Shown here in pieces: positions 1 to 64,000 of a stretch of DNA of 64,000 nucleotides. The stretch lies in NCBI GenBank assembly GCA_044356325.1, contig JBIKWJ010000002.1:24602-88601 (forward strand), read 5' to 3'. The stretch is from Minisyncoccia bacterium. Its GTDB lineage: Bacteria > Patescibacteriota > Minisyncoccia > SW-4-49-11. Both the position numbers and the translations under genes were made by a program. Below the pieces are notes generated by a model. It made no database searches and was not told the DNA's origin. It saw nothing but the letters and a program-made list of their open reading frames with translations. Numbering within the stretch: position 1 is the first letter of the stretch; every line of letters begins with the position of its first letter.

Positions 1-342
1 ACTCTACACATCTATATTGAAAGCCTGCTCAAATTATATGCCCCTATTTTGCCATTTATTACTGAAGAATTATATCAGGGATTATATTCTGATACCCAAT
101 ATAAGAGTATACATAATTCAGTTTGGCCACAATCACAGCCTGAATTTAATCTCAGCGATACTGAGCAAGCTCTGATGACAGATATACTATCCATAGTAGA
201 AGCTGTGAGAGCCTATAAGTCACAGAACAGCATATCTCTCGGTAAAGAAATCGAAAGCTTTACATACACCTCTACTCAGGATTTAAGCCCTTATGAAATA
301 TTCCTCACAAAAGCCCTCCGAGTCGGTAAATTGGTAAAATAA
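1..342 (+). CDS. valS: C-terminal fragment of a class Ia aminoacyl-tRNA synthetase, most likely valyl-tRNA synthetase (5' end outside window)
   Basis: Frame 1 is open from base 1. The translation LHIYIESLLKLYAPILPFITEELYQ matches the conserved anticodon-binding region (PFITEE[IL]WQ) of ValS/IleS-type enzymes. ORF continues to stop at 342. Confidence 0.55.
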   Translation, partial: TLHIYIESLLKLYAPILPFITEELYQGLYSDTQYKSIHNSVWPQSQPEFNLSDTEQALMTDILSIVEAVRAYKSQNSISLGKEIESFTYTSTQDLSPYEIFLTKALRVGKLVK

Positions 343-384
343 TATTTAGGAGCTTTTGAAATTCCCCCCTCCTCAAAAAGCAAA

Positions 385-3300
385 TTGTATTATATAATCA
401 ATGTAATGACAATACAGCAGTATATAGACAATCTCAATCAAAGATACAAGCTAGGCAATGCCACCGAGCATACTTTCCGTGGAGATTTACAACAATTATT
501 AGAAAGCCTAGTGCCCGACATCCGAGCTACCAATGAGCCTAAAAGACAAAGTTGTGGTGCCCCAGATTATATACTCACCAAAAGAGATATCCCCGTTGGA
601 TTTATCGAAGCTAAAGATATCGGTGATAAAGACCTAGATGGCCTCAAAAAAACAGGTAACAAAGAACAATTTGACCGCTACAAAGACTCCCTAGACAATC
701 TCATATTCACCGATTATATCAATTTTCACCTTTACCGAGACGGTGAACTCATCACCAAAATCAGCATAGCCCAGATAACCGAAAAAGGTCTACAGCCCAT
801 ACCCGAGAATTTCTCCATATTTAGCAATCTCATCCGAGAATTCAGCACTCATATTGGACAGAATATCAAAAGTAGCAAAAAACTCGCCGAGATGATGGCA
901 GGTAAAGCAAGACTACTCTCCGATATAATCGCCAAAGCCCTCCTAAGCGATGAAGACAATCAAGAAAATAGTACCCTCAGAGAGCAAATGCTCGCTTTCA
1001 AAAAAATCCTAATCCACGATATCACCCCGCAAGGTTTTGCTGATGTCTATGCTCAGACCATAGCCTATGGGATGTTCGCTGCTAGACTGCACGATTCTAC
1101 CCTACCCACCTTTGGGAGACAAGAAGCCGCCGAACTCATACCCAAAACCAATCCTTTTTTACGAAAATTATTCGGATATATAGCTGGACCAGATATAGAT
1201 GACAGAATCAAATGGGTAGTAGATAGCCTAGCCGACATCTTCCAAGTCGCCAATGTAGACGAAATCCTACATAATTATGGAAAATCCACCAAAATGGAAG
1301 ACCCAATCATTCATTTTTATGAAAATTTCCTCAGCGAATATGACCCCAAACTCCGAAAAGCCCGAGGAGTCTGGTATACCCCACAGCCTGTGGTGAATTT
1401 TATAGTCCGAGCCGTAGACGATATACTCAAAACCGAATTTAATCTCACCCAAGGACTAGCCGACACCAGTAAAACCAATATAAATCTAAAAACTCAAACC
1501 ACCGACAATCGCACCGCCACTGGCTACAAAAGCATATCCAAAGAAGTTCACAAAGTCCAAATTCTAGACCCCGCCACCGGTACAGGAACTTTTCTTGCTG
1601 AAATAATCCGCCAAATCAATGCCAAATTCCAAGGACAGCAAGGTCTCTGGAGCGACTATGTAGATAATCATCTCCTACCCCGAGTCAATGGCTTTGAATT
1701 GCTAATGGCAAGCTATGCTATGGCACACTTAAAATTAGATTTATTATTAAGAGATACCGGCTACAAATCCAATACAGGACAGAGATTTCGAGTTTATCTT
1801 ACCAATAGCCTTGAGGAAAGCCATCCCGACACTGGCACCTTCTTTGCTAGCTGGCTCAGCACCGAAGCCAATGAAGCCAATCATATCAAAAGAGACACCC
1901 CCGTAATGTGTATAATCGGCAATCCACCGTATAGTGTTAGTAGTAATAACAAAGGAAGTTGGATTCAAAATCTAATTATGGATTATAAAAAAGATCTAGA
2001 CGAAAAAAACATTCAGCCATTATCAGATGATTACATAAAATTCATTCGTTATGGACAGTATTATATAGACAAAAACGGTAGTGGTATACTAGCATATATA
2101 TCTAATAATAGCTTTGTTGACGGAATTATTCATAAATCAATGCGAAAAAATCTATTAGAGAGTTTTGATAAAATTTATATTTTAGACTTACACGGTAATA
2201 GCAAGAAAAAAGAAATATCCCCCGACGGTAGCCCCGATGTCAATGTCTTTGATATTCAACAAGGAGTCTCAATAAATTTCTTCATCAAAACAGGAGCCAA
2301 AAAGCCTAATGACTTAGGTAAAATCTATCATTATGACCTATATGGTAAAAGAGAATCTAAATATAATTTCCTCCAAGACAATAATCTTGCCAATATAGAA
2401 TTCCAAGAATTACAACCAAAAGAACCAAATTATTTCTTTGTAAGTAAAGATTTTGAAGGAGAATCTATTTATAAAAAATATATTGATTTAAGAACTTTGT
2501 TTATTAAAAATTCTATTGGAATTGTAACTGGAAAAGATGATGAATTAGTAAGTTTTGATAAAAATATTATTCAAGATAAATTTCAAAGTTATAATAAATT
2601 TTATTATAGACCTTTTGATATTAGGTATACAATTTTTGATAATAATATTTTACAAAGGGCAAGATACAATGTTATGCAGCACTATAATTGGGGTGAAAAT
2701 TTAGGTTTAAATATAAGTAGACAATCTAAATCAAAAGGAATTGAATGTTTAATTTCAAAAAACATTACCTGCAAACATTTAATTACTGGTGAAACTTATA
2801 ATTTCCCACTTTATCTCTATCCAGAAGATCAGAATTCTGAATTTTTACAAGACAAAGCACACACTTCGACAAGCTCAGTGCAAGGTCGAACTCCAAATCT
2901 AAATACAGAAATTATAAAGCAAATTGCAGATAATTTAAGTTTGAATTTTACTAAAGAAAAAGAAACAACCAAAGACACCTTTGCCCCGATAGATATATTA
3001 GATTATATTTATGCAGTGCTACATTCCCCTACTTATAGAGATAAGTATAAAGAGTTTTTGAAAATTGACTTCCCTCGAGTACCATATCCTCAAGATATAG
3101 CTAAATTCTGGCAATTAGTCGCTCTCGGCTCTCAACTTAGAGCCCTACATCTCCTAGAAAGCCCAATTCTAGAGACATATATCACCCAATACCCAATCGA
3201 CGGTGACAATACCATCACCAATATCCAAGTAGAACCCTGTCCTCCTTCGCCTGCCTGCGGCAGGCAGGGAGGGGGAAGCCTGAAAGGCGGAGGTGGATTG

Positions 3301-3816
3301 AGCTTAGACTCTCAAACTCAACCTGAAACCTATCCACCCTCCCCCGTCGCAAATGAGATTTACTCCTGTGAAACCTCACGGTTTCCCAACCTTCCTCCAC
3401 GGGAAAACTACCGTTTTCCCGACCCCTTTCCCAGACCTTCGGTCTATATCGGGGACTCCCTCCAAAGGGAGACAGAAAACTCAAACAAACTGTCCTCCCT
3501 TGGGGGAGATGCCCGCAGGGCGGAGGAGAACTGCCCTAAAAATTCCCCTCTTGAGGGGTGGCAGGCTTCGCCTGACGGGGTGAATAAAGACACACTCAGA
3601 ATTTACATCAACCCCACCCAATACTTTGACAAAGTCCCTAAAGTCGCTTGGGAATTCTATATCGGAGGCTATCAACCAGCTCAAAAATGGCTCAAAGATA
3701 GAAAAAACAGACAACTCAACTTTGAGGATATATTACATTATCAAAAAATTATAATCGCCCTCACCAATACCCATCATCTAATGCAACAAATCAACCACAT
3801 AAATATCGAGGAGTAA
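385..3816 (+). CDS. Large single-polypeptide Type IIG/IIL-like restriction-modification enzyme: N-terminal PD-(D/E)xK nuclease-like domain plus gamma-class N6-adenine DNA methyltransferase
   Basis: N-terminal motif APDYIL...GFIEAKDIG (PD..EAK). SAM-binding motif ILDPATGTGTFLAE. Catalytic motif CIIGNPPYSV (NPPY). Conserved C-terminal FYIGGYQPAQKWLKDRKNRQL typical of YeeA/MmeI-like methyltransferases. About 116 aa of repeat-derived low-complexity sequence is inserted in frame near the C terminus. The start may instead be the ATG at 406. Confidence 0.75.
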   Translation: MYYIINVMTIQQYIDNLNQRYKLGNATEHTFRGDLQQLLESLVPDIRATNEPKRQSCGAPDYILTKRDIPVGFIEAKDIGDKDLDGLKKTGNKEQFDRYKDSLDNLIFTDYINFHLYRDGELITKISIAQITEKGLQPIPENFSIFSNLIREFSTHIGQNIKSSKKLAEMMAGKARLLSDIIAKALLSDEDNQENSTLREQMLAFKKILIHDITPQGFADVYAQTIAYGMFAARLHDSTLPTFGRQEAAELIPKTNPFLRKLFGYIAGPDIDDRIKWVVDSLADIFQVANVDEILHNYGKSTKMEDPIIHFYENFLSEYDPKLRKARGVWYTPQPVVNFIVRAVDDILKTEFNLTQGLADTSKTNINLKTQTTDNRTATGYKSISKEVHKVQILDPATGTGTFLAEIIRQINAKFQGQQGLWSDYVDNHLLPRVNGFELLMASYAMAHLKLDLLLRDTGYKSNTGQRFRVYLTNSLEESHPDTGTFFASWLSTEANEANHIKRDTPVMCIIGNPPYSVSSNNKGSWIQNLIMDYKKDLDEKNIQPLSDDYIKFIRYGQYYIDKNGSGILAYISNNSFVDGIIHKSMRKNLLESFDKIYILDLHGNSKKKEISPDGSPDVNVFDIQQGVSINFFIKTGAKKPNDLGKIYHYDLYGKRESKYNFLQDNNLANIEFQELQPKEPNYFFVSKDFEGESIYKKYIDLRTLFIKNSIGIVTGKDDELVSFDKNIIQDKFQSYNKFYYRPFDIRYTIFDNNILQRARYNVMQHYNWGENLGLNISRQSKSKGIECLISKNITCKHLITGETYNFPLYLYPEDQNSEFLQDKAHTSTSSVQGRTPNLNTEIIKQIADNLSLNFTKEKETTKDTFAPIDILDYIYAVLHSPTYRDKYKEFLKIDFPRVPYPQDIAKFWQLVALGSQLRALHLLESPILETYITQYPIDGDNTITNIQVEPCPPSPACGRQGGGSLKGGGGLSLDSQTQPETYPPSPVANEIYSCETSRFPNLPPRENYRFPDPFPRPSVYIGDSLQRETENSNKLSSLGGDARRAEENCPKNSPLEGWQASPDGVNKDTLRIYINPTQYFDKVPKVAWEFYIGGYQPAQKWLKDRKNRQLNFEDILHYQKIIIALTNTHHLMQQINHINIEE
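3238..3595. repeat. GC-rich mosaic hairpin repeat element (copy A), lying inside the RM gene ORF
   Basis: Positions 3238-3478 are about 98% identical to 4317-4558. The 3' part carries the aaaaattcccctcttgaggggtggcaggcttcgcctgacggggtg module shared with other loci. Confidence 0.85.
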
Positions 3817-3890
3817 TAATCCCCCTTAAAAAGAAAATCTCCTCCCAATCAAGCGACGGGAGGAGAAAAAATTGAACTGAAGGAAAGCTA

Positions 3891-4223
3891 CTAGAAAGGA
3901 GTCGGTCTAGATATAAGGAACTTGGTATTTCTTGTATCTTGGGCTGTTGGGGTATTCTGAGCAAGTATTGAACAGGCTTGCTCGAGTACAGGGTACTGAA
4001 CGAACAAGTTGTTTAGCATTTGAACGCTTTGATCCCCCATGGCACTCACGTGCCTAAAAATGTTGATGACTTGATCATATAAATTCTTACCATCGTTAAC
4101 TGAGTTAGATATAATGTAACTCTCGTAAGACCTAGATATTGCGAGAACTAAATTAATGATTTCCATCTCAAACACCAATGCGAAGAACATTATTTTTATA
4201 TCATATACTATTGTATTATGCAA
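3891..4223 (-). CDS. Hypothetical protein (110 aa)
   Basis: ORF with AT-rich codon usage typical of the window, followed by an inverted-repeat terminator-like hairpin at 3845-3880 (ctcctccc...gggaggag). No recognisable motifs. Confidence 0.3.
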   Translation of the reverse strand: MHNTIVYDIKIMFFALVFEMEIINLVLAISRSYESYIISNSVNDGKNLYDQVINIFRHVSAMGDQSVQMLNNLFVQYPVLEQACSILAQNTPTAQDTRNTKFLISRPTPF

Positions 4224-4235
4224 GTAGATAATTCC

Positions 4236-4668
4236 TGTGGGGGCGACCTTTCAGTCGCCTGTGTTTCCACCCCGTCCAGCAAAGCTGTCCACCCCTCAAG
4301 AGGGGAATAGTTACTTTGTCCTCCTTCGCCTGCCTGCGGTAGGCAGGGAGGGGGAAGCCTGCAAGGCGGAGGTGGATTGAGCTTAGACTCTCAAGCTCAA
4401 CCTGAAACCTATCCACCCTCCCCCGTCGCAAATGAGATTTACTCCTGTGAAACCTCACGGTTTCCCAACCTTCCTCCACGGGAAAACTACCGTTTTCCCG
4501 ACCCCTTTCCCAGACCTTCGGTCTATATCGGGGACTCCCTCCAAAGGGAGACAGAAAGACAATCCTATTCTGTCAGCAGTAAGGAGACAAAAAGCCCAAA
4601 AAATCTGTCCTCCTTCGGAGGAGGTGGTACCTCCTATACCTTTGTTTAGGAGGTACCGGAGGTGGATA
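4236..4668. repeat. GC-rich mosaic hairpin repeat cluster (copy B plus flanking modules)
   Basis: Contains the ggcgacctttcagtcgcc hairpin, the tccaccccgtc...cccctcaagaggggaat hairpin, a 242-bp near-identical copy of 3238-3478, and ctcc/ggag hairpins. Overlapping ORFs (4216..4479, 4377..4649, 4432..4671, 4455..4769) are artefacts of the repeat. Confidence 0.85.
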
Positions 4669-4731
4669 TAAAATGATAGAAAAATGAAAAAGTACCGTCT
4701 CTGTGAAACGGCACTATGTTTTTGAGACAAA

Positions 4732-4802
4732 TCGGGATGGATGGATTCGAACCACCGGCCCCTTGCCAAAGCAAGTGCGCTACCAAGCTGCGCTACATCC
4801 CG
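4732..4802 (-). tRNA. tRNA-Pro(UGG)-like gene with an aberrantly short anticodon loop (possible pseudo-tRNA)
   Basis: The reverse complement folds as acceptor CGGGATG/CATCCCG, D arm GCGC-AGCTTGGTA-GCGC, T arm GGTGG-TTCGAAT-CCATC and variable loop GGGCC. The anticodon arm is CTTGC-TTTG-GCAAG, which is a 4-nt loop instead of 7. Total length is 71 nt. Confidence 0.45.
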
Positions 4803-4808
4803 ATAAAA

Positions 4809-4880
4809 CGCGAAGAGTCGGATTTGAACCCACGACCTTCCACTTAAGTAGTGGATGCTCTACCGCTGAGCTATCTTCGC
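4809..4880 (-). tRNA. tRNA-Lys(CUU)
   Basis: The reverse complement GCGAAGATAGCTCAGCGGTAGAGCATCCACTACTTAAGTGGAAGGTCGTGGGTTCAAATCCGACTCTTCGC gives a perfect 7-bp acceptor, D arm GCTC/GAGC, anticodon arm TCCAC-TACTTAA-GTGGA (anticodon CUU), and a T arm with TTCAAAT loop (one G:G mismatch in the T stem). No CCA encoded. Confidence 0.8.
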
Positions 4881-4980
4881 ATAAACCGTATATGATTATA
4901 CGTACTTTATAGAATTTGTCAAGAGCTGGGAGAATAATTTCAAGCATAATATATAGCAAATTATGAGTTTTATACTTCGT

Positions 4981-5011
4981 GAAAAGAAAAATCCCCAATC
5001 GTATTGGGGAT
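4981..5011 (-). terminator. Rho-independent terminator for the 5042..5876 unit
   Basis: On the minus strand, hairpin atcccca-atacga-tggggat is followed by tttttcttttc. Confidence 0.55.
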
Positions 5012-5041
5012 TATGAGACTTATAAAACTTTAATTATTCCT

Positions 5042-5497
5042 TCACCTCTCCAAATATTGGTGCACGTGTAATGGTATAATTATGCCATAAAAAGCTGGGC
5101 CACCGTCTATAGTGGCAAGACTTCCTCCAACTAAATTAAAGTGATGTCTTTGTATAATGGATAACAACTCTTTTAACTCCACCCCCAAAAATTCTCTCTG
5201 AGATAATAATTGGTCATGTATTGCCAGCCACTCATCAGTACTTAGATGAACCAGCTCTGGATTGGAGTTAAAAAGCCCCAAGATCCAAGAAATTATAACC
5301 TTAATCATGAGATCTTCTTGCGAATTGCTCAATATATATATCATATAATCTATTATTTGTGAATAGGGAGCAATAGTATCTGCTGAGATAAAATATCTTG
5401 TCATCTCTTTTTGACTGCTATATATAATATTTATAAAAAAATACCCCTGCCGAAACAGGGGGTGATGTGAATCAAGTAGGGGTTTACCCAACATCAT
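5042..5497 (-). CDS. Hypothetical protein (151 aa)
   Basis: ORF followed by a terminator. Overlaps the upstream ORF by 14 nt in another frame. Confidence 0.4.
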   Translation of the reverse strand: MMLGKPLLDSHHPLFRQGYFFINIIYSSQKEMTRYFISADTIAPYSQIIDYMIYILSNSQEDLMIKVIISWILGLFNSNPELVHLSTDEWLAIHDQLLSQREFLGVELKELLSIIQRHHFNLVGGSLATIDGGPAFYGIIIPLHVHQYLER

Positions 5498-5876
5498 CTT
5501 GAAATCTCTCAGGAAGAAGCATCCGTGGACCTCCTGCTTGTACTTGGCTCAATTCCCCCTCACTGAGGGGTTGTAAGTAGAGCAAATCGCATATCAGCGC
5601 GAATTGTTGCTTGGTAATTCTGACAGGGTACGGAAGTCCTTCTTCACCCATCTCACGGGAGATCTGAGCCTCATTCTCGAGCTCTACCTTAACAAGGAGG
5701 AGAGCTTCAAGGGCGTCAAAGATATTTCGACAATGTCTCAATTTTTCAAGATCAAGATGTATAGGCCAACACACCGCGAGTTCCTCCTGAAGCAGAGGAA
5801 TGGCCCGAAGCCACTCCTCAGGCCTCAGGCAATAAGGTGAGGTGAACATTTTTCTGATAGCTGAGAAAAGTCCCAT
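5484..5876 (-). CDS. Hypothetical protein (130 aa), compositionally atypical (GC about 50%)
   Basis: Long ORF in a locally GC-rich segment next to two tRNA genes. No recognisable motifs. Confidence 0.35.
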   Translation of the reverse strand: MGLFSAIRKMFTSPYCLRPEEWLRAIPLLQEELAVCWPIHLDLEKLRHCRNIFDALEALLLVKVELENEAQISREMGEEGLPYPVRITKQQFALICDLLYLQPLSEGELSQVQAGGPRMLLPERFQDDVG

Positions 5877-5921
5877 AATAGAAGAATTGCAAATGTGCCT
5901 CCTATATATAGCACATAATTA

Positions 5922-6686
5922 CTATTTTGTCAATATTAACTGACTCCTTATACACCCCAAATATACTATACCCCCTATTATCAGATACCAATATCCTAAC
6001 CACCCAGCTATACCGGTCCAGAATATCAGACTCCATATACCAGATAAGCTAAGCCAATAGGTAATATTTTTATCCAGACTTTTACGTTTTGGGAATAATA
6101 AATAAAATCCCCAAAAAGCTAATAAACTTGTCACCATCCATCCAAAGAAATTCATCAAAGGCACATTATAATACCATCCATCAATTTCCCAAATCCAAAA
6201 TCCTAAAGCAGTAGCCCCTGGATCAAGTATCAAATCAAAGGCTGTCATCAATACTGCTCCTAATATACTTTTTACCCATATTCCCTTTAGTCCCAATCTC
6301 TCTACCAATACCAAACTCAAGAAAAAAATTGGTGTCCAAGACAAACTCACTGTCCAAGGCACTAATCCAAAGAATTTAATATTCCCGAGAAACTCACCAT
6401 ATACAAAATTGCTATATGGCCAGCCCGTTATAATAGAGAATGATTCTATCAAGATTGGATATGAGAATATAATCAGAATTTTCCACCAAGATTTCCTCCA
6501 ATCCAGCCAAAGCCATAATCCATATATCAGAGGTATAGCGAGTAATACATTGGTAAGCTGTGAAATCGCTTGGAATATCACAAAATCAAAAGGTAAAGCC
6601 TCGGGATTAATACTAAAATACACGACAAAAAACCCGCTCAAAACCAAAATAATAGATGGTACAATTACTAATAATCTCTTTTGCAT
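5922..6686 (-). CDS. Trp-rich polytopic membrane protein, possibly carotenoid-biosynthesis-protein family (CruF / lycopene-cyclase-domain-like)
   Basis: 254 aa with about 7 hydrophobic helices and many Trp residues. Positioned next to a UbiA prenyltransferase and a CrtI-family desaturase. Family assignment is from context and not verified. Confidence 0.35.
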   Translation of the reverse strand: MQKRLLVIVPSIILVLSGFFVVYFSINPEALPFDFVIFQAISQLTNVLLAIPLIYGLWLWLDWRKSWWKILIIFSYPILIESFSIITGWPYSNFVYGEFLGNIKFFGLVPWTVSLSWTPIFFLSLVLVERLGLKGIWVKSILGAVLMTAFDLILDPGATALGFWIWEIDGWYYNVPLMNFFGWMVTSLLAFWGFYLLFPKRKSLDKNITYWLSLSGIWSLIFWTGIAGWLGYWYLIIGGIVYLGCIRSQLILTK

Positions 6687-6720
6687 ATGATATACTATAT
6701 ACTATATTACATTATATCAT

Positions 6721-7560
6721 ATGAGTATTGCTAAATTATTTCGTATTTCCCGCCCCCGCTTTTGGATATATCTCCTCGGCCCCTATCTTATTGGGAGTAT
6801 ACTTGCTTTTGAGCCTACTCAACTTATATTACAATGGCAATTTTGGCTTGGATTTGTATATTTTACTTTTCCTGCCAATCTCCTTATATATGGAGTAAAT
6901 GATATTTTTGATTATGAAACTGACAAATTAAACCCCAAAAAAATAGAATATGAAACTCTCGTCACCCCAAAAGAGCGAATAAGACTTTGGCTTTTTATTC
7001 TCGCTACTAATACCCCATTTATATTCGCCCTATATCTCATAAACTCCCTCACTAGTATGGGAATATTAGGCTTTTTATTCCTTGGCATACAATATTCTAG
7101 TATCCCTATTCGCGCCAAGTCTCGACCATTCCTAGACTCCCTATTCAATATATTATATATATTCCCGGGCATTATTGGATATAGTTTATTTAGTCTATCC
7201 CTCAATTTGGATTATAGGCTTCTCATCAGTGCTGGACTATGGACAATGGCTATGCACACCTATTCCGCCATACCAGATATTGAGGCTGACAGGGCGAGTC
7301 AAACCCCTACTATTGCGACAGTACTGGGCTCAAAATTAACCCTCATTTATTGTTTTATTTGTTATACTTTGGCTGGGATTTTGTTAGCACAATTTAACCT
7401 TATACTCGGAATTGGAATAGCTATTATATATGGCTTTATGATAGGACTTAGCTATAATCAGAATTCCGCTCGAATATTCAAATTATATACCTATTTCCCC
7501 CTGCTTAATGGCATTATTGGATTTATTTTATTTTGGAGTATTGTGATTTGGTATAGGTAA
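6721..7560 (+). CDS. UbiA-family aromatic/isoprenoid prenyltransferase (lycopene-elongase-like candidate)
   Basis: Contains YGVNDIFDYETD, matching the UbiA NDxxDxxxD motif. 279 aa with about 8 TM helices. Confidence 0.6.
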   Translation: MSIAKLFRISRPRFWIYLLGPYLIGSILAFEPTQLILQWQFWLGFVYFTFPANLLIYGVNDIFDYETDKLNPKKIEYETLVTPKERIRLWLFILATNTPFIFALYLINSLTSMGILGFLFLGIQYSSIPIRAKSRPFLDSLFNILYIFPGIIGYSLFSLSLNLDYRLLISAGLWTMAMHTYSAIPDIEADRASQTPTIATVLGSKLTLIYCFICYTLAGILLAQFNLILGIGIAIIYGFMIGLSYNQNSARIFKLYTYFPLLNGIIGFILFWSIVIWYR

Positions 7561-7575
7561 AGTTTTTACAACCTC

Positions 7576-7604
7576 TTGACAAATTTTGAGAAATGTGGTA
7601 TATA
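7576..7604 (+). promoter_or_regulatory. Sigma70-like promoter (TTGACA, 17 nt spacer, TGgTATATA extended -10)
   Basis: cTTGACAaattttgagaaatgTGgTATATA, with no ORF downstream. Confidence 0.45.
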
Positions 7605-7610
7605 TAATAA

Positions 7611-7739
7611 GTATTGAGTTTAAAGAAAGATTAACCACCTTGGAACATTACCTTAATGTTCATCTGGTCTTCCTAAACCAATACACCTTATAAAGTTCCC
7701 CCCGCATACTCCCCGGTTAAGGCCGGGGTCTTTTTTTTG
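7611..7739 (+). ncRNA. Candidate small RNA (about 130 nt), promoter-to-terminator unit without an ORF
   Basis: Bounded by the promoter above and a strong terminator. Internal hairpin gaacatt-acctt-aatgttc. The 5' gtattg pairs with caatac at 7667-7672. Confidence 0.3.
7711..7739 (+). terminator. Rho-independent terminator
   Basis: ccccgg-ttaagg-ccgggg followed by tcttttttttg. Confidence 0.7.
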
Positions 7740-7799
7740 CCAAATTATTATATTATAAATCTATCGAGGGCTTTTGTCCCCGCTATACATTGTTTAGGA

Positions 7800-8260
7800 G
7801 GGGGCCGATCTTTGTTCTAAAAATTCCCCTCAAGAGGGGTGGATTCCTGCTATGTTTACATAACAGGGAGACGGGGTGGAGTGTTTGAGAGCTATTTATT
7901 AATGATTTATTCCACCCCGTCAGGCAAGCCTGCCACCCCTCAAGAGGGGAATTTAGCTCAATCCACCTCCGACCTAAAGGTCACCCACCTCCTAAATAAA
8001 TATAGGAGGGACTTAAAGCTCCTCCAAAGGAGGACAGAATAACTGTCCCTCGCTGGCGAGGGTGGCACGGAGTGCCGGGTGTGGACAAAATTTATAATTC
8101 ATAATTTCAAATTATTCCACCCCGTCAGGCAAATAGTAATCCACCCTCCCCCTACGGGTACTCCCTCCAAAGGGAGACAAATAGAGAGAGGGTTAATTTG
8201 TCTTAAAATTCCCCTCTTGAGGGGTGGCAGGCTTTGCCTGACGGGGTGGATTGAATACTC
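7800..8260. repeat. GC-rich mosaic hairpin repeat cluster
   Basis: Contains the modules attcccctcaagaggggtgg, tccaccccgtcaggcaagcctgccacccctcaagaggggaat, cctccaaaggaggacag, gtccctcgctggcgagggtggcacggagtgccgggtgtggaca, ctccctccaaagggagaca and attcccctcttgaggggtggcaggctttgcctgacggggtgga. ORFs 7839..8042 and 8079..8507 are artefacts. Confidence 0.85.
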
Positions 8261-8261
8261 T

Positions 8262-9758
8262 CTATTCCTTAAGTGGACTATCTTGTTTGATATCAGCTAT
8301 ACGCTTATATACCATTTCAGCACTAATGAGCTGAATAGGAACTCCAATACCAGGATTAGTTCCCGCTCCGACATAATACAAATTCTTCACCTTTTTAGAA
8401 TAATTATTAGGGCGGAATATTGCTGTCTGATTAATTGTATGAGCGAGCCCCAAAGCTGTACCCTTATAGGCATTATAATCTTGTTCAAAATTCTTCACAC
8501 TATATAATCTCTTATAGATAATTCTCTCCTTCAAGTCAGGAATATTCATTTCCTCTTGCATAATAGTCAAGATTTTGTCCGCATAAGCTTCAAGATGCTC
8601 CTCAGTATACTCAAGTCCTGCCGCAATAGGGACTAATACGAATAAATTCTCATCCCCTTCTGGAGCTACATTTGGGTCTGTCTTAGATGGAGCGCATACA
8701 TACATAGATGGATCCTCTGGCCACATCGGATCATCAAAAATTTGCTTAAAGTTGGTCTTCCAATCTTGAGAGAATAACAGATTATGATGAACTAAACTAT
8801 CTACTTTTCCTCTAACCCCCAAATACATAATCAAAGCTGATGGAGCGAGAATTTTTTTATCCCAATACTTTTCATCATATTCACGATACTCTACGGGAAG
8901 TAAATTGAGCTCCGTATGAGTCATATCAGCATTAGACACCACAATATCTGCCTTCACAATTTCTCGAGACTCAAGCTCCACACCAACCGCTTTACCATTT
9001 TCTACGACAATTTGTTTTACCCCATTCCCACTCACCAAATTTACTCCATTTTTCTTGGCAATATTCACCAAGGCCTCTGTAATGGTATACATACCTCGTT
9101 GTGGATAAAACACCCCCATATTAAAATCAATATGATTCATAATACTATATAAAGCCGGAGTATTATACGGAGAACTACCGAGGAAAACCAAAGGATATTG
9201 TAAAATTTTCTTTACCAAAGGATGTTTGAAATATTTGCTCACATATGCATCCATATCACTAAATACCGACAATTTTGAACCCTCAATCATAGTACGGAAA
9301 TTGATAAAATCAAAAATAGAATTATAATTCTTATACATAAACCCGTCTTTCGCAATTTCATATTGCTGGCGAGCCTTGTCTAAATATTCTCGAAGTTTAT
9401 CCCCCGCTCCAGGTTCTAATTCTTCCAAAACAGGAATATCCCGCTCCAAATTAGAAAACATATCAATAATTTTATTATCGTCTTTGAAGAATATCCGATA
9501 AGATGGGGCAAGCCGAATCAATTCCAAATGATCTTCAACTTTTTCTCCCATAAATTCAAAGAAATTTTCAAATACATCCGGCATAAGATACCAAGAAGGA
9601 CCCATATCAAAACGAAATCCCTCAGCTTCAAAGACATTGGCTCTCCCACCAAGATTTTGATTCTTCTCATATAAAGTCACCTCATATCCTTTGCGAGCCA
9701 GGATACAGGCTGTTGCCAAACCACCAATACCCCCACCAATTACAATAACTTTTTGCAT
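8262..9758 (-). CDS. crtI: CrtI-family FAD-dependent desaturase (phytoene desaturase / CrtD-like)
   Basis: N-terminal Rossmann motif VIVIGGGIGGLATACILARKGYEVTLYEKNQNLGGR and the GFRFDMGPSW motif. 498 aa, typical of CrtI. Confidence 0.8.
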   Translation of the reverse strand: MQKVIVIGGGIGGLATACILARKGYEVTLYEKNQNLGGRANVFEAEGFRFDMGPSWYLMPDVFENFFEFMGEKVEDHLELIRLAPSYRIFFKDDNKIIDMFSNLERDIPVLEELEPGAGDKLREYLDKARQQYEIAKDGFMYKNYNSIFDFINFRTMIEGSKLSVFSDMDAYVSKYFKHPLVKKILQYPLVFLGSSPYNTPALYSIMNHIDFNMGVFYPQRGMYTITEALVNIAKKNGVNLVSGNGVKQIVVENGKAVGVELESREIVKADIVVSNADMTHTELNLLPVEYREYDEKYWDKKILAPSALIMYLGVRGKVDSLVHHNLLFSQDWKTNFKQIFDDPMWPEDPSMYVCAPSKTDPNVAPEGDENLFVLVPIAAGLEYTEEHLEAYADKILTIMQEEMNIPDLKERIIYKRLYSVKNFEQDYNAYKGTALGLAHTINQTAIFRPNNYSKKVKNLYYVGAGTNPGIGVPIQLISAEMVYKRIADIKQDSPLKE

Positions 9759-10080
9759 ATATACGACATTAAATTAATTATATATAGTATATCATAGATA
9801 AACTTCTTTATGATACAATATATATAGTCCGCTTCTGTATCACCATGCCCTCTCCCGACATTATTTTGCTCTTTGATGCCGCTATCCTTTATGTTTTGGC
9901 ATTTGTATTCCTCATCAATCATTTGAGTCGAGGATTCCCCCTTTACCGAAACACACCCTATAATTTTACATTTATTCTTGCATTTGGGGTTACACTCATT
10001 GCTCTTGGTTTAAGGTTTTACCTCCTAACCATAAGATGATATTCTCCCCGCCTCCCGATCCCGTCGTGAGGCTTTTTATA

Positions 10081-10111
10081 TAAAAACCGCCGAGCTTTTG
10101 TGGGCTCGGCG
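10081..10111 (-). terminator. Rho-independent terminator on the minus strand
   Basis: cgccgagc-ccacaaaa-gctcggcg followed by ttttt when read on the minus strand. Confidence 0.65.
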
Positions 10112-10124
10112 AAAAGGTAAAATT

Positions 10125-10440
10125 AGAGATTTGAATCAGGGAGTATGACGGGATGAGGAAGTGGCCAAGGCCACTTCAGGGACAGGTGCTATCGGAGCCA
10201 CGAAAAACTTCGCTCCAGGGAATTGGGACTTGACCCAATTAACAAGAGGTTCAAGAAAAGGTGGTCTCAGTGAATACCCTGCCTCGGGTGGCCAAGGAAC
10301 AGTTTGAAACGATGATTGATTGTCGTCCGTAGGGACAGCTGCCAAATATTCTCGCCTGTGATCCCTGATAACAAGTACTCGTAACGCATAAGACGACATG
10401 GTCTTGAAGCACCGGGTTGTGACAGATTGCCCGGTATACT
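10125..10440 (-). ncRNA. GC-rich (about 50%) structured RNA candidate of about 300 nt; identity unresolved (RNase P RNA, SRP RNA, 6S-like and others are candidates)
   Basis: Sharp GC island in an AT-rich genome with many perfect helices (for example gaagtggcc-aa-ggccacttc, accggg...cccggt). A minus-strand terminator follows immediately. The only ORF here (10136..10399) is Pro/Ser-rich low complexity. Confidence 0.3.
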
Positions 10441-10579
10441 ATAGACTATGCCTATACTCTACACTATACTGGGCAGTCGCATCACATAACCCCTCTATTA
10501 AACTATACTTTATAAGACTTGTCAATATTAGATATCAGATTTACTATTTGCCAAAATATATTAGGATATAGTATACTAT

Positions 10580-10846
10580 TTGGGTTGCACTAAACAGCTC
10601 ATGGGAAAACAACCTGAAGCACTTGCAAAATTCAGCGGTCAGGAAATTGCAGATGGCTGCATAGCAATTGCAGCACATAATATTATTGGACTTAAATGGA
10701 ATAGATATTTTTCAACACAACAAGCTGCAGCCATATCCTGGCTAACATATAAGTATCGGTATTCAGAACGTACAATTGAACAGTGGTTCGGGCAATTTGA
10801 TAAATCAGTACTACCTCCCCAAAGAGAAAGACGCTGGACAATTTAG
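10580..10846 (+). CDS. Hypothetical small protein (88 aa)
   Basis: ORF only. No motif recognised. Confidence 0.25.
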   Translation: MGCTKQLMGKQPEALAKFSGQEIADGCIAIAAHNIIGLKWNRYFSTQQAAAISWLTYKYRYSERTIEQWFGQFDKSVLPPQRERRWTI

Positions 10847-10892
10847 CTCATCACGACTCAGAGCCTCGGTCACAAGATCGGGCTTTTTTCTT

Positions 10893-11171
10893 TTATGTAA
10901 TCAAAATAAATCTCGGTCCTATCAAATCACCCCCCTTTGTCACATCAGTAAGCCAACCATCTTCACCATGTACTCGCCGTACCCAAGTAATACCAGAGTC
11001 TAGATTGCGATATATCACCACAACTTCTTCATCCCATTCAGATAAAGCCAGGGAGATAATCTCATATACACTATCAGGATTACGCCAATGGACATATTGA
11101 CCTCCCACAATAATCTCGGTAGCTAAAGCCTCAATTTTTGCCTGTAATTCGATATTGGGGATATGTCCCAT
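10893..11171 (-). CDS. DUF1653-like small protein
   Basis: QYVHWRNPDSVYEIISLALSEWDEEVVVIYRNLDSGITWVRRV resembles the DUF1653 pattern Y.H.K...Y.V...A.H.E....V.Y...W.R. Confidence 0.4.
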   Translation of the reverse strand: MGHIPNIELQAKIEALATEIIVGGQYVHWRNPDSVYEIISLALSEWDEEVVVIYRNLDSGITWVRRVHGEDGWLTDVTKGGDLIGPRFILIT

Positions 11172-11270
11172 ATTATATTAATTAAATTATTTTTTTATTA
11201 TATCATAGGAAAAATAGATATTAATACATATTAGGCAAAAAAAGCTTTCGGAACATGTCTCCCTCCCTTT

Positions 11271-11714
11271 TTATTTCTTCATTATTCCTTGCACAAAACG
11301 ATAATACCGATAAATCCAAAATCCATATAATAGAGTACCTATAATATACAATAATCTCAGCCAAATCCAATATTGAGGGTCTAAATTCTCACGAAAAACC
11401 AATCCAAAAGGATACCAATATTCTCGATTCAGATAATGTACAGCAAAATAATTCTGAAGAGATGTGATAATACATCCTCCCAATACACTTTGAGACAAGG
11501 CAATGGCAAAAGTAAAGAGTAAAATACCCAATTTAGCATATATGACTATACGACTATATACTGAATTCAATATGATTTTCTTTTGAGGGAAAATTGTATA
11601 CTCTAATAGAATACACAAAGCAATAACCCAAAAAATAATCCAATAACTTGGATTATGAAGTCTATCTATCCATTGATTAATTTGTAGGGCAATTTGAGGA
11701 TTCATATATCCCAT
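11271..11714 (-). CDS. Hypothetical membrane protein (147 aa, 4 TM)
   Basis: Hydrophobic-helix ORF. Confidence 0.4.
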   Translation of the reverse strand: MGYMNPQIALQINQWIDRLHNPSYWIIFWVIALCILLEYTIFPQKKIILNSVYSRIVIYAKLGILLFTFAIALSQSVLGGCIITSLQNYFAVHYLNREYWYPFGLVFRENLDPQYWIWLRLLYIIGTLLYGFWIYRYYRFVQGIMKK

Positions 11715-11847
11715 ATTATACCAGTTGATATGAATTTGTATAGAATCTTATCCAATCCTAACTATCACTCCCGAGAAGCTTCGGCTCAAACCAAAAGAAA
11801 GTCTCCCAGTACCGTGCTTGGGAGATTTTTTGTTTTATATATCATAG

Positions 11848-12240
11848 GAGCGACCTTTCAGTCGCCCGAAAGTCCTCCTCAGCCATCTCAAATTGGATTT
11901 ACTTTGTCCTCCTTTGCCTGCCTGCGGTAGGCAGGGAGGAGGTGGCCGCCAGGCTGGAGGTGGATAATTAAAAAATATATTCTAAAATTTAATATTATTA
12001 AAAACAAATCCACCCTCCCCCTACGGGTACTCCCTCCAAAGGGAGACAAAAATCTCGAATAACCTGTCCCCCTTCGGAGGACAGAATAACTGTCCCTCGC
12101 TGGCGAGGGTGGCACGGAGTGCCGGGTGTGGACAGAGAGTTTTTAATTTATAATTTCAAATTATTCCACCCCGTCTCTCTCCTCAATAAAGTATAGGAGG
12201 GATCCACCCCTCAATTCCCACAAAATATGGGAATTTTTCT
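11848..12240. repeat. GC-rich mosaic hairpin repeat cluster
   Basis: Contains ggagcgacctttcagtcgccc, tgtcctcctttgcctgcctgcggtaggcagggagg, ctccctccaaagggagaca, gtccctcgctggcgagggtggcacggagtgccgggtgtggaca and attccaccccgtc modules. ORFs 11694..11930 and 11888..12115 are artefacts. Confidence 0.85.
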
Positions 12241-12596
12241 TTTAACACAAGAGCCCTTGACAAAATTAATAGGATGTGTTATAAACTATACTAGTTTTAG
12301 ATAGTCCTCGCTTTACTAAAAAGCCCCCACAGAGACTATCTAAAATCCAAGAGAAAAAGGGTCCTCTTACACCTCTTCCCTCTTCCCTCTTTATTCCGCA
12401 GTCCCACGCAGCATAGCTTGGGGCTTTTTTTTATATATTCCGGATGTCGTACGATATAATCAACTAGTCTCTCGGCTATATATTGACTAGAATCTATAAT
12501 AATATCTACACCAAAAATTTGTTATATCGGCAAGTCCTGGACAGCTTAAATACCGTATTGTATAACCAAAACTTTTGAGATATTCTTGATAAAATC

Positions 12597-13490
12597 CTAT
12601 CCTATCTGTTGTAATATCTGTTTCATTATTTGTTCTACTTTTATACTATTCGGTTCTGGGTGAAATTCGAGCTCGGTATCATTAACTTGTATACGATTAT
12701 TGTTGTTCGACTGTATACTATTAGATTTAATCTTTTGCATTTGTCCCCATCGAGCTACTCTATTCCAAATATGTATGGAGAATTTAGTTAATATATTCTC
12801 TAGCCACGTTTTTATGGTATAGGACTGGAAATGATTGAATATGGGATATTGGCGTGCTTTGGCTTGGGGGAATAATTCTCTTGTCCACATATTATCTTGC
12901 CAGAATTTGTTTAATAATTGCTGTGAGTTTGCTCCTATTGCGATATAATCTGCATATAATTGGGCTGAATATATATTATGGTCGAAGCGTTTGAGATTAT
13001 TCTCGGTGATATAATGATTGAGACAAAAGCGATTTTCTTCCATTTCTCCTGAGCGACGTATTCCGAGTATTTGGGTTATGCTCGTTATCAGGAATCTTGC
13101 TATCCATAAATGCTTATTTTTGGTAATAATAAATATATCGATATCACTCCTTTTTTTGGTATTACCAGTGCTAAAACTAGATGAGCCAGCCAGGAATATA
13201 CCTCGTATAAAAGGTATGCTGATTAATAACCGTCCATATTTGGTAATTTGTCTATAGCGACGTATAGATTCTCGGCCTTTTTCTTGCCTTAGGGCGAGTA
13301 ATATATCGAAATTAGGGATTAGACCATAGAGACCATATTGAGTCTTTATTTGAGGAATTTTTGCGATTTGAGAGGGCAGCTCTTGTAGGGTATATTGCGT
13401 TCCAATTTGATAGCGATATATTTCCTCGAGCGTTAGCAATCTTTTTTGAGAAGTGGCATAGGCAAAAGTTTGAAGTAATGTATGATGCAT
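12597..13490 (-). CDS. Nucleotidyltransferase-fold (Pol-beta superfamily) protein
   Basis: LAGSSSFSTGNTKKRSDIDIFII matches the G[SG]x9-13Dh[DE]h NTase signature. Confidence 0.45.
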   Translation of the reverse strand: MHHTLLQTFAYATSQKRLLTLEEIYRYQIGTQYTLQELPSQIAKIPQIKTQYGLYGLIPNFDILLALRQEKGRESIRRYRQITKYGRLLISIPFIRGIFLAGSSSFSTGNTKKRSDIDIFIITKNKHLWIARFLITSITQILGIRRSGEMEENRFCLNHYITENNLKRFDHNIYSAQLYADYIAIGANSQQLLNKFWQDNMWTRELFPQAKARQYPIFNHFQSYTIKTWLENILTKFSIHIWNRVARWGQMQKIKSNSIQSNNNNRIQVNDTELEFHPEPNSIKVEQIMKQILQQIG

Positions 13491-13523
13491 ATTGGTATAT
13501 AATTATACCTATTATATCATAAT

Positions 13524-16367
13524 TTAGACAAGATGTTTGAGATATTGCCCAGTATAGCTCTTGGCATTTTTGGCAATTTGCTTGGGGGTTCCCTCTGCTA
13601 CCACAGTACCTCCTTTTGCTCCTCCTTCTGGTCCAATATCAATAATATGATCTGAACTTTTGATAATATCGAGATTATGTTCAATAATAAGTATACTATT
13701 TCCTTTATCTGCTAATTGATGTAATACTCTTAGCAATTTTGCTACATCTTCAAAATGGAGTCCAGTGGTTGGCTCATCGAGTATATACAGAGTTTTACCC
13801 GTGGCTCTCTTGGATAATTCGGTAGCAAGTTTAATTCGCTGAGCCTCGCCTCCTGAGAGATATGGGGCGGGTTGTCCAAGCTTCATATATCCAAGACCCA
13901 CATCATAAAGAGTAGCTAATTTATCTTTAAGACTTGGTATGGATTTGAAGAATTCTAAGGCTGTCTCTACATCCATATCCAGTATATCGGCTATAGTTTT
14001 ACCTTTATAGAGAATTTGTAATACTTCTTTATTATAGCGTTTACCATGACAATCTTCACAATCTACATAAATATCCGGAAGGAAATTCATTTCAATTTTG
14101 AGTACGCCATCTCCTTTACAGGTCTCACATCGTCCACCCTTCACATTAAAGCTAAAGCGGCCTGTTTGATAACCTTTGAGCTGAGCTTCAGGAGTACGAG
14201 CAAATAAGTCTCTGACCACCGTAAATAATCCGGTATAAGTGGCAGGATTAGATCGTGGAGTTCTTCCAATTGGAGATTGATCAATATTCACCATTTTATC
14301 GATATTCTGTACTCCCGTAATATCTTTGAATTTCCCTGGTAAATCCTTTGCGCCATATAGCGTATGAGCTATATGTTTATATAAGATATCTTGTATAAGG
14401 GTACTTTTACCTGATCCTGACACTCCTGTCACACATACCATTTGTCCAAGAGGAATTTGAATATCTATATTCTTGAGATTATTCTCTGCAGCTCCCTTTA
14501 TATGTATGAATTGTCCATTGCTTTTGCGATATTTTTTGGGTGCTTGAATTTGTCTTCTTCCGGACAAATAATCAGCTGTAAGACCTTCTTGTTCCATAAA
14601 TTCAGTTGGAGTCCCTTTGGCAATAATACGCCCTCCAGCAGCTCCTGCCCCTGGCCCTACATCAATCACATAATCTGAAGCTCGAATAGTATCCTCATCA
14701 TGTTCTACGACGATGACGGTATTCCCAAGATCCCGTAAGTGCTGTAAGGTTTGTATAAGTCGATTATTATCTCGCTGATGTAATCCAATAGACGGCTCAT
14801 CTAATATATATAATACTCCCATAAGTCCTGAGCCAATTTGGGTTGCAAGCCGAATTCGCTGTGCCTCTCCTCCTGAAAGAGTATTGCTGGATCTATCTAA
14901 GGTAAGATAATCAAGACCCACATTGAGTAAAAATTTTAATCGAGATTGTATTTCTTTGAATATTGGAGTACTAATCGCAATATCTCGCTCGGTAAAATAT
15001 TCTTTATTTTCTTGTACCTTAGCGACATAAGCAGATAATTCATCAATACTCATATTAACTATTTGGTCTATAGTTTTATGAGCAACTTGTACGGAGAGAA
15101 ATTGTTTTTTTAATCTTTTACCATTACAAGTTGGGCAAATGGTATTCAGCATATATTTTTCAATTTCTGTTCGTATAAAGTCTGAATCAGTTTCTTGATA
15201 GCGTCGTAAAAGATTCGGGATTACTCCTTCATAGGTAGTTTCCATTTTATGCCCCCCTGATTGTATAGGCACTTTCATAGGAGTATTCGCTCCATATAAA
15301 ACAAAATGTAAATCTTCTGCGGGTAAATCCTGTACAGGAGTGGTGAGGCTGATACCTTTTATATCAGCAGCAGCTTCTAGAATTTTCATATACCAACCGA
15401 AAGCTCCTTTTTGTTTACCCACTCCCCAAGGTTTTATAGCTCCCTGATTAATAGTAAGTCGAGGATTTGGTATGACTAAATCTGCTGAAATTTCTGGAGT
15501 ATATCCAAGTCCATCACAAGTAGCACAAGCTCCATGCGGACTATTGAATGAAAAGTTTCGGGTTTCTAGCTCTCCAAAACTTTCCCCTGATTCCATTATA
15601 TATTTTTCACTCATTAACTCATCACGATACAAATTTTTATTCTTTTCTAATATTTCAGAAATAATAAGCATTCCCTCTCCGAGCCGCAAAGCTGTTTCTA
15701 CAGAATCTAATATGCGAGCTGGCTCAAATCCAGAAGCATCTAATAATCTATCTATTACGAGCTCAATAGAATGTTTTTTTTGCTTATCGAGATTAAGATC
15801 TAGGGCTTCTTCGGTCAAATACACGATTCCATCGACGCGAAGTCGCATAAATCCGTCTTGGAAAGCTTTTTGTATAGCTCCTTTATGTTCTCCTTTTTTA
15901 TCCCGAATAATAGGAGCAAGTATCATTATTTGCTTATCTTTGTAGCGAGCTACTGTATCTGCCATTTGTTTGGCATCTTGCATTCGAATTAATTCACCGG
16001 TATCAGGGTTAAATGGGATTCCAACTCGAGCATATAATAATCTCAAATAATCATAAATCTCTGTTACTGTACCCACAGTAGAGCGGGGGTTTCTCGACAC
16101 ACTTTTTTGGTCAATAGAAATAGCAGGAGATAATCCCTCTATCACATCCACATCTGGCTTATCCATCATTCCTAAAAATTGACGAGCATAGGCTGAAAGA
16201 CTTTCGACATAACGCCTTTGTCCTTCGGCATAAATAGTATCAAAGGCAAGAGAAGATTTCCCTGACCCTGAAAGTCCCGTAATCACCACAAGTTTATCTC
16301 GAGGTATAGTAATATCTATATTCTTGAGATTATGTACACGAGCTCCCTTGATTCTAATTTCATTCAT
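13524..16367 (-). CDS. uvrA: Excinuclease ABC subunit A
   Basis: 947 aa. Two ABC ATPase modules ([10 protein letters not shown] and [10 protein letters not shown]), LSGGE signatures, and zinc-finger Cys clusters (CPTCNGKR and CETCKGDG). Confidence 0.95.
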
Positions 16368-16370
16368 AGT

Positions 16371-17921
16371 CTATGATTTAGGATTATTACGAACTTTTGG
16401 TGTTACCCAAAAACCAAGATATTTACCAAATAATAATCTTGTTTGAGCCACAATGGCAGGAAAAGCTCCAAGAGTTAAAGCCACAACAGGGATAAATATC
16501 CATTGCACATACATCATAATAGTTCTCCAACGAGAATATTTAGCGGGACGCGGAGGTAATAAAAGAATATTAATATAAGTGGTTACAATTAATCCTATCA
16601 AGGTAATATTCATAATCATACCGGTATATTGGGGTAAATTATTAGAAAATACACTCGATTTAAAAGCAGCTCCTCCAAACCAAATAGGAAACCAAATAAA
16701 TATAGCAAGAATTACAGCTGAAGTTGCCCAAGTATAATGTCCTTCTATCATATTACCAATTCGGCGAATACGATCTCCCAGAGGAGCTTTTTTATTAATA
16801 GCATATGATCGCATAGTAGTAGGTAAATTCTCAATTCCCCAAGCCCATCTCTGCATTTGCTTATATTGGTTAATAAATGCCTGTAGTGGATTATGAGCCT
16901 GCACTGCATCCAATGATACCGGGATATGAATTGGAATAACATCATAATCTCCATTATGATAATCAATACATTTCCAATAAATAACGGAATCATCTGAAAT
17001 CATATTGACAGGCCAATAATTCACATCTACGAGAGTTTTAAAACTCATAGAATGACTTGAGAAAGTCACCATTCTATCATAACGTACCGATTCCATCATA
17101 TGCCAAAAGCTAGAGCTAATAGCCACAACACGAGTAAAAGCAGGGGCATCCCAAATATTATTATGATACATTGGCAAGGGCTGATAACTATGATTATGAG
17201 GATTTTCTGAATGTAAAAATTCATAAGTAAGAGCCGCAAAGTATTTAGGGTGAACAACAGTGTCGCTATCAAAAGCTGACATAATAGTTTTCTCAAAAGG
17301 AATTTGCTTTTGTTCTAAATAGATTTTTATTTGCTGTGCAGCATAAGTGGCATTAGCTCCCTTTACTTTCATTTCTCCTTCTATTCCATCAGGATGTATG
17401 GTGACAATAAAGTCTTGAAATACTCCTTTGAATTCTTTTTTGAGATAATTTTCTTTTTTCTGACGGGCCTCTCCCTCTCTTTCTTCAGTAGCCACCACAA
17501 CAATTAATTTATCAAGGGGATATTCACTATTTGTCAACGATTGTATGCTTTGAGCCAATACTTCTGATTCTTCATCATAGGTGAGAAACATAACAATATG
17601 AGTAATATCCTCAAATCCTGATAAAGCTTTTGCTTTAGCCAACCAGTCTTCTTTAATATCATGTTTCATTTGCCTATAGGCAACTATCAAATGTACACTT
17701 AAATATATTGCTTTGAATAGCCAATACAAATCAAATATCAAAATAAATAAAGCTACCTGAAAGGGGATGAAAAATGATAATACAATAAGTCCAATAAAAG
17801 TTGTCCAGGTTAAAAATGCTGGCAGTATTTCAAAAAATCTCTGCCAAAATCTTTGTTTGGGATCAGTTGTTTTGGGATCAGGATATATATACATATAATT
17901 AACTAATGATATTGGTGTCAA
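16371..17921 (-). CDS. Processive family-2 glycosyltransferase (cellulose/chitin-synthase-like) with flanking TM helices
   Basis: DSD motif ([11 protein letters not shown]) and QMQRWAWG (QxxRW). TM helices at both the N- and C-terminal ends. Confidence 0.7.
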
Positions 17922-18279
17922 GTACTAACCACAAATAAACTCCTATTAAACTAATAGCGGCAATACTCGCCCCAAATATCCAATACACTATTATATACTG
18001 TATTGAGTGGTTCGTAAACCTCTTTTGTATATACCAAATTCCAAATCCATTAATAGCTGTAATCAAAAGAGCATATATACCATATTGCCAAACATATTTT
18101 GCTGAACCTATTACTGTTACTCCTTCATAAAAATTAAACCCTATATTAATTCCTACTCTATCTCCAAATTGCGTTTGTATACGAAACAAAAATAGAAGAA
18201 TAACAATACATAAAACTCCCATCACTAATCCATACAGAATAGTAGTTATAGGTAATTTGTAAGGAAGTTTTTGTATCAT
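17899..18279 (-). CDS. Hypothetical membrane protein (126 aa)
   Basis: Four hydrophobic helices. Overlaps the GT2 gene start by 23 nt. Confidence 0.4.
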   Translation of the reverse strand: MIQKLPYKLPITTILYGLVMGVLCIVILLFLFRIQTQFGDRVGINIGFNFYEGVTVIGSAKYVWQYGIYALLITAINGFGIWYIQKRFTNHSIQYIIVYWIFGASIAAISLIGVYLWLVLDTNIIS

Positions 18280-18569
18280 CGCATTCGAATTTGTAATCTT
18301 TTTACTTCAAAATTAATGACATTAATAGCTTTGTTGAGAGCTTGTATAATATCAAATTCATATAATTTAAGCTTATGAGCTTCAAAATGTGAGCCTACTA
18401 TTACTGCCAGGGAACCTTGCTGTAGGGATATTGCTTCTGAGAATTGAAGCTCTTCAAAATCTGTTTGTACTAATTCATTATATAACATACAGACACGAGT
18501 ACTTTCTACCTTCTTATACATATCAGAAGTTGCAGGGTATTTTTGATTAAGAACTCCACTAATGCGCAT
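18276..18569 (-). CDS. Hypothetical protein immediately downstream of xseA (positional candidate for the ExoVII small subunit; weak similarity)
   Basis: Position only: the 97-aa ORF starts 2 nt after the xseA stop. DFEELQFSEAISL loosely resembles the XseB FEE..ELE.IV core. Confidence 0.25.
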   Translation of the reverse strand: MRISGVLNQKYPATSDMYKKVESTRVCMLYNELVQTDFEELQFSEAISLQQGSLAVIVGSHFEAHKLKLYEFDIIQALNKAINVINFEVKRLQIRMR

Positions 18570-18570
18570 A

Positions 18571-20151
18571 TTATTTTTTTGTTACAATACTTTTGACTTT
18601 TCCATTTTTGAATTGAGTAGTCAATATATCCCCTTCAGTAATTTGTGAAATATCTGTAATAATTTTATCATAGATTTTGGTAATACTGTATCCCTTTTGT
18701 AAAATTGCTTTTGGATCATTGGCTGAAAGTTGAGATTCTAAGACAAGAAGCTTATTGTGTTTTTGTGTAAAAGCGCTATGAATACTACTTTGAATATTCT
18801 GTATGCTCGAATTAATACTATATTGATATTGTTGTATTTGTCGTAATTGTTGAAAAGCATTATTCTCTAATCTCTGAATAGTAATCTTCACCGTATCAGA
18901 AATAAATCTGGTATATCGTTCTAAAGAATATAATCGCTGATCAATATTACGAGATAATTGTTGAATTTGATACTGTATACTGGTTTGTAATTGGCTCTCT
19001 TTTTGTTCCACTATTCCCTTTAATTCATCTCGATGTGGTGTCAATAATTCAGCAGCATTAGAGGGAGTAGAAGCTCGAAAATCTGCCACAAAATCCGCTA
19101 TAGTAATATCCCTCTCATGCCCTACTGCTGAAATAACAGGCTTTGTTGAAGTATAAATTGCCCGAGCTACCGACTCATCATTAAATGCATGAAGATCATC
19201 CATAGCGCCTCCCCCTCGAGTTAATACTATCACTTCTATTTCGGGATAACTATTGAGATTATTAATAGCAGTAATAATACTCTCTACTGCTCGCTCACCC
19301 TGTACTTGTGCATGATGAAAATATAATTGCAAACCTCCCATACGAGCTCCAAGCACTTTCATAAAATCTTTATAGGCAGCGGCATCTTGTGAGGTTATAA
19401 CTCCGATATTCTGAGGCATATTAGGAATAGGTCTTTTGCGGTCTTGTTGGAATAATCCTTCTGCCTCTAATTTTGCTCGAAGTAATTCGAAAGCCTTAGC
19501 AAGTTCTCCTTCTCCAGAAACCGCCAAAGTATCTACCATTATACTGAATATTCCTGATTTAGGAGAAAGGCGAGATTTACCCGTTACAATAATACGCATA
19601 CCATTCACCGGGGAAATACGGGATTTCCGAAGCTGAGACACGGTCGTAAAACAACGAATTTTTGCTTCTTTTTTCTCATCTTTAAGATCAAAAAACACCC
19701 ATTGATTATTCCCAAAAGTAGACATTTGAAAGGCTGAAACTTCACCTTCAATTTGCACCGTATTCTCACCAATAATGCTATTAATTTGGGCAATAAACTG
19801 AGATACACTCATTACTTCTGAGGACATATCTGGGGTTGAGACTTTGGTATTAGCATATTGTGTGAGCTCCTGGGGAATAGTCACTTTATTTGCCTCTAGG
19901 TATGCTTTTCCCTCAGGAAAATGCGTGAGGACTCGAATAGCCTCCTTTTTTACCGTCAAAGTGGAGTCATTGATAAGAGGTGTAATCAAATCTTTGACCC
20001 TATCCCATTCAAAATTCTCAAGAGCTCGGAGAGCCGCCTGCCTATATGAAGCTTTATTATGTGCCAAGAAAACCTGAATACTATATAAGGCTCTATTTCC
20101 CCGCTCTCGTATTATATCTTGAAAATAGGTATCTAATTGCTTACCAGTCAC
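18571..20151 (-). CDS. xseA: Exodeoxyribonuclease VII large subunit with about 110-aa N-terminal extension (or an upstream start miscall)
   Basis: OB-fold region VQIEGEVSAFQ...WVFFDLKDE and catalytic region GVITSQDAAAYKDF...RGGGAMDDLHAFNDE...SAVGHERDITIADFVAD. An alternative start at MSSEVMSVSQF would give a canonical length. Confidence 0.85.
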   Translation of the reverse strand: MTGKQLDTYFQDIIRERGNRALYSIQVFLAHNKASYRQAALRALENFEWDRVKDLITPLINDSTLTVKKEAIRVLTHFPEGKAYLEANKVTIPQELTQYANTKVSTPDMSSEVMSVSQFIAQINSIIGENTVQIEGEVSAFQMSTFGNNQWVFFDLKDEKKEAKIRCFTTVSQLRKSRISPVNGMRIIVTGKSRLSPKSGIFSIMVDTLAVSGEGELAKAFELLRAKLEAEGLFQQDRKRPIPNMPQNIGVITSQDAAAYKDFMKVLGARMGGLQLYFHHAQVQGERAVESIITAINNLNSYPEIEVIVLTRGGGAMDDLHAFNDESVARAIYTSTKPVISAVGHERDITIADFVADFRASTPSNAAELLTPHRDELKGIVEQKESQLQTSIQYQIQQLSRNIDQRLYSLERYTRFISDTVKITIQRLENNAFQQLRQIQQYQYSINSSIQNIQSSIHSAFTQKHNKLLVLESQLSANDPKAILQKGYSITKIYDKIITDISQITEGDILTTQFKNGKVKSIVTKK

Positions 20152-20196
20152 AGTATTTTGTATAATTATATTATCTATTTAGTATAGCATATAAAG

Positions 20197-20226
20197 TTGA
20201 AAACCCCCGGGGAAACGGGGGTTTTA
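20197..20226. terminator. Bidirectional rho-independent terminator
   Basis: aaaa-cccccg-gggaaa-cggggg-tttt. Confidence 0.6.
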
Positions 20227-20241
20227 GTTATTTAGTTGTAC

Positions 20242-20421
20242 CTAGCTGTGATGGGGCTAGGTGATAGGGTTGACAACGGGCTCGACCGGAATGGTCAAGC
20301 GGTCATGACGTCCATGACGCTGTGGGTAGAGGCTTCGGATGCCGCTATTAGAGGGAGAAACTCCCCAATAATTTTTCTTCCGACGAACTTTCCGGGAGTC
20401 ATGACGCTTACCGTGTGCCAT
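20242..20421 (-). CDS. rpmF: 50S ribosomal protein L32 (missed by the ORF track; the annotated + ORF 20236..20427 is antisense)
   Basis: The minus-strand translation MAHGKRHDSRKVRRKKNYWGVSPSNSGIRSLYPQRHGRHDRLTIPVEPVVNPIT matches the bL32 N-terminal signature MA.PK[RK]..S[KR]..RR...W. A TTGACA-17-TATTAT promoter sits upstream at about 20470-20500. Confidence 0.7.
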
Positions 20422-20513
20422 GTATAACCTTGAGTTAGGGCAATATAATAATACTATTTACCTATTATTTTGTCAATATATATTAACTTTATTTGTCAAT
20501 TTTTGACAAAATA

Positions 20514-21698
20514 TTATATTTTAATCGCAATATTGTCAATATGGATTTTCTGTTCTACCCATTTACGCATAATTCCCATATAGGCTGAGTCCCCTATTAT
20601 AACGCCTCCTATAATAATATTCTCTTTATTGATATTAACTTGTACATATCTATCCCCCTGCTCTATTACGACAGATTGCATATCAGGCCCCAATCTACAA
20701 GCTCCTACAAAAGCTATAGGCAGGCTGGTTTTAGGACTAAAAACTGGTATCAAAGAATACGGCTTCATAGTATCCGTATGTACCATATTATATCCCGCAA
20801 TCATACCCTGTAGAGAAGCATTAGCCCAAGTTCCGCCACTTGTGGTATTCTCTTGCAATATGTCATAATATTCGGCTATATCACCTGCCGCGAATATATC
20901 TGTATTTTCACTCATAAGATATTGATTAACCTTCAACCCACGATTACATAATTCAGGGGGAAGAAAATCTTTATTTAATTCAAGCCCAATTCCAGTACAT
21001 AAACTTTGCGTAGGTATAATTTCACCTGATTTTAGAATTATCTCTGCAATAGCCCCATTTTCGCTCTTTATTTCACCAATCTCAGCATTATAATATACAT
21101 TAGCTCTCTGATGAATATATTCATTGATGAGATTACCTCCAATTTTATCTATCATTCCTTTCCAATACCATTCTTCACGAATAATCAGTGTCACTTTTTT
21201 TCCAAGAGCTGATAATAATTCGACAAATTCAATTCCTATAAATCCCCCTCCTACAATAGTAATATGTTCTTTATTTTGTATATAATCTCTTACTTGTATA
21301 GCATCGTCCAAGGTTTGAAAACTAAATACTCCCGCTAAATCAGCTCCTGCTTGTGTGAGTTTGCGAGCTCTGCCACCCGTTGCGATTAATACTTTATCAT
21401 ATTGTACTATTTCTCCATTATTTAAGGTGACCGATTTAGCCTCTTTATCAAGGGCTGTGACTTTAGCAATAATATGATTGATATTTTGCTCACGGAATTG
21501 CTCTTCGGTTTTCAGTAATAATTCTTCTGGATTTTTGGCAGCTATTGCAATTTTACCAATATTAACTCTTGAGTACACAGGATATGATTCATCTCCAATC
21601 AGTGCAATACTTGCTTCTGGAGATTCCCTACGTATTGTAGCGGCCGCATTACTCCCCGCAATCCCCGCTCCTATAATAATATATTGATATTTTGACAT
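20514..21698 (-). CDS. FAD-dependent pyridine nucleotide-disulfide oxidoreductase (NADH oxidase / ferredoxin-reductase-like)
   Basis: Two Rossmann motifs: IIIGAGIAGSNAA (FAD) and ITIVGGGFIGIEFVE (NAD(P)). Confidence 0.75.
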   Translation of the reverse strand: MSKYQYIIIGAGIAGSNAAATIRRESPEASIALIGDESYPVYSRVNIGKIAIAAKNPEELLLKTEEQFREQNINHIIAKVTALDKEAKSVTLNNGEIVQYDKVLIATGGRARKLTQAGADLAGVFSFQTLDDAIQVRDYIQNKEHITIVGGGFIGIEFVELLSALGKKVTLIIREEWYWKGMIDKIGGNLINEYIHQRANVYYNAEIGEIKSENGAIAEIILKSGEIIPTQSLCTGIGLELNKDFLPPELCNRGLKVNQYLMSENTDIFAAGDIAEYYDILQENTTSGGTWANASLQGMIAGYNMVHTDTMKPYSLIPVFSPKTSLPIAFVGACRLGPDMQSVVIEQGDRYVQVNINKENIIIGGVIIGDSAYMGIMRKWVEQKIHIDNIAIKI

Positions 21699-21789
21699 TG
21701 ATATAACTATTATTGATTATTATATATAGTATAACATATTGATTTTGATATGATGATATGATATTATTTTGAAGTTCTCTGATAGTATT

Positions 21790-22002
21790 GACTATGAGCT
21801 TACTCGATGATTTATTTGAAACACTTTCTGGTAGATCCAGGGGCAACAAGGGTGACGGTAATCCCAATAACCTCAGGCCCGATATCCGAGAGACTTTACC
21901 AACACGTGCAGGAAGTATTAGACCACTTCATCGCAGCATTCCACCAACCTTCGAACAAGGTCGTCCCGATGAAGGCTGAACCCTTCTCCAATTACACCTC
22001 TA
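21790..22002 (+). ncRNA. GC-rich structured RNA candidate or leader upstream of efp, identity unresolved
   Basis: A roughly 210-nt GC-rich island ends in a strong terminator just before the efp start. ORF 21807..22661 is an in-frame read-through artefact. Confidence 0.25.
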
Positions 22003-22036
22003 AAGACCAGCCGCCGAGGTTTGGTCTTTTTTCTTT
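22003..22036 (+). terminator. Rho-independent terminator
   Basis: aagacca-gccgccgaggtt-tggtctt followed by ttttctttt. Confidence 0.65.
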
Positions 22037-22094
22037 TATATTGCATTTTGAGGCTATATCGACTATAATAGCAAGGTTATATAAGAAATATCAT

Positions 22095-22661
22095 ATGCTT
22101 TCTATTTCAGATATTAAAAAAGGTAAAATTATTGTGGTTGATGAAACCCCTTATTTAATTTTATTTAGCCAATTAGCGAAAAAAGGACGGGCAGGTTCGG
22201 TTCTTACCGTCAAAATGCGTAATCTATTAACCCAGAATACCCAAGAGCGTAATTTTAAACAATCTGATATGTTTGCTGAGGCTGATATTTCAGAATCCTA
22301 TGCTGAATATTTGTATAATGATTCTGAGGGATATCATTTTATGGATGAGAGGAATTTTGAGCAATATGCTTTTGATACTGAGACTTTGGGTGATAATACT
22401 ATTGGATATTTACAAGAAGGTGCAAAGGTTAAAATCATCACCTTCAATGGGTCTCCTATTACTATCAATCTCCCTCCAAAAGTTGTGCTCGAGGTAACCG
22501 AGGCTGTGCCTGCAATTAAAGGAAATACCGTAGATGCTGCAGTAAAAGTAGTAAAATTAGAAACAGGATTAGAGGTAAAGGTTCCTATGTTTATCAATCA
22601 AGGAGATAAAATTCGTATTAATACCGAGACTGGAATCTACGAAGAAAAGGTGACTAATTAA
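22095..22661 (+). CDS. efp: Elongation factor P (Arg-type loop)
   Basis: MLSISDIKKGKIIVVDETPY...AKKGRAGSVLTVKMRNLLT aligns to E. coli EF-P. The residue equivalent to K34 is Arg (KKGRAGS). Confidence 0.85.
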   Translation: MLSISDIKKGKIIVVDETPYLILFSQLAKKGRAGSVLTVKMRNLLTQNTQERNFKQSDMFAEADISESYAEYLYNDSEGYHFMDERNFEQYAFDTETLGDNTIGYLQEGAKVKIITFNGSPITINLPPKVVLEVTEAVPAIKGNTVDAAVKVVKLETGLEVKVPMFINQGDKIRINTETGIYEEKVTN

Positions 22662-25234
22662 CCCCAATAATCTTTAATCGTAACACCAACTTTAATCGGG
22701 ATACTGGCTTTATATACCGATTCCATAATATTTACTATTTTCTGCTGATACAAGTCCACTCTTTCTGATGCGACTTCAAATACCAATTCATCATGTACCT
22801 GTAATATCATATGAATATCATCCTTATCTCTTAGGTATTCATCAATTTGTATCATAGCTAATTTTATAATATCGGCTTGCAGTCCCTGAATTGGCATATT
22901 GACTGCAATTCGCTCCAGTAAAGCTTGATTGCGAGGATTTCTAATATCTATATTGGATAAATCCCGAATTCTTCCATATTCAGTTTGAGCATATCCATGT
23001 TGGCGTGCAAATTGCTTCAGAGATTCCATATATTCATGAAGTTCCGGATAAGCTTCTCGATAACGAGCTAAGAATTCCTGTGCCTCGGTGCGACTAATTT
23101 TGAGATTACGAGCAAGACTTACCGCTCCCATTCCATATAAAATTCCAAAATTAATGGTTTTGGCAAAAGTTCGCATTTCTTTGGTAATGTCTTCTGGGTT
23201 TACTCCATATACTCGCTGAGCTGTGGCTGTATGAAAATCTTGATCCTGACTAAAAATTTCTAACATAGCTGTATCTTGTGCCAGATGAGCTGCTAGCCTT
23301 AATTCGATTTGAGAATAATCACAAGCTAATAATGTCCAGTTTTTAGCAGCCACGAAACATTGTTTAATTTGGCGACCAAGTTCACTACGAGCAGGGATAT
23401 TCTGAAGATTTGGATCAATTGATGAAAGCCTTCCAGTGGCTGCAATATTTTGCTGATAACTGGTATGTATACGACCTTTTTTATCCATCATCAGAGGTAG
23501 ACTATCAATATAGGTAGACTTGAGTTTAGCAACTTCCCGATATTGCAAAATTAAATCGACAATTTCAAATTCTGCTCGCATTGACTCCAGAGCATCCGCT
23601 GAGGTGGAAATTTGTCCTCCTCCAGTTTTCTTTACCCCTTTTGGAGATAAGGCTAATTTGGTGAATAATATTTGAGATAATTGTTTGGGGGAATTAAGAT
23701 TAAATTCCTCTCCAGCTATACTATAAATTTTCTGAGTCAAATCTTTGATTTTATTCTCCACAAAATTTTTAGTACTTTGAAGTTTGTCAGTATCAAATAA
23801 TACCCCAATGGCTTCCATACGAGCAAGCACCGGCAATAATGGTCTCTCAATTGTATTGTATACCTCCTCAATATGCTGAGGTTTCATCTTCTCAAGAATA
23901 ATAGTATATAGGCTATGCAAGCTCAATTCCGGATGAGATTCATTATAATCAACTCCATACGCTGAGACCACTGCCGCCAGAGATAATTGCCTCTCTCCAG
24001 GATTGATAAGATATGCCATCAAAACAATATCCTGCAGATTAGCCTTAAGTTCAAAAGGATATAAATTCCGTATTATAGGTTTTATATCGGCACAAATAAG
24101 AATTTGATTGGTTAAGAGCAAATCTCTGAGTTCTTTTTCATTGAGTTTAGCCCGCCGCCCCTCAGCATCTATTGCCGCATAATGTTCTCCTGCTTGATAT
24201 ATGGCTAATGGAGCCGAGACTAATGCATCAAGAGAGTCGTATTGAGTATTGATAGACTTTTCTAATTCTATTGATTTATTTTCTTGACTCCAAAAACTTG
24301 CCTGAGCCTTACTCGGTTTTTCTTTTTCTAATATAATATTCAAATCCTTTACTAAGGAGAAAAATTCAAATTGTTTAAAGGTTTCTTTTGCCTTCTCTAC
24401 GGGGAATTGATATTCTAAGGTCTCATTTACAATATCTCCGATAGGAGCATCGAGGATAATTGTCGCAAGCTCACGACTAAAAAAAGCTTGTTCTTTATAT
24501 TGTTTGAGATTGGCAAAAATAGATTTAGTCAAAGCCTCTCTATTGTCTTTGTCTATATCATCAAAATTGTCATATTTGTCTACAAAAATATAAATATTCT
24601 CCAAAGTCTCAAAACGATGTAATAAATTGACCGCTCTCAAATCTCCAATACCAGGAACTCCAGGAATATTATCTGAAGGATCCCCCTTTAGCCCTTTAAA
24701 ATCTCTCACTTGATCGGGCCTAATTTGATATTTTGCAATGACTGCATCAGTATCAAAGATTACCGTGTCATTAATACTTTTCCTAAGAGTATAAACTGAA
24801 ATACCCGGCTTTACTAATTGCATAGTATCCATATCTCCCGTCACAATTACCAATTCATTCTTGCTTTTATTGGTTTGCTCGGCAATAGTTCCAATAATAT
24901 CATCAGCCTCATATCCTGCGAGCTCTAAAACAGGGATATCGAGCCCTCGCACTAATTCTTGCACCAAAGGAATTTGATCATACAAATCCTGATCTGCTGC
25001 CACTCGATTTGCCTTATAATCATCAAATTGCTCATGCCGAAAAGTCCCTCCAGCCACATCAAAAGCTGCTAATACTATATCCGGCTTTATATCCTTGATA
25101 ACTTTTAACAATAATTTGGCATATCCATATACCGCATTCACCATCACTCCCTCCGCTGTCGTAAAAGGAGGCAGGGCATGATAAGCCCTGTGAATCACCG
25201 CATTGCTATCTAAGATTACAATTTTCTTCTTCAT
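22658..25234 (-). CDS. polA: DNA polymerase I
   Basis: 858 aa. 5'-3' exonuclease N-terminal domain and a polymerase domain with motif A (DYSQIELR) and motif B (RTFAKTINFGILYG) plus QVHDEL. Confidence 0.95.
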   Translation of the reverse strand: MKKKIVILDSNAVIHRAYHALPPFTTAEGVMVNAVYGYAKLLLKVIKDIKPDIVLAAFDVAGGTFRHEQFDDYKANRVAADQDLYDQIPLVQELVRGLDIPVLELAGYEADDIIGTIAEQTNKSKNELVIVTGDMDTMQLVKPGISVYTLRKSINDTVIFDTDAVIAKYQIRPDQVRDFKGLKGDPSDNIPGVPGIGDLRAVNLLHRFETLENIYIFVDKYDNFDDIDKDNREALTKSIFANLKQYKEQAFFSRELATIILDAPIGDIVNETLEYQFPVEKAKETFKQFEFFSLVKDLNIILEKEKPSKAQASFWSQENKSIELEKSINTQYDSLDALVSAPLAIYQAGEHYAAIDAEGRRAKLNEKELRDLLLTNQILICADIKPIIRNLYPFELKANLQDIVLMAYLINPGERQLSLAAVVSAYGVDYNESHPELSLHSLYTIILEKMKPQHIEEVYNTIERPLLPVLARMEAIGVLFDTDKLQSTKNFVENKIKDLTQKIYSIAGEEFNLNSPKQLSQILFTKLALSPKGVKKTGGGQISTSADALESMRAEFEIVDLILQYREVAKLKSTYIDSLPLMMDKKGRIHTSYQQNIAATGRLSSIDPNLQNIPARSELGRQIKQCFVAAKNWTLLACDYSQIELRLAAHLAQDTAMLEIFSQDQDFHTATAQRVYGVNPEDITKEMRTFAKTINFGILYGMGAVSLARNLKISRTEAQEFLARYREAYPELHEYMESLKQFARQHGYAQTEYGRIRDLSNIDIRNPRNQALLERIAVNMPIQGLQADIIKLAMIQIDEYLRDKDDIHMILQVHDELVFEVASERVDLYQQKIVNIMESVYKASIPIKVGVTIKDYWG

Positions 25235-25269
25235 ATACTGTTATTATATCATATTTTATGAAAATAATG

Positions 25270-25455
25270 TGGACTTTCGTAGCGGAGGGTTTATCCCTCC
25301 AGTTCATATAGAGTCGGCAACCCCGCCGACATTGTTTTCCGTAGGGGCGACAAACTTGTCTTAAAATTCCCATCTTGAGGGGTGGACAGCTTCGCTGGAC
25401 GGGGTGGAGTCTTTTTATATTCGTAGGGGGCGACCTCTCAGTCGCCCGTCCCGTG
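25270..25455. repeat. GC-rich mosaic hairpin repeat cluster
   Basis: ggagggtttatccctcc, gtcggcaaccccgccgac, attcccatcttgaggggtggacagcttcgctggacggggtgga and gggggcgacctctcagtcgccc. Confidence 0.8.
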
Positions 25456-25536
25456 ATATAATTAATTCTAGTTATTTACTCTTGACAAAATTAGCAAAAT
25501 ATGATATAAGTCTATTGTCCCCTGCGGAGAATTTCC

Positions 25537-25776
25537 GTGCTTCCAAGATTTTACTGTAGTAGAGATTTTATCCAATTTATACTTGCATTAGCCAGTATAG
25601 TACTTTTCCTAAGTGCAGTAATTATTATGCTTTATGCTTTTGGGAATGTATTTTTTACAAATAATACCCTATCTTGGAAACTAAGCTTGTTTTTTAATAA
25701 TTTATTTTCTGCAATTATCTGTACGCTGGTTGGGCTTGGATTAAGTAGCATTTTAAAGCGTATAGATAATTCATAA
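25537..25776 (+). CDS. Small hypothetical membrane protein (79 aa, 2 TM)
   Basis: Preceded by cTTGACAaaattagcaaaatatgaTATAAG promoter-like sequence. Confidence 0.3.
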   Translation: MLPRFYCSRDFIQFILALASIVLFLSAVIIMLYAFGNVFFTNNTLSWKLSLFFNNLFSAIICTLVGLGLSSILKRIDNS

Positions 25777-25896
25777 AGATAATATTGGCAGTAATCTATA
25801 CCCTAACATTACACTGGAGTCACTTAAGAGTGACTCCTTTCAATTTATTTAATTTTTTTACTCAAAAAATACTCTCCCTCAATCATACAATATCAT

Positions 25897-26010
25897 GGGC
25901 GGCTGAAAGGTCGACCCTACGAGTGGGGAAACGAATCCACCTCCAGCACTTTGTGCCACCTCCTAATCTACATGCCATCAAAGCTCCCTTACCACTGGGA
26001 GCTTTTTCAT
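25897..26010. repeat. GC-rich hairpin repeat modules
   Basis: gggcggctgaaaggtcgaccctacgag (variant of the ggcgactgaaaggtcgcc module) and agctccc-ttaccact-gggagct. ORF 25785..26024 is probably an artefact. Confidence 0.7.
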
Positions 26011-26151
26011 ATCTATACAGTTAACTCAATAGTTTTTTACTCTCAGAAAAAGTTCACCCCCTTCTCCGCCCACAGCAACCAGGTAGAGTAAAGAAAAAAA
26101 GCCCGATCAATGTCGAGCCTTTGAATGGGGGAAGAGATGTCATTTTTTCTT

Positions 26152-26481
26152 TTATTGAGATGAAATGGCGTAAATACCACTCACCTCACCCCTGTAGCTC
26201 CAGCAATTTGCTGGAAACTTATCTTTAATAAGATTGATATCATGCCACCCTGTTTCCACTTTAAAAAGCTTACCTTTATTACACCTCTGTTGAGGTAAAT
26301 CCCTAAGATTGGTTTTCCTACTCTCCACTAAAGTAAAGGTATTAATTCTTGGCTGAAGTTTATTTGTTAACTCTGTAACCTGAATTTGCTCAGGTGGCTG
26401 TACCTTACCACACCCCGACACTCCAAGGAGGAGTGTTGAGAGGAAAGCCATAGCCATAATACGTTGATTGAAAGGGGACAT
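26152..26481 (-). CDS. Lipoprotein (paralog 1)
   Basis: Signal peptide with lipobox, AFLSTLLLGVSGC. Paralog of 27158..27565, with a near-identical 5' region and upstream sequence. Confidence 0.6.
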   Translation of the reverse strand: MSPFNQRIMAMAFLSTLLLGVSGCGKVQPPEQIQVTELTNKLQPRINTFTLVESRKTNLRDLPQQRCNKGKLFKVETGWHDINLIKDKFPANCWSYRGEVSGIYAISSQ

Positions 26482-26626
26482 GGAGATCGCTCCATAATGT
26501 ACTCTAATCTTATACCATATTTTTACATTTTTGTCAAGTAATTATAACACACTTTGCCCTATAGACCTCCAATATTGCATAAAATTTGCATATATGTTAT
26601 AATCGCGACACATTGCACATTCAAAC

Positions 26627-27001
26627 ATGACTTTTTTCTCTGAACAAGGCCTCACCGAAGCTCAAGTGCTTCAACGGGTTTGCAATTTATTGAAGGAAAG
26701 AGACCCCACTTTCCTAATCTCAAGGCCTTTTGCAATTCCCGGCACTGATTATGGGCTTTTTGGTAAATCCCTTGAAGCATTCTTCAAGCTCAGCTCTGGA
26801 AGTGTTGCTAATATGGTGATATTCTTGGAAGCTGTACATAGGGGGAACCTTGCTAAGGAAGCTCTCATTGAACTCATTGAGAATCAGATAGCCCTACCTA
26901 AAGAACTCGAGGATAAAAAACAAGTCCATAGCAAAGACCGCCGTAAATATCTCCAGCAAGCTAATATGATTTTGTCAAAACTCAAATCCCTCCCGCGCTA
27001 A
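26627..27001 (+). CDS. Hypothetical protein (124 aa)
   Basis: ORF between the two lipoprotein paralogs. No motif. Confidence 0.35.
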   Translation: MTFFSEQGLTEAQVLQRVCNLLKERDPTFLISRPFAIPGTDYGLFGKSLEAFFKLSSGSVANMVIFLEAVHRGNLAKEALIELIENQIALPKELEDKKQVHSKDRRKYLQQANMILSKLKSLPR

Positions 27002-27157
27002 TCAAAGCTCGGGGGTTTTTACTTTATTCTTATTATTTCAGTAAGGCATATTATAAGCAAAGAAACCCATACCCATCCAGTACACTACCCCCTTAAATAG
27101 AACCTTAGGGAAAGAAAAAAGCCCAGTCCATGCCGGGCTTTAGGGTATAGCTATGAG

Positions 27158-27565
27158 CTAATGGGTAGGCTTGGGAAGCAATAAGACAGTATCACGCCCA
27201 TTTACCATTGTGTGGGGGAGGGATGAATATCCGGGCACAACAATATCCGTAGGAATAACTCTTATATAGTTGCCAGGAAAATTTGGCAGCCCAACTGGAA
27301 GCATAGACACAATATGACATGCCCTGGTAAATCTTTTCGTGGATTGGCACATATACTCTAAATCTTTTTGCTTTACATCCCTATGCATACCTATCCTCTT
27401 ATCACCTGCATTATCAACGGAGTATAAATGTACTGTATATCTCATTTCATTAAAAATCTTTCTTTCACTTTTCGGTATTCCATTACACCCCGACACTCCA
27501 AGGAGAAGTGTTGAGAGGAAAGCTAGAATAATTGACCTAGTAAACCTTGACATGGATCGCTCCAT
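27158..27565 (-). CDS. Lipoprotein (paralog 2)
   Basis: AFLSTLLLGVSGC lipobox. Followed by a terminator (agccc-agtccatgcc-gggct with a T-run on the minus strand). Confidence 0.6.
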   Translation of the reverse strand: MERSMSRFTRSIILAFLSTLLLGVSGCNGIPKSERKIFNEMRYTVHLYSVDNAGDKRIGMHRDVKQKDLEYMCQSTKRFTRACHIVSMLPVGLPNFPGNYIRVIPTDIVVPGYSSLPHTMVNGRDTVLLLPKPTH

Positions 27566-27623
27566 AATGTGCTTTAATCTTATACCATATTTTTGTCTAG
27601 TTTTATGAGGTGTATAGAATTCA

Positions 27624-27960
27624 GGCGACTAAAAGGTCACCCCTACGAGAGATTTTTATTCAGAAATAATGAGTTAAGAAATTTAATAAGAAAGTTTATT
27701 GTAATGCTTTAGGGTAGCTGATCTTTACTATCCCCCTTTGGAGGGGGCCGCCTGAAAGGCGGGGGTGGATAGATTTATAGGTTCAATATAAAATACACTT
27801 TACTTATTATCCACCTCCACCCTGCGGGTACCTCCTCCAAAGGAGGACAGTTTTATATCCCTAACCGCTGGACACCACCCAGGAGAGGAGTATATTAAAA
27901 TATACTGTACAAAAAATTCCCCTCTTGAGGGGTGACAAGCTTGCTTGTCGGGGTGGAGAA
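27624..27960. repeat. GC-rich mosaic hairpin repeat cluster
   Basis: aggcgactaaaaggtcacccctacgag, ccccctttggagggggccgcctgaaaggcgggggtggat, tccacctccaccctgcgggtacctcctccaaaggaggacag and attcccctcttgaggggtgacaagcttgcttgtcggggtgga. Confidence 0.8.
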
Positions 27961-28029
27961 AGATACCAAATCTTGAAATTTAGCTAATTTTATGCTATAA
28001 TTGTTAGTATTAAAGTAATAAATACCTCT

Positions 28030-28563
28030 ATGTCTGGGCATAATAAATTTTCTAAAATTAAGCATAAGAAGGCAGCTACTGATAAGCTTAAAGCTCAGAA
28101 TTTTTCTAAAGTGGTAAAACTTATTCAAATTGCGGCCCGCAAAGGTTCTACTGACCCTGCTATGAATCCTGAGTTGAGATTAGCTCTTGAGAAGGCAAAA
28201 GAAGTGAATATGCCTAAAGATAATATTAGTCGCATATTAGAAAAGGCTGCCAATACCAATGGGCAAGTTGTGATTTATGAAGGATTTGGTCCTGAGGGGG
28301 TTGGGCTTCTGATCAAGACCTATACCGATAATGGCAATCGTACTGTGGCTGATTTACGTCATCTTTTATCCAAAAATGGGGGTAGTCTTGGAGCTAATGG
28401 ATCAGTGATTTGGATGTTTGAGGAGATTGTCAGAGAACAAGAGTATAAAGTTAATATTCCGACTGAAATTACTGAAGAGGCTCAAGAAAAGTTAGAAACT
28501 ATCATTGAAATCATCGAAGAATTGGATGATGTAGAGGAAATTTGGACTACTGCTTCCATTTAG
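28030..28563 (+). CDS. yebC: YebC/PmpR-family transcriptional regulator (short form, 177 aa)
   Basis: MSGHNKFSKIKHKKAATDKLKAQNFSKVVKLIQIAARKGSTDPAMNPELRLALEKAKEVNMPKDNI is the canonical YebC N terminus. The protein is shorter than the usual ~240 aa. Confidence 0.85.
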   Translation: MSGHNKFSKIKHKKAATDKLKAQNFSKVVKLIQIAARKGSTDPAMNPELRLALEKAKEVNMPKDNISRILEKAANTNGQVVIYEGFGPEGVGLLIKTYTDNGNRTVADLRHLLSKNGGSLGANGSVIWMFEEIVREQEYKVNIPTEITEEAQEKLETIIEIIEELDDVEEIWTTASI

Positions 28564-28566
28564 AGT

Positions 28567-29073
28567 ATGGATAATAAATCCCCCTATCGTATTCTCGGTA
28601 TTGACCCAGGGACAGCCACCACAGGATTTGGTATTATTGACACCTCCCTATCTCGTGTATCCAATGTAGTGGATTATGGTGTTATTACCACAGAATCTCA
28701 TCTCTCAGACTCTAAGAGACTTGCCATTATAGATGAGAGTCTCAAAGAGATTATTGCCACGCATAAACCTAATATTATTGCTGTTGAAAAATTATTCTTT
28801 TTTCGCAATACAACTACTATTATCACCGTAGCACAGTCTCGAGGAGTTGTACTTCTTAATGCCGAATTACATAATCTTCAATTATTCGAATTCACTCCCC
28901 TCCAAATTAAACAGGCAATAACAGGTTATGGCAAAGCCCCTAAAGCTCAAATGCAACAAATGGTAGCGACAATACTAGGTCTCAAATCCATTCCCAAACC
29001 AGATGATGCGGCTGATGGACTTGCTGTGGCACTGTGCTGCCAATCTAGTCTTGGATATTTATTAAAAATATAA
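28567..29073 (+). CDS. ruvC: Holliday junction resolvase RuvC
   Basis: ILGIDPGTATTGFGII and the conserved yebC-ruvC linkage. Confidence 0.85.
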   Translation: MDNKSPYRILGIDPGTATTGFGIIDTSLSRVSNVVDYGVITTESHLSDSKRLAIIDESLKEIIATHKPNIIAVEKLFFFRNTTTIITVAQSRGVVLLNAELHNLQLFEFTPLQIKQAITGYGKAPKAQMQQMVATILGLKSIPKPDDAADGLAVALCCQSSLGYLLKI

Positions 29074-29075
29074 TA

Positions 29076-30440
29076 TCATTTGATATTATTTGGATTAATT
29101 CCTGCCTCATAGAATACCAGTTGTCTTGTCTTTATAGTATTCAATTGAATTAATGCGTCCACATAATTCCAGGCGGCTTCGATTTCATCAGCTCGTATGA
29201 ATAATGATTGGTCTTGATCAATAATGTCTTGTATAAGCCGTGTATATGCCCCTTGACTTCTCTGTCCAAATGATTCTTCATAGGTGAAATTAAGTTTTAC
29301 TGGTTGTATACACATTCCCTTTCCTGGGAATTTTGCATTTACGGTATAATATACTTCCTCATTTGGTTGTATGCTAATAACGAGCTCATTTTGTTGAGGG
29401 TTACAGAACTCATCAATATGACTAAAATATTTAAACCTTTGCTTAAATTTTATTCTAATTTCAGCTTTTGTCTCTGATAATCGCTTGCCGGTGGATATAT
29501 ATATTGGGATATTTTCCCAACGAGAATTATCTATATATGCTGTTAATGCCACATATGTTTCTGTCTTGGACTCTGTAGGGACACCAGTTTCTTCAAGATA
29601 ACCCTTTTTATCTCCTGAGCTGATATATTGCCCTAAGATTATATCTTTTGACTGAATTGGTCTTAGGGAATTGAGAATTTTATGCTTTTCATCACGAATA
29701 TATTCTGCTTCCATAGCGACGGGAGCTTCCATAGTAATCAAAGCAAGGGTTTGTAAAATATGATTTTGTAAAATATCTTTAATAATCCCGGTATTATCAA
29801 AATATTCAGCCCTCTCATCAATACCTCTTTCTTCCCAAACATCAATAGCGATTGACTCTACATAATGATTATTGAGTAATGGCTCAAACATAGCATTGCC
29901 AAATCTTAAAGCTAAAATATTCTGTATTGTCTCTTTCCCGAGATAATGATCTATCCGATAGATTTCTTCTTCTCTAAATGATTCTTGTAGCTGATTATTT
30001 AATGTTCTGGCGGATATAATATCTGAGCCAAATGGTTTTTCGAATACAAGAGTATAATGTATATCAGTATATTGTTGCTTAATCTCAGATAGAGTTTTAA
30101 TAATATTTCCAAATGCTTGAGGTGGTATTGCCATATACCAAACAATTCTATCCCCCTTTTTTATATCATAATCTCGAATGAAATTCTGAATTGTCTCAAT
30201 ATTATCAAAGTCTAATTGTATATAATGTAAATTATCAATAAAATCTAATTTCCAATCATGTGAAGCAAGAGAATCTCTCACTAATTGCCTATATTCATCT
30301 TGTGTATAGGGGTTTCTTCCCCCTCCAATGAATTGGGTATCAGGACTATATTGGCCAAAAGAAAATATCTCTGCTAAAGCTGGATATAATTTGGTACGAG
30401 CTAAGTCTCCCGTAGCCCCAGTAATAATAAAATATGTCAT
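29076..30440 (-). CDS. zwf: Glucose-6-phosphate 1-dehydrogenase
   Basis: N-terminal GATGDLA NADP motif and the G6PD active-site signature RIDHYLGKE. Confidence 0.9.
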   Translation of the reverse strand: MTYFIITGATGDLARTKLYPALAEIFSFGQYSPDTQFIGGGRNPYTQDEYRQLVRDSLASHDWKLDFIDNLHYIQLDFDNIETIQNFIRDYDIKKGDRIVWYMAIPPQAFGNIIKTLSEIKQQYTDIHYTLVFEKPFGSDIISARTLNNQLQESFREEEIYRIDHYLGKETIQNILALRFGNAMFEPLLNNHYVESIAIDVWEERGIDERAEYFDNTGIIKDILQNHILQTLALITMEAPVAMEAEYIRDEKHKILNSLRPIQSKDIILGQYISSGDKKGYLEETGVPTESKTETYVALTAYIDNSRWENIPIYISTGKRLSETKAEIRIKFKQRFKYFSHIDEFCNPQQNELVISIQPNEEVYYTVNAKFPGKGMCIQPVKLNFTYEESFGQRSQGAYTRLIQDIIDQDQSLFIRADEIEAAWNYVDALIQLNTIKTRQLVFYEAGINPNNIK

Positions 30441-30518
30441 TTTACAAATATATTAACTATTATCTAGAGTGTATCCCAAGATTATCGATATTGTCAAATA
30501 AAAAACTACTATCTTAAT

Positions 30519-30977
30519 TTAAAGTCCTAATGAAGAGTCTGATAATACATCTCCTTCTATATCAGTATCAATACTTTGTACTTCTGCACTAATTGCGTCA
30601 GCCTGTACTTTGGTATCTGTAGATACTGGAATTGCATCAATAGAACTTTGTGTTGTATCTGCTGGTGTTGTAGCTGCTGGGCTAGTAGCGGGTAATATTA
30701 TCGCATCTTGTATTGGCTTATTTTGATCTTGATAATATCGATACACACTTACAGCACCAATTACGAGAGCAAAAAAGAATAAGAATACTACTACCCCCCA
30801 TAAAAGCGGTCGAGTTACCACTTCTTTTTTAGCTAAATTTTCTAGAGGACTTACGGGCTTAGGAGATTGAGTAGGGAGTGCTATTTCTTCGGGTGTAAAT
30901 GAAGTGAGTCCAGGATTAATTTCTCCTGATTCAGAGTTTACTAATTCTGAGTTATTGGCATCAAGATTGTCGCTCAT
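30519..30977 (-). CDS. Hypothetical single-TM protein (152 aa)
   Basis: Acidic N-terminal region, one TM helix (LLWGVVVFLFFFALVIGAVSV), Thr/Ala-rich tail. Confidence 0.4.
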   Translation of the reverse strand: MSDNLDANNSELVNSESGEINPGLTSFTPEEIALPTQSPKPVSPLENLAKKEVVTRPLLWGVVVFLFFFALVIGAVSVYRYYQDQNKPIQDAIILPATSPAATTPADTTQSSIDAIPVSTDTKVQADAISAEVQSIDTDIEGDVLSDSSLGL

Positions 30978-30998
30978 ATGAATGGTATTATATTAATA

Positions 30999-31856
30999 TT
31001 ATTGAATTGGGTTTGAAGTTGTAGTAGGGACTGTGTTAGTTGGAGTTGTGGTATTACCTGATTCTGTTGAAGCTGGTTGTTGTGGCTTTATACTTCTCAG
31101 ATAAGGAATAATGGTTTCTTTAATATAAGTCCTAATAGCTTTATCCTGGACAATAATTACCTTGAGGTCAGCTTTTCGCGTATTTAAATCTGTTGCAGCC
31201 TTATCTTTAGTACAAAGCTGAGCACTATCAGATTGAAGAGAAGCTATATATTTTTGGATGAGAGTATTTAAATCAGTAACTCTTGAATTGACCTCAGATA
31301 CATACCCGTTATAGGTACTGACATCCACACCTAATTCTGCTAATTTTACTGAAACTGATTGCAATCGAGCAATAATTTTATTATATTTACCAAGTCTTTT
31401 TTCAGCTTTTGCTTTCAATTCATTTTGATGTTCAGTAATTTTATTACTGATTTCTTGGCATTTATCTTTGACTTTCTTTTCTCGCTCGGGACCTGCCACT
31501 GTGATTCGCTCAGACAAAGCATCTACAGAGTCATCTTGCCCTTCATCATTTGAATTTAGTCTATCCTGTTTATCTTTTTTCTCTAAAGCTTGTTTTTCAG
31601 CTTGTTCTCTTTGTCTCTCTAATAATTTTTGCTGAGCCTCATTTTGATTTTCATTAGAAGGCATTTGATTAACACCTGTTTGAGACCTACTCTCTCTTAT
31701 TTTTTGTGACTGCTTCTGGAATTCAAGCTGACTTTCTTGAGCTTTTTTATCTAATTCTGAGCCCTCTTCTTTAGCCAAGATGGTTTTAACTACTACAAAT
31801 GATCCCCCAAGAACAATAATACTTGCACAGATAATGGACAAGAAATGTGATTTCAT
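30999..31856 (-). CDS. Secreted coiled-coil protein (285 aa)
   Basis: N-terminal signal/TM segment, a long charged coiled-coil region, and a Thr/Pro-rich C terminus. Confidence 0.45.
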   Translation of the reverse strand: MKSHFLSIICASIIVLGGSFVVVKTILAKEEGSELDKKAQESQLEFQKQSQKIRESRSQTGVNQMPSNENQNEAQQKLLERQREQAEKQALEKKDKQDRLNSNDEGQDDSVDALSERITVAGPEREKKVKDKCQEISNKITEHQNELKAKAEKRLGKYNKIIARLQSVSVKLAELGVDVSTYNGYVSEVNSRVTDLNTLIQKYIASLQSDSAQLCTKDKAATDLNTRKADLKVIIVQDKAIRTYIKETIIPYLRSIKPQQPASTESGNTTTPTNTVPTTTSNPIQ

Positions 31857-31913
31857 ATATTGATTTTATTATGTACAATTAATTATAACACCACCCCAAA
31901 ACTTGTCAAGAAT

Positions 31914-31954
31914 ATTATACCCCCAAAGCCTGCCTCAACTCATCACTTACTTTC
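31914..31954. repeat. 41-bp direct repeat, copy 1 (identical to 32625..32665)
   Basis: Exact match ttatacccccaaagcctgcctcaactcatcacttactttc. Confidence 0.9.
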
Positions 31955-32584
31955 ATATTGTTTCAAATTAGACTCGACATCAGTATATGTCTTAATACCA
32001 AGAAATGTAAGTAGAATAATCTGATTTAGAATTAACTCTATTCTTGGGAAAAACGACGTAATTATAAATATGGGGATTAGAGTTAAAATTGTCATATGTA
32101 TAGGAATTATCCTTTTATATATAGAAAACATTAAATCAATCAGATATTTGAAATTATTAGAATGTAATTTAAAATCTTTATAGTATAAAAATGTATACAG
32201 ATACCCTAAAAAGTATAACAAGATAGAGATAAATATATTAAAGGAATCTAAATTTACTTGATTTATAAAAAATTGAATAAATGTAAAATATCCATAATGA
32301 AATCCCCCATAGCTAATAATAAAAAATATGAACAACAATAATTTTATACTATGGTTAACAGTATTTACGCTAACATCTTTATTTGTAAACAACTCATCAT
32401 TTCCCAAATCTTCAAGTTTAAGTGTAAGTAATGTGATACAAAAAAAGAATCCTATAATAATACTTTGTGCCCAATAGACCAAAACTATAGTCGCCACATC
32501 CCAATTTTGCCAAATCGCAAAAAACATAGTCACTAAGTTGGGAATTAGTATTGAATATACAGCTGGGTTTTTTAGAATCTTCAT
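31943..32584 (-). CDS. Hypothetical polytopic membrane protein (213 aa), bracketed by 41-bp direct repeats
   Basis: Six hydrophobic helices. Flanked by identical copies of ttatacccccaaagcctgcctcaactcatcacttactttc. Confidence 0.45.
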   Translation of the reverse strand: MKILKNPAVYSILIPNLVTMFFAIWQNWDVATIVLVYWAQSIIIGFFFCITLLTLKLEDLGNDELFTNKDVSVNTVNHSIKLLLFIFFIISYGGFHYGYFTFIQFFINQVNLDSFNIFISILLYFLGYLYTFLYYKDFKLHSNNFKYLIDLMFSIYKRIIPIHMTILTLIPIFIITSFFPRIELILNQIILLTFLGIKTYTDVESNLKQYESK

Positions 32585-32624
32585 ACCTTTGTATATAAAT
32601 TTATTTTTTAATTAAATCATACTA

Positions 32625-32665
32625 ATTATACCCCCAAAGCCTGCCTCAACTCATCACTTACTTTC
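32625..32665. repeat. 41-bp direct repeat, copy 2 (overlaps the sufT 3' end)
   Basis: Exact match to 31914..31954. On the minus strand it encodes the last 12 codons of sufT. Confidence 0.9.
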
Positions 32666-32913
32666 CAAGGGGGGGTAAAAGTTACATTAATAGTAATAGA
32701 ATGAGGTTTAAGAATGCCGAGAGCTGTTTTTAATTCTGCTTGTATACGGCCTCCAAATGGACAAAGTGGTGTAGTATATGTCATCAAAATTATAATATCA
32801 TCCTGCTCGCTAATGGTAATATCATAAATTAGGCCAATAGTATAAATGTCTATATTAATTTCTGGGTCTTGAATTGTTTTACATACTGATATAATATCTT
32901 CTTTTGTAATCAT
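32626..32913 (-). CDS. sufT: DUF59/SufT-like Fe-S cluster assembly protein
   Basis: 95 aa. TPLCPFGG motif typical of the DUF59 (MIP18/SufT) family. Position is downstream of sufC. Confidence 0.7.
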   Translation of the reverse strand: MITKEDIISVCKTIQDPEINIDIYTIGLIYDITISEQDDIIILMTYTTPLCPFGGRIQAELKTALGILKPHSITINVTFTPPWKVSDELRQALGV

Positions 32914-33623
32914 ATATATGCATTATATCCTTGTGATTTAATTTGAGATAGAATATGAGCCCCGCCCTCTTCTACCACAATACCATTTTTGATTACTGTC
33001 ACTTTATTAGGCATAAGCTCTAATTGTCCTTGATGAGTAATAATAATAAAAGTCATACCATTTTGATTCAGTTGTTTGAGCTCTGATGACATTAATTTGA
33101 GAGCATCGATATCAAGTCCGGAATCTGGCTCATCTAATATTGCTAATTGAGGCTTCAAGATAAGTAATTGTAATAATTCTAGGCGTTTTCGTTCTCCTCC
33201 GGAAAACCCCTCATTAACCCCTCGAGATAAAATTAATTCATCGAGCCCAAGTCTCTTCACCTCCTCAACCACTCGGGCACGGAATTCTAATACATTTACT
33301 GGTCCATTGATAGCTTGATAGGCATTTTTGATAAGGCTTAAAATAGTCACCCCCTTTATGGCTGGGGGATATTGCATAGATAAGAATAATCCTAATTTAG
33401 CTCTTTTATCTGGAGACAACTCTACAATATTCTCATTTTTAAAAAATATATTTCCTTCAATATTATATTCTGGATATCCTGCAATAGCTAAAGCTAGAGT
33501 ACTTTTACCACTTCCATTTGGGCCCATGAAATAATGGATATTTCCCTCCTCTATATCAATTGATATATCCTTGATAATACTTTTCTCATCTTTTTTGATG
33601 ATTATATGTTCTAATTTTAGCAT
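32910..33623 (-). CDS. sufC: Fe-S cluster assembly ATPase SufC
   Basis: Walker A GPNGSGKSTL, LSGGERKR signature and Walker B ILDEPDSGLD. 237 aa. Confidence 0.9.
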   Translation of the reverse strand: MLKLEHIIIKKDEKSIIKDISIDIEEGNIHYFMGPNGSGKSTLALAIAGYPEYNIEGNIFFKNENIVELSPDKRAKLGLFLSMQYPPAIKGVTILSLIKNAYQAINGPVNVLEFRARVVEEVKRLGLDELILSRGVNEGFSGGERKRLELLQLLILKPQLAILDEPDSGLDIDALKLMSSELKQLNQNGMTFIIITHQGQLELMPNKVTVIKNGIVVEEGGAHILSQIKSQGYNAYI

Positions 33624-33658
33624 AAGCTATATTGTCTAATTGACTTATTAATTATTCT

Positions 33659-34045
33659 TTATACTATCATCTCCTGGGCAGTGCGTAAAGCTAAAGTCAC
33701 GCATTTTATACGCGTACTTTCCATATTAATACCAAGCCATTGATATAATTGTTCGGCTGAAATAGTGGGGATTTCAGCAATAGATAATCCTTTTAATTTC
33801 TCAGTCGTAATAGAGGCTCCCGCAATACATAAGGCACAACCATTTCCTTCAAAACTTACCCCCACAATAATTTCGTCCTGAATATCTAAATACAGCCTAA
33901 TATCATCGCCACAATTAGGATTAAACCCCTGTTGATGATGTGTATAATGATTTAATTTCCCTTTATTGAGGGGGTTGCGATATAAATCAAGTATATATTC
34001 TCTATATATATCATCCATATTATTGAAATTTGTGATAAATAGCAT
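33659..34045 (-). CDS. sufU: SufU/IscU-type Fe-S scaffold
   Basis: NPNCGDDIRL ... GCALCIAGASI cysteine motifs of NifU/SufU. Confidence 0.8.
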   Translation of the reverse strand: MLFITNFNNMDDIYREYILDLYRNPLNKGKLNHYTHHQQGFNPNCGDDIRLYLDIQDEIIVGVSFEGNGCALCIAGASITTEKLKGLSIAEIPTISAEQLYQWLGINMESTRIKCVTLALRTAQEMIV

Positions 34046-35222
34046 CTAATTCTCCCATCAAGATATCAATTTCCTCTAGGGTATTATATATACCAAATGT
34101 TACTCGTATACTACCCGCTATACCAAGTTTTTCGGCAATACCACTAGCACAATGTTGTCCCGCTCTCACACAAATATTTTTTTTCGCGAGTAAATAAGCA
34201 ATATCATGAGTATGTATTCCCTCAATAGTAAAAGCAAAGCATCCAATACGGGGAATAGATTTGTCTCCCCCTAATAATTGTATCCAAGGGCGTGAGAGAC
34301 TTTGCCGCCACATATATTGAATTAATTCTCTTTCATGATTTTGAACTTGCTCCCAACCAATATCTTGAATCCAGTTTATGGCTCGGGCAAGTCCAATTAC
34401 CTCCGCAATCGGTGGAGTTCCCGCCTCAAATCTCTGAGGAATAGGAGCATATTCTAATTGTTCCAAAGTTACATAATCCACCATATCTCCCCCCATACGT
34501 CGAGGCTTGAGAGATTGTAATAATTCATAATTCACCCATAATACTCCTATACCTGTCGGACCATATAATTTGTGTCCCGAAAAAGCATAAGCGTCTACCC
34601 CCAAGTCCAATACAGAAATTGGTATATGAGCCACAGCCTGAGCTCCATCCACAATACATAAAGCTCCCATTTTATGAGCTTTATCTGAGATATTCTTCAC
34701 ATTATGAATAGTCCCTAATACATTGGATATATGTCCTATTGCGACCACAGCTGTTTTTCCATCAATAGCAGCTAGAAGAGCTGGCTCATCTAGCACTCCT
34801 CCCTTTAATCCAATATATCGTATTTCTAATTGCTGCCTTCGAGCAAATTCTCGCCAAGGGAGCATATTACTATGATGTTCAGTTACTGGGATAATAATAT
34901 TCTGGCCCACCTCAAATCTATCTTGCAATAATTCTGAGAGCATATTAATACCATCCGTAGTACCATGGGTGAAAATAATTTCCTCAGGTCTATTCGCCCC
35001 CATAAATTGAGCTATTGTCTCGCGAGCATTCTCATATTCTGTAGTTGCCCTCTGGGATAACTCATATAATCCTCTATGAATATTAGAGCGATATTCTCTG
35101 TAATACGCATTCATCCCATCCAAAACCACATTAGGCGTAAGCGCGGACGCACCTGAATCAAGATAAATAATATCCTGATTTAATGGTGTGAATTCTAATC
35201 TAATATTGTCAATTAACTTCAT
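34020..35222 (-). CDS. sufS: Cysteine desulfurase SufS (class V aminotransferase)
   Basis: 400 aa. YLDSGASALTP, PLP-lysine region FSGHKLYGPTGIGVLW, and active-site Cys region RAGQHCA. Confidence 0.9.
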   Translation of the reverse strand: MKLIDNIRLEFTPLNQDIIYLDSGASALTPNVVLDGMNAYYREYRSNIHRGLYELSQRATTEYENARETIAQFMGANRPEEIIFTHGTTDGINMLSELLQDRFEVGQNIIIPVTEHHSNMLPWREFARRQQLEIRYIGLKGGVLDEPALLAAIDGKTAVVAIGHISNVLGTIHNVKNISDKAHKMGALCIVDGAQAVAHIPISVLDLGVDAYAFSGHKLYGPTGIGVLWVNYELLQSLKPRRMGGDMVDYVTLEQLEYAPIPQRFEAGTPPIAEVIGLARAINWIQDIGWEQVQNHERELIQYMWRQSLSRPWIQLLGGDKSIPRIGCFAFTIEGIHTHDIAYLLAKKNICVRAGQHCASGIAEKLGIAGSIRVTFGIYNTLEEIDILMGELDAIYHKFQ

Positions 35223-35276
35223 ATCATATATTATATAATATATGATATAATAAGTGTATAGTAAATATAAAGTTGT

Positions 35277-36530
35277 ATGGAAACCCTAAGACCCACACAA
35301 GAACAAGAAAAACCATTTTCTGAATATTCATTGACGGAAATTATAGATGAGATATATACTTCAAACGCTGAGGGAGGGGATGGAGATTTAAGACAAGATT
35401 TAGACAATATATCCTTTCAAAAAGAAAAGGAATCTGAGACATTACAACAACTTATAACTTCCTCCGAAAAGCAATCTTCTAATACAAGACTTCAAAGACA
35501 AATCCACACCTTGAAACAAAAATTAGAAGAGATTCAATCATCTCAAAAAGTATATGAGGCTTGCAAAGAGTTGAATTCATATCATTTAGAAGGTAGTTTA
35601 GAATTAGAAGGTGATTCTGTAGAATTTTTATTAGAAAGATATCGTACATATCAGACACTTTTAAATTCTTTAGATGAATCAGAATCTAGCCTTGCCAAAA
35701 CAGATATTAAAGCTATTATAGATATTTACTATACCAAGATTTTAGAGATAATAACTGAAACTGGAATTGATAAAAAATATGGATTTGGATTTGCTGAAGG
35801 AAGAAAGATGTCAATAGAATATCTTAGTGATTTAATAATCCCAGATACCGAAAACCCAGAATTTGCTAGATACAAAGCAAGATCCACTACAATAGCGCAG
35901 GGTAATGCTCGATTACTAACAGATGGGCAGAGAACAACTTCCCAAGATGATTTGAAAGGCGCGGAATCAGAAAGAATAGTTACCGAGGAATTATCCCAGG
36001 TTCCAGGAGTGCTAGCTACAATAGACATACCTAAATTTTCAATTGGGGATACCCGGCACAAAGCTGACACCATAGCAATTACTCTTAATCCAGAATTAGT
36101 AGATTCTATTACTGATCAAGAGATTCAATTAGCAATATATAAAGTGATAGAAGAGTATAGAGTAGCTTTATTAGATCATATGATGAAACAAGGTGAAAAC
36201 TCTCTTATAAACCCTAGAGACAATATTTTGGGAGATATCATTAGAATAAATCGAACTATAAAATTAGATAATATTGCTGCTGATTTAAAAGAAAAGAATA
36301 TAGATTTGTCACACATTTTAAGAATTCACAAAATACAAATCAAAACTCAAGCAAGTGAAATGTCCAGAACAGCAGAAAAATACAAAGCTAGCAAAATGGC
36401 GGTTAGCCCAGATAAAGTTGGTTTTTTGGCTAAAGAATATCATCCATTAGGAGATCCTAAAGCTGAGGAATTTAATCGAGTACATTTTCAAATTGCAGCT
36501 CAAACAGTTTTAGGGCTATCTATAAAATAA
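35277..36530 (+). CDS. Hypothetical acidic cytoplasmic protein (417 aa)
   Basis: Long ORF with no TM helix, signal peptide or recognisable motifs. Convergent with the suf genes. Confidence 0.5.
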   Translation: METLRPTQEQEKPFSEYSLTEIIDEIYTSNAEGGDGDLRQDLDNISFQKEKESETLQQLITSSEKQSSNTRLQRQIHTLKQKLEEIQSSQKVYEACKELNSYHLEGSLELEGDSVEFLLERYRTYQTLLNSLDESESSLAKTDIKAIIDIYYTKILEIITETGIDKKYGFGFAEGRKMSIEYLSDLIIPDTENPEFARYKARSTTIAQGNARLLTDGQRTTSQDDLKGAESERIVTEELSQVPGVLATIDIPKFSIGDTRHKADTIAITLNPELVDSITDQEIQLAIYKVIEEYRVALLDHMMKQGENSLINPRDNILGDIIRINRTIKLDNIAADLKEKNIDLSHILRIHKIQIKTQASEMSRTAEKYKASKMAVSPDKVGFLAKEYHPLGDPKAEEFNRVHFQIAAQTVLGLSIK

Positions 36531-36586
36531 AAACTTGCTAATATTGTTTTTCTATGTTAATGTATATTTCGATTTGAGGATAACTT

Positions 36587-36874
36587 TTGAACTATCAACA
36601 ATTTCTTGAAATTTGGCCAAATTTATTTGATATATTTGAAACAATAAATAGAGTCAATCCTCCTGACTTAACTATAAGTCTCAGTTCTCATTGGAAACAC
36701 CATAATAACTTCACTGGCTCCAAAATCTATGGGATAAATGGAGAGTTAATTGGTAGCGAAAATTGCTACTTTATATTACCCTGTAATCAAAATGGATTCC
36801 CTATAAATCCACCAACCATTCTATTGAAAGAATGGCGAGACATCAGACAATACCTACCACCCACCCCGCACTGA
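36587..36874 (+). CDS. Hypothetical protein (95 aa)
   Basis: ORF followed by a terminator. Confidence 0.35.
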   Translation: MNYQQFLEIWPNLFDIFETINRVNPPDLTISLSSHWKHHNNFTGSKIYGINGELIGSENCYFILPCNQNGFPINPPTILLKEWRDIRQYLPPTPH

Positions 36875-36888
36875 GCGGGGTATTTTTT
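36864..36888 (+). terminator. Rho-independent terminator
   Basis: ccccgc-actga-gcgggg followed by tattttttat. Confidence 0.65.
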
Positions 36889-36906
36889 ATCACATAACGA
36901 TATTAT

Positions 36907-37560
36907 TCACCCCTCCAAAAACCCATCAATAATACTATTTTGAGCCTGTTCTCTCGTAAGGCCTCTCGTCATTAAATAAAATATATCTGTCTCTCTAACT
37001 GGATGTATAGATACTCCGTGACTAGCATTACTATTGTCGGTGGCGACTCTGAGTTCGGGGATGATTTCAAGTTTAGGCCTTTCGGTTAATAGTATTATCT
37101 CTGCTGATTGTATAGCCTCACAGTGGGATATTGTGGGGGGAATAGTAATAATAGTATGTTGTTTTAATGGATGAGAATTCTCTATAATGTATCGTGAATC
37201 TACTTTGGATTTGGTATAGGGAGCTTGATGAGTAATAGTGATAGTATTATTTGATTCTCTATTACTTCTCACACGTGTCATATAGTCTATTTCAGCATAA
37301 GGCTCTATAAGCTCAATATTCCAACTCATATTCCCTGACCAAGATTCTTTTTCTCTAATCTCTACTTGACTTCCTTTTGTCGCAATAATATGAATATTAT
37401 GATTATAATCTCCCTCTGGGATTATAATATTAAGCCGAGCCTGCTCCCCAATATGAATAATAGTCTCTGGGGAAAGTGTATTCAAAGACAATTCTTCATT
37501 ATTGCGAGATTTAATCACTATATATTGTCCGTTTGATTGTTGTGTAGTAAAAATTGCCAT
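36907..37560 (-). CDS. sufD: SufD-like Fe-S assembly protein (short, 217 aa)
   Basis: C-terminal ATDNSNASHGVSIHPVRETDIFYLMTRGLTREQAQNSIIDGFL parallels the SufB C terminus ([42 protein letters not shown]). Lies immediately downstream of sufB. Confidence 0.7.
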   Translation of the reverse strand: MAIFTTQQSNGQYIVIKSRNNEELSLNTLSPETIIHIGEQARLNIIIPEGDYNHNIHIIATKGSQVEIREKESWSGNMSWNIELIEPYAEIDYMTRVRSNRESNNTITITHQAPYTKSKVDSRYIIENSHPLKQHTIITIPPTISHCEAIQSAEIILLTERPKLEIIPELRVATDNSNASHGVSIHPVRETDIFYLMTRGLTREQAQNSIIDGFLEG

Positions 37561-37561
37561 A

Positions 37562-38941
37562 TTATATTGCTGAATCTATAATTTCAAGTTCAATTAGGCG
37601 ATTTAGCTCAATTGCATATTCGAGAGGCAAGGCTTTTACTACCGGCTCTATAAAACCATTCACAATCATTTTACGGGCCTCAGATTCAGTCATTCCTCGA
37701 CTCATCAAATAAAATATCTCTTCATCCCCTACTCGTCCAACTCGAGCTTCATGACCAATTTGAGCATCTGTCGTTTCGATTTTCATCACGGGATATGTAT
37801 CGGATTTAGCTCCATCATTCATCAGGAGAGCATCACAGACAATATGAGACTCGCTGTGACTAGCATTAGGAGTAATTCTCACCAAACCGCGATAAGATGA
37901 AATCCCAGTATCTTGACTAATACTCTTAGCACTAATGGTGGATTTGGTATAAGGGGCTGCATGAATTACCTTGGAGCCTGTATCTTGCTCTTGCCCCTCT
38001 CCTGCAAAGGCAATTCCAAGGCTATCCGAACGAGCATATTCCCCCCTCAATATACTACAAGGATATAACATTGTCACACCACTTCCCATATTCCCATTTA
38101 GCCACTCAATAGTACCATGAGCATCCACGAGAGCCCTTTTGGTATTGAGATTATAGGTATTTTTACTCCAATTTTCAATACTAATATATTTAACTGTAGC
38201 ACCCTTATGCACAAATATTTCCACTCCCCCCGCATGAAGAGCTGAGGCATTCCATCTTGGAGCAGAACATCCTTCAATATAAGTAAGCTCTGAGCCTTCA
38301 TCTGCAATAATAAGGGTATGCTCAAATTGCCCCCCAGCCTCCATATTCATCCGGAAATAGGCTTGTAATGGTAATTCTACTTTTACCCCCTTTGGCACAT
38401 AGATAAATGTCCCCCCACTCCAAACTGCAGCATGTAACATAATAAATTTATGATCATTGATAGGAATACATTGAGTCATAAAATATTTTTTGACCAAATC
38501 GGGATATTCCTGTAATGCGGTATCCATATTCTCAAATATAACCCCCTTATCTTTTAAATCTTGCTTGAGATTATGATATATCATATCTGAGTCATATTGA
38601 GCTCCCACCCCTCCTAGGGCCTGTTTTTCGGCCTCAGGAATGCCTAATTTGTCAAAAGTGTCTCGTATATCCTGTGGCACATCATCCCAAGTCTTAGCCT
38701 CTTCTGTATCTGGTCTACTAAAATAAATAATTTGCTCTAAATCTAATCCCTCCAAATTAGGCCCCCAATTCGGGAGTTCAGTTCGTTGATATAATTCAAA
38801 GGCTTTGAGCCGTTTTTCCAACATCCAATTAGGTTCATTTTTTTGGCGAGAAATCTCTTGTATTACCTCAATTCTCAATCCCGGTTTTGTTTGGAATTTT
38901 CCTTTATGTGAACTAGAATTGTCATATACTGCTCTGTCCAT
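37562..38941 (-). CDS. sufB: Fe-S cluster assembly protein SufB
   Basis: 459 aa with conserved SufB core and C terminus as quoted above. Confidence 0.9.
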   Translation of the reverse strand: MDRAVYDNSSSHKGKFQTKPGLRIEVIQEISRQKNEPNWMLEKRLKAFELYQRTELPNWGPNLEGLDLEQIIYFSRPDTEEAKTWDDVPQDIRDTFDKLGIPEAEKQALGGVGAQYDSDMIYHNLKQDLKDKGVIFENMDTALQEYPDLVKKYFMTQCIPINDHKFIMLHAAVWSGGTFIYVPKGVKVELPLQAYFRMNMEAGGQFEHTLIIADEGSELTYIEGCSAPRWNASALHAGGVEIFVHKGATVKYISIENWSKNTYNLNTKRALVDAHGTIEWLNGNMGSGVTMLYPCSILRGEYARSDSLGIAFAGEGQEQDTGSKVIHAAPYTKSTISAKSISQDTGISSYRGLVRITPNASHSESHIVCDALLMNDGAKSDTYPVMKIETTDAQIGHEARVGRVGDEEIFYLMSRGMTESEARKMIVNGFIEPVVKALPLEYAIELNRLIELEIIDSAI

Positions 38942-39026
38942 AATTTGCTACTAGTCAAAATATCTTCTTATGTTATACTATAGCAAAGTAATGCAATTAT
39001 CTCAATTAGTTAAGTTATATTGACGT

Positions 39027-39668
39027 ATGGATATCTTCTTTAGCTACCTTATGGACAATGGTGTGCCGCGTGAAACTATCGACATTCTTTTGATGTTCCC
39101 GATTATGGCAGGATTTATTGTAGCCGCCCGACAAATTGTGGGGATTAAAGCTTTTGGTATATATACACCGCTTATTATTACCTTTGCTTTAACAGAAATT
39201 GGCTTCAAATATGGGGTGAGTATCTTTATTGTATCCCTGATTGTCGCTTCTATTGTCCGATATCTCCTTCGTAAAATTCGTATTCTGTATTTACCCAAAA
39301 TGGCTTTGATACTATCTATTACTGCCTTATCTATGTTTTTGAGCCTAGTATGGGGAATATTCTCGGATAGCACCGTCTTTGTACAGGCTTCTATTTATCA
39401 GATTCTTATTATTATTACACTGGTAGAAAAATTCATCAATGCTCAAATGGAAAAAGGATATCGCACTGCCGTAACTCTCTCTGTAGAAACCTTAGTTCTT
39501 GCATCTCTTGGAAATTTAATTATGACCACTACTCAGCTAAGAGACCTCGTTTTCTATAATCCTTGGATTATTTTAATTGTCTTTGCGGGAATTATATTCC
39601 TTGGACGCTATGAAGGACTCCGTATTTCTGAATATATCCGATTCCGTAAAATTATTAGCAATCAATAG
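39027..39668 (+). CDS. 7-TM membrane protein (7TM domain of the kind usually fused to inactive transglutaminases), first gene of the ATP-grasp cluster
   Basis: 213 aa with seven hydrophobic helices. Lies 3 nt upstream of a RimK-related ATP-grasp gene. Confidence 0.55.
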   Translation: MDIFFSYLMDNGVPRETIDILLMFPIMAGFIVAARQIVGIKAFGIYTPLIITFALTEIGFKYGVSIFIVSLIVASIVRYLLRKIRILYLPKMALILSITALSMFLSLVWGIFSDSTVFVQASIYQILIIITLVEKFINAQMEKGYRTAVTLSVETLVLASLGNLIMTTTQLRDLVFYNPWIILIVFAGIIFLGRYEGLRISEYIRFRKIISNQ

Positions 39669-39671
39669 GCT

Positions 39672-41099
39672 ATGAATTGGCTAGAATCATTCGTATTTAG
39701 TCAAAAAATACTCGGGATGAATGCCCGCAACCTTTCCTATATCAAACCCTACAATTATCGTAAATGGGTACGCCTAGTAGATAATAAAATTAAATTCAAA
39801 AAAGAATTACAGAAACATAATATCCCAACCCCAAAACTCATCACCACAGTGCGCTCTTATGAAAAACTCAATGAATTTGATTATAACAAACTCCCTAAAA
39901 GCTTTGTATTAAAACCAACTTCTGGATTTGGAGGAGAGGGAATCGTGGTAATATTTGGAGAACATAAAAAAAGAACAGGAGATGGAGAAAGGCAATGGGT
40001 TAAAACCAAGGGAGTTAAACTCAGCGAGACTGTGATACATAATCATATAAGTAATATTCTTGATGGAACATATTCTCGTACCAATAGCCCTGATGTGGCC
40101 TTCTTTGAGGAGCGAATTAAACTTAACAAATCATTCAAACATCTTGCCTATAAAGGAATCCCAGATATTCGCGTGATTGTATTCAATCGAATTCCCGTAA
40201 TGGCAATGATACGAATCCCTACCAAAGAATCTGATGGTAAAGCTAATCTTCATCTAGGAGGAATTGGTATTGGTATTGATATGGCAACAGGAGTTACTAC
40301 CAATGCTATTATGAGAGAAAGATTCATAGACACCATTCCAGGAACGGAAATCAGTCTCTCTGGTATACGTATACCTTATTGGAATACAATTTTAGATATT
40401 GCTATTCGTACCGCTGATATTACTAGATTAGGATTTACAGGAATAGATATTGCTATTGACCGCGATGCAGGCCCCGTTGTATTAGAAGCGAATGCCCGAC
40501 CGGGTCTCGCTATTCAAATTGCCAATCTCGCCCCACTCAAAGAAAGATTACAAAAAGTAAAAGGACTTAAAGTAAAAACGGTAAAAAGAGCTATTCGACT
40601 TGCCAAAGATTTATTTGGAGGAGAAATTGAAGAAGAAATTGAGGAAATTACTGGACGACAAGTGATTGGGCTTATTGAAGAAATTACATTATTTGGCAAA
40701 GATGATAAAAAACAAACTATAGAAGCCAAGGTAGATACGGGAGCCGACTCCTCCAGTATAGACGAAGCTTTACTGATTAAAATTGGCTATGGAGAGGTAT
40801 TAAAAGAGTTCAAAGCTTTGAATATACCCGAGGATATAGAATATAATACTCTTAATAAGTTGACTGATACTATAAATATCAAGCTTAAGTCACAAGAAGC
40901 TCCCCATCTACTCAAAAAGGTTGCCATTATAAAAGCTGGGAATGGATATACCGTTCGCCCTTTTATAAAAATCCTCGTGAAAGTTGGAGATGATATAACT
41001 GAAACAACATGCTCAATAGTAAAGCGATCTCATTTAAAATACCTTTTTCTGTTAGGAAAACAGGATTTAAAAAGATTTATTATTGATCCGAGGAAATAA
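39672..41099 (+). CDS. Alpha-L-glutamate-ligase-like (RimK-related) ATP-grasp enzyme fused to a C-terminal retropepsin-like aspartyl protease domain
   Basis: N terminus ILGMNARNLSYIKPYNYRKW (RimK-like ATP-grasp N-terminal signature), ATP-grasp core FVLKPTSGFGGEGIVV, and a C-terminal domain with EAKVDTGADSSSID (a D-T-G-A aspartyl-protease motif, as in RimA/PF05618-type proteins). Confidence 0.6.
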   Translation: MNWLESFVFSQKILGMNARNLSYIKPYNYRKWVRLVDNKIKFKKELQKHNIPTPKLITTVRSYEKLNEFDYNKLPKSFVLKPTSGFGGEGIVVIFGEHKKRTGDGERQWVKTKGVKLSETVIHNHISNILDGTYSRTNSPDVAFFEERIKLNKSFKHLAYKGIPDIRVIVFNRIPVMAMIRIPTKESDGKANLHLGGIGIGIDMATGVTTNAIMRERFIDTIPGTEISLSGIRIPYWNTILDIAIRTADITRLGFTGIDIAIDRDAGPVVLEANARPGLAIQIANLAPLKERLQKVKGLKVKTVKRAIRLAKDLFGGEIEEEIEEITGRQVIGLIEEITLFGKDDKKQTIEAKVDTGADSSSIDEALLIKIGYGEVLKEFKALNIPEDIEYNTLNKLTDTINIKLKSQEAPHLLKKVAIIKAGNGYTVRPFIKILVKVGDDITETTCSIVKRSHLKYLFLLGKQDLKRFIIDPRK

Positions 41100-41101
41100 T
41101 A

Positions 41102-42067
41102 CTATATCGATTTGGTTTCTGGAAATAGAAGATCTATAATAGCCTTTTGAGGCTTAGTTGGTGTTCCAAATGTTGGTGTAGTATGTATAGTTAAGCCCGG
41201 GACTATATTTAACTCTAGAACACATGGATTAGGATTGTTTATATCCGAAGTTATAATATCAATACCTACAACTGGCAACTTAAAATCTAAAGATAGTTTA
41301 ATTGCAAACTGCTTCAGTCCTTCTGGTAAAAATTCAGTCATTTCCTCTGATGACCCACCATCATGTGAATTAGCTTTATAACTTAACTTTATAATTTCTT
41401 TATCTTTAGGGATATAATCTAAAGTTAGTGACTGTTTAGCCAATATATTTTTAATACTATCCCCAACCTCTACTATTCTTGTACTATTAACTGCGTTATC
41501 ATTATATATTACAATCAACTCTTGTATTGAATGTTTGCCATCTCCAATAACTTGAAAGGGGGTTCTTTTGACTAAGAATACATCTTTATTACCGATTACT
41601 AAAATCCTATACTCATCTCCCTGCACCATTTCCTGTACTAAAGATCTATCTTTATGCTTTTTTCCCATATTACAAGCATGTTCTATCGCCTTTTCTAACT
41701 CTTTACTATTTTTAATATTTACAGTAATACCTTTACCTCCAAAACGATCTAGTGGTTTTACAACACAAGGAAATAAATTAAAATTCTGAGAAAATTGCTC
41801 TAACTCAGCTAAATAAACTATTTGGGTTTTAGGGATTATATATCCATTTTGATTTAATAAAACTGATTGAATATATTTGTCTTTTAATATTCTACTTTTA
41901 GATGCTCCTGTATAATTGTTTAGGGTGTTTTGAATATATTCTTCATGATCTCCATACTTTAAAACAGCAAATGTCGCACTAACTTCAAGAAATAGTTGGA
42001 CATCAATCCCCCTACTTTCTGCTTCTTCTACGATTGGTTTTAGAAAGATGTCTATTTCAAACTTCAT
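41102..42067 (-). CDS. ATP-grasp ligase (cyanophycin-synthetase/glutathione-synthetase-like)
   Basis: CVVKPLDRFGGKGITV...EMVQGDEYRILVIG matches the ATP-grasp fold. Confidence 0.6.
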   Translation of the reverse strand: MKFEIDIFLKPIVEEAESRGIDVQLFLEVSATFAVLKYGDHEEYIQNTLNNYTGASKSRILKDKYIQSVLLNQNGYIIPKTQIVYLAELEQFSQNFNLFPCVVKPLDRFGGKGITVNIKNSKELEKAIEHACNMGKKHKDRSLVQEMVQGDEYRILVIGNKDVFLVKRTPFQVIGDGKHSIQELIVIYNDNAVNSTRIVEVGDSIKNILAKQSLTLDYIPKDKEIIKLSYKANSHDGGSSEEMTEFLPEGLKQFAIKLSLDFKLPVVGIDIITSDINNPNPCVLELNIVPGLTIHTTPTFGTPTKPQKAIIDLLFPETKSI

Positions 42068-42155
42068 ATTATATGATATAATTAATGTATTATTTATTAT
42101 AAATATTATACTTAAAAAGTATTGTAATGTCTACACTGTGTCAGATACCTTGCTT

Positions 42156-43013
42156 ATGAAAAATATAATTTCTATTCAATTAAAAGAAGAAGCCATACCT
42201 TTTTTTGATAAAACTTTTAGAAAGTTTTATATATTATCATCTTTTACTAAATTTAAAGAATTAACCTATAAAAAAAGCTCGATCTTTTATAAAGGCACCC
42301 CTCTTGAACAGCATGACTTTATATTTATAGGGCTAACGGGAAAATCTAGAGATTTAGCCCCGATAGTAATAGATTATATTAAGCGGTACAATATTCCTTT
42401 TATATGTTATGGTCATAAAACAGCCGATCATGCTAAGACATTTGAAATATATAAGCTAACCTCTGATAATATCCCTATTATTCCTTCTTTAATCTCAAGT
42501 GATCAGAATGCAATAGCTGATTTTATAATCCAATATACCCAACTATTTATAACGAAACCTATAAACGGAAAAAAGGGGAGAGAAATATTACAACACTCAT
42601 CTTTAGAGTCCATAATGGACGCTATACAAAAATCTGAAATTCCCCTAATCATTCAGCCTATGATCCCTAATGATGGAGACTATCGAGTTTGGATATTAAA
42701 AGGAAAAGTTATAGGGGTAATCAAGAGAAGTCCTAATACAGAGGGTGAGTTTAGATCTAATATTTCTCTTGGTGGAAGTGCTCAATTAGCAGAACTTCCT
42801 GATGATGTATTAGATATGGCTATCAAATCAGCAAAAATTCTAGATTTAGATATGGCTGGAGTAGATATTATTCAAGATATTAATACCAAGAAGTATTATA
42901 TTATGGAAGTAAATGCAGCCCCACAATTCAACGGTTTTATGGCCACAACAGGAATTAACTTATTTGAAATTATCACAAAGCATATAATACAAGAAATTGA
43001 ATCTAAAAAATAG
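42156..43013 (+). CDS. RimK-family ATP-grasp (alpha-L-glutamate ligase-like)
   Basis: KPINGKKGREI...GDYRVWILKGKVIGVIKR...GEFRSNISLGGSAQL...AGVDIIQD...YYIMEVNAAPQF parallels RimK motifs. The start is adjusted from the ORF-track 42048 to MKNIISIQL because 42048 overlaps the divergent gene. Confidence 0.65.
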   Translation: MKNIISIQLKEEAIPFFDKTFRKFYILSSFTKFKELTYKKSSIFYKGTPLEQHDFIFIGLTGKSRDLAPIVIDYIKRYNIPFICYGHKTADHAKTFEIYKLTSDNIPIIPSLISSDQNAIADFIIQYTQLFITKPINGKKGREILQHSSLESIMDAIQKSEIPLIIQPMIPNDGDYRVWILKGKVIGVIKRSPNTEGEFRSNISLGGSAQLAELPDDVLDMAIKSAKILDLDMAGVDIIQDINTKKYYIMEVNAAPQFNGFMATTGINLFEIITKHIIQEIESKK

Positions 43014-43031
43014 TATAAAATTATAAGAACT

Positions 43032-44879
43032 ATGTCTATTGAAACTAATAATCCAATTTATGAAAATAACTCTGAAGCAAACCACTTATTTCCAGAAAGG
43101 CCTTCCTATTCTGCTGAGAAAAACTTAAAAGAAATTCTAGAGTATTTATCCGGAGACAGGGAAAAAGAAGTGTTAACAGATGAAGAAAAGTTAGAGTTAA
43201 TAGCTTTTGAAGAGCCTTTTGTAGACAAGTTAGCAGAAGCATATTCTATAGAATATAACACAAAAACATTATATCCTGAATATTTTGATACTACTGAAGG
43301 GCAAGATGCTTTGAAAGAATTAGATATAATTTCAGAATTATATCCTGATAACAATACTCCTATTGATATCAGAACAAATATTGATGTTTTAAGAAAACTG
43401 GATCCTGAGTCCTTGGCTAAATTAGGGGAAAAAGGTCTAAAACATCACACTAAAACAATGTTAGAGAACTTATCTCATCGTATTGCTGAAGATGGGCATC
43501 TAGATATAGAAGGACTCGAGAATCCAGAGAAAATAATGTTTGTTAAAAAGCCTGAAGAGTTAATTCGGAAAATTGAATCCCTGAGGACTCTAAAATCAGA
43601 GCTAGAAGAAGCAAGATCCGCACTGTTCCTAGAGGAAGCTTCTATTGCAAATGAAGAAATTGATTCTCTAAAAGAAAGTCTCTCTCTAATCCATGCAAAA
43701 TTATATAGTCTTAAACATTTAATTAAAAAGGTAAATGTTTTATTAGCTGAAGCTTTAGAAGATAAAGCTATCCTAGATGCTGAAGCAGATTTGCCATCTC
43801 ACAAACCAAAGTATAAATTAGATAAGTTTAGATATGGAGTTGGGCAGATGAATTCTAAAGGTAATTATGACCAAATAGACAGCAGATTATTACAACAAGC
43901 TGATGAAATAGCTGAGGAACATATTAAGTTAAATCAAGAAAAAGCATCTATCCTAGCAGAACAAGGATTAGATGTAAAAAAAATGGAAGCTGAAAGTGTT
44001 GAGCCTGAGCAAGTGAAAGAATATATAGAGAGAGTTTTAGCAAGCTATGATCTTTTAAGCGAATATCCTGCAGATGCCGATCAAGTAGACAATAATATTA
44101 AACCCGCTGATAATAAATGGAGATGTTACATAAAGCCTAATCAGTCCGTATTTGAAATTGATAGCAAAAGTAAAACTTTATTTATTCCCACCAAAAACCG
44201 ATCTATTATAGATGTATTAACTAAAGGCGCTACTCATGAAATAATTCATATCCTGCAAAGAGAAAATACTGCTGAAATTGGACTGCCTTTATATACTAAT
44301 CCCGAACAAATGGGTGGAGATAGATCTGATTTATTCCAAGAAGGAGGAGCTATGTATTATCAAGATCAGGCTTCTCAAGCATTATTTAGCTTTGATAGCC
44401 CTCCAGGACCCCACTATCTAAGAGCTATAGCTGTCAAACAAGCTGGAGGAGATTATTTAGCTTGTGTCAAAGCTTATTATGAAAGCACTATATCAGTCAA
44501 TCCTAAAAAATCAAAATCGGCTCTCAAGACGGCTCTTAGTAGTGCTAGAAGATTATTCCGTAACTCAATCAATTTTAATAATACCGACCGCTCTATTCCT
44601 TCTACCAAAGACACTGTTTATCTAGAGCAAAAGGCGGTAGTGGAAGAAATTTTAAAATACCCTGAACTTCAAAATCTTATTTTAGTATCTGGAATTAATC
44701 TCGAAACAGCAAAAAAAATGATTCATTTTGGGTTATTAGATTTAAGTAGGCTCAGAACACCAGATTTATCTTATATCAAAGAGCTTTGGGAAGAATTACG
44801 TCCTGATTATACATTAGATCATGAACCCCAAGACCCAAATCCCGCTCTCACCCCTCCCTCCGATCTCCCCACAGTATAA
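43032..44879 (+). CDS. Large acidic HExxH protein with a QEGGA motif (DUF1704 / QEGLA-motif-family-like; putative metallopeptidase-like)
   Basis: THEIIHILQ (HExxH) followed about 30 aa later by LFQEGGAMYY. Confidence 0.5.
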   Translation: MSIETNNPIYENNSEANHLFPERPSYSAEKNLKEILEYLSGDREKEVLTDEEKLELIAFEEPFVDKLAEAYSIEYNTKTLYPEYFDTTEGQDALKELDIISELYPDNNTPIDIRTNIDVLRKLDPESLAKLGEKGLKHHTKTMLENLSHRIAEDGHLDIEGLENPEKIMFVKKPEELIRKIESLRTLKSELEEARSALFLEEASIANEEIDSLKESLSLIHAKLYSLKHLIKKVNVLLAEALEDKAILDAEADLPSHKPKYKLDKFRYGVGQMNSKGNYDQIDSRLLQQADEIAEEHIKLNQEKASILAEQGLDVKKMEAESVEPEQVKEYIERVLASYDLLSEYPADADQVDNNIKPADNKWRCYIKPNQSVFEIDSKSKTLFIPTKNRSIIDVLTKGATHEIIHILQRENTAEIGLPLYTNPEQMGGDRSDLFQEGGAMYYQDQASQALFSFDSPPGPHYLRAIAVKQAGGDYLACVKAYYESTISVNPKKSKSALKTALSSARRLFRNSINFNNTDRSIPSTKDTVYLEQKAVVEEILKYPELQNLILVSGINLETAKKMIHFGLLDLSRLRTPDLSYIKELWEELRPDYTLDHEPQDPNPALTPPSDLPTV

Positions 44880-44930
44880 AATTGTCCCCCAAATATATTT
44901 ATGCTATACTAATATCAACCTATATTTTAT

Positions 44931-45344
44931 ATGACAATCAAAATACATACAGATGGTGCTTCTCGTGGAAATCCAGGTCCTGCTTCTCTTGGAGTAGTGA
45001 TTGAGTTACCAGATGGGAGTATTAAAACTCATCATCAAACTCTTGGTATTGCGACTAATAATTATGCTGAATATCAGGCTATTGTGGTGGCTCTCGAGAA
45101 AACAAAATTTCTTGTAGGTAAGGTTAATACCAAAAAATATGCGGTAGAGGTGTATTTGGATTCAGAGCTTGCCCAAAAGCAATTGACAGGTATTTATGAG
45201 CTTAAAGATGAAGCTATTCAAAAAGCTTTTATTCAAATTTGGAATTTGAGAATTAAATTCAAATCTGTTGATTTTATACATATTCGCCGAGAATTCAATA
45301 AACAAGCTGATGCTCTTGCTAATAAAGCTTTAGACGAAGTATAA
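44931..45344 (+). CDS. rnhA: Ribonuclease HI
   Basis: IHTDGASRGNPGPASLGVVIE...NNYAEYQAIVVALE...DSELAQKQ...ADALAN contains the DEDD catalytic residues of type 1 RNase H. Confidence 0.8.
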   Translation: MTIKIHTDGASRGNPGPASLGVVIELPDGSIKTHHQTLGIATNNYAEYQAIVVALEKTKFLVGKVNTKKYAVEVYLDSELAQKQLTGIYELKDEAIQKAFIQIWNLRIKFKSVDFIHIRREFNKQADALANKALDEV

Positions 45345-45354
45345 TATATATAAT

Positions 45355-46800
45355 ATGAATAGAAACGCACAAAAAATCTTTGCCCGATCACTTATGATTC
45401 TTTTCTTTATCATAGCTCCGATACTGGTTTTATATGGTATGGGATATAGACTTAGTCGTGATAATAATGATTCTCCTATATTGACTTCTACTGGAGGAGT
45501 TCGAATAAATACCAAAATTGCCTATGAAATCACTATCAATGATAAATTAGAGTCTAAAAGTCCGCTTTTAAAAGTTGGGCTTGCTCCTCAAGATTTAAAT
45601 ATTGTCTTATCACTACCAGGATATCAGTCATGGGCTAAAAAAGTATCTATACAGCCCTCTTTTGTACAATTAATTAGTGATGTAACTCTTTTTCCTGAAA
45701 AGCCTGAATTAGAGAAATTTAGTGACCTATCCACAGCTCGTAATATACAAAGAGTACCTGATGCTTCTTCAATACTATATACTTCTTATAATCCCAAAGA
45801 ATCCGGACTTTGGGTTCTGAATCTTGACACCAAAATACGCAAGAGACTTACGGATAGTGTGGCTCTTGGAGGCCTAGATAATCAAGATTATTCTGATTTT
45901 ACTTGGAATAATACAGGGAATATTCTTAGCTTCAAAACTTCACTTAATAATGTATTCCAATATTTTGTTATCACCAATATTGATACAACTCCTATTTTAA
46001 CTAATATTACGAATCAATTCCCTATTGCTGATACAATAGCTAGTCCCATTAAAGTCGTGAGCCTAGATGCTGATACTTTGACTTTTATTCAAGGAGGATC
46101 TCTGTATAAGCTTACCCAACAATTTAGTATTCGCTCTGATGCTCTTGTAGCAAATATAACCCATAGTGATTTGGTAAATAATACTATTTATTATTATTCT
46201 GATAAAGATAATACTACAAATATTATTCGGATTTACACCCTTGATACCAAAAAAAGTACCGCAGTTGATACCCCCGATATTGCTATTGATAAAATAATTG
46301 TCAGCCCCAATCAGGGACATATTATTATTATTGATGATAAACAACATGCTTGGCTCAAATCGCTTGGGGAGAAAACTCCAGGATTTAATCAAATATCCGA
46401 TCTTGAGATAAACAACATACAATTTAGCCTAGATTCCAAAAAAGCACTCCTAAAGAGCAAAAATAGCCTTTCTATTCTATATCTTGATACCGTTGAGGGG
46501 TACAAATCCCGCGTAGAGGGAGACTTTGACACATTATATAGTAGTGAGAATCCAATCACTCAAGCTGAGTTATGGGAACCAAATTCAGAATATGTCTTAT
46601 TTATTGAAAATAATACCCTGAAAGTGGTAGAATCTGATACCAGAGGATTAGTAAACTCCTACACCCTACTAGATAATGTCATGAATACAGCCAGCATCAA
46701 ATTACGCAATGATGCTAAGACAATTATCACTAATACTAATAATATTATTCAGTATTTTAGCTTCCCTATTCGTACCCCTCTTATTAATCTCAACAATTAA
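45355..46800 (+). CDS. Membrane-anchored extracytoplasmic hypothetical protein (481 aa)
   Basis: N-terminal TM helix LMILFFIIAPILVLYGMGY, then a beta-rich domain with possible PEGA-like or beta-propeller character (not verified). Confidence 0.5.
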   Translation: MNRNAQKIFARSLMILFFIIAPILVLYGMGYRLSRDNNDSPILTSTGGVRINTKIAYEITINDKLESKSPLLKVGLAPQDLNIVLSLPGYQSWAKKVSIQPSFVQLISDVTLFPEKPELEKFSDLSTARNIQRVPDASSILYTSYNPKESGLWVLNLDTKIRKRLTDSVALGGLDNQDYSDFTWNNTGNILSFKTSLNNVFQYFVITNIDTTPILTNITNQFPIADTIASPIKVVSLDADTLTFIQGGSLYKLTQQFSIRSDALVANITHSDLVNNTIYYYSDKDNTTNIIRIYTLDTKKSTAVDTPDIAIDKIIVSPNQGHIIIIDDKQHAWLKSLGEKTPGFNQISDLEINNIQFSLDSKKALLKSKNSLSILYLDTVEGYKSRVEGDFDTLYSSENPITQAELWEPNSEYVLFIENNTLKVVESDTRGLVNSYTLLDNVMNTASIKLRNDAKTIITNTNNIIQYFSFPIRTPLINLNN

Positions 46801-46869
46801 TATATCTGCATAAGATAACCCTATTGTAGACAAATTGTGTAGGAGCAACATTACAGCTTCCAGTACTAT

Positions 46870-47000
46870 TATTGTCCTCCCTTGGGGGAGGTGGCCGTTA
46901 GGCCGGAGGAGGATGGAGCTTTAAGTTTGTATTTTATCCTCCCCAAGGGAGTGCATAATACAAGCGACTACAAGATCTCCCCTACGAAGTGAAGAAGATA
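46870..47000. repeat. GC-rich hairpin repeat modules
   Basis: tgtcctcccttgggggaggtggccgttaggccggaggaggatgga, cctccccaagggag and gcgactacaagatctcccctacgaag. Confidence 0.75.
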
Positions 47001-47059
47001 TACATATGAGAAACTTTCTTATACCAAAAAAGAGGATATTATCCTCTTTTTTGAATGCT

Positions 47060-47476
47060 TTATCGTTTTGCCCATTGTGGGGATTTACGAGCTTTTTTAA
47101 GTCCTGGTTTCTTTCGTTCTTTTCCTCTTGGATCTCGAGTAAGATAATTATTATCTTTGAGCTGTTTTTTTAGACTTTCATCATATTTAACTAAAGCTCT
47201 TGCAATACCAAGCTGTATAGCATCAGCTTGTCCGGTAATTCCACCTCCTGATACTTTTACTGTAATATCAAAATTCTCTACTCCAAGTACAGATAATGGC
47301 TTGACAATATTAGTATGCTGCTCCACTAAATCAAAATACTCTGTAATAGCTTTATCATTTACTACAAAACTATGTTCTTTTTTTCGTGACAAAGTAATTC
47401 GAACTCTTGCAGTTGCAGATTTTCTTCGTCCTACTCCTTCATAATAATGACTTGCTGTAGTCTTAGTGGTTGCCAT
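47060..47476 (-). CDS. rpsI: 30S ribosomal protein S9
   Basis: GRRKSATARV...SGGGITGQADAIQLGIARAL. Confidence 0.95.
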   Translation of the reverse strand: MATTKTTASHYYEGVGRRKSATARVRITLSRKKEHSFVVNDKAITEYFDLVEQHTNIVKPLSVLGVENFDITVKVSGGGITGQADAIQLGIARALVKYDESLKKQLKDNNYLTRDPRGKERKKPGLKKARKSPQWAKR

Positions 47477-47478
47477 AC

Positions 47479-47844
47479 TTATTTCGTTATATCATTCTTA
47501 TGTAATACTAATCGAGTTAACATTTTAGCTCTTAGTCGATTTTTTGGAAGCATACCATATACTGCTTTTCTCAAAACTTCAGTAGAATCTTTAGCCATTT
47601 GCTTTTCTGCAGTAATTGACTTAATTCCTCCAGGATATCCTGTATGCCTATAATAGGTTTTGGAAGCAATTTTATTTGGGTGAATAGAAAGTTTATTCGT
47701 ATTATATACAATAACTTTTGCTCCTCCATCAATATGATATTCAAATTGCGCTGAATTTTTCCCTATCAAAAGGCTAGAGATTTCAGTAGCAAGAGCTCCT
47801 AATCGTTTATTCTCAGCATCAATGGTAATAATTTCTCTTTGCAT
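47479..47844 (-). CDS. rplM: 50S ribosomal protein L13
   Basis: KRLGALATEISSLLIGKN...HTGYPGGIK...VYGMLPKNRL. Confidence 0.9.
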   Translation of the reverse strand: MQREIITIDAENKRLGALATEISSLLIGKNSAQFEYHIDGGAKVIVYNTNKLSIHPNKIASKTYYRHTGYPGGIKSITAEKQMAKDSTEVLRKAVYGMLPKNRLRAKMLTRLVLHKNDITK

Positions 47845-47850
47845 ATAAAC

Positions 47851-48201
47851 TTATTTAACTAATTCAATTACCGCCATTTTACTCACATCACTTACTCTAA
47901 TAGGAGCTTTGATAATACGAGTATATCCTCCCACTCTTTCTGTATAAGTAGGTGCAATATCTTCAAATAATTTATGAGTTGCACCCTTGGTCAAAAATCT
48001 TAATACATAGCGGCGAGATGCGATAGATCCTTTTTTACTATGAGTTACCATTCTTTCTACAAATGGTTGCAAAGCCTTAGCTTTAGCTTCTGTGGTAGTG
48101 ATAGAACCACGAATAATCAAATCATTAGCAAGACTTCGCAAAAGTGCTTTTCTTTGCTCTCGATTTCGCCCTATTTTATGTAACTTATTTCCCTTATTCA
48201 T
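47851..48201 (-). CDS. rplQ: 50S ribosomal protein L17
   Basis: RKALLRSLANDLIIRGSITTTEAKAKALQPFVERMVT. Confidence 0.9.
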   Translation of the reverse strand: MNKGNKLHKIGRNREQRKALLRSLANDLIIRGSITTTEAKAKALQPFVERMVTHSKKGSIASRRYVLRFLTKGATHKLFEDIAPTYTERVGGYTRIIKAPIRVSDVSKMAVIELVK

Positions 48202-48249
48202 AGTCTTGTGATCCTGTTAATGCACTCAATTGTACCTTATTTATCGCTT

Positions 48250-49182
48250 TTATGCAAGAGTTATATCATGCGCAGCTATTTGGTCTATTAATTTCTTAAT
48301 AGAAGCTGCTGATAATCCCTTGATTTCTAATAAATCAGCTTTAGTAAATTGTGCTAATTGAGCAATATTTTTGATACCTGCTGACTCTAAAGCCTTAATA
48401 GTTTTTTGTGAAATATCAAGAGTTTCAATTTTGATACTTGAAGTTTCGATTTCTGAAGATTCTTGTACCTCCTCCTTTTGAATTGAAGTAGGAGCAATAT
48501 CTCCACTGAGAGCTGAGAACTGTTCTACCAAAATAACTGCTGATTTAGTAATCACATCTACAGGAGCAATAGTTCCATCAGTAGTAATATGGAATACAAT
48601 TCTATTATAATTAGTTTTATCTCCAACTCGAGTATCTTCTACATCATAAGAAACTCTCACCACTGGGGTAAAAATAGAGTCAACCGCAATAAGACCAACT
48701 TCTGCTTGCCCCTCTTGTTCTGCTTCTTTTCTAAATCCAACACCTTTTTCAATCACAAGTTCAATTTCTACCTTTGCGTCCTTATCAGTAAGAGTAAGTA
48801 TAGGAGCTTCTGGATTAACAATAGTTACTCCTCCTGGAAGTTTAATATCTTTTCCTGTCACAACTTTAGCTCCTTGAGCTTTTATAGTAAGAAGTGTAGG
48901 AGAGTCAATTACTGCATTGAATCGTAATGCCTTAATATTAAGAGTAATATCAATTACATCCTCTAAAACATTAGGGATAGTACTAAATTCATGACTTACT
49001 CCTTTAATACTATAATGAGTAACTGCAACTCCTTCTAGGGAAGATAACATAACTCTACGAAGAGAATTAGCAATAGTTACTCCATATCCTGGATTAAGAG
49101 GTTCAATAGCATAGCTTGCTTGAAAAGCATTTACTTCTTTTACGAGTACTGGTGATTTAGGAAGGATGATATGATTAGGCAT
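48250..49182 (-). CDS. rpoA: DNA-directed RNA polymerase subunit alpha
   Basis: IEPLNPGYGVTIANSLRRVMLSSLEG N-terminal domain and a C-terminal domain with the KGLSAASIKKL helix-hairpin-helix. Confidence 0.95.
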   Translation of the reverse strand: MPNHIILPKSPVLVKEVNAFQASYAIEPLNPGYGVTIANSLRRVMLSSLEGVAVTHYSIKGVSHEFSTIPNVLEDVIDITLNIKALRFNAVIDSPTLLTIKAQGAKVVTGKDIKLPGGVTIVNPEAPILTLTDKDAKVEIELVIEKGVGFRKEAEQEGQAEVGLIAVDSIFTPVVRVSYDVEDTRVGDKTNYNRIVFHITTDGTIAPVDVITKSAVILVEQFSALSGDIAPTSIQKEEVQESSEIETSSIKIETLDISQKTIKALESAGIKNIAQLAQFTKADLLEIKGLSAASIKKLIDQIAAHDITLA

Positions 49183-49200
49183 AATTGTATTGGATTATTA

Positions 49201-49800
49201 TTATCGGGAATAATACTGAATCACGAGGGCAATGTCGAAGTTCTGACTGAGCTCCTCAACTCCTGGAGTATGAGCAACTTCTACTTTATGTGCTTTCTTA
49301 TCTAAAGTAAGCCAAGTTGGTAGTTCAGAATCTTTGAGTTTTTCTCGATATTCAGCAACAAGTTTTGATTTAGTTGCTGAGTAAGTAACAATATCTCCAG
49401 GCTTTACGATAAAACTCGCAATAGTAACTTTTTTACCATTCACTAAAATATGTCCATGTAAAATCATTTGTCGAGCTTGTTCTCGGGTAGCAGCCATATG
49501 TGAGCGATATACCACATTATCAAGTCTACTCTCCAAAATACGAAGTAAAGCAGTAGGAGTAGGTTCGGAATCAGCCAAAGCTTTTTCATAAAATCGTCGG
49601 AATTGCTTTTCACGAAGTCCATATACATATTTCACTTTTTGCTTTTCTTGAAGTTGTTTTCCAAATTCGGAAACAGATCGACGTCGCTTAGCTCCATGTA
49701 CTCCAGGAGCTTTAGCTAAACGCTCATCACTAATCTTAACCTCAGGGAAGATTTTTTCTCCAAATTTTCTACAGATTTTAACTTTCTTACGACTATACAT
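49201..49800 (-). CDS. rpsD: 30S ribosomal protein S4
   Basis: RLDNVVYRSHMAATREQARQMILHGHILVNGKKV (S4 domain). Confidence 0.9.
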   Translation of the reverse strand: MYSRKKVKICRKFGEKIFPEVKISDERLAKAPGVHGAKRRRSVSEFGKQLQEKQKVKYVYGLREKQFRRFYEKALADSEPTPTALLRILESRLDNVVYRSHMAATREQARQMILHGHILVNGKKVTIASFIVKPGDIVTYSATKSKLVAEYREKLKDSELPTWLTLDKKAHKVEVAHTPGVEELSQNFDIALVIQYYSR

Positions 49801-49816
49801 ATACTCTTATACTCAA

Positions 49817-50245
49817 TTATACTCTTCTTGGCTTACGGGCACGGGTTCCATTATGAGGAACTGGAGTCAAATCTTTAATAGACAAGATATTTAGTCCAGC
49901 TGCTGCAAGACCTCGAATAGAAGCTTCTCGTCCTGGACCAACACCCTTAATAATAACTTTAATATCCTCAAGTCCAGTTTTCTTTACTTTTTCTACTACC
50001 GTTTTTGCAACAAGAGTAGCCGCATATGGAGTTGCTTTTTTAGCACCTTTGAATCCAAGGGCTCCAGAGGAAGACCATGCAAGAGTATTTCCTGAAAGAT
50101 CAGCTAAAGAAACCATAGTATTATTATATGTAGAAATAATATACCCAATTCCTCGAGATACTTTTTTCTTAGATGAAGTTTCCTTTACCCCGACTTTTAG
50201 TCCAGATGCTGTATCTCCCTTCTGTGCAACGCGCTTCTTTCCCAT
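49817..50245 (-). CDS. rpsK: 30S ribosomal protein S11
   Basis: NNTMVSLADLSGNTLAWSSSGALGFKGAKKATPYAA. Confidence 0.9.
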   Translation of the reverse strand: MGKKRVAQKGDTASGLKVGVKETSSKKKVSRGIGYIISTYNNTMVSLADLSGNTLAWSSSGALGFKGAKKATPYAATLVAKTVVEKVKKTGLEDIKVIIKGVGPGREASIRGLAAAGLNILSIKDLTPVPHNGTRARKPRRV

Positions 50246-50262
50246 AAATACTTATTTAATGA

Positions 50263-50646
50263 TTATGTCTTCTCTACTTTTCGTCGTCCACTACCCATAG
50301 TACGAACAACATTTCCACGAATAGTTCGAGAGTTAGTTTTGGTTCGCCCCTTAATTGGAAGCTTTTTGGCATGCCGACTTCCTCGATATGATCCAATATC
50401 CTTAAGTCTCTTGATATTAGTAGCGACTTCTCTTCGAAGATCTCCTTCAATTTTATAATTTTTTTCAATACACTCTTTTAGTAAAGCAACTTCTTTTTCA
50501 TTTAATTCCTTAGCTTTTTTATAAGGATCAATACCGGTTATAGCTAAAACTTTTTGTGAACGAGTTAACCCAACACCATATATATAGGTGAGCGCAATTT
50601 CAACATTTTTATACTCTGGGATGACAACTCCTGCAATTCTAACCAT
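50263..50646 (-). CDS. rpsM: 30S ribosomal protein S13
   Basis: MVRIAGVVIPEYKNVEIALTYIYGVG...GSYRGSRHAKKLP. Confidence 0.9.
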   Translation of the reverse strand: MVRIAGVVIPEYKNVEIALTYIYGVGLTRSQKVLAITGIDPYKKAKELNEKEVALLKECIEKNYKIEGDLRREVATNIKRLKDIGSYRGSRHAKKLPIKGRTKTNSRTIRGNVVRTMGSGRRKVEKT

Positions 50647-50664
50647 AATTTACTCTATCTTATA

Positions 50665-50781
50665 TTATCCTTGACGTTGCTTATGTCGTGGATTTGCTTC
50701 ACAAATAACACGAATCACTCGCTTTCGCTTAATGACTTTACATTTGATACATCGTTTTTTAACTGAAGCCTGAACTTTCAT
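50665..50781 (-). CDS. rpmJ: 50S ribosomal protein L36
   Basis: The minus-strand translation [38 protein letters not shown] is canonical bL36. Confidence 0.9.
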
Positions 50782-50789
50782 ATAATATC

Positions 50790-51023
50790 CTAATTCCTTC
50801 TAGTAATTCTTCCTTGCGCGAGATTATAAGCACTCAGTTCTACGGTAACCTTATCTCCCGGCAATACTTTGATATAATGCATACGCATTTTTCCCGAAAG
50901 ATGGGCTAATATCTCTGAATTGTTTTCCAGTATAACACGAAAGGTTGTATTTGGCAATACCTCACTGACAACTCCTTCTTGTATAAGAAGGTTTTTTTCG
51001 TTCAAATCCTGGCTTTCGGGCAT
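50790..51023 (-). CDS. infA: Translation initiation factor IF-1
   Basis: [57 protein letters not shown]. Confidence 0.9.
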
Positions 51024-51059
51024 AGGGTGTAATAACTCTATATCAATAATCTATTCACT

Positions 51060-51088
51060 AGTATATGACAATTTTCTTATCTTGTCAA
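51060..51088 (-). promoter_or_regulatory. Consensus sigma70 promoter for infA and the ribosomal cluster
   Basis: On the minus strand: TTGACA, a 17-nt spacer (agataagaaaattgtca), then TATACT, about 35 nt upstream of the infA start. Confidence 0.55.
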
Positions 51089-51596
51089 TATTATATTATA
51101 AATATCAAAAATTATCTTGGTATTGCGCTAATTTAATCAATTACCAATAGTTTTAAAGGCAAACTCTATCAAAAATATTCTTATATAATTTAAGTATGGA
51201 TAATTACTATAAAAACAAAATACTCTTCCTTCACCTTCTTGACTCTGTTAGTGCAAAGGGGGGTAAGAGTATTTTATTTTGCTCTATTTCTGACAACCTC
51301 GTGGTATATATAGAGTTTGCCAGAAAATAGATATTCTTTTCTAATCTTTGGCTAACGCCTTTTTATTTTTGCCAAAGGTGCTATTGTGTTTGGGACTTTG
51401 TTTTTATATTACTTAAACGATTATTAGTTTGGGTTTTTGTTTATGATTGTAAAGATTAGAGCAAGAATTCAATCACAAGTATATATATAACTAAGGACTA
51501 ATATGTACCAATACTTGTGATTGTATGATTACTCTATACCTCACTCTTGTATTCTATCAGTTTAATTATATACACACTAGAGGACTTATCCACAAT

Positions 51597-52784
51597 TTAT
51601 TTAATTTGGTCCAAAAGATATTTCATTGAAGTCTGTGATGAGGCTATTACAATGTAATTTTCTAAACTTGACACATCAGCTGAATCGGTTGGAGAAGTAT
51701 AATTATAATAATAATTATTATAAACTTTTCCTGCAGAATTAGTTATAGTTGTTGTTTTGATTTCTGGGTTATTTACAATTCGTGAAGGAGAATTGAGTGA
51801 AAATGAAGACAAATCACGAGGTATTGCAGTAGACCAATTATCCACAAGAGTCTTTGCTGTTTGACCTGTCTTCAGTTGAATTGTTGCCGTTAATTTATAT
51901 ATACCTTCTTGATTATAACCATATAGCCAATATTCTATAGCATTGTCAGTAATAGTTTTAGGAATAGTTAGCCCAAAAGCTGTAGAAATATCAGTCAATG
52001 AAACTTTTTTCCCATCTTTGGTTAAATTTAACTCTATAAATGGAGCTTTTTGCGTATTCAGACTTGTAGCAATGGTTTTACGTATTGGTTCAGTATCATT
52101 AAAAGCTATATCACTTTTTGTAATACCCGTAAATAATGGTTTAGTGACAACTGTTGGGTTTGGAGCTGTTGTAGGAGTATTGGGTTTTGGCTTATCATTG
52201 GTCTGGGTAGGCTTTGCTGGAGTTGAACGAGTAGTATAAAAGTACACACCGATTCCAATCAGGCCCAACAATACTATCGCCACCGATCCCGTTATAATAG
52301 TTTTACGAGATAATTTTAGAGGAGGTTTTTTAGAATTAGTATTATCACTTCCTCCGAACACATCTGCCGGATTAGTACCTGGCTGAAATTTTGCCTTAAA
52401 TTCAGGAATATTTCCAAGAGGAGGTGTTGAGTTTGAAGATTTTGATGAGTTATTTTTTGGACTAACATTTTGAACGAGTGACAAATTAATCGACTCATCC
52501 AAAGCTGAAACATTTAACTTTACTCCAGATTCATTCTGTTCATTATTAGGATTAATTGATTCTGGAATATCTTGCTTTATTTCATTAAGATCTAGGGAAG
52601 ATAAACTTGGTTTAACTGAAGGTGAGACTGGAGGAGTGGTGACAGGGGGCTCAGAGGTAGGTCGTGCTTGTACAAAATTACCAGCTTGCTGTAATCTATC
52701 TTGTGGATTGGTATTATTCAAATCTAAGTCTGTTTTTAGAGTTCTTAATGTTCCTGGAATTGTATTTTGATTTTGATCGGGCAT
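51597..52784 (-). CDS. Hypothetical Pro/Thr-rich single-TM protein (395 aa)
   Basis: Low-complexity N-terminal half, one TM helix (IITGSVAIVLLGLIGIGVYFY) and a C-terminal extracytoplasmic domain. Confidence 0.45.
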   Translation of the reverse strand: MPDQNQNTIPGTLRTLKTDLDLNNTNPQDRLQQAGNFVQARPTSEPPVTTPPVSPSVKPSLSSLDLNEIKQDIPESINPNNEQNESGVKLNVSALDESINLSLVQNVSPKNNSSKSSNSTPPLGNIPEFKAKFQPGTNPADVFGGSDNTNSKKPPLKLSRKTIITGSVAIVLLGLIGIGVYFYTTRSTPAKPTQTNDKPKPNTPTTAPNPTVVTKPLFTGITKSDIAFNDTEPIRKTIATSLNTQKAPFIELNLTKDGKKVSLTDISTAFGLTIPKTITDNAIEYWLYGYNQEGIYKLTATIQLKTGQTAKTLVDNWSTAIPRDLSSFSLNSPSRIVNNPEIKTTTITNSAGKVYNNYYYNYTSPTDSADVSSLENYIVIASSQTSMKYLLDQIK

Positions 52785-52805
52785 AATTGTATATTTATCA
52801 GTTTA

Positions 52806-54866
52806 TTATTCAGTATAGGGAATAAGACTTATTTTTCCTTCAGCATCTACTTTTTTGATTTTTACTCGTATACTCTGATGTAATTCTAACACATCTTCCA
52901 CATTATTAACATGTTCTTTAGATAATTCTGAAATGTGGATAAGTCCATCTATTCCTGGCTTTATCGATACAAAGGCTCCAAATGGCATAATTTTTACTAC
53001 CCTTCCCTCAAATATTTCTCCTTCTTGTGGCTCATATACCAAATCCTTTATCCACTCTTTAGCTCGAATCACCTGAGTTGCATCTTGACCAGTAATAAAT
53101 ACTTGCCCATCATCTTCTATATCAATTTTTACTCCCGTCTCATCAATAATACCATTAATAATTTTACCTCCGGTCCCAATAACTTCTCCAATTTTCTTGG
53201 GGTTAATTGCAAAGGTTTCAATTTTAGGAGCATATTCTGAAACTTGATTACGAGCTTCTGCAATCACACTCTTTAGCGTGTCAAGAATGGTAAGCCTAGC
53301 TATTTTAGCTTTTTCCAAAGCCTCTTTTATCATAGCAATAGACATACCCTGCCCCTTAATATCCATTTGTATTGCATTAACTCCATTATGCGTTCCTGCG
53401 ACTTTAAAGTCCATTTCTCCAAAATGATCTTCTGGCCCCTGTATATCTGTTAAAATCTTATATTTACCATTTTGCTCTACAATACCCATAGCAATTCCAG
53501 CTACAGGAGCTATTATAGGAACACCTGCTGCCAAAAGAACTAAGGTTGAAGAACATACACTTGCCATAGAAGATGATCCATTAGACCCTAATACTTCAGT
53601 GACAATACGAATAGTATATGGAAAATCAGCTACAGAGGGCAATACTCCTTCCAGAGCCTTCTCAGCCAAAGCTCCATGACCTATTTCACGGCGACCGGGT
53701 CCACGAAGCTGCCTCACCTCTCCCACAGAAAAAGGGGGGAAATTATAATGATGCATAAATCGCTTTTTGATTTCATCTTTCATCTCATCAATAATTTGAG
53801 CCTCCCCTGGAGAACCCAAAGTCAAAATAGATAATGTTTGTGTAGTTCCACGATTGAATAGCCCTGACCCATGCACTCGAGGTAATATATCAATTTCTCC
53901 ACTTAATTCTCTGAGCTGATCTATAGATCTTCCATCGGGACGTTTTTCTTGTTCAATAATATTCTGCTTAAATATAGCATCTAATTCTTTATCCAAAGTA
54001 TGCTCTACCAAATCTCTATGATCAGGATAAGCCTGATTGAGTTCAGTTAGCAATATATGATGAGCTTGTTTGGTAGAAGGAGTATCCCCATACAAAGCAG
54101 AGTCTAATTTCCCTTGCACAAGAGACTTAATCCCCTCTATAATCTCATTATTCGATTCCGAGACAGAAACCTCTCTTTTGGACTTACCAATCTCAGCAAT
54201 AATAGTATTCTGGAAATCTATTATTTTTTTAATTTCTGGAGTCACTACTTCAAAAGCTTTTAGTATAGTCTCTTCAGGAATTTGCTTCCCTCCAAACTCC
54301 ATCATCACCAATCTCTCATCAGCATTAAGCGTAATAATAGTATCAAAGTCTCCTTCTTCCCTTTCATCAAATGAAGGGTTAACAATTATCTCTCCATTTT
54401 GCTGCCCTACTCTCAAGCCCGCAACAGGACCATTCCACGGAATATCTGATATAGACAAAGCCAGAGACGCTCCAAATAAAGCAACTGCATCAGGATCATT
54501 TCTTTCATCCAAAGATAATGTTGTTACAATAACTTGTATCTCATTACGAATTGATTGATCAAAAAAAGGTCTTATAGCCCGGTCCACAAGACGCCCAGTC
54601 AATATAGACTCATCGCTCGGTCTTCCCTCACGCTTTACAAAACGACTTCCCTTGATTTTACCATTAGCATAAAACTTTTCCTGATAATCAACAAAAAGGG
54701 GTAAATAATTAGAACTTACTGGTTTAGCCGACATTACAACAGTTACTAATACCGTTGTCTCTCCTAGAGAAACCAAAACAGAACCATCGGCTTGATTCGC
54801 TAATTTACCCGTTTCTACTTTTAGTATTTGTCCAGCTATTTGCGTTTGATATGTTTTGAAACTCAT
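52806..54866 (-). CDS. pnp: Polyribonucleotide nucleotidyltransferase (PNPase)
   Basis: 686 aa with two RNase PH domains plus KH and S1 domains (GEIFEGRVVKIMPFGAFVSI...). Confidence 0.95.
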   Translation of the reverse strand: MSFKTYQTQIAGQILKVETGKLANQADGSVLVSLGETTVLVTVVMSAKPVSSNYLPLFVDYQEKFYANGKIKGSRFVKREGRPSDESILTGRLVDRAIRPFFDQSIRNEIQVIVTTLSLDERNDPDAVALFGASLALSISDIPWNGPVAGLRVGQQNGEIIVNPSFDEREEGDFDTIITLNADERLVMMEFGGKQIPEETILKAFEVVTPEIKKIIDFQNTIIAEIGKSKREVSVSESNNEIIEGIKSLVQGKLDSALYGDTPSTKQAHHILLTELNQAYPDHRDLVEHTLDKELDAIFKQNIIEQEKRPDGRSIDQLRELSGEIDILPRVHGSGLFNRGTTQTLSILTLGSPGEAQIIDEMKDEIKKRFMHHYNFPPFSVGEVRQLRGPGRREIGHGALAEKALEGVLPSVADFPYTIRIVTEVLGSNGSSSMASVCSSTLVLLAAGVPIIAPVAGIAMGIVEQNGKYKILTDIQGPEDHFGEMDFKVAGTHNGVNAIQMDIKGQGMSIAMIKEALEKAKIARLTILDTLKSVIAEARNQVSEYAPKIETFAINPKKIGEVIGTGGKIINGIIDETGVKIDIEDDGQVFITGQDATQVIRAKEWIKDLVYEPQEGEIFEGRVVKIMPFGAFVSIKPGIDGLIHISELSKEHVNNVEDVLELHQSIRVKIKKVDAEGKISLIPYTE

Positions 54867-54881
54867 ATATATAGGGTGAGC

Positions 54882-55157
54882 TTATGCTCGAAGCCCAAGT
54901 TCTTTGACAATTATCTCAAAGGCCTTGAGGTCGGTTTTTTTTAGATAAGATAATAGTTTCTTTCTTTGAGAAACAAGATGAATAAGTCCTCTTCGAGAGT
55001 GAAAATCTTTTCGATTTACTTTTAAATGCTCAGTTAGATATAAAATTCTCTCTGTGATTAAAGCAATTTGTACAGAAGTAGAACCATTATCAGTTTTATG
55101 ACTTTGGAATTTTTCAATAATCTGCTCTTTTGAGGCTGCATTTAACATAATTAACAC
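54882..55157 (-). CDS. rpsO: 30S ribosomal protein S15
   Basis: GSTSVQIALITERILYLTEHLKVNRKDFHSRRGL. Confidence 0.9.
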   Translation of the reverse strand: MLIMLNAASKEQIIEKFQSHKTDNGSTSVQIALITERILYLTEHLKVNRKDFHSRRGLIHLVSQRKKLLSYLKKTDLKAFEIIVKELGLRA

Positions 55158-55261
55158 CTATTAAACTTAGTAATTACCTTTATAATAGCATAGTTTTAGT
55201 CTTATTGCAAGAGTTGGGGTAGTGTAGTTATATATTATTATATTATGTGGGGGAGCCAGAA

Positions 55262-55378
55262 AAATTGTCCTCCTTTCTACCTACGGCAGATAGATGGAGG
55301 AGGTGGCACAGAGTGCCGGAGGTGGATTTTTCTCTAGTTGATTTTAGCTAGGCGACTGAAAAGTCACCCCTACGAGAC
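55262..55378. repeat. GC-rich hairpin repeat modules
   Basis: ttgtcctcctttctacctacggcagatagatggaggaggtggcacagagtgccggaggtggat and ggcgactgaaaagtcacccctacgag. Confidence 0.75.
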
Positions 55379-55436
55379 TTATAAGACATATAAACTAAAA
55401 ACTCCCCGAAGGGAGTTTTTAGTGCTGTGATCTATA

Positions 55437-55991
55437 TTATTTAGACCACTTAGACTTGCTGGCATTCCATGCTCCAATACCTCCACGAGAGATTTTGAAA
55501 GCCATGGCCTCAACATTGGTCTTAGCGTCAAACGGGGTTACCCATTCATGACCCATTTGTCTTAAAGTTCCAGCCCAAGTTCCTCGAATAAACTGTCCAC
55601 AACCAGAAGCTGTAGAGTTTTTATTCTTAGCAAGAGCATTTCCACCAGACTCAGCTTTGATAATTCGAGTCATAAGATCAGCATCAACACCATATTTTTG
55701 GGACATCTCAGGCACATAGTCGAAACATGAACCCTGAGCAGGAATATTTTGTAATTCTGCTTCAACAGAAGCAAAATAAGATTTTTGGGTCTGTACAGTA
55801 ACTTGTTTTACAGCCAACCCTACGGGTTTTGGAGTAATAACTGTTTCAGTTGAATTAACTCCATGTAAAACAGAGATTTGAGACTCGGTATACGAGTTAT
55901 CAATGACAGCTTGTTGATCAGCAGGAACAACTCCTGTAGCACCAACAATTAAGGCCATTGTAATATATAATGTATCCATCAAATAGGACAA
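55437..55991 (-). CDS. Secreted lytic-transglycosylase-like (SLT-domain) protein
   Basis: N-terminal signal/TM segment and an IIKAESGGNALAKNKNSTASGCGQFIRGTW region resembling the SLT catalytic ES...A.S..GA.GLMQ motif. Confidence 0.5.
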   Translation of the reverse strand: MSYLMDTLYITMALIVGATGVVPADQQAVIDNSYTESQISVLHGVNSTETVITPKPVGLAVKQVTVQTQKSYFASVEAELQNIPAQGSCFDYVPEMSQKYGVDADLMTRIIKAESGGNALAKNKNSTASGCGQFIRGTWAGTLRQMGHEWVTPFDAKTNVEAMAFKISRGGIGAWNASKSKWSK

Positions 55992-56124
55992 CCAATAATC
56001 ACTCCCAAGACTCTAATCATAAACAGGGTAAACATAGATAAATCTAGTCTTATCCTTGAGAGATGAACAAGAGTATAGCATATAATTGACAAAAAGTCAA
56101 TACTTATAGTAGAATAGTACCATT

Positions 56125-56208
56125 GCCGAGGTGGTGGAATTGGTAGACACGCATGCCTTAGGAGCATGTGCTTATAGCGTGGGGGTTCAAGTCCTCTCCT
56201 CGGCACCA
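56125..56208 (+). tRNA. tRNA-Leu(UAG), class II with long variable arm, CCA encoded
   Basis: GCCGAGGTGGTGGAATTGGTAGACACGCATGCCTTAGGAGCATGTGCTTATAGCGTGGGGGTTCAAGTCCTCTCCTCGGCACCA. The anticodon loop CTTAGGA gives anticodon UAG. Confidence 0.85.
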
Positions 56209-56285
56209 GAGAAAAGAAGAGATTTTATTCCTTCTCTTTTTATTTTATAGATAAGAAAAAACCCCAGTAATACTGGGGTTAGAGA

Positions 56286-56783
56286 TTAGGTAAAGATTAT
56301 TTCTGATGCGATTGCTATTTCCCAGACTACCAAAACAATAAAATAAATGCATATAACTGAAAATATAACTTTCAATATATTCTGAAATACATCTGGGAAA
56401 TCTTTCCATGTATCTGCATCAAACAACCACACAACAATAGTTAGGGCTTTTAAAGTATTATTTATCAACATTACTGATAACAGTGGATCTATAAAATCGA
56501 GAAAAAGATACCCATTGTCTATATTATCTTTTTCAAGCACTATAATACTAGTAACTGTTATTTCCCAAACTATAAAGATTAAAAAATATAAAATTGTACC
56601 CAATATTGTGGATTTTCTTTTTTCATCCAAAACAGACCACTTATCTTGATTGAAAATTGATATTGATAAGATAAATGCTAAAAAAACTATATCCGTCACC
56701 AGCATCACAGATAGAAATGGATCGATAGCCTGAATAAAGATGTCGGGATTGTTCATGGGATGTACAATGTGCGCAGAAAACAT
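56286..56783 (-). CDS. Hypothetical membrane protein with an internal duplication (165 aa)
   Basis: The two halves share IDPFLSVMLVTD...WEITVTS and IDPLLSVMLINN...WEIAIAS. Confidence 0.4.
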   Translation of the reverse strand: MFSAHIVHPMNNPDIFIQAIDPFLSVMLVTDIVFLAFILSISIFNQDKWSVLDEKRKSTILGTILYFLIFIVWEITVTSIIVLEKDNIDNGYLFLDFIDPLLSVMLINNTLKALTIVVWLFDADTWKDFPDVFQNILKVIFSVICIYFIVLVVWEIAIASEIIFT

Positions 56784-56827
56784 ATAAAAAATATCACATT
56801 CAATTATTATTGTCTAGTTTTTGTCTT

Positions 56828-56985
56828 AGGGGCGACCTTTCAGTCGACTAGACACACCCACCAGAGAAAAGTCCACCCTCCGGCATTCCGTACCCCCCCT
56901 CCTAAACAAAGCATGGGAGGGACTTAAAGCCCTCAATTTATCTGCCCACCTACGGTAGGTAAACCGTAGGGAGAGAGGGGAACTT
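56828..56985. repeat. GC-rich hairpin repeat modules
   Basis: ggggcgacctttcagtcgac, gggagggacttaaagccctc and cccacctacggtaggtaaaccgtagggagagagggg. Confidence 0.75.
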
Positions 56986-57058
56986 TAGAACACTTCCACT
57001 TCTTGCTTTTTTATCAAAATTTCTTTATACTAAATATAATATTGGAGAAAATACTGAC

Positions 57059-57787
57059 ATGAGTACAAAAAAATTAATTCAGGTAGATAGTGTTACCAAA
57101 TATTTTAATCTTCAGAGTAAAAATACTAGCCGCTCTGGCGGGCAAATGGATGGATTTCAATCATTCAAAAATACTATTAATCCTGTGCTCAAGGATATAA
57201 CTCTTGATATTAATCAAGGAGAATGGATTGGTATTATTGGAAAAAATGGGAGTGGAAAAAGTACTTTTCTTAAACTTTTGGCTGGAGTACATAGTCCTGA
57301 CAAAGGAAATATCAATATAGAAGGCTCAGTACTGCCTTTTTTTGGACCTGATGAAATGCTACATCCTGAAGGAAGAGCTGAGGATGCCGTTCTTGTGAAA
57401 GCCCTTCAAGTTGGACTTCCTCGTGAAGATGCAGCTAAAATCTATACAAATATAGTTAATTTTTCTGAGCTTCATGATTATACTTCTCAAAAAATTAAAT
57501 TTCTCTCTACTGGGATGAAAACCCGTTTAATTCTTGGCCTTATTTTGAATATTAATGCAGATATTTATCTTTTTGATGAAATTCCAGCTACTACTGATGC
57601 TAATTTTCAAGTAAAAGTGAATAATAGACTACAAAGACTCAAGAAAATGGGTAAAACAGCTATTATTGTTAGCCATAATATGGACGAAATTCGCCAACAT
57701 TGCAACAAATGTATACTATTACACAAAGGAGAACTAATCGCCTATGATGATACGACAACTATTTTGAAATTATATAATCAAATGTAA
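57059..57787 (+). CDS. ABC transporter ATP-binding protein (orphan; no permease gene adjacent)
   Basis: Walker A GKNGSGKSTFL, signature LSTGMKTRL, Walker B IYLFDE. Confidence 0.8.
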   Translation: MSTKKLIQVDSVTKYFNLQSKNTSRSGGQMDGFQSFKNTINPVLKDITLDINQGEWIGIIGKNGSGKSTFLKLLAGVHSPDKGNINIEGSVLPFFGPDEMLHPEGRAEDAVLVKALQVGLPREDAAKIYTNIVNFSELHDYTSQKIKFLSTGMKTRLILGLILNINADIYLFDEIPATTDANFQVKVNNRLQRLKKMGKTAIIVSHNMDEIRQHCNKCILLHKGELIAYDDTTTILKLYNQM

Positions 57788-57794
57788 TCAGGAT

Positions 57795-58247
57795 TTAATC
57801 CTGTAATAATTTGTCGATTTCGTGACGGAATCCTTTAATAGTACGAAAATCTCGATAAATAGATGCAAATCTAATATAAGCAACTTCATCAAACATTTTG
57901 AGATGCTTTAAAACGGTATCTCCAATTTGCTTAGTTGAAATTTCTTTGGGATCTTTTTTGAATAAATCTACTTCAATTTTAAGGATAAAGTCTCTAATTT
58001 TATCTTGAGTAAAAGGTCTTTTATGTAGCGAAATTGAAACTGCTTTTAGGAGTTTTTCGGTACTATATCGCTCTTTTATCTCTGATTTTTTGACTACCAT
58101 TACATCGAGTACTTCTCTTGTCTCAGCAGTAGTAAACCGATAATTACATTGTTCACAAATTCGACGGCGCCTGACAATGAGAGAATCTCGAGATATACGA
58201 GAATCTACAATACGAGTATCTATATGTGAGCAGTGGGGACATTTCAT
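57795..58247 (-). CDS. nrdR: Transcriptional repressor NrdR
   Basis: MKCPHCSHIDTRIVDSR...CEQCNYRFTTAE zinc ribbon plus an ATP-cone domain. Confidence 0.9.
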   Translation of the reverse strand: MKCPHCSHIDTRIVDSRISRDSLIVRRRRICEQCNYRFTTAETREVLDVMVVKKSEIKERYSTEKLLKAVSISLHKRPFTQDKIRDFILKIEVDLFKKDPKEISTKQIGDTVLKHLKMFDEVAYIRFASIYRDFRTIKGFRHEIDKLLQD

Positions 58248-58765
58248 TTTTTCTTGGAGCTAGATTTTTTGATAGCAGGCTTGAGGAATGGGAGAAATAA
58301 TAGTGGAGATATAGTCCAGAATACCTGAAATGAATCTTTACTAAATAATGATTTTTCTATCGTATTAAGAATAGATTTATCTTGAGTTTTGATCACGCTC
58401 AATATATTGACAAGCAAAAGTCCCGCTACTGACACTCCAAATAATAAATTAAGTCCAAGATTTTTCTTTGATATGGAGAGTCCGCTGCCCAAAGCTGATA
58501 TTTGCAAAGCCCAATTAACAATAAGAGAAAAAAGTATGAATAATACGGCATCCCCAGGTAAATTCCCTATTTTAGGAATATCCCAAGGAAATACAGATAC
58601 TACCACTTGTCCGATATACAGGGCGAGAGCTAGAATAAAAATATCTTTCACCCCTTTTTGATAAATATAAATGGAAAGTCCAATTATAAGCACTATACTA
58701 ATCACAAAGTCCCCGGACAATGAGCTGGGTGTTACCTTACCAAATAACGGTTCAAATGCATCCAT
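58244..58765 (-). CDS. Hypothetical membrane protein (173 aa; possibly CvpA-like)
   Basis: Four hydrophobic helices and a Lys-rich C terminus. Confidence 0.35.
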   Translation of the reverse strand: MDAFEPLFGKVTPSSLSGDFVISIVLIIGLSIYIYQKGVKDIFILALALYIGQVVVSVFPWDIPKIGNLPGDAVLFILFSLIVNWALQISALGSGLSISKKNLGLNLLFGVSVAGLLLVNILSVIKTQDKSILNTIEKSLFSKDSFQVFWTISPLLFLPFLKPAIKKSSSKKK

Positions 58766-58797
58766 ATTTTTATATACTTAAAGTTTATTTAAGTATA

Positions 58798-59895
58798 TCA
58801 TATTCCTTCAGATTGCAAATCTTTTAGCAATTGTTGTGCTCGGCGAGATAAATGTTTGGGGGTAATAATTCTCACCGTTACAAACATATCTCCTCTACCT
58901 CGGCTTTGTAAATGAGGCATACCCTTTTCTTTAATACGGAATATTTCCCCCGATTGCGTAGATTTAGGAATTTTTAAATTCAATTCTCCTGCTAAAGTAT
59001 TAATATCCACATCTCCACCTAATGCCGCTGTGGTATACACTATATCTTGTGTATAATAAATATCATTTCCACGTCTTTCGAATTGCTTATGTTTTTTTAC
59101 TCTGATATGAATATAAATATTTCCAGCTCTACCACCAGCTGATGCTTCTCCTGCTCCTCGCATTTCTAGGGTTTGCCCATCAGATATTCCTTCTGGTACT
59201 GCGATTTCAATAGATTTACGCCGTCTCTTGACACCCTTTCCCTGACAACTCTTACAAATGGATTCTGGAATTTCTCCTCTTCCCTGACACGTATTACAGG
59301 TTTCTCTTTGGGCAAAATTTCCAAGCATAGTCCTCACCTGCCTCTCAACAAAGCCTTGTCCGCGACACTCAGTACATTGTTTCATTTTTTTATTCTGTGC
59401 TCCTGTTCCATCACAAGAATCACAAGCTATATTCAAATCTAATTCGACTGGTTTAGATATACCACTATATGCCTCTTCTAGGGTTATTTCTACCTCTAAT
59501 TGTATATCTCGACCTCTGGCTTGACCCTGAGAGCGACCTCGTCCATTTCCCCCAAATACATCTGAAAAGGCATCTTCAAAACCTCCCCCAAAAGAAAATC
59601 CAGATTGCCCAAATAAATCTTCAAAGGAAAACCCTTGAGCATTTCCATATCCCGAAAAACCTCCACCAGCATCTCCTCCAGCTTGCTGATAATTGGAACC
59701 AAATTGATTATATTGTTGACGCTTTTGAGGGTCACTAAGAGTCTGATAAGCCTCATTTACCTCTTTAAACTTAGTCTCATCTCCACCTTTTTTATCTGGA
59801 TGATAGGTATGAGCAAGTTTACGATAGGCTTTTTTTATCTCAGCATCATTAGCATCCTTGGATACCCCCAAAATGTCATAATAATCTTTTGCCAT
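58798..59895 (-). CDS. dnaJ: Chaperone DnaJ
   Basis: J domain MAKDYYDILGV...HPDK, a Gly-rich linker and four CxxCxGxG zinc-finger repeats. The start is moved from the ORF-track 60039 to the Met of MAKDYYDILGV. Confidence 0.9.
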   Translation of the reverse strand: MAKDYYDILGVSKDANDAEIKKAYRKLAHTYHPDKKGGDETKFKEVNEAYQTLSDPQKRQQYNQFGSNYQQAGGDAGGGFSGYGNAQGFSFEDLFGQSGFSFGGGFEDAFSDVFGGNGRGRSQGQARGRDIQLEVEITLEEAYSGISKPVELDLNIACDSCDGTGAQNKKMKQCTECRGQGFVERQVRTMLGNFAQRETCNTCQGRGEIPESICKSCQGKGVKRRRKSIEIAVPEGISDGQTLEMRGAGEASAGGRAGNIYIHIRVKKHKQFERRGNDIYYTQDIVYTTAALGGDVDINTLAGELNLKIPKSTQSGEIFRIKEKGMPHLQSRGRGDMFVTVRIITPKHLSRRAQQLLKDLQSEGI

Positions 59896-60334
59896 TACCT
59901 TTATTCTAATTAATAACTCTTGTATTATAGTATATCGTATTAGCAGTAATCTGTGAAGAGTGCTATTTTGGTTTTTTAGGTAAGAAAAAACCCGAGCCGC
60001 GAAACGGTCCGGGGGGGAAGGAAAAAAAGGTTTATTCAAACGGGTATATTATCATCCGACTCTTCTAGAGGAATCCTCAAAATAACTCGGCGTTCGGCAT
60101 CATATGCATCCCTATCCGTGATTTTTGAACGAGCTATGAGAGCCATACGATAGTCAGCGAGGGCAACTGTAACAGCCTTAAATTCGGAACCTAACAAGTC
60201 TAAAACCTCAAGAGGGAACTCCTAGACAATAGCATATTTCCCCACTTTTGTCTATGATATCTTTCTCATCTTAGTCCATAGTATGTATAAAATATAATAC
60301 ATCGTGTAGGTTTTGTAGAGTGAGTTTTGATGTG

Positions 60335-60525
60335 GTGGAGGTAGTCATCTGTCCCTCGCTGGCGAGGGGGTACCGCTTGCGGTGGGTGTGGACAATTGGC
60401 AAACTATATGTAAAAATTAAACACTGATTTTAATTATATCCACCCCGTCTAGCAAAGCTATCCACCCCTCGAGAGGGGAATTTTTAACACCAAATACAGG
60501 CGACTGAAAGGTCGCCCCTACAAAA
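60335..60525. repeat. GC-rich mosaic hairpin repeat cluster
   Basis: gtccctcgctggcgagggggtaccgcttgcggtgggtgtggaca, tccaccccgtctagcaaagctatccacccctcgagaggggaat and aggcgactgaaaggtcgcccctac. Confidence 0.8.
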
Positions 60526-60549
60526 AAATATCTGTCCAACTTTCTTACA

Positions 60550-61470
60550 TTAAAAAATAATAGTTTCTTTTTCAATATTTTTGATATGCAGATTAATGAA
60601 TTTATATTTAATTGCATTTCTATGTATAATATGAATTGCGAATCTTATTCCTGTCTGATACCAGCCCACAAGAGGTATAAAGGTTAGGAATATTACAAAA
60701 GATACCAAAGCTCCCCAAATTGGGCCACTCATCCAAGGCTCAAGGAATTTGTTGACATAAAGAGCAAATCCTTCTGCAATCGGGGTGTCAGGATTAAGAG
60801 GAATACCAAATCTTTGAGATAATTCAGATACTTGTTGTTTTACTACACCCTTATCGATAGGGCTTGAATTTGATAATTGATCTTTAGCTTCACTTTCTAT
60901 ATAATTACCAACTGAGCCTTGTATATTTACTCCGGGGGCAACTTCTTTTAATAGAGGGCTCAAAGCAGTAGTTTGACTTGAGATAAATGACTCATCTAAA
61001 ATAATTCCATTGGGATTTGTTTTGAGGGTGTTTCCATACACTAAAATCGAAGATAACAACATAAGCCAAATCACTAATCCTCTTGTATGGGGAAGAATGA
61101 TGGTCTTTGTTCGAAACGTAATATGATCTTTTTCACTGGTAATAATATTACGAGAAGTAGTTAATAATACTTCTATTCCTAAAACCAGAACGGCAATTAT
61201 CATATATTTTGTGATATTATCAAAAAACGGTATTAATACAAGTAAAGGTATACTATGTATGGCAATAAGAGTTTTGATGTGTAAATAACTATCTTCAATA
61301 CAAGAATACCAACCGAAAAGCCCCACATATACTATTCCCCATATACTTGTGAGGATAATACCCAGTAAACCCGCAATATAACCACCTATTGTGAGGATAA
61401 TACTACTTATTGTACAAAAAAATAATACCAATATTATTATTTCTATATAGAGAATTTTTTTATTTTGCAT
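60550..61470 (-). CDS. Hypothetical polytopic membrane protein (306 aa)
   Basis: Multiple TM helices at both ends with a soluble central segment. Confidence 0.45.
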   Translation of the reverse strand: MQNKKILYIEIIILVLFFCTISSIILTIGGYIAGLLGIILTSIWGIVYVGLFGWYSCIEDSYLHIKTLIAIHSIPLLVLIPFFDNITKYMIIAVLVLGIEVLLTTSRNIITSEKDHITFRTKTIILPHTRGLVIWLMLLSSILVYGNTLKTNPNGIILDESFISSQTTALSPLLKEVAPGVNIQGSVGNYIESEAKDQLSNSSPIDKGVVKQQVSELSQRFGIPLNPDTPIAEGFALYVNKFLEPWMSGPIWGALVSFVIFLTFIPLVGWYQTGIRFAIHIIHRNAIKYKFINLHIKNIEKETIIF

Positions 61471-61476
61471 ATATAT

Positions 61477-63249
61477 TTATCGTGAAAATTGTTTTTCGAA
61501 CCAATCTTTATCTAATTGTACCATAGTTGGGCGTCCATGACAGCAGGCAAATCCAAAATCTGTCTTGGCGGCATCTTTAATCAAAGCTTCTATTTCGGGC
61601 ATTGTCATACTATAGCCCGCTTTGATAGCAGATTTACAGGCTATGGTTTTGAGTAATTCAATTCTTAGCTCCCCGATATCTGTGGTATGCCCTCTTTCTT
61701 GAATAAGAGCAATAAGCCCCGCAATATACTCTTCTGCTTTTTGTGTTTTGGCAAGGAAAACGGGTATTGCTCGGATAATAATTTCAGCGGATCCAAAGTC
61801 ATCAACCTCAAATCCTGGTAATTGAGATAATACTTCAATAGTTATATCTTTTTCTGATTGAGGCACATTATGTGCAATAGGGAATAATAATTGTTGCGAA
61901 GCCACGGGTGTGTCTTGGCTCATCAATTGCTCCAGTATAACTTTTTCATGAACGGCATGTTGATCCAGAATTATAATCCCTTGTTGATTTGGGTATACAA
62001 TATAGGTGTCAAAAATATGAAGATATTGGGGCTTTAGCGTATCAGCTTCTAATAATTCTCTGAAATTAGGCTGTAGCTTTTCAAAAGAATATTCACCTTT
62101 TGTATTATGCTGTTTATAGCTATAGCTCGCAATATAGGGCTCTGATATATGAGATATTTGTGTTCGCTCTTTTAGGTGATAGCCTTCAAAGGCTTTATCT
62201 GAAGAGGGTTTTGGTATATAGTTTGAGTTGCTCGGAGCATTAAAGGTAGGAGATTTTGGTTTTAAAACCACTTCAAAAGCTGATTTTTGCAAAGTATCTC
62301 GTATAATATATTTTACCGCTTGAAATATAGCTCTCTCATCAATGAATTTTACCTCTGTTTTACGAGGATGAACATTTACATCCACCGCTTCTGGGGGAAT
62401 AGACAAGGATACAAAGGCAAATGGATAATGACCAACTTCTAACATAGTGTCAAAACCTTGCTGTATAGCTTTAGTGAGCAATGGCTGTATAACCGGTCTA
62501 TTATTGACAAATATATGATATTGAGGAGATTTTTTGGAAATACGAGGATGTCCAATAAAACCTCTTGCCTGTATACTAGCTCCTAGTGAATCAAGGGGAA
62601 GTAAATATTCTGATTCTTGTACTTTCAAAATTGCTATCACTCGAGACAAGGCATCGCTCGAACTAACATTAATAATTTCTCTTTTTTGAGAAGTATAGAT
62701 AAAAGCCACCTCGGGATGTACTAAAGCAATTTCCTCAATAATACGGGTAATATGAGCAAGTTCGGTATTATGTGTTTTGAGAAATTTTTTGCGAGCAGGG
62801 ACATTATAAAAGAGATTCCGAATAATAATAGTAGTACCAGTATTGTGTTTGGCGACTTGTTTAGTCTCATCGGTATGAGGATTATATTGATATCCAGTCT
62901 CTTCGGTAGCGGTACGCGTAATAAGTTCAACTTGGGCAACTGCCTGAATACTGGAGAGGGCCTCTCCTCGAAATCCCATAGTAGATAATGTTTGTAAATC
63001 CTCTATACTCTGGATTTTACTGGTAGCATGTCTTTGAAACACTTTATCAAAATCAGATTTTTCAATACCAATACCATTATCTTTTATACTTATTTCGGTA
63101 AGCCCCGCATCTAATATATCAATACTAATCTCAGTTGCCCCAGCATCGAGGGAATTTTCAATTAATTCTTTTACAATAGAAGCTGGTCTCTCCACAACCT
63201 CTCCTGCCGCAATTTGATTAATAATGTGTTTGGGTAATAATTGTATCAT
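61477..63249 (-). CDS. mutL: DNA mismatch repair protein MutL
   Basis: GHKL ATPase N terminus [31 protein letters not shown] plus a C-terminal dimerisation domain. Confidence 0.9.
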
Positions 63250-64000
63250 AATGAATTTTTCTCTTGTAATGTTGCCAATATACTCAAAGCCTCCAGCGGG
63301 GTAATATCATTGAGATTATATGAATGAATCTCGTGTAATAATGCTTTATATTTAGAAATATCGGGATGAGGAGTTATAATAGGCTGACTAGGGGTACTCG
63401 GCAAAAAAGATATTTGAGATTTTTTTTGCTCATATTGGTCTAAAGCTTTCTTTGCTAATTCTAACACATCAGAGGGAAATCCTGCTAACTGGGCTATTGC
63501 AATTCCATAGCTTTTATCTGCCCCACCCTTTTCAATACGGTGCAGGAACACAATATCTCCATTTGATTCTTGAATTTTTACCTGATAATTGATTACCCCT
63601 TGAAACTCTGTTTCCAGCCCTAATAATTCATGATAATGTGTCGCAAATAGAGTTCTGGCTCTAATAGTATTATGAATATATTCAATCAGTCCGCGTGCTA
63701 TACTCATTCCATCATAGGTAGAAGTACCTCTACCCACTTCATCCAGAATAATCAAACTCGAGGCGCTAGCATTATGCAAAATATTTGCAACTTCCAACAT
63801 CTCCACCATAAAGGTACTTTGACCCTCTCCCATATTATCTGAAGCACCAACTCGGGTAAATATTCTATCCACGATACCAATACGAGCTTGTTGAGCTGGG
63901 ACATAATAGCCCATTTGAGCCAATAATACAATTAATGCAATTTGCCTAATATAAGTTGACTTCCCCCCCATATTAGGGCCCGTGATTAGCATCAGAGAAT
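63246..64000 (-). CDS. mutS: DNA mismatch repair protein MutS, C-terminal ATPase portion (gene continues beyond the window end)
   Basis: Walker [13 protein letters not shown], the [14 protein letters not shown] region, and the ORF stays open at base 64000. Confidence 0.9.

What the first reader, a model, noticed from the sequence alone, without database searches (positions are those of the whole stretch)
3238..3595. Mosaic repeat element inserted in frame into a Type IIG restriction-modification gene
Seen in sequence: the 1143-aa RM ORF has an intact nuclease motif (PD...EAK), an SAM motif (ILDPATGTGTFLAE), NPPY and the conserved C-terminal FYIGGYQPAQKWLKDRKNRQL. Between ...IQVEPC and DTLRIYINPTQYF it carries about 348 nt that are 98% identical to an intergenic repeat copy at 4317-4558 plus the shared cccctcttgagggg module. 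The insertion stays open in frame and adds about 116 aa of Pro/Gly-rich low-complexity sequence (PPSPACGRQGGGSLKGGGG...). In related YeeA/MmeI-like enzymes these two flanking blocks are separated by only a few residues. Inference: the insert is either a tolerated loop, a way of inactivating the enzyme, or a phase-variation-like modulation of the RM system by the genome's own miniature repeat family.
Basis: partly seen in the sequence, partly recalled or inferred. Interest (0 to 1): 0.6.

Follow-up and report, generated by a model that had tools for sequence, protein, structure and literature searches.

The report
Hairpin-repeat cluster inside a restriction enzyme gene
A 348-base patchwork of the genome's own small hairpin repeats sits in frame in a surface loop of an intact restriction-modification enzyme gene of an uncultured Patescibacteria-like bacterium; it looks like tolerated selfish DNA, a known phenomenon shown here in an unusually large and fast-changing form.

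Summary
Window 3238-3585 (348 nt, 116 codons) is a GC-rich mosaic of hairpin repeats inside the open 1143-aa ORF 385-3816. Its first 241 nt match an intergenic copy 1079 nt downstream with 3 mismatches.

The host gene is a DrdV-like single-chain Type IIL/IIG restriction-modification enzyme with intact nuclease, SAM and NPPY motifs. The organism is probably Patescibacteria (Parcubacteria/Minisyncoccia).

In 71 of 105 homologs the two flanking blocks are 11 residues apart. Only the window's own clade carries repeat-derived inserts here.

Nine alleles read at DNA level carry six different module mosaics, and a tenth seen only as a protein fragment carries another. All are in frame, although single module indels are often not multiples of three.

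The C-terminus after the insert is under purifying selection (dN/dS 0.05-0.13). The insert peptide itself drifts (pN/pS about 0.9) and is modelled as a disordered loop at a beta-hairpin tip.

Best reading: tolerated REP/BIME-like selfish DNA in a permissive loop, like Rickettsia RPEs and intragenic REPs. It does not inactivate this allele.

Contigs that look like recombination products between the genic and intergenic copies exist, but could be assembly artefacts.

The parts
385..3816 (+). Host gene: single-chain restriction-modification enzyme (N-terminal PD-(D/E)XK nuclease, N6-adenine methyltransferase, Type_ISP_C target-recognition/C-terminal domain; no helicase). The relatives' proteins start at the ATG at 406.
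   Evidence: ORF. Pfam Type_ISP_C 3.7e-72, N6_Mtase and MmeI_Mtase. Best solved relatives are DrdV 7LO5, LlaGI and LlaBIII, by sequence and by fold.
3238..3585 (+). In-frame mosaic insert: 348 nt, 116 codons, 38% Pro+Gly+Ser.
   Evidence: Folds far better than shuffles as RNA (z -5.4) and as DNA (z -5.3). Residues 956-1066 have pLDDT below 50 and no secondary structure, and lie between strands 948-951 and 1070-1074.
3238..3301 (+). Module A, left arm (TGTCCTCCTTCG...GGAGGTGGATTGA). It carries a nested 19-nt hairpin CCTGCCTGCGGCAGGCAGG at 3250-3268, in the loop of the TCCTCC/GGAGGA hairpin.
   Evidence: The 19-nt hairpin is absent from the L083/L091/L001 alleles. It is present in another module context in the L086 allele and at 4329 and 11917.
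3296..3345 (+). Module A, core.
   Evidence: 100% identical in the genic inserts of L001, L083 and L091. Also found upstream of the L087 gene.
3346..3449 (+). 104-105-nt module of three tetraloop hairpins. It sits in the loop of a CCCC/GGGG hairpin, where relatives have TAC.
   Evidence: 100% identical to 4425-4528. Absent from all eight related loci searched. Translations of it occur in other metagenome proteins, P0244 and P0245.
3450..3478 (+). Module A, right arm (CGGGGACTCCCTCCAAAGGGAGACAGAAA). This is the end of the 241-nt tract shared with the intergenic copy.
3489..3535 (+). Module B (two hairpins, TGTCCTCCCTTGGGGGAGA + TGCCCGCAGGGCG).
   Evidence: It looks like a terminator on the minus strand only.
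3541..3585 (+). Module C (CCCCTCTTGAGGGG + GGCAGGCTTCGCCTGAC + GGGGTG).
   Evidence: Six further copies in the window, on both strands. It looks like a terminator on the minus strand only.
3586..3816 (+). Conserved C-terminal 76 codons plus the stop, after the insert. Kept in frame.
   Evidence: dN/dS 0.05 against L001/L083 and 0.13 against L086. pLDDT 73-88.
4229..4665 (+). Intergenic repeat cluster. It holds the twin copy 4317-4557, a GTAG-type REP (GTGG variant, GGGGCGACCTTTCAGTCGCC at 4240-4259), and an inverted module C at 4266-4308.
   Evidence: The relatives' cluster at this position is only about 140 nt.

Best explanation
The insert is a cluster of the genome's own small GC-rich hairpin repeats. 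They are REP/BIME-like: short palindromes that occur in mosaic arrays and nest into one another's loops. The cluster has colonised the tip of a naturally length-variable beta-hairpin loop in the C-terminal (Type_ISP_C) domain of a DrdV-like Type IIL restriction-modification enzyme.

Shown here: the cluster is remodelled quickly between strains by module gain, module loss and recombination. Selection on the enzyme lets through only variants that keep the reading frame and contain no stop. The encoded Pro/Gly/Ser-rich peptide is an unconstrained, probably disordered loop.

Inferred: the enzyme remains active, and the insert gives it no function. It is tolerated selfish DNA.

A side effect is that the genic cluster and its 98.8% identical twin 1 kb downstream are a ready substrate for homologous recombination. 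Such an event would remove or duplicate the gene's 3' end.
For: 1. Repeat nature. The 241-nt near-identical twin and multi-copy modules lie mostly between genes in the window and in related genomes. Predicted folding is strong. One family (GTAGGGGCGACCTTTCAGTCGCC) has the GTAG tag of classical REPs and lies in frame in the L087 allele. The L086 allele carries the same palindrome behind an ATAG variant.

2. Permissive site. The linker is 11 aa in 71 of 105 homologs, but 22, 30-31 and 69-70 aa of unrelated sequence in others. The insert is modelled as coil with pLDDT below 50 between two confident strands.

3. Selection for frame. Nine alleles read as DNA have region lengths of 417, 408, 408, 318, 318, 186, 186, 261 and 249 nt, all multiples of three. 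Individual indels of 19, 101+1, 50+28 and 14 nt are not. A further allele, P0247, is also in frame.

4. The enzyme is still under constraint. dN/dS is 0.00-0.09 just before the insert and 0.05-0.13 after it in the comparisons with enough differences (0.23 against L091, from two differences). Catalytic motifs are intact.

5. The insert peptide is not constrained. Pooled pN/pS is 0.86, from 17 nonsynonymous and 6 synonymous differences.

6. Recombination inside the cluster. Identity to L091 jumps from 89-90% on the 5' side to 98.5-98.7% on the 3' side.

7. Precedent. In-frame RPEs and intragenic GTAG/CGTC REPs are described in PMC10969869 and PMC3733652.
Against: - No activity, methylome or expression data exist, so 'still active' rests on sequence conservation only.
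- The structure model is mediocre overall (mean pLDDT 63.7, pTM 0.38). Its position relative to bound DNA could not be examined.
- The pN/pS estimate for the insert rests on 23 differences.
- No mobilising enzyme was found. None of the 10 small window ORFs tested is a RAYT, and no Y1 transposase appears in the gene tables of the related loci. How the modules move is therefore unknown.
- All sequences are metagenome assemblies.
Confidence: 0.7

Rival explanations
1. Recombination device. The genic cluster (G) and the intergenic twin (I) act as direct repeats. Recombination between them truncates the enzyme by a 1079-bp deletion of the last 76 codons and the neighbouring small ORF, or duplicates the 3' end. 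This would give populations a repeat-mediated way of switching off or remodelling the restriction system.
For: G and I share 241 nt at 98.8% in direct orientation. P0008 is identical to the full-length P0121 up to the A-right module, then reads exactly like the window's intergenic copy to a stop. This is the expected deletion product. L093, a 152.8-kb scaffold, has the order tRNA synthetase | D | cluster | RM 3' remnant starting in the insert | D | cluster | rest. This is the arrangement expected after G x I exchange, and it lacks the 5' 2.9 kb of the gene. A breakpoint in allele similarity lies inside the cluster.
Against: P0008 lies on a 4-kb contig and comes from the same sample as a 1-kb contig of the reciprocal type. 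That is exactly the pair of mis-joins an assembler makes across a repeat. L093 could be a walk through an assembly graph that mixes strains: 21 of its 22 mismatches between the duplicated units lie in the first 242 nt. The event would be one-way, not reversible. No DNA for P0008 could be fetched.
Confidence: 0.15
2. Gain of function. The insert encodes a useful flexible loop or linker, for example one that affects enzyme oligomerisation or access to DNA, and is kept for that reason.
For: Every member of this clade has some insert at the site. Unrelated lineages also carry 22-70 aa extensions there.
Against: The content differs almost completely between alleles (65 to 142 aa between YPIDGDN and LRIYINP, with different modules). 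pN/pS is about 0.9. The model shows no predicted structure. The same DNA occurs in non-coding positions.
Confidence: 0.07
3. Inactivating insertion. The gene is a recent pseudogene that merely happens to remain open.
For: Decayed relatives exist. P0245 is frameshifted and carries the 105-nt module. P0248/L093 is a 3' remnant.
Against: Frame and motifs are intact. Ten alleles are in frame with seven different mosaics. The downstream segment has dN/dS 0.05-0.13.
Confidence: 0.05
4. Assembly artefact. The genic copy was built from reads of the intergenic copy.
For: The source is a metagenome contig with a 241-nt repeat 1 kb apart.
Against: The two copies differ at 3 positions and each sits in syntenic unique flanks. 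The protein is recorded on two contigs of 159.6 kb under NCBI and JGI sources. Independent assemblies from other samples carry related in-frame mosaics at the same codon.
Confidence: 0.03

Closest known systems
Rickettsia palindromic elements (RPEs; Ogata et al. 2000, as summarised in PMC10969869)
   Same: Palindromic repeated DNA of a small AT-rich genome is inserted in frame into protein genes. The host protein apparently stays functional, and the added peptide lies where the fold tolerates it.
   Different: RPEs are single units of about 100-150 bp with a conserved encoded peptide, found in dozens of unrelated genes. Here there is a nested mosaic of 14-105-nt hairpins, and its content changes between strains. 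It was seen in one gene only across about 170 kb of this lineage. Sequence relatedness to RPEs was not tested.
REPs, BIMEs and REPINs, including intragenic GTAG/CGTC-tagged REPs (Di Nocera et al. 2013, PMC3733652)
   Same: They are short GC-rich stem-loops, clustered in mosaic arrays in alternating orientation and mostly extragenic. One family here carries the GTAG tag. Grouped REPs inside genes that add 20-30 aa are already described.
   Different: The insert here is 116 aa. Most modules in the window's insert lack a GTAG or CGTC tag. No RAYT was found in the sequence examined. Patescibacteria are not among the phyla that paper lists.
Small dispersed repeats of heterocyst-forming cyanobacteria (Elhai et al. 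2008; recalled from my own knowledge, paper not read here)
   Same: Very small hairpin-forming repeats insert into one another and build mosaics.
   Different: A different phylum and different sequences. This comparison rests on memory only.
DrdV / MmeI-type Type IIL restriction-modification enzymes (PDB 7LO5, 5HR4) and Type ISP enzymes LlaGI/LlaBIII
   Same: The host protein matches DrdV over its full length by fold (Foldseek E 3e-31). It shares the methyltransferase and the Type_ISP_C domain with LlaGI and LlaBIII.
   Different: It has no helicase motor, unlike Type ISP enzymes. Identity to DrdV is only 18-20%. None of these solved structures was checked for an insert at this loop.
Phase-variable restriction-modification systems (simple-sequence repeats, or hsdS inversion; my own knowledge)
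   Same: Repeats inside or beside a restriction-modification gene could change its expression or integrity.
   Different: There is no homopolymer or short tandem tract, no invertase and no inverted hsdS-like cassettes. Any G x I event would be a one-way deletion or duplication.

Membership tests
Type IIL/IIG single-chain restriction-modification enzyme (DrdV/MmeI-like) | N-terminal PD-(D/E)XK nuclease motif | tested here: met
   P60 D61 ... E75 A76 K77 are invariant in 70 homologs.
Type IIL/IIG single-chain restriction-modification enzyme (DrdV/MmeI-like) | N6-adenine methyltransferase with SAM motif and NPPY | tested here: met
   Pfam N6_Mtase and MmeI_Mtase. DPATGTGT and N513-P-P-Y516 are conserved.
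Type IIL/IIG single-chain restriction-modification enzyme (DrdV/MmeI-like) | C-terminal target-recognition domain in the same polypeptide, with no ATPase/helicase motor | tested here: met
   Type_ISP_C at 3.7e-72 and no helicase family hit. Full-length fold match to DrdV.
Type IIL/IIG single-chain restriction-modification enzyme (DrdV/MmeI-like) | Cleavage at a fixed distance from an asymmetric site, and m6A modification of that site | not testable with these tools
   Needs enzyme assays or methylome data.
REP / BIME (repetitive extragenic palindromes in mosaic clusters) | Short GC-rich imperfect palindromes present in many copies | tested here: met
   Modules of 14-45 nt have 3-8 copies each in 64 kb, plus copies in related genomes. 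There are about 12 clusters in the window.
REP / BIME (repetitive extragenic palindromes in mosaic clusters) | Mosaic clusters with units in both orientations | tested here: met
   Clusters at 4229-4665, 7811-8256 and 11847-12180 combine the same modules in different orders and orientations.
REP / BIME (repetitive extragenic palindromes in mosaic clusters) | GTAG (or CGTC) tetranucleotide tag at one end | tested here: inconclusive
   Met for the GGGGCGACC...GTCGCC family: 7 of 8 strict-pattern copies have GTAG. Modules A, B and C and the 19-nt hairpin of the window's insert show no such tag by direct reading.
REP / BIME (repetitive extragenic palindromes in mosaic clusters) | Associated RAYT (IS200/IS605-type tyrosine transposase) in the genome | tested here: inconclusive
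   None among the 10 small ORFs of the window that were tested. None in the gene tables of related loci. Only a fraction of the genome was examined.
Rickettsia palindromic elements (RPE) | In-frame insertion into genes that remain under selection | tested here: met
Rickettsia palindromic elements (RPE) | One element family inserted in many unrelated genes, encoding a conserved peptide | tested here: not met
   This is the only genic cluster in the window, and every copy found in the related loci apart from those inside the RM gene lies between called genes. The insert peptide finds only 5 proteins among 1.84 billion representatives. The peptide is not conserved between alleles.
MITE (miniature inverted-repeat transposable element) | Terminal inverted repeats plus target-site duplication | tested here: not met
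   Module A has inverted ends (TGTCCTCCTTCGGAGG ... CCTCCAAAGGGAGACA). No duplicated target is visible at filled versus empty sites for the 19-nt hairpin, the 105-nt module or the whole insert.

The most novel reading that the evidence does not exclude
The genic repeat cluster and its downstream twin form a working recombination module. It repeatedly truncates, duplicates or reshuffles the 3' end of the restriction enzyme gene in natural Patescibacteria populations. On this reading P0008 and L093 are real products, and resident selfish hairpin repeats provide a population-level switch for a defence gene.
Probability: 0.15. Interest if true: 0.55.

Novelty: new member of a known kind. Interest (0 to 1): 0.4.

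Why it matters
It is a clean natural example of how far a folded enzyme can tolerate selfish DNA. One loop has absorbed 40 to 120 extra residues in at least seven different versions while the rest of the protein stays under strong constraint.

It also shows that a streamlined Patescibacteria-like genome carries an active family of REP-like hairpin repeats. In the paper library searched, no relevant paper links REPs with Patescibacteria.

In practice, the loop marks a safe insertion site for engineering DrdV/Type ISP-like enzymes. Gene callers and assemblers will also often break or mis-join this gene family at such repeats.

Tried and rejected
- Cyanobacterial origin was my first guess from the repeat style. 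I rejected it: the PNPase at 52806-54866 has its best named relatives in Candidatus Parcubacteria/Minisyncoccia at 77-79%, and the carotenoid genes are CrtI-type.
- Rfam, at gathering threshold on the whole window and at E<=1 on 3150-4720, finds only tRNAs and sub-threshold chance hits.
- The genome-contig scan returned only distant homologs at 58-72% identity from other phyla. I did not inspect their DNA at this site. The window's species is not in that set.
- The metagenome scan with the conserved 36-mer upstream of the insert gave one more allele only, L092.
- Modules C and GTAG-REP have no exact match in viral contigs.
- The RAYT search in 10 small ORFs found none.
- RNAalifold on 11 variants of the A-left unit gave no structure, because MAFFT mis-registered the indels. 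Stem covariation (GGCAC/GTGCC, GCC/GGC, GGCC/GGCC, GCCC/GGGC) therefore rests on direct reading only.
- DNA for the P0008 contig could not be fetched.
- The reading that the genic copy was simply overwritten by the intergenic copy is weakened. P0247 has the 19-nt hairpin but not the 105-nt module in its gene, and the relatives' intergenic cluster lacks module A. The direction of copying is unresolved.
Full report
**The observation**

The ORF 385..3816 (+) is open for 1143 aa. Window 3238-3478 is repeated at 4317-4557, in direct orientation and 1079 nt downstream. The match runs over 241 ungapped nt with three mismatches, at 3261, 3283 and 3316.

The rest of the insert (3479-3585) is made of two other repeat modules:
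- Module B at 3489-3535.
- Module C at 3541-3585 (CCCCTCTTGAGGGG, GGCAGGCTTCGCCTGAC, GGGGTG). Module C has six further copies in the window, on both strands.

The insert has 51-56% GC. The surrounding gene has 20-40% and the whole window 36%. It folds much better than shuffled sequence, as RNA (z -5.4) and as DNA (z -5.3). Only the enzyme's reading frame is free of stop codons; the other five frames hold 1-6 stops. The encoded 116 residues are 38% Pro+Gly+Ser.

The near-identical tract is 241 nt, not 348.

**The host gene**

Pfam finds Type_ISP_C (3.7e-72, in two stretches split by the insert), N6_Mtase and MmeI_Mtase, and no helicase. The closest solved structures are the Type IIL enzyme DrdV (7LO5) and then the Type ISP enzymes LlaGI and LlaBIII, both by sequence and by fold (Foldseek E 3e-31 for DrdV over the full length). 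MmeI appears only in the fold search, more distantly.

The nuclease motif (PD...EAK), the SAM motif and NPPY lie in columns that are invariant or nearly so across 70 homologs. The gene is therefore a DrdV-like single-chain Type IIL/IIG restriction-modification enzyme by architecture. Its activity is untested.

**The organism**

The PNPase in the window has near-identical unnamed metagenome relatives. Its best named relatives are Candidatus Parcubacteria and Minisyncoccia at 77-79% identity. The window is a JGI metagenome contig of 159.6 kb. This is probably a Patescibacteria (CPR) genome, not a cyanobacterium.

**The insertion point**

In 105 homologs where both flanking motifs can be found, the linker between QYPxxGxN and (V/I)YINxxQYF has these lengths:
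- 11 aa in 71 homologs.
- 22 aa in 19 homologs.
- 18, 30 and 31 aa in one homolog each.
- 69-70 aa of unrelated sequence in 4 Bacteroidota proteins.
- 53-130 aa only in the window's own clade.

The AlphaFold model is mediocre overall (mean pLDDT 63.7). It nevertheless places strands at 948-951 and 1070-1074 with good local confidence, and leaves 956-1066 as coil with pLDDT below 50. The site is the tip of a beta-hairpin whose length varies naturally.

**Orthologous loci**

I retrieved DNA for eight further alleles:
- L001, L083, L086 and L091 lie in the same genomic context as the window, judged from their called genes. L092 shares the downstream DNA flank; its genes were not examined.
- L084, L087 and L089 lie in other contexts.

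All carry hairpin-module mosaics at exactly this codon position, but with different content. The region from YPIDGDN to LRIYINP is 142, 109, 139, 90, 65, 65 and 86 aa in the seven alleles measured this way.

The region lengths for all nine alleles are 417, 408, 408, 318, 318, 186, 186, 261 and 249 nt. Every one is a multiple of three. The individual differences between alleles are often not: a 19-nt hairpin, 101+1 nt, 50+28 nt and 14 nt. A tenth allele (P0247) has the 19-nt hairpin but not the 105-nt module, and is also in frame.

The 19-nt hairpin occurs in two different module contexts, A-left in the window and a TGTCC...GGACA unit in L086. This argues that it moves on its own and nests into other hairpins.

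One module family, GTAGGGGCGACCTTTCAGTCGCC, carries the GTAG tag of classical REPs. It lies in frame in the L087 allele. The L086 allele carries the same palindrome behind an ATAG variant.

**Selection**

Just before the insert, dN/dS against seven alleles is 0.00-0.09. After it, dN/dS is 0.05 against L001 and L083 and 0.13 against L086. The value against L091 (0.23) rests on two differences. The C-terminal 76 codons are therefore translated in frame and constrained.

Within the inserts of three allele pairs, pooled pN/pS is 0.86, from 17 nonsynonymous and 6 synonymous differences. The numbers are small but point to a peptide without constraint.

In the window, none of the other roughly 12 repeat clusters lies inside a long ORF. 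Every copy found in the related loci, apart from those inside the RM gene itself, lies between called genes.

**Recombination**

The window allele is 89-90% identical to L091 upstream of the insert and 98.5-98.7% identical downstream of position 3450. A breakpoint therefore lies inside the cluster.

The target-recognition core (about 2442-2803) is a different cassette in most alleles.

The relatives' intergenic cluster at the position of 4229-4665 is only about 140 nt and lacks module A. The window's intergenic twin is therefore a recent copy, but the direction of copying is unresolved.

Two records look like products of exchange between the genic cluster (G) and the intergenic cluster (I):
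- P0008 is identical to the full-length P0121 up to the A-right module. It then reads like the window's intergenic copy to a stop. This is the expected deletion product.
- L093, a 152.8-kb scaffold in the same genomic context, has the order tRNA synthetase | D | cluster | 3' remnant of the gene starting inside the insert | D | cluster | rest. The first 2.9 kb of the gene are missing.

Both could be assembly artefacts. P0008 and a reciprocal-type 1-kb contig come from the same sample, which is the pattern of mis-joins across a repeat. In L093 the duplicated units differ almost only in their first 242 nt. Read-level data are needed.

**What it is and how it works**

The best-supported reading has three parts:
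- Selfish REP/BIME-like hairpin repeats have colonised a permissive loop.
- Selection keeps them in frame.
- They add a disordered passenger peptide and give the enzyme no function.

This works like Rickettsia palindromic elements and like the intragenic GTAG/CGTC REPs described by Di Nocera et al. (PMC10969869, PMC3733652). It is not a member of the RPE families as defined: one gene only, no conserved peptide. It does not show MITE hallmarks, since no target duplication is seen. REP membership is partial. Hairpins, copy number and mosaic clusters fit, and one family carries the GTAG tag. No RAYT was found in the sequence examined.

**Verdict**

The phenomenon is known. The Patescibacteria host, the size of the insert (116 aa) and the number of co-existing mosaics at a single codon are unusual. 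Interest 0.4.

Noticed in passing
window 362-385 and 3819-3838; L093 3976-3999: The restriction enzyme gene is bracketed by an imperfect direct repeat of about 20 nt (TTCCCCCCTCCTCAAAAAGCAAAT / ATCCCCCTTAAAAAGAAAAT). L093 has a single copy joining the tRNA-synthetase end directly to the downstream region. This is either an 'empty site' or a precise loss, and suggests the whole gene behaves as a cassette.
   Followed up: partly
window about 2442-2803 (codons about 686-806): The core of the target-recognition domain is a different, unalignable cassette in L083, L091, L086, L084, L087 and L089, while both flanks stay 86-94% identical. This points to specificity swapping by recombination between strains at one locus.
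   Followed up: partly
window 385-3816 versus loci L002-L081: Homologs of this enzyme are 58-72% identical across Bacteroidota, Methylacidiphilales, Competibacteraceae, Rhodocyclaceae, Trichlorobacter, Fidelibacterota and an Oscillatoriales MAG. That is unusually high conservation and suggests wide horizontal transfer.
   Followed up: no
window 4731-4803 (-): A tRNA-like gene next to tRNA-Lys(CTT) scores 58.5 bits with the Rfam tRNA model, but ARAGORN gives it a two-base 'anticodon'. The anticodon arm (CTTGCTTTGGCAAG) has an irregular, short loop.
   Followed up: partly
window 3494-3509 and 3545-3558 (minus strand): Modules B and C look like intrinsic terminators (hairpin plus T-run) only on the strand opposite to the enzyme gene. 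Inside the gene they sit in the non-terminating orientation. A copy of module C lies right after the 3' end of the CrtI-like gene (8207-8248) in the terminating orientation.
   Followed up: partly
window 5922-6686 (-), 6721-7560 (+), 8262-9758 (-): Carotenoid genes sit together in a genome that looks like Patescibacteria: a Caroten_synth/CruF-like protein, a UbiA-type prenyltransferase, and a CrtI-family bifunctional desaturase (NF058655, 6e-197). The family names for the first two come from syntenic loci. Pigment synthesis is not what one expects of such reduced genomes.
   Followed up: no
proteins P0242 and P0246 (other metagenomes): These are predicted 'proteins' made of tandem units that each contain SPPVEGWQASPDGVV, the translation of a module-C-like sequence. 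Similar hairpin DNA therefore forms long tandem arrays elsewhere.
   Followed up: no
proteins P0251, P0019, P0031, P0034, P0067, and P0016-type: Other lineages carry their own extensions at the same loop: a short GC-hairpin-like SSPPSEGLGEVDGLREVG, a conserved 69-70-aa segment with SFPQPHL..DMLLHEP, and a 22-aa form. The loop is a recurrent site of insertion across phyla.
   Followed up: partly
L093 4519-4911 and 6055-6447: A DUF559 (Vsr-like endonuclease fold) gene lies beside the remnant of the enzyme gene and is duplicated with it. Some homologs (P0054, P0260, P0270, P0273) have DUF559 fused to their C-terminus.
   Followed up: no
window 4625-4665: The unit GGAGGAGGTGG-hairpin-CCGGAGGTGGAT has a 9-bp GGTACCTCC/GGAGGTACC stem with a 14-nt loop, where relatives have GGCAC-GAA-GTGCC. 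This is another case of a hairpin grown inside a hairpin.
   Followed up: no

Follow-up and report, generated by a model that had tools for sequence, protein, structure and literature searches.

The 64,000-nt stretch of DNA that was analysed as a whole, here called the window, comes from a Patescibacteria-like (Paceibacteria-like) host, an ultra-small freshwater bacterium, and has a mean GC content of about 36%, compared with the 33% first assumed for the genome. Eleven clusters of small, GC-rich hairpin repeats lie in it (Table 1), flanked by housekeeping genes such as polA, yebC, rpsI, rpsO and dnaJ. Together they amount to 2.9 kb, which is 4.5% of the window and about one-third of its non-coding DNA, an unexpected share given that Patescibacteria genomes are tiny and streamlined. 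Each of the eleven clusters combines two to eight units in both orientations. The units fall into two classes, module B and the double-hairpin (DH) units, about 30 of which are found in the window; modules A, C, D and E, formerly listed as separate, are variants of this one DH unit.

Table 1. Hairpin-repeat clusters of the window, their surroundings and their units (DH, double-hairpin unit; A to E, module types).
Cluster	Position	Strand	Surroundings	Units
1	3232..3591	+	360-nt in-frame insertion in Type ISP/MmeI-like RM gene (reading frame 385-3816)	DH(+) 3238-3298; DH(-) 3332-3457, with nested 105-nt insert 3344-3448 in its second-hairpin loop; DH(+) 3491-3532; A(+) 3542-3585
2	4233..4667	.	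downstream of two tRNA genes	B(+) 4233-4259 (GTGG variant); A(-) 4265-4308; DH(+) 4317-4377; DH(-) 4411-4536; DH(+) 4606-4667
3	7800..8253	.	between convergent ubiA-like and amine-oxidase genes	A(+)/A(-) inverted doublet 7823-7952; DH(-) 7961-8013; C-type DH(+) 8044-8086; D-type DH(-) 8139-8179; A(+) 8208-8251
4	11844..12237	.		B(+) 11844-11866; E-type DH(+) 11905-11965; D-type DH(-) 12008-12048; C-type DH(+) 12091-12133; half unit near 12164-12176
5	25270..25455	.	between divergent polA and small ORF	GTAG-hairpin variant 25276-25301; A(+) 25363-25411; B(+) 25421-25446
6	25897..25967	-		B(-) 25898-25924; DH(-)-like remnant 25935-25967
7	27624..27958	.	upstream of yebC	B(-) 27624-27650; DH(+) 27727-27772; DH(-) 27809-27849; A(+) 27916-27958
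8	46873..46989	.	downstream of rpsI	DH(+) 46873-46914; short hairpin remnant; degenerate B(-) 46962-46989
9	55266..55377	.	between SLT-like gene and rpsO	DH(+) 55266-55327; B(-) 55351-55377
10	56826..56985	.	divergent spacer	B(+) 56826-56848; DH(-) 56871-56924; further hairpin 56945-56975
11	60350..60525	.	upstream of dnaJ	C-type DH(+) 60350-60393; A(-) 60438-60481; B(-) 60499-60525 (exact GTAGGGGCGACCTTTCAGTCGCC)

The copy number of these repeats in the 64-kb window is far above chance. The module cores occur eight to nine times where about none would be expected (ATTCCCCTCWWGAGGGGTG, 8 copies against 0.00; GGCGACYKTTCAGTCGCC with up to 3 mismatches, 8 against 0.01; GGRGGTGGAT, 9 against 0.20), and a covariance model of module A recovers 8 copies in the window with E<1e-10, together with weaker matches on the other unit types. 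A block of 241 nt (3238-3478) is present a second time at 4317-4557 with 99% identity. Units are placed in convergent, divergent and tandem spacers alike, in both orientations, and the linkers between them are repeated as well, for example TGAGCT(A/T)A and the segment 8091-8126, which returns at 12140-12175; clusters 3 and 4 have segments in common that are arranged in a different order. Alternating palindromic units joined by recurrent linkers are the mark of BIME-type mosaics, and the original prediction of a BIME-like mosaic built from REP-type hairpins of either orientation is borne out, as are the modules at all twelve loci that it listed. Its statement that nearly every non-operonic spacer carries them was too strong: clusters occupy 9 of the 12 spacers of at least 250 nt, and modules are found in only 9-10 of about 21 spacers of at least 100 nt. 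A prophage or other single larger conserved element, of which the modules might have been segments, is rejected, as the repeats are dispersed between housekeeping genes.

The DH units, of about 42-62 nt, form one superfamily with a constant order of parts: a 5' TKTCC or ATTCC, a first hairpin made of a C-rich and a G-rich arm, the dinucleotide TG, a second hairpin and a terminal (A)C-GGRGGTGGAT. They appear as singlets of 45 nt and as inverted doublets of 81-90 nt with TIR-like ends (ATTCYCCTC...GAGGGGAAT), and inverted doublets fold into long branched hairpins (z=-7.7 for the doublet of cluster 3, and z=-3.8). The sequence of the second hairpin is free and its pairing alone is conserved. Among 138 copies 109 different sequences are found. 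Each of the 4 pairs of the main helix has changed on both sides, and 99% of cells are paired; compensatory cells number 203 against 55 in shuffles, a value reached by none of 500 shuffles. In the second hairpin G-U wobbles slightly exceed other mismatches (10 against 4). The same kind of change can be seen within the window, where the second hairpin of the C-type unit of cluster 11 differs from that of cluster 3 by compensatory changes. The double hairpin of module A is present in many phyla, again with strong covariation. We found no published description of it, and Rfam 15 gave no family match to the units, either at gathering thresholds over the whole window, at E values up to 10 over 3100-8400, or at gathering thresholds for 18 loci from several phyla.

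Module B has the form of a classical REP, namely GTAG(G) followed by one 6-bp hairpin, GGCGAC-CTTTCA-GTCGCC. The arrangement GTAG(G)-GGCGAC-loop-GTCGCC is kept in 7 of 9 B copies of the window and in 12 of 18 copies of related genomes, and among the loci compared the module is limited to Paceibacteria-type genomes. In the window it stands singly at cluster edges, and in three other loci (L172, L173 and L204) inverted B pairs enclose whole clusters. Neither the window nor the roughly 10 kb on each side of it contains a RAYT or other transposase gene. Close relatives, however, carry a single-copy, syntenic RAYT-like ORF of 167 aa with a Pfam Y1_Tnp match (E=8e-8), the HUH motif MPNHIHFL and YIDENP, and B stands on both sides of this gene in all five loci examined. 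In four of them (L215-L218) the distance from B to the ATG is 12-30 nt and that from the stop to the second B is 10-50 nt; in the fifth, L185, an exact B precedes the ATG by 33 nt and the copy behind the stop is truncated. A further B-like copy is found in frame inside the gene, and the B copy of cluster 11 is identical over 29 nt to the one upstream of the RAYT gene in L217. The enclosure of a Y1_Tnp gene by B in five loci of relatives supports the view that module B is a true REP paired with a RAYT-type HUH/Y1 transposase gene.

The association with a RAYT, as first proposed for the whole family, is supported for only one of the two classes. It agrees with module B, the GTAG hairpin that flanks the RAYT-like gene in relatives. 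Modules A, C, D and E lack the 5' GTAG and start with TKTCC or ATTCC; they have a different, two-hairpin architecture and are spread over many phyla. No enzyme could be linked to them, nor was a transposase flanked by DH-type ends found in the 1.5 Mb of loci searched. One locus, L118, holds a second Y1-like gene that has, on its flanks and within it, a hairpin whose ATTCCCC...GGGGAAT foot is that of DH hairpin 1; this is a single case, with a Pfam score below the curated cutoff.

The elements are not strictly extragenic, as coding genes also carry them as in-frame insertions. The insert of cluster 1 adds 120 aa, missing from homologous proteins, to an RM reading frame of 1143 codons (1136 aa in the gene call of the contig) that continues through it without interruption, so that the dismissal of module copies as spurious ORFs does not apply to this one. 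In other Patescibacteria, DH units lie in frame within the genes for KsgA (twice), PurD, PheT, Tgt, TatD, an arginase-family protein and RNase R. Of the motif copies with at least 100 open codons on both sides, on the same strand, 6 are read through in frame and 2 are not, and all resolved in-gene copies are stop-free multiples of 3 nt that nearly always use one frame. They encode peptides such as NSPLEGW...DGV and SPLEEYP.GGGG...ATPQEGN, in which Pfam found nothing. The copies in PurD (L035 and L036) and in PheT (L045 and L118) occupy the same position in orthologs, and an old copy in the PurD of L035 has lost the hairpin-1 pairing yet keeps the frame. Six resolved in-gene junctions display neither a target-site duplication nor a defined target.

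Comparison of strains confirmed the presence/absence polymorphism that had been suggested as a check, in the rpsI spacer, the RM insert, the spacer of cluster 3 and at a break near yebC; strains differ by whole modules without change of genes. In the rpsI spacer (cluster 8) two strains (L001 and L008) have 72 nt more and a third (L003) has other modules. The RM insert of the window has 105 nt more, placed inside a hairpin-2 loop. That of L132 differs in module content, with the frame kept, and has 126 nt more, which could have arisen by unequal exchange between two A copies. In the related species L107, the spacer orthologous to cluster 3 retains some modules, while others are replaced or rearranged. 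Synteny between strains breaks exactly at the B copy at 27624, upstream of yebC, and the set of small ORFs between polA and yebC varies from strain to strain. Assemblies also break at clusters: others stop at 4775 by cluster 2 or break at 7948 in cluster 3, and contigs from other samples begin at cluster 5.

We consider it probable, at roughly 0.7, that the clusters consist of selfish, non-autonomous palindromic repeats of the REP/BIME type in two classes, B and DH, and overall of a REP/BIME/RPE-like selfish repeat system. The RAYT-type enzyme would recognise the folded single-stranded B hairpin together with its 5' GTAG, and would copy or move it in trans. The DH units may also spread as folded single strands, probably via a putative Y1/HUH enzyme encoded elsewhere. 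Copies would build up in spacers, nest in one another's hairpin-2 loops and recombine together, and this nesting and recombination would give rise to the mosaics, indels and strain-specific rearrangements. Within genes, the survivors would be those copies that met a stop-free frame and a tolerant surface loop, and these would be translated as an extra peptide.

It appears unlikely that the units are instead cis-acting RNA structures kept by host selection and abundant because they are useful, for instance as terminators, as stabilisers of mRNA 3' ends or as RNase sites. Their structure is strongly conserved with covariation, including the slight excess of G-U wobbles over other mismatches in the second hairpin, and they are more frequent in convergent than in divergent spacers (11 against 4 in Patescibacteria loci, 9 against 6 in others). 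The orthologous modules at 7795-7955 are more than 90% conserved between species against 74-80% for the flanking genes, which could mean that they are selected for a role in the host and are not purely selfish. The only reading of a unit that resembles a terminator, and that was picked up by a terminator scan, is antisense module A, with CCCCTC-loop-GAGGGG followed by AATTTTT; units in sense orientation have no T-run behind them. There is no orientation bias, and sense and antisense copies are about equally common in tandem spacers (8 against 10 and 21 against 14). Separate canonical terminators, each a hairpin with a T-run, serve genes that adjoin clusters, for example near 7711, 11796, 25975 (about 25975-26005, after cluster 6), 47030 and 55405. 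Divergent promoter regions and the interior of ORFs hold copies too, whole modules differ between strains while the genes do not, and Rfam recognises no family. The role as terminators or mRNA stabilizers raised in the original prediction is not favoured.

Still less likely, in our view, are the repeats, and B especially, DNA sites for a recombinase or a nucleoid protein, whether for attC-like cassette shuffling or as BIME-like binding sites for gyrase or IHF. The synteny break at the B copy upstream of yebC and the variable polA-yebC ORFs would fit such sites, as would the clusters enclosed by inverted B copies (L173 and L204), a methyltransferase gene between inverted B copies in L205 and a DUF559-like ORF between inverted A units in L052. 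Ordinary recombination between dispersed REP copies, however, predicts rearrangement equally; no integrase or recombinase was found near the loci in the window, and most copies are flanked by ordinary housekeeping genes. An alternative in which the copies within genes are not translated insertions but intervening sequences, excised from the RNA or from the protein, is very improbable: they retain hairpin potential and share positions in orthologs of different genomes, and Patescibacteria are known for insertions in rRNA genes, but the resolved copies are all stop-free multiples of three, the RM insert keeps its frame in strain variants that differ by 105 and 126 nt, the PurD copy of L035 outlived its pairing, and Rfam shows no ribozyme or intron signature.

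The selfish REP/BIME-type reading places the repeats next to several known systems. With the REP/BIME/REPIN repeats and RAYTs (Y1_Tnp, PF01797) of E. coli and Pseudomonas they share, in module B, GTAG and a short imperfect palindrome in many dispersed copies and, in close relatives, a single-copy syntenic Y1/HUH gene flanked by its own repeat; hairpin mosaics in alternating orientation, inverted doublets as long hairpins and rearrangement junctions at repeat copies are further likenesses. Here, however, the host belongs to the Patescibacteria, for which we found no published report of REP/RAYT, the B copies around the RAYT gene are direct rather than inverted as in classical systems, a B-like copy lies in frame within that gene, and copies occupy coding genes. 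The majority DH class, in addition, has no GTAG, two hairpins, a direct G-box repeat and a cross-phylum distribution. The Rickettsia palindromic elements (RPE) likewise stand in frame in conserved genes (rRNA methylase, tRNA-modifying enzymes, an aminoacyl-tRNA synthetase and a purine-synthesis enzyme), add a peptide in loops, occur in spacers too and have no known linked transposase. They differ in sequence and host lineage, as judged from the Patescibacteria-like host and the insert peptides without Pfam match, and DH units are shorter, modular, free to vary in the second hairpin and spread over many phyla instead of one genus. The small dispersed repeats (SDR) of Nostoc and related cyanobacteria are very small nested mobile repeats. 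Like the present units they are very short, nest in each other and in hairpin carriers, form mosaics and have no known mobilising enzyme; they differ in sequences and architecture, and we know of no in-frame coding copies or Y1-gene association among them. MITEs such as Correia of Neisseria, and the modular BOX of Streptococcus, are similarly short and modular, with terminal inverted repeats as in DH doublets, intergenic abundance and strain polymorphism. An assignment to MITEs was rejected: besides the TIR-like doublet ends, neither target-site duplications nor a parent IS with matching ends were seen at the junctions and in the loci mentioned above, and single 45-nt units are dispersed too.

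We tentatively speculate, and hold it to be possible rather than probable, that the motif ATTCCCCTC-loop-GAGGGG-TG-(any hairpin)-C-GGGGTGGA is an undescribed cross-phylum miniature mobile element, served by Y1/HUH enzymes that would recognise the ATTCCCC...GGGGAAT foot. It would have evolved to be stop-free in both orientations, might in this way colonise and persist in essential genes of Patescibacteria, and would thereby continually supply new surface loops to the proteins of these reduced genomes.

Altogether, a REP-RAYT pair for Patescibacteria, consisting of module B and the 167-aa Y1 enzyme, can now be tested, and the 45-nt double-hairpin motif, common to many phyla, is missing from Rfam. 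The repeats also have practical effects: they interrupt metagenome assemblies, give rise to spurious ORFs and mark where strain-level rearrangements occur. Essential enzymes of these bacteria tolerate repeat-encoded insertions of 15-120 aa, which parallels the case of Rickettsia.

The repeats in the window are a real family, a REP/BIME-like mosaic that also inserts into coding sequence in the manner of Rickettsia palindromic elements (RPE). The module sequences of the original prediction are present at all of the loci that it had listed. The window holds 8 copies of the module-A core ATTCCCCTCWWGAGGGGTG versus 0.00 in shuffles, 8 of the module-B core versus 0.01, and 9 of GGRGGTGGAT versus 0.20; a 241-nt block is found a second time at 99% identity. 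Eleven clusters make up 2.9 kb in total, which corresponds to 4.5% of the window and about one third of its non-coding DNA. Clusters sit in 9 of the 12 spacers of at least 250 nt and in 9-10 of the roughly 21 spacers of at least 100 nt, so that the original statement of repeats in nearly every spacer was somewhat overstated. The genome GC content of 33% that had been given is not reproduced either, the window mean being ~36%.

Of the five modules, B is distinct, and the other four (A, C, D and E) represent variant forms of a single double-hairpin (DH) unit of ~42-62 nt. A DH unit opens with a 5' box (TKTCC/ATTCC); next come hairpin 1, whose 5' arm is rich in C and whose 3' arm is rich in G, the bases (A)TG, hairpin 2, (A)C and finally GGRGGTGGAT. 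The window contains ~30 such units (16 on the + strand, 13 on the - strand), found as singlets and as inverted doublets. Hairpin 2 lies between the two copies of a GGGGTGG direct repeat, one in the G-rich hairpin-1 arm and the other in the 3' tail, and the 5' C-box is complementary to both. The sequence of hairpin 2 is free, with 109 variants in 138 module-A copies from public genomes, of which 129 permit a stem of at least 3 bp. When 145 copies were aligned to a model, each of the 4 base pairs in the main helix of hairpin 2 had changes on both sides, with 99% of their cells paired, and the whole DH structure has 203 compensatory cells versus 55 in shuffles (0/500 shuffles as high); slid-partner controls collapse. 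Within the window, two C-type units differ in hairpin 2 in a compensatory manner, another unit carries a nested insert of 105 nt in the hairpin-2 loop that is absent from a 96%-identical strain, and one doublet, taken as single-stranded DNA, folds up as a long hairpin with branches (z=-7.7). Module B, (C)GTAGG-GGCGAC-CTTTCA-GTCGCC-TGT, consists of GTAG and a single hairpin, and as a rule lies at a cluster edge. A known RNA family was rejected, with no Rfam match at the units.

Insertion into genes is illustrated by the Type ISP/MmeI-like restriction-modification (RM) gene, in which a frame of 1143 codons stays open through cluster 1 (the contig's gene call has 1136 aa). In homologs without the 120 aa, QYPIDGDN..K joins (K)VYIN.TQYF directly, and a Pfam search divides the C-terminal domain of the window protein into two stretches. 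Among the loci collected by pattern, in-frame module-A copies were found in KsgA/RsmA (two copies), PurD, PheT, Tgt, TatD, an arginase-family enzyme and RNase R, the identities of these host proteins being confirmed by Pfam. Within genes, the units mostly take the form of an inverted 81-90-nt doublet with the structure ATTCTCCTCTTGAGGAGTACCC-loop-GGGGGAGGTGGA-linker-TCCACCCCG-hairpin-CACCCCTCAAGAGGGGAAT, which is translated as SPLEEYP.GGGG...ATPQEGN or, in the opposite orientation, as NSPLEGW.... In PurD and PheT the doublet occupies the same site in different genomes, and one old PurD copy has kept the frame and lost the hairpin-1 pairing. Where motif copies have at least 100 open codons on either side on the same strand, 6 are read through in frame and 2 are not; no target-site duplication is visible at in-gene copies. 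This behavior matches that known for RPE. A protein search with the 121-aa insert of the window retrieved one protein only. In P0010, another Type ISP homolog of the RM protein, the module-like peptides TPAPPKEGN and NSPPLEGCPKDGV stand at two other sites, which suggests that related units may have inserted independently into one protein family.

REP-RAYT systems are defined by a single-copy gene for a REP-associated tyrosine transposase (RAYT) that has copies of its own REP on either side (Nunvar 2010; Bertels and Rainey 2011; Ton-Hoang 2012), and in close relatives module B is seen in a comparable setting. A metagenome scan with GTAGGGGCGACCTTTCAGTCGCC gave 53 loci. One of these, L185, encodes a 167-aa protein identified as Y1_Tnp by Pfam (E=8e-8), with MPNHIHFL as its HUH motif and YIDENP in the C-terminal part; its ATG is preceded at a distance of 33 nt by an exact B, and a truncated B comes just past the stop. 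The ORF also contains an in-frame B-like copy encoding TGDIRSPLRE ~30 aa after the HUH motif, a segment kept by close RAYT homologs and absent from distant ones within this small family of 11 proteins. The gene recurs with B on both sides at L215, L216, L217 and L218, whose products are 74-96% identical, those of L217 and L218 being the same protein, and it is situated between ligA and murG in L185, L215 and L216. L217 is from a sample (3300055275) in which the window's species is also represented by a strain; the B upstream of the L217 gene matches a copy in the window without a mismatch over 29 nt. At the RAYT gene the B copies are in direct orientation, not inverted; inverted B copies bracket whole clusters at L173 and a methyltransferase gene at L205. 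For module B, the proposed link to a RAYT is thereby borne out in close relatives, and these loci support its assignment as a putative REP with a cognate RAYT.

How the DH majority is mobilized can only be inferred. The gene content of the window is of housekeeping type (polA, uvrA, mutS/L, ribosomal proteins, suf genes, dnaJ), on which grounds a prophage or single large element was rejected, and no transposase was found in the window or within ~10 kb past either end. An autonomous parent element was also rejected, as inverted hairpin-1 pairs 350-4000 nt apart enclose ordinary genes only (dnaJ, a DUF559-like ORF). A tblastn search with an IS200 TnpA sequence found no match in either of two sets of loci (1.14 Mb and 0.33 Mb). 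A RAYT-family profile run against all ORFs of 1.52 Mb of collected DNA returned only the B-flanked RAYT loci and one weak match, a Y1-like ORF at locus L118 with the motifs NHFHIIL and YIHLNP (Pfam E=5e-4, under the curated cutoff). This ORF is flanked by the hairpin ATTCCC(C)ATAGGTCAGACCTATGGG(G)AAT and carries an in-frame internal copy of it directly after the HUH motif. The L118 hairpin and DH hairpin 1 share an ATTCCCC...GGGGAAT foot, a lead rather than proof that DH-type hairpins could be substrates of other Y1 enzymes.

The window is identical in sequence to the JGI metagenome contig Ga0335038_0000009 (159.6 kb; sample 3300037508), and several freshwater metagenomes contain close strains of its organism; the species is also represented in NCBI/JGI 3300059473. 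Part of it is syntenic with the 'Candidatus Parcubacteria' MAG L107 at 74-80% nucleotide identity, and repeat modules are common to the window and several Paceibacteria/Parcubacteria MAGs. The organism is accordingly placed in the Patescibacteria (CPR); a cyanobacterial origin, at first suggested by composition, was rejected once the genome scan and the synteny indicated MAGs of Paceibacteria type. Several comparisons give evidence that the modules turn over. The strain comparison of orthologous spacers that had been proposed revealed whole-module differences after rpsI. Two strains compared at the RM-gene insert differ there by +105 nt and -126 nt. A module-A copy stands at each end of the 126-nt difference, as unequal exchange would predict. 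In the orthologous ubiA/oxidase spacer of a related species some modules are kept at >90% identity and others are replaced, inverted or interrupted. Three strains have one and the same sequence upstream of yebC as far as a module B, past which they are unrelated. Short-read assemblies end repeatedly within clusters. The polA-yebC interval is hypervariable among strains, with different small ORFs in each and junctions at module B; those of the window have no Pfam match, and two of them are nearly the same at the 5' end and in the region preceding it. A length difference of EF-P between strains was rejected, the DNA being identical and the gene calling different.

One genome per species was scanned for exact matches to a pattern of 16 fixed and 2 two-fold bases, which gave at least 118 loci; the pattern fixed hairpin 1, so the scan is not a census. 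Chance matches are estimated at ~70 in about 6e11 bases; in 138 of the 147 matches listed a hairpin and then GGGGTGG follow, which identifies them as family members. Hosts among the matches listed include Paceibacteria, Nomurabacteria, Saccharibacteria, Gracilibacteria, Kapabacteria, Ignavibacteria, Bacteroidota (including the isolates Pedobacter mendelii and Parasediminibacterium), a termite-gut Bacillota MAG, Thermotogaceae, Nitrospirota, Hyphomicrobiales, Desulfobulbaceae and others, and many of the genomes listed have several module-A copies. Kapabacteria OY761611, termite Bacillota WRLT01, Thermotogaceae CAYZNB01 and Nomurabacteria are among those in which module A is abundant. Unlike module A, module B is confined to Paceibacteria-type genomes among the loci compared. 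IMG/VR, searched for viral carriage, gave 3 matches only. A literature search on such repeats in Patescibacteria and subgroups returned nothing relevant, only a REPIN paper. At L052, a 162-aa ORF resembling DUF559/Vsr-type endonucleases by eye lies between inverted module-A units. In a Kapaibacterium MAG (L098), a ~2-kb IS3-type element (orfA and rve-type orfB, judged from the translated ORFs) has a truncated module-A copy on one side and a full one on the other. These two copies have identical upstream flanks, and the element seems to have inserted into a module-A unit or next to it.

Several features of the window are separate observations. A GC-rich (~54%) stretch of ~385 nt with no called gene and a strong terminator at its end folds better than 100/100 shuffles (z=-3.9) and has no Rfam match at E up to 1; it could represent a structured RNA of an undescribed kind. 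Beside tRNA-Lys lies a tRNA-like gene (58 bits with the tRNA model), whose anticodon loop is ~3 nt short (CTTGC-TTTG-GCAAG) and whose anticodon ARAGORN could not name. A DUF6498 gene is bracketed by two exact copies of a 41-nt direct repeat that has no relation to the hairpin modules, and a GC-rich island outside the repeat family holds a small, very basic ORF (MAHGKRHDSRKVRRKK...) that is called inconsistently in metagenome annotation.

Coordinates of repeats, genes and other features in the window and in loci from other genomes and metagenomes
Feature	Sequence	Position	Strand
RM reading frame containing cluster 1	window	385-3816	
241-nt block, two copies	window	3238-3478; 4317-4557	
DH unit with nested insert	window	3332-3457	
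tRNA-like gene	window	4731-4803	-
Region syntenic with L107	window	5979-9799	
DH doublet	window	7820-7955	
C-type unit, GGCAC/GTGCC	window	8044	
C-type unit, ACCGC/GCGGT	window	60350	
Candidate structured RNA	window	10085-10470	-
Terminator of the same	window	10112-10087	-
GC-rich island	window	20245-20419	-
polA-yebC interval	window	25235-28029	
5' ends with upstream regions, nearly the same in two ORFs	window	26410-26524; 27485-27594	
Module B upstream of yebC	window	27624	
41-nt direct repeat	window	31914-31954; 32625-32665	
DUF6498 gene, 213 aa	window	31943-32584	-
Module B identical to L217 upstream B	window	60493-60521	
Region of the 162-aa ORF	L052	28-556	
IS3-type element	L098	1227-3246	
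Region of the Y1-like ORF	L118	5754-6489	
Region of the Y1_Tnp (RAYT) ORF	L185	11250-11804	

As to function, some room is left for a role in the host, since some modules are highly conserved between species and antisense module A looks terminator-like. Against regulatory RNA, however, the units occur in convergent, divergent and tandem spacers alike, antisense and sense copies are about equal in number in tandem spacers, and the genes next to units have canonical terminators of their own. For these reasons, selfish DNA is favored over regulatory RNA as the nature of the units.

What the first reader, a model, noticed from the sequence alone, without database searches (positions are those of the whole stretch)
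5922..9758. CrtI/CrtD-like desaturase, UbiA prenyltransferase and a Trp-rich membrane protein together: possible C50-carotenoid (bacterioruberin-type) module
Seen in sequence: a CrtI-family FAD desaturase (8262..9758), a UbiA-family prenyltransferase with NDIFDYETD (6721..7560) and a 254-aa polytopic Trp-rich membrane protein (5922..6686) are adjacent. Established knowledge: the haloarchaeal and actinobacterial C50 carotenoid pathways use exactly this trio (CrtD desaturase, LyeJ/CrtEb lycopene elongase of the UbiA family, and a CruF hydratase or small cyclase-domain membrane protein). Inference: a carotenoid-tailoring module in a reduced-genome bacterium, where carotenoid synthesis would be unexpected. 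No phytoene synthase or GGPP synthase is present in this window, so the substrate source is unclear and the genes could instead modify another isoprenoid lipid.
Basis: partly seen in the sequence, partly recalled or inferred. Interest (0 to 1): 0.55.

Follow-up and report, generated by a model that had tools for sequence, protein, structure and literature searches.

The report
Bacterioruberin-type carotenoid genes in a Patescibacterium
A tiny-genome freshwater bacterium (Paceibacteria, candidate phyla radiation) carries three conserved genes that match the enzymes turning lycopene into the C50 pigment bacterioruberin, but the gene that makes the carotenoid backbone is not nearby, so the source of the starting material is open.

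Summary
Three intact genes sit together: a PF04240 CruF-like membrane protein (5922-6686, minus strand), a UbiA prenyltransferase (6721-7560, plus strand) and a CrtI-family desaturase (8262-9758, minus strand). The UbiA passes NCBI's model for haloarchaeal lycopene elongase LyeJ. The desaturase passes the model for the bifunctional phytoene/3,4-desaturase CrtI/D. The membrane protein is a Caroten_synth family member but scores below the CruF equivalog cut-offs.

The trio is syntenic in at least 11 related freshwater Paceibacteria species and is under strong purifying selection (dN/dS 0.02-0.17). Its three protein trees agree with each other and include Acidobacteria, Abditibacteria, other Patescibacteria and haloarchaea.

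The best reading is an acyclic C50 (bacterioruberin-type) carotenoid module. It is not new in kind, because lyeJ/crtD/cruF were reported in Lake Baikal Patescibacteria in 2023.

The linkage pattern was not noted in that report. Phytoene synthase crtB lies next to crtI in 39 of 40 loci from other lineages. It is found near crtI in 0 of 19 loci from this clade and a Saccharibacteria clade, and it is absent from 76 kb of this contig. Whether crtB lies elsewhere in the genome, or the cell tailors host-derived lycopene, could not be tested with these tools.

The parts
5922..6686 (-). CruF-like carotenoid hydratase. It is a polytopic, Trp-rich membrane protein of the Caroten_synth family. Its inferred role is C50 carotenoid hydratase, the last two steps to bacterioruberin.
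   Evidence: PF04240 at 118 bits. The best NCBIfam hits are TIGR03460 CruF at 92 bits (cut-off 154.7) and NF041333 CruF_Halo at 84 bits (cut-off 300), both below cut-off. It retains all 22 columns conserved in at least 95% of 37 homologues, including E81, D151 and D155. dN/dS within the clade is 0.09-0.17. It has 19 Trp and about 7 hydrophobic segments.
6687..6720 (.). 34-bp AT-rich spacer between the divergently transcribed cruF and lyeJ genes. Start signals for both genes must lie here or overlap the coding regions.
   Evidence: The sequence was read. One weak promoter-like match lies at 6680-6708 (+). The same tight divergent arrangement, with a spacer of about 33-35 bp, occurs in clade relatives.
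6721..7560 (+). LyeJ-type lycopene elongase/hydratase of the UbiA superfamily. Its inferred role is to add a C5 unit from DMAPP to each end of the C40 chain, with hydration.
   Evidence: NF009516 at 254.5 bits, above the cut-off of 205. The same model gives 428 bits for a Halolamina LyeJ. Identity to haloarchaeal LyeJ is 36-39%. It retains 51 of 51 conserved columns, including both Asp-rich motifs: N60 D61 D64 E66 D68, and D186 D190. These motifs align with those of ApUbiA, PDB 4OD4. dN/dS is 0.07-0.15.
7561..8261 (.). Convergent intergenic region between lyeJ and crtI. It holds a terminator-like hairpin and a block of GC-rich hairpin repeats, and it has no coding role in the module.
   Evidence: A terminator-like site lies at 7711-7728 (+). 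Repeat families D2, D3, D6 and I4, I5, I7 cover 7906-8256. In relatives this gap is empty or holds an M23 peptidase gene.
8262..9758 (-). CrtI/D-type FAD-dependent carotenoid desaturase. Its inferred roles are phytoene to lycopene, and 3,4-desaturation of the elongated intermediates.
   Evidence: NF058655 CrtID at 655.1 bits (cut-off 640) and TIGR02734 at 507 bits. The N-terminal GxGxxG motif reads VIGGGIGG. It retains 80 of 80 conserved columns. Identity to haloarchaeal CrtD is 44-46% and to acidobacterial CrtI about 60%. The nearest solved structures are 4REP and 4DGK. dN/dS is 0.02-0.05.

Best explanation
The three genes form a functional module for an acyclic C50 (bacterioruberin-type) carotenoid in a freshwater Paceibacteria/Minisyncoccia (CPR) bacterium.

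The inferred mechanism follows the haloarchaeal pathway:
1. The CrtI/D desaturase makes lycopene from phytoene.
2. The LyeJ-type UbiA enzyme adds a C5 unit from DMAPP to a chain end, with hydration.
3. CrtI/D introduces the 3,4 double bond.
4. The same two steps are repeated at the other end, giving bisanhydrobacterioruberin.
5. The CruF-like membrane protein hydrates the added units to give bacterioruberin or a close analogue.

The pigment would sit in the cell membrane. Its likely role is protection against light and oxidative damage, or stiffening of the membrane.

Shown here: family and orthologue-level assignment of two enzymes, family-level assignment of the third, conservation of catalytic motifs, synteny, co-evolution and purifying selection. 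Inferred: the chemistry, the end product and the physiological role. Unresolved: where phytoene or lycopene comes from, because crtB and crtE are not linked to the module in this clade.
For: HMM assignments:
- UbiA passes NF009516 (254.5 bits, cut-off 205) and CrtI passes NF058655 (655 bits, cut-off 640); the membrane protein matches PF04240 (118 bits).
- The three NCBIfam models are the haloarchaeal bacterioruberin enzymes. Halolamina proteins from a crtD-lyeJ-cruF cluster score 428, 747 and 345 bits on them.
- The experimental basis for CrtI/D bifunctionality is Haloarcula japonica C0507 (PMC11946383).

Conservation and co-evolution:
- All residues conserved in at least 95% of homologues, haloarchaea included, are retained in the three window proteins.
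- Neighbour-joining trees of the three proteins are broadly congruent, so they evolve as a unit.
- The trio is syntenic in 11 species-level relatives and in many independent assemblies.
- dN/dS is 0.02-0.17.
- GC content of the module (0.37-0.38) is close to that of the window (about 0.36), so this is not a recent insertion.

Context:
- uvrA lies 3.8 kb from crtI here.
- In another CPR lineage the cluster sits among uvrB, msrA, tspO, uvrA, two photolyase-family genes, nth and uvrC.
- Clade members come from lake and river surface-water metagenomes, judging by record titles.
Against: - No crtB and no polyprenyl diphosphate synthase was found in the window or in 76 kb of the contig.
- No crtB was found within about 10 kb in any of the 11 relatives, although crtB abuts crtI in 39 of 40 loci from other lineages. 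A complete de novo pathway is therefore not demonstrated.
- The CruF-like protein scores well below both CruF equivalog cut-offs, so the last step and the exact end product are less certain.
- No pigment has been measured in any Patescibacterium. The only prior report is also purely genomic.
Confidence: 0.8

Rival explanations
1. The pathway is truncated. The clade has no phytoene synthase anywhere in its genome. The trio, which is exactly the enzyme set needed from lycopene onward, converts lycopene or phytoene taken from a host or neighbour membrane into a C50 pigment.
For: - crtB is found in 0 of 11 window-clade loci and 0 of 8 loci of an independent Saccharibacteria clade. It is found in 7 of 7 other CPR loci, 27 of 28 non-CPR bacterial loci and 5 of 5 haloarchaeal loci, usually within 0-30 bp of crtI.
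- There is no crtB remnant upstream of crtI.
- None of the 120 best CrtB relatives of a Paceibacterota CrtB lies on a contig whose length matches a known contig of this clade.
- Further CPR lineages that do have crtB keep it linked, as crtE-crtB-crtI plus lyeJ.
- Uptake of a host-made isoprenoid cofactor (retinal) has been proposed for freshwater Saccharibacteria (PMC9296517).
Against: - Less than half of the 159.6-kb contig, and only a fraction of the genome, could be inspected.
- Three clade members carry a short-chain prenyl diphosphate synthase about 5 kb from the trio. Its best match is the CrtE GGPP synthase model at 420 bits, below the cut-off of 460. This hints at endogenous GGPP, although the protein also passes the FPP synthase subfamily model.
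- CrtI is the most strongly constrained of the three genes. That fits a double role that includes phytoene desaturation.
Confidence: 0.3
2. The enzymes act on another isoprenoid lipid, such as a quinone, a polyprenol or an archaeal-type lipid, and not on a carotenoid.
For: No carotenoid backbone genes are in view. UbiA-family enzymes are chemically versatile, which is general knowledge of the family.
Against: - The UbiA protein scores at most 33 bits on the MenA, UbiA, MqnP and tocopherol-type models, against 254 bits on the LyeJ model.
- It is always paired with a CrtI-family desaturase and usually with a Caroten_synth protein. In 39 of 40 loci outside the two CPR clades, crtB is adjacent.
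Confidence: 0.05
3. The trio is a decaying remnant of a once complete cluster and no longer does anything.
For: crtE and crtB have been lost from the ancestral cluster position.
Against: - The reading frames are intact and every conserved residue is kept.
- dN/dS is 0.02-0.17 across species-level divergence with saturated synonymous sites.
- Identical copies were recovered from many independent assemblies.
Confidence: 0.03
4. The module makes a cyclic C50 carotenoid of the decaprenoxanthin or sarcinaxanthin type, using CrtEb plus a small heterodimeric C50 cyclase.
For: The UbiA protein also hits two other prenyltransferase equivalog models, NF010119 and NF009608, at about 138 bits. These two models are not otherwise identified here.
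Against: - Both of those hits are below their cut-offs of 248 and 217 bits, whereas the LyeJ model is passed.
- The partner membrane protein is Caroten_synth/CruF-like, and no lycopene-cyclase-domain family was reported for it.
Confidence: 0.02

Closest known systems
Haloarchaeal bacterioruberin cluster crtD(crtI/D)-lyeJ-cruF (Haloarcula japonica c0507-c0506-c0505; Halobacterium salinarum lye)
   Same: The same three protein families are present. The window's LyeJ and CrtI/D pass the NCBIfam equivalog models that haloarchaeal proteins define. Identity to haloarchaeal proteins is 36-39% for LyeJ, 44-46% for CrtI/D and 28-35% for CruF. Catalytic motifs are conserved. A single CrtI-family enzyme is expected to do both desaturations (PMC11946383).
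   Different: Gene order and orientation differ. The archaeal genes are colinear on one strand, whereas here cruF and lyeJ are divergent and lyeJ and crtI are convergent. The CruF-like protein is below the equivalog cut-offs. crtB lies within 3 kb of the archaeal clusters but is not near this one. The host is a low-GC, small-genome freshwater bacterium.
lyeJ/crtD/cruF reported in Candidatus Patescibacteria of Lake Baikal (Haro-Moreno et al. 2023, PMC9948471)
   Same: The same three gene families in the same phylum, found by HMM search in freshwater metagenomes and interpreted as bacterioruberin synthesis.
   Different: In that report the genes were mostly unlinked or on separate reads, and crtB/crtE were not discussed. 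Here the three genes form a tight, syntenic module in a Paceibacteria clade from lakes and rivers. The absence of linked crtB was measured against 40 other loci.
Arthrobacter agilis / A. bussei bacterioruberin genes (Flegler and Lipski 2022, PMC9122864)
   Same: A bacterial lye-crtD-cruF cluster, with bacterioruberin experimentally present and needed for growth in the cold.
   Different: Arthrobacter has a separate idi-idsA-crtB-crtI cluster as well as a distinct CrtD. The window has a single CrtI-family gene and no backbone genes in view.
Acidobacterial (Pyrinomonadaceae/'Chloracidobacterium' MAG) cruF-lyeJ-crtI-crtB clusters
   Same: These show the same gene order and orientation as the window (cruF on the minus strand, lyeJ on the plus strand, crtI on the minus strand) among the non-CPR loci found. 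Identities are UbiA about 44-52%, CrtI about 58-62% and CruF about 31-41%.
   Different: crtB immediately precedes crtI, often overlapping it by 4 bp. In one locus CruF is fused to a NUDIX domain. No pigment data were found for them.
Corynebacterium glutamicum crtEb-crtYe/Yf (decaprenoxanthin)
   Same: A UbiA-family lycopene elongase makes a C50 carotenoid (established knowledge; PMC3598387 appeared in the listing but was not read).
   Different: That pathway uses small C50 cyclase subunits, not a Caroten_synth hydratase. The window's membrane protein is PF04240.

Membership tests
LyeJ lycopene elongase/hydratase (UbiA superfamily; NCBIfam NF009516) | UbiA fold with two Asp-rich motifs (NDxxDxxxD and DxxxD) | tested here: met
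   PF01040 at 73 bits. N60 D61 D64 E66 D68 and D186 D190 are conserved in 47 homologues and align with the motifs of ApUbiA, PDB 4OD4.
LyeJ lycopene elongase/hydratase (UbiA superfamily; NCBIfam NF009516) | Scores above the curated equivalog cut-off and better than on other UbiA subfamilies | tested here: met
   254.5 bits against a cut-off of 205. The MenA, UbiA, MqnP and phytyltransferase models give at most 33 bits. A haloarchaeal LyeJ scores 428 bits on the same model.
LyeJ lycopene elongase/hydratase (UbiA superfamily; NCBIfam NF009516) | Genomic association with a CrtD/CrtI desaturase and with CruF | tested here: met
   The genes are adjacent in the window and in most of the 80 related loci.
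LyeJ lycopene elongase/hydratase (UbiA superfamily; NCBIfam NF009516) | Catalyses C5 addition to lycopene, with hydration | not testable with these tools
   This needs heterologous expression and HPLC-MS.
Bifunctional CrtI/CrtD desaturase (NCBIfam NF058655) | FAD-binding Rossmann motif and CrtI-family fold | tested here: met
   GGGIGG at residues 8-13. NAD_binding_8 and Amino_oxidase match. TIGR02734 scores 507 bits. Solved relatives are 4REP at 2.8e-75 and 4DGK at 1.3e-65.
Bifunctional CrtI/CrtD desaturase (NCBIfam NF058655) | Scores above the curated equivalog cut-off | tested here: met
   655.1 bits against a cut-off of 640, a narrow margin. A Halolamina orthologue scores 747 bits. An acidobacterial one that sits next to crtB scores 612 bits, which is below the cut-off.
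Bifunctional CrtI/CrtD desaturase (NCBIfam NF058655) | [quoted passage not shown] | not testable with these tools
   This has been shown only for Haloarcula japonica C0507 and D1086 (PMC11946383). Here it is inferred from orthology and from this being the only CrtI-family gene in the window.
CruF bisanhydrobacterioruberin hydratase (PF04240; TIGR03460 / NF041333) | Membership of the Caroten_synth family | tested here: met
   PF04240 at 118.3 bits against a cut-off of 25, covering profile positions 12-205 of 209.
CruF bisanhydrobacterioruberin hydratase (PF04240; TIGR03460 / NF041333) | Scores above the CruF equivalog cut-offs | tested here: not met
   TIGR03460 gives 92.1 bits (cut-off 154.7) and NF041333 gives 83.8 bits (cut-off 300). 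Other bacterial homologues next to lyeJ also fall below: Abditibacterium 150 bits, Uhrbacteria 129 bits.
CruF bisanhydrobacterioruberin hydratase (PF04240; TIGR03460 / NF041333) | Residues conserved across lyeJ-linked CruF proteins, haloarchaea included | tested here: met
   22 of 22 columns conserved in at least 95% of sequences are retained.
Complete bacterioruberin pathway (crtE, crtB, crtI/D, lyeJ, cruF) | Phytoene synthase (PF00494) is present | tested here: not met
   It is absent from the 64-kb window and from contig positions 21,322-97,850. It is absent within about 10 kb in 11 relatives. The rest of the genome could not be read, so 'not met' applies only to the sequence in view.
Complete bacterioruberin pathway (crtE, crtB, crtI/D, lyeJ, cruF) | GGPP synthase is present | tested here: inconclusive
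   None is in the window. Three clade relatives have a CrtE-like or FPP-synthase-like gene about 5 kb from the trio. It scores 420 bits on NF045685 (cut-off 460) and 334 bits on the FPPsyn subfamily model (cut-off 275).
Cyclic C50 pathway (CrtEb plus CrtYe/Yf) | Small lycopene-cyclase-domain membrane subunits next to the elongase | tested here: not met
   The neighbouring membrane protein is PF04240. The two small ORFs beyond it (5042-5497 and 5484-5876) have no family hits and are not conserved next to the trio in relatives.

The most novel reading that the evidence does not exclude
Two independent CPR clades, this Paceibacteria clade and a Saccharibacteria clade, have kept only the lycopene-to-bacterioruberin enzymes and lost crtE and crtB altogether. 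These episymbiotic cells would then take phytoene or lycopene from a host's membrane and remodel it into their own C50 pigment. That would be a carotenoid version of the lipid and retinal scavenging already proposed for CPR bacteria.
Probability: 0.3. Interest if true: 0.7.

Novelty: new member of a known kind. Interest (0 to 1): 0.42.

Why it matters
CPR/Patescibacteria are thought to make few of their own lipids, and no pigment has been measured in them. A conserved, selected C50 carotenoid module in abundant lake and river Paceibacteria predicts that these ultra-small cells are pigmented. It also predicts that they invest in protecting their membranes from light or cold.

The sharp contrast in crtB linkage (0 of 19 loci against 39 of 40) gives a concrete, cheap test of whether some CPR lineages depend on a host for the carotenoid backbone. 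If they do, the pigment would be a natural tracer of lipid transfer from host to symbiont, and possibly a clue to host identity.

The enzymes are non-halophilic, low-GC versions of LyeJ, CrtI/D and CruF. The haloarchaeal CrtI/D proteins gave no carotenoids beyond phytoene when expressed in E. coli (PMC11946383), so these versions may be easier to express there.

Tried and rejected
**Search for crtB in this clade**
- tblastn with an acidobacterial CrtB and a clade polyprenyl diphosphate synthase found nothing in the window.
- A 160-sequence CrtB profile, run with filters off against six-frame translations of the window and 25 clade loci, found nothing, not even a remnant upstream of crtI.
- The last large protein search used a Paceibacterota CrtB as query. 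The four hits looked up (P0150, P0153, P0185) were other CPR lineages with linked crtE-crtB-crtI-lyeJ clusters, not this clade.
- No hit's longest contig matched the known contig lengths of the clade. This excludes only close CrtB relatives on those contigs.
- Extending the view beyond both window ends found no crtB.
- Walking further along the contig is not possible with the tools.

**Other leads**
- Lycopene-cyclase-domain reading of the membrane protein: rejected.
- Menaquinone, ubiquinone, MqnP or tocopherol-type (homogentisate phytyltransferase) reading of the UbiA protein: rejected.
- The small ORFs next to cruF (5042-5876) as part of the module: rejected. They have no family hits and are not syntenic in relatives.
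- The promoter and terminator scan gave counts near the shuffled expectation and was not used for any claim beyond one terminator-like site.
- Literature searches linking Abditibacterium to bacterioruberin found nothing.
- The metagenome-contig scan, the structure prediction and the representative-library search were not used. None of them could tie a crtB to this genome.

Full report
**1. What is in the sequence**

- 5922-6686 (-) encodes a 254-aa protein with 19 tryptophans (7.5%) and about seven hydrophobic segments.
- 6721-7560 (+) encodes a 279-aa UbiA-family protein with the motif NDIFDYETD at residues 60-68.
- 8262-9758 (-) encodes a 498-aa flavoprotein that starts with VIGGGIGG.

cruF and the UbiA gene are divergent and separated by only 34 AT-rich bases. 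The UbiA gene and crtI are convergent and 700 bp apart. That gap holds a terminator-like hairpin and a block of GC-rich hairpin repeats.

**2. Family assignment**

- *Membrane protein.* It matches Pfam Caroten_synth PF04240 at 118 bits.
- *UbiA protein.* In NCBIfam it scores 254.5 bits on NF009516 (cut-off 205). It scores at most 33 bits on the MenA, UbiA, MqnP and phytyltransferase models.
- *Desaturase.* It scores 655 bits on NF058655, 'bifunctional phytoene desaturase/3,4-desaturase CrtID' (cut-off 640), and 507 bits on crtI_fam.
- *What the models stand for.* I scanned the proteins of a canonical crtD-lyeJ-cruF cluster from Halolamina. They score 428 bits on NF009516, 747 bits on NF058655 and 345 bits on CruF_Halo. 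These models are therefore the haloarchaeal bacterioruberin enzymes.
- *Basis of the CrtID name.* I take it to rest on the demonstration that Haloarcula japonica C0507 has both CrtI and CrtD activity (PMC11946383).
- *CruF equivalog models.* The window's CruF-like protein hits them only below cut-off: 92 bits against 154.7, and 84 bits against 300. So do other bacterial lyeJ-linked homologues. It is a family member but not an equivalog by NCBI's thresholds.
- *Solved structures.* The relatives are as expected: 4REP and 4DGK for the desaturase, and a marginal match to ApUbiA (4OD4) that aligns both Asp-rich motifs.

**3. Organism**

The window is part of JGI 3300037508 contig Ga0335038_0000009, which is 159,584 bp long. 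Its other genes are ordinary housekeeping genes.

Sequences that share 90%-identity protein clusters with the window's proteins, and the close relatives found by the UbiA query, are labelled Candidatus Parcubacteria, Paceibacteria or Minisyncoccia by several independent groups. The related MAGs come from lake and river surface-water projects, judging by their record titles.

**4. Comparative picture**

A scan of one genome per GTDB species with the UbiA protein returned 80 loci. I searched all of them with tblastn and with profile HMMs for five proteins. The groups are:
- **(A) The window's clade.** 11 species, with UbiA identity 76-94%, CrtI 90-96% and CruF 70-92%. The arrangement is always cruF (-), lyeJ (+), crtI (-).
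- **(B) A Saccharibacteria clade.** The order is crtI-cruF-lyeJ.
- **(C) Other Patescibacteria.** These include Uhrbacteria, other Paceibacterota and Saccharibacteria. They carry crtE-crtB-crtI plus lyeJ, with or without cruF. Three further examples came from CrtB look-ups.
- **(D) Non-CPR bacteria.** Many Acidobacteria (Pyrinomonadaceae and 'Chloracidobacterium' MAGs), Abditibacteria including the cultured Abditibacterium utsteinense, a Kapaibacterium and some Proteobacteria MAGs.
- **(E) Haloarchaea and one Nanohaloarchaeota MAG.** These have the colinear crtD-lyeJ-cruF order.

Neighbour-joining trees of the three proteins are broadly congruent. The window clade is sister to another Parcubacteria sequence, and haloarchaea form the outgroup.

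The window proteins keep every column conserved in at least 95% of sequences: 51 in LyeJ, 22 in CruF and 80 in CrtI/D.

Within clade A, dN/dS is 0.07-0.17 for cruF and lyeJ, and 0.02-0.05 for crtI, at synonymous divergences up to saturation. The module is therefore old in this clade, functional and selected. Its GC content matches the genome.

**5. The missing backbone genes**

No SQS_PSY or polyprenyl_synt domain occurs in any window ORF of at least 120 aa. A CrtB profile built from 160 sequences finds nothing in six-frame translations of the window or of 25 clade loci. With the flanks that could be fetched, contig positions 21,322-97,850 are free of both genes.

The contrast with other lineages is sharp. 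Among loci with at least 1.5 kb of sequence upstream of crtI, the number with crtB in the locus is:

| Group | Loci with crtB |
|---|---|
| A, window clade | 0 of 11 |
| B, Saccharibacteria clade | 0 of 8 |
| C, other Patescibacteria | 7 of 7 |
| D, non-CPR bacteria | 27 of 28 |
| E, haloarchaea | 5 of 5 |

Where crtB is present it usually lies 0-30 bp from crtI.

Three clade-A members have a short-chain prenyl diphosphate synthase about 5 kb from the trio. Its best match is the CrtE GGPP synthase model at 420 bits, below the cut-off of 460. It also passes the FPP synthase subfamily model. The window's genome lacks this gene at the syntenic site.

I could not read the rest of any clade genome. 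A search with a Paceibacterota CrtB returned only other lineages among the hits I could inspect. Whether crtB lies elsewhere or is absent remains open. I put about 0.3 on true absence with a host-derived substrate.

**6. Mechanism**

Shown: the family and orthologue assignments, motif conservation, synteny, co-evolution and selection.

Inferred, by analogy with the Haloarcula and Arthrobacter pathway (PMC11946383, PMC9122864):
1. CrtI/D converts phytoene to lycopene.
2. LyeJ adds C5 and hydrates.
3. CrtI/D desaturates at the 3,4 position.
4. The same steps follow at the other chain end.
5. CruF hydrates bisanhydrobacterioruberin to bacterioruberin.

The role is inferred to be photoprotection or membrane stabilisation. 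uvrA lies 3.8 kb away in the window. In another CPR lineage the cluster is embedded among uvrB, msrA, tspO, uvrA, two photolyase-family genes, nth and uvrC. The Baikal authors proposed cold adaptation or membrane curvature instead.

**7. Novelty**

The gene families and the pathway are known. Their presence in Patescibacteria was published in 2023 on genomic grounds (PMC9948471). That was the only paper in the library linking bacterioruberin genes to this phylum.

The window adds a tightly linked, widely conserved version in freshwater Paceibacteria. It also adds the observation that two CPR clades have dropped crtE and crtB from the cluster. I rate it a new member of a known kind, with moderate interest. 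It would be more interesting if the backbone genes prove to be absent genome-wide.

**8. Side observations**

These are listed separately in the report. The most curious is a conserved tRNA-Pro-like gene whose anticodon arm ends in a four-base loop.

Noticed in passing
window 4731-4803 (-); also L001 12755-12827, L016 8568-8640, L021 4394-4466: A tRNA-like gene lies next to tRNA-Lys(CTT), and its anticodon arm is a 5-bp stem closed by a 4-nt loop (TTTG here; TTCG or TACG in relatives), so it has no anticodon. ARAGORN reports 'tRNA-???' and Rfam tRNA gives 58.5 bits. The gene is conserved in four species of the clade, with compensatory changes in the acceptor, anticodon and T stems. All three tested copies fold as a cloverleaf. 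From memory, the acceptor stem (C1:G72, A73), D arm and variable loop resemble bacterial tRNA-Pro. In one relative (L003) a normal tRNA-Val(GAC) lies in the corresponding interval between cruF and the tRNA synthetase gene. Function unknown.
   Followed up: partly
window 3232-3605, 4266-4622, 7906-8256, 11899-12134, 25353-25408, 27801-27958, 60418-60486: A family of GC-rich, stacked-hairpin repeats is scattered through intergenic DNA of this 36% GC genome. One block of about 375 nt lies in frame inside the Type ISP restriction-modification ORF (385-3816). It begins where the best Pfam Type_ISP_C match stops (residue 951, profile position 273 of 342). A 241-nt piece of it recurs at 99% identity at 4317-4557.
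   Followed up: partly
L096 (GCA_964517945.1, CAZFFL010000007.1), locus 2062-18105: In another CPR lineage, crtE-crtB-crtI and lyeJ sit within one block of light- and oxidative-damage genes: uvrB, msrA, tspO, uvrA, a cryptochrome/photolyase pair, nth and uvrC. This supports a photoprotective role for the pigment.
   Followed up: no
L075, L079, L086, L096, L100, L104 against the window clade and L028-L068: CPR carotenoid clusters come in two near-complementary forms. One is crtE-crtB-crtI plus lyeJ with no cruF within 10 kb. The other is cruF-lyeJ-crtI with no crtE or crtB. Only Uhrbacteria (L046, L047) and L069 have all five genes together.
   Followed up: partly
L089 (Candidatus Nanohalarchaeota MAG NHA29), locus 566-3660: A DPANN archaeon, from a lineage known as a symbiont of haloarchaea, carries a colinear crtD-lyeJ-cruF trio. 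No crtB lies in the 9 kb downstream, and the upstream side is cut by the contig end. This parallels the CPR case.
   Followed up: no
L019 2104-3027, L023 3622-4467 (= L003 15500-16345), L025 4559-5365: Three clade relatives carry a short-chain prenyl diphosphate synthase between the tRNA synthetase and glutaredoxin genes, about 5 kb from the trio. From memory, its FARM region (IHTMSLIHDDLPPID) looks like cyanobacterial or plastid GGPP synthase. It scores 420 bits on NCBIfam CrtE (cut-off 460) and passes the FPP synthase subfamily model. The window's genome lacks it at that site.
   Followed up: partly
L027 (Cytophagales MAG, JBIKRJ010000010.1) 10001-10840: A lone UbiA gene 67% identical to the window's LyeJ sits among non-CPR genes (trpE and histidine kinases), with no crtI, cruF or crtB within 10 kb. 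It could be a transfer to or from the CPR clade, or a contig placed in the wrong bin.
   Followed up: partly
L066 and L084 (Absconditabacterales and an unclassified MAG): The crtI, crtB and lyeJ homologues are split into several pieces by in-frame stops when translated with table 11. This is what is expected if these lineages read UGA as a sense codon (code 25), not pseudogenes.
   Followed up: no
window 39027-43013: A four-gene block encodes a 7TM_transglut membrane protein, an ATPgrasp_ST protein with a C-terminal Zn_protease domain, and two RimK-like ATP-grasp ligases. It looks like a peptide-ligation or modification system and is unrelated to the carotenoid genes.
   Followed up: no
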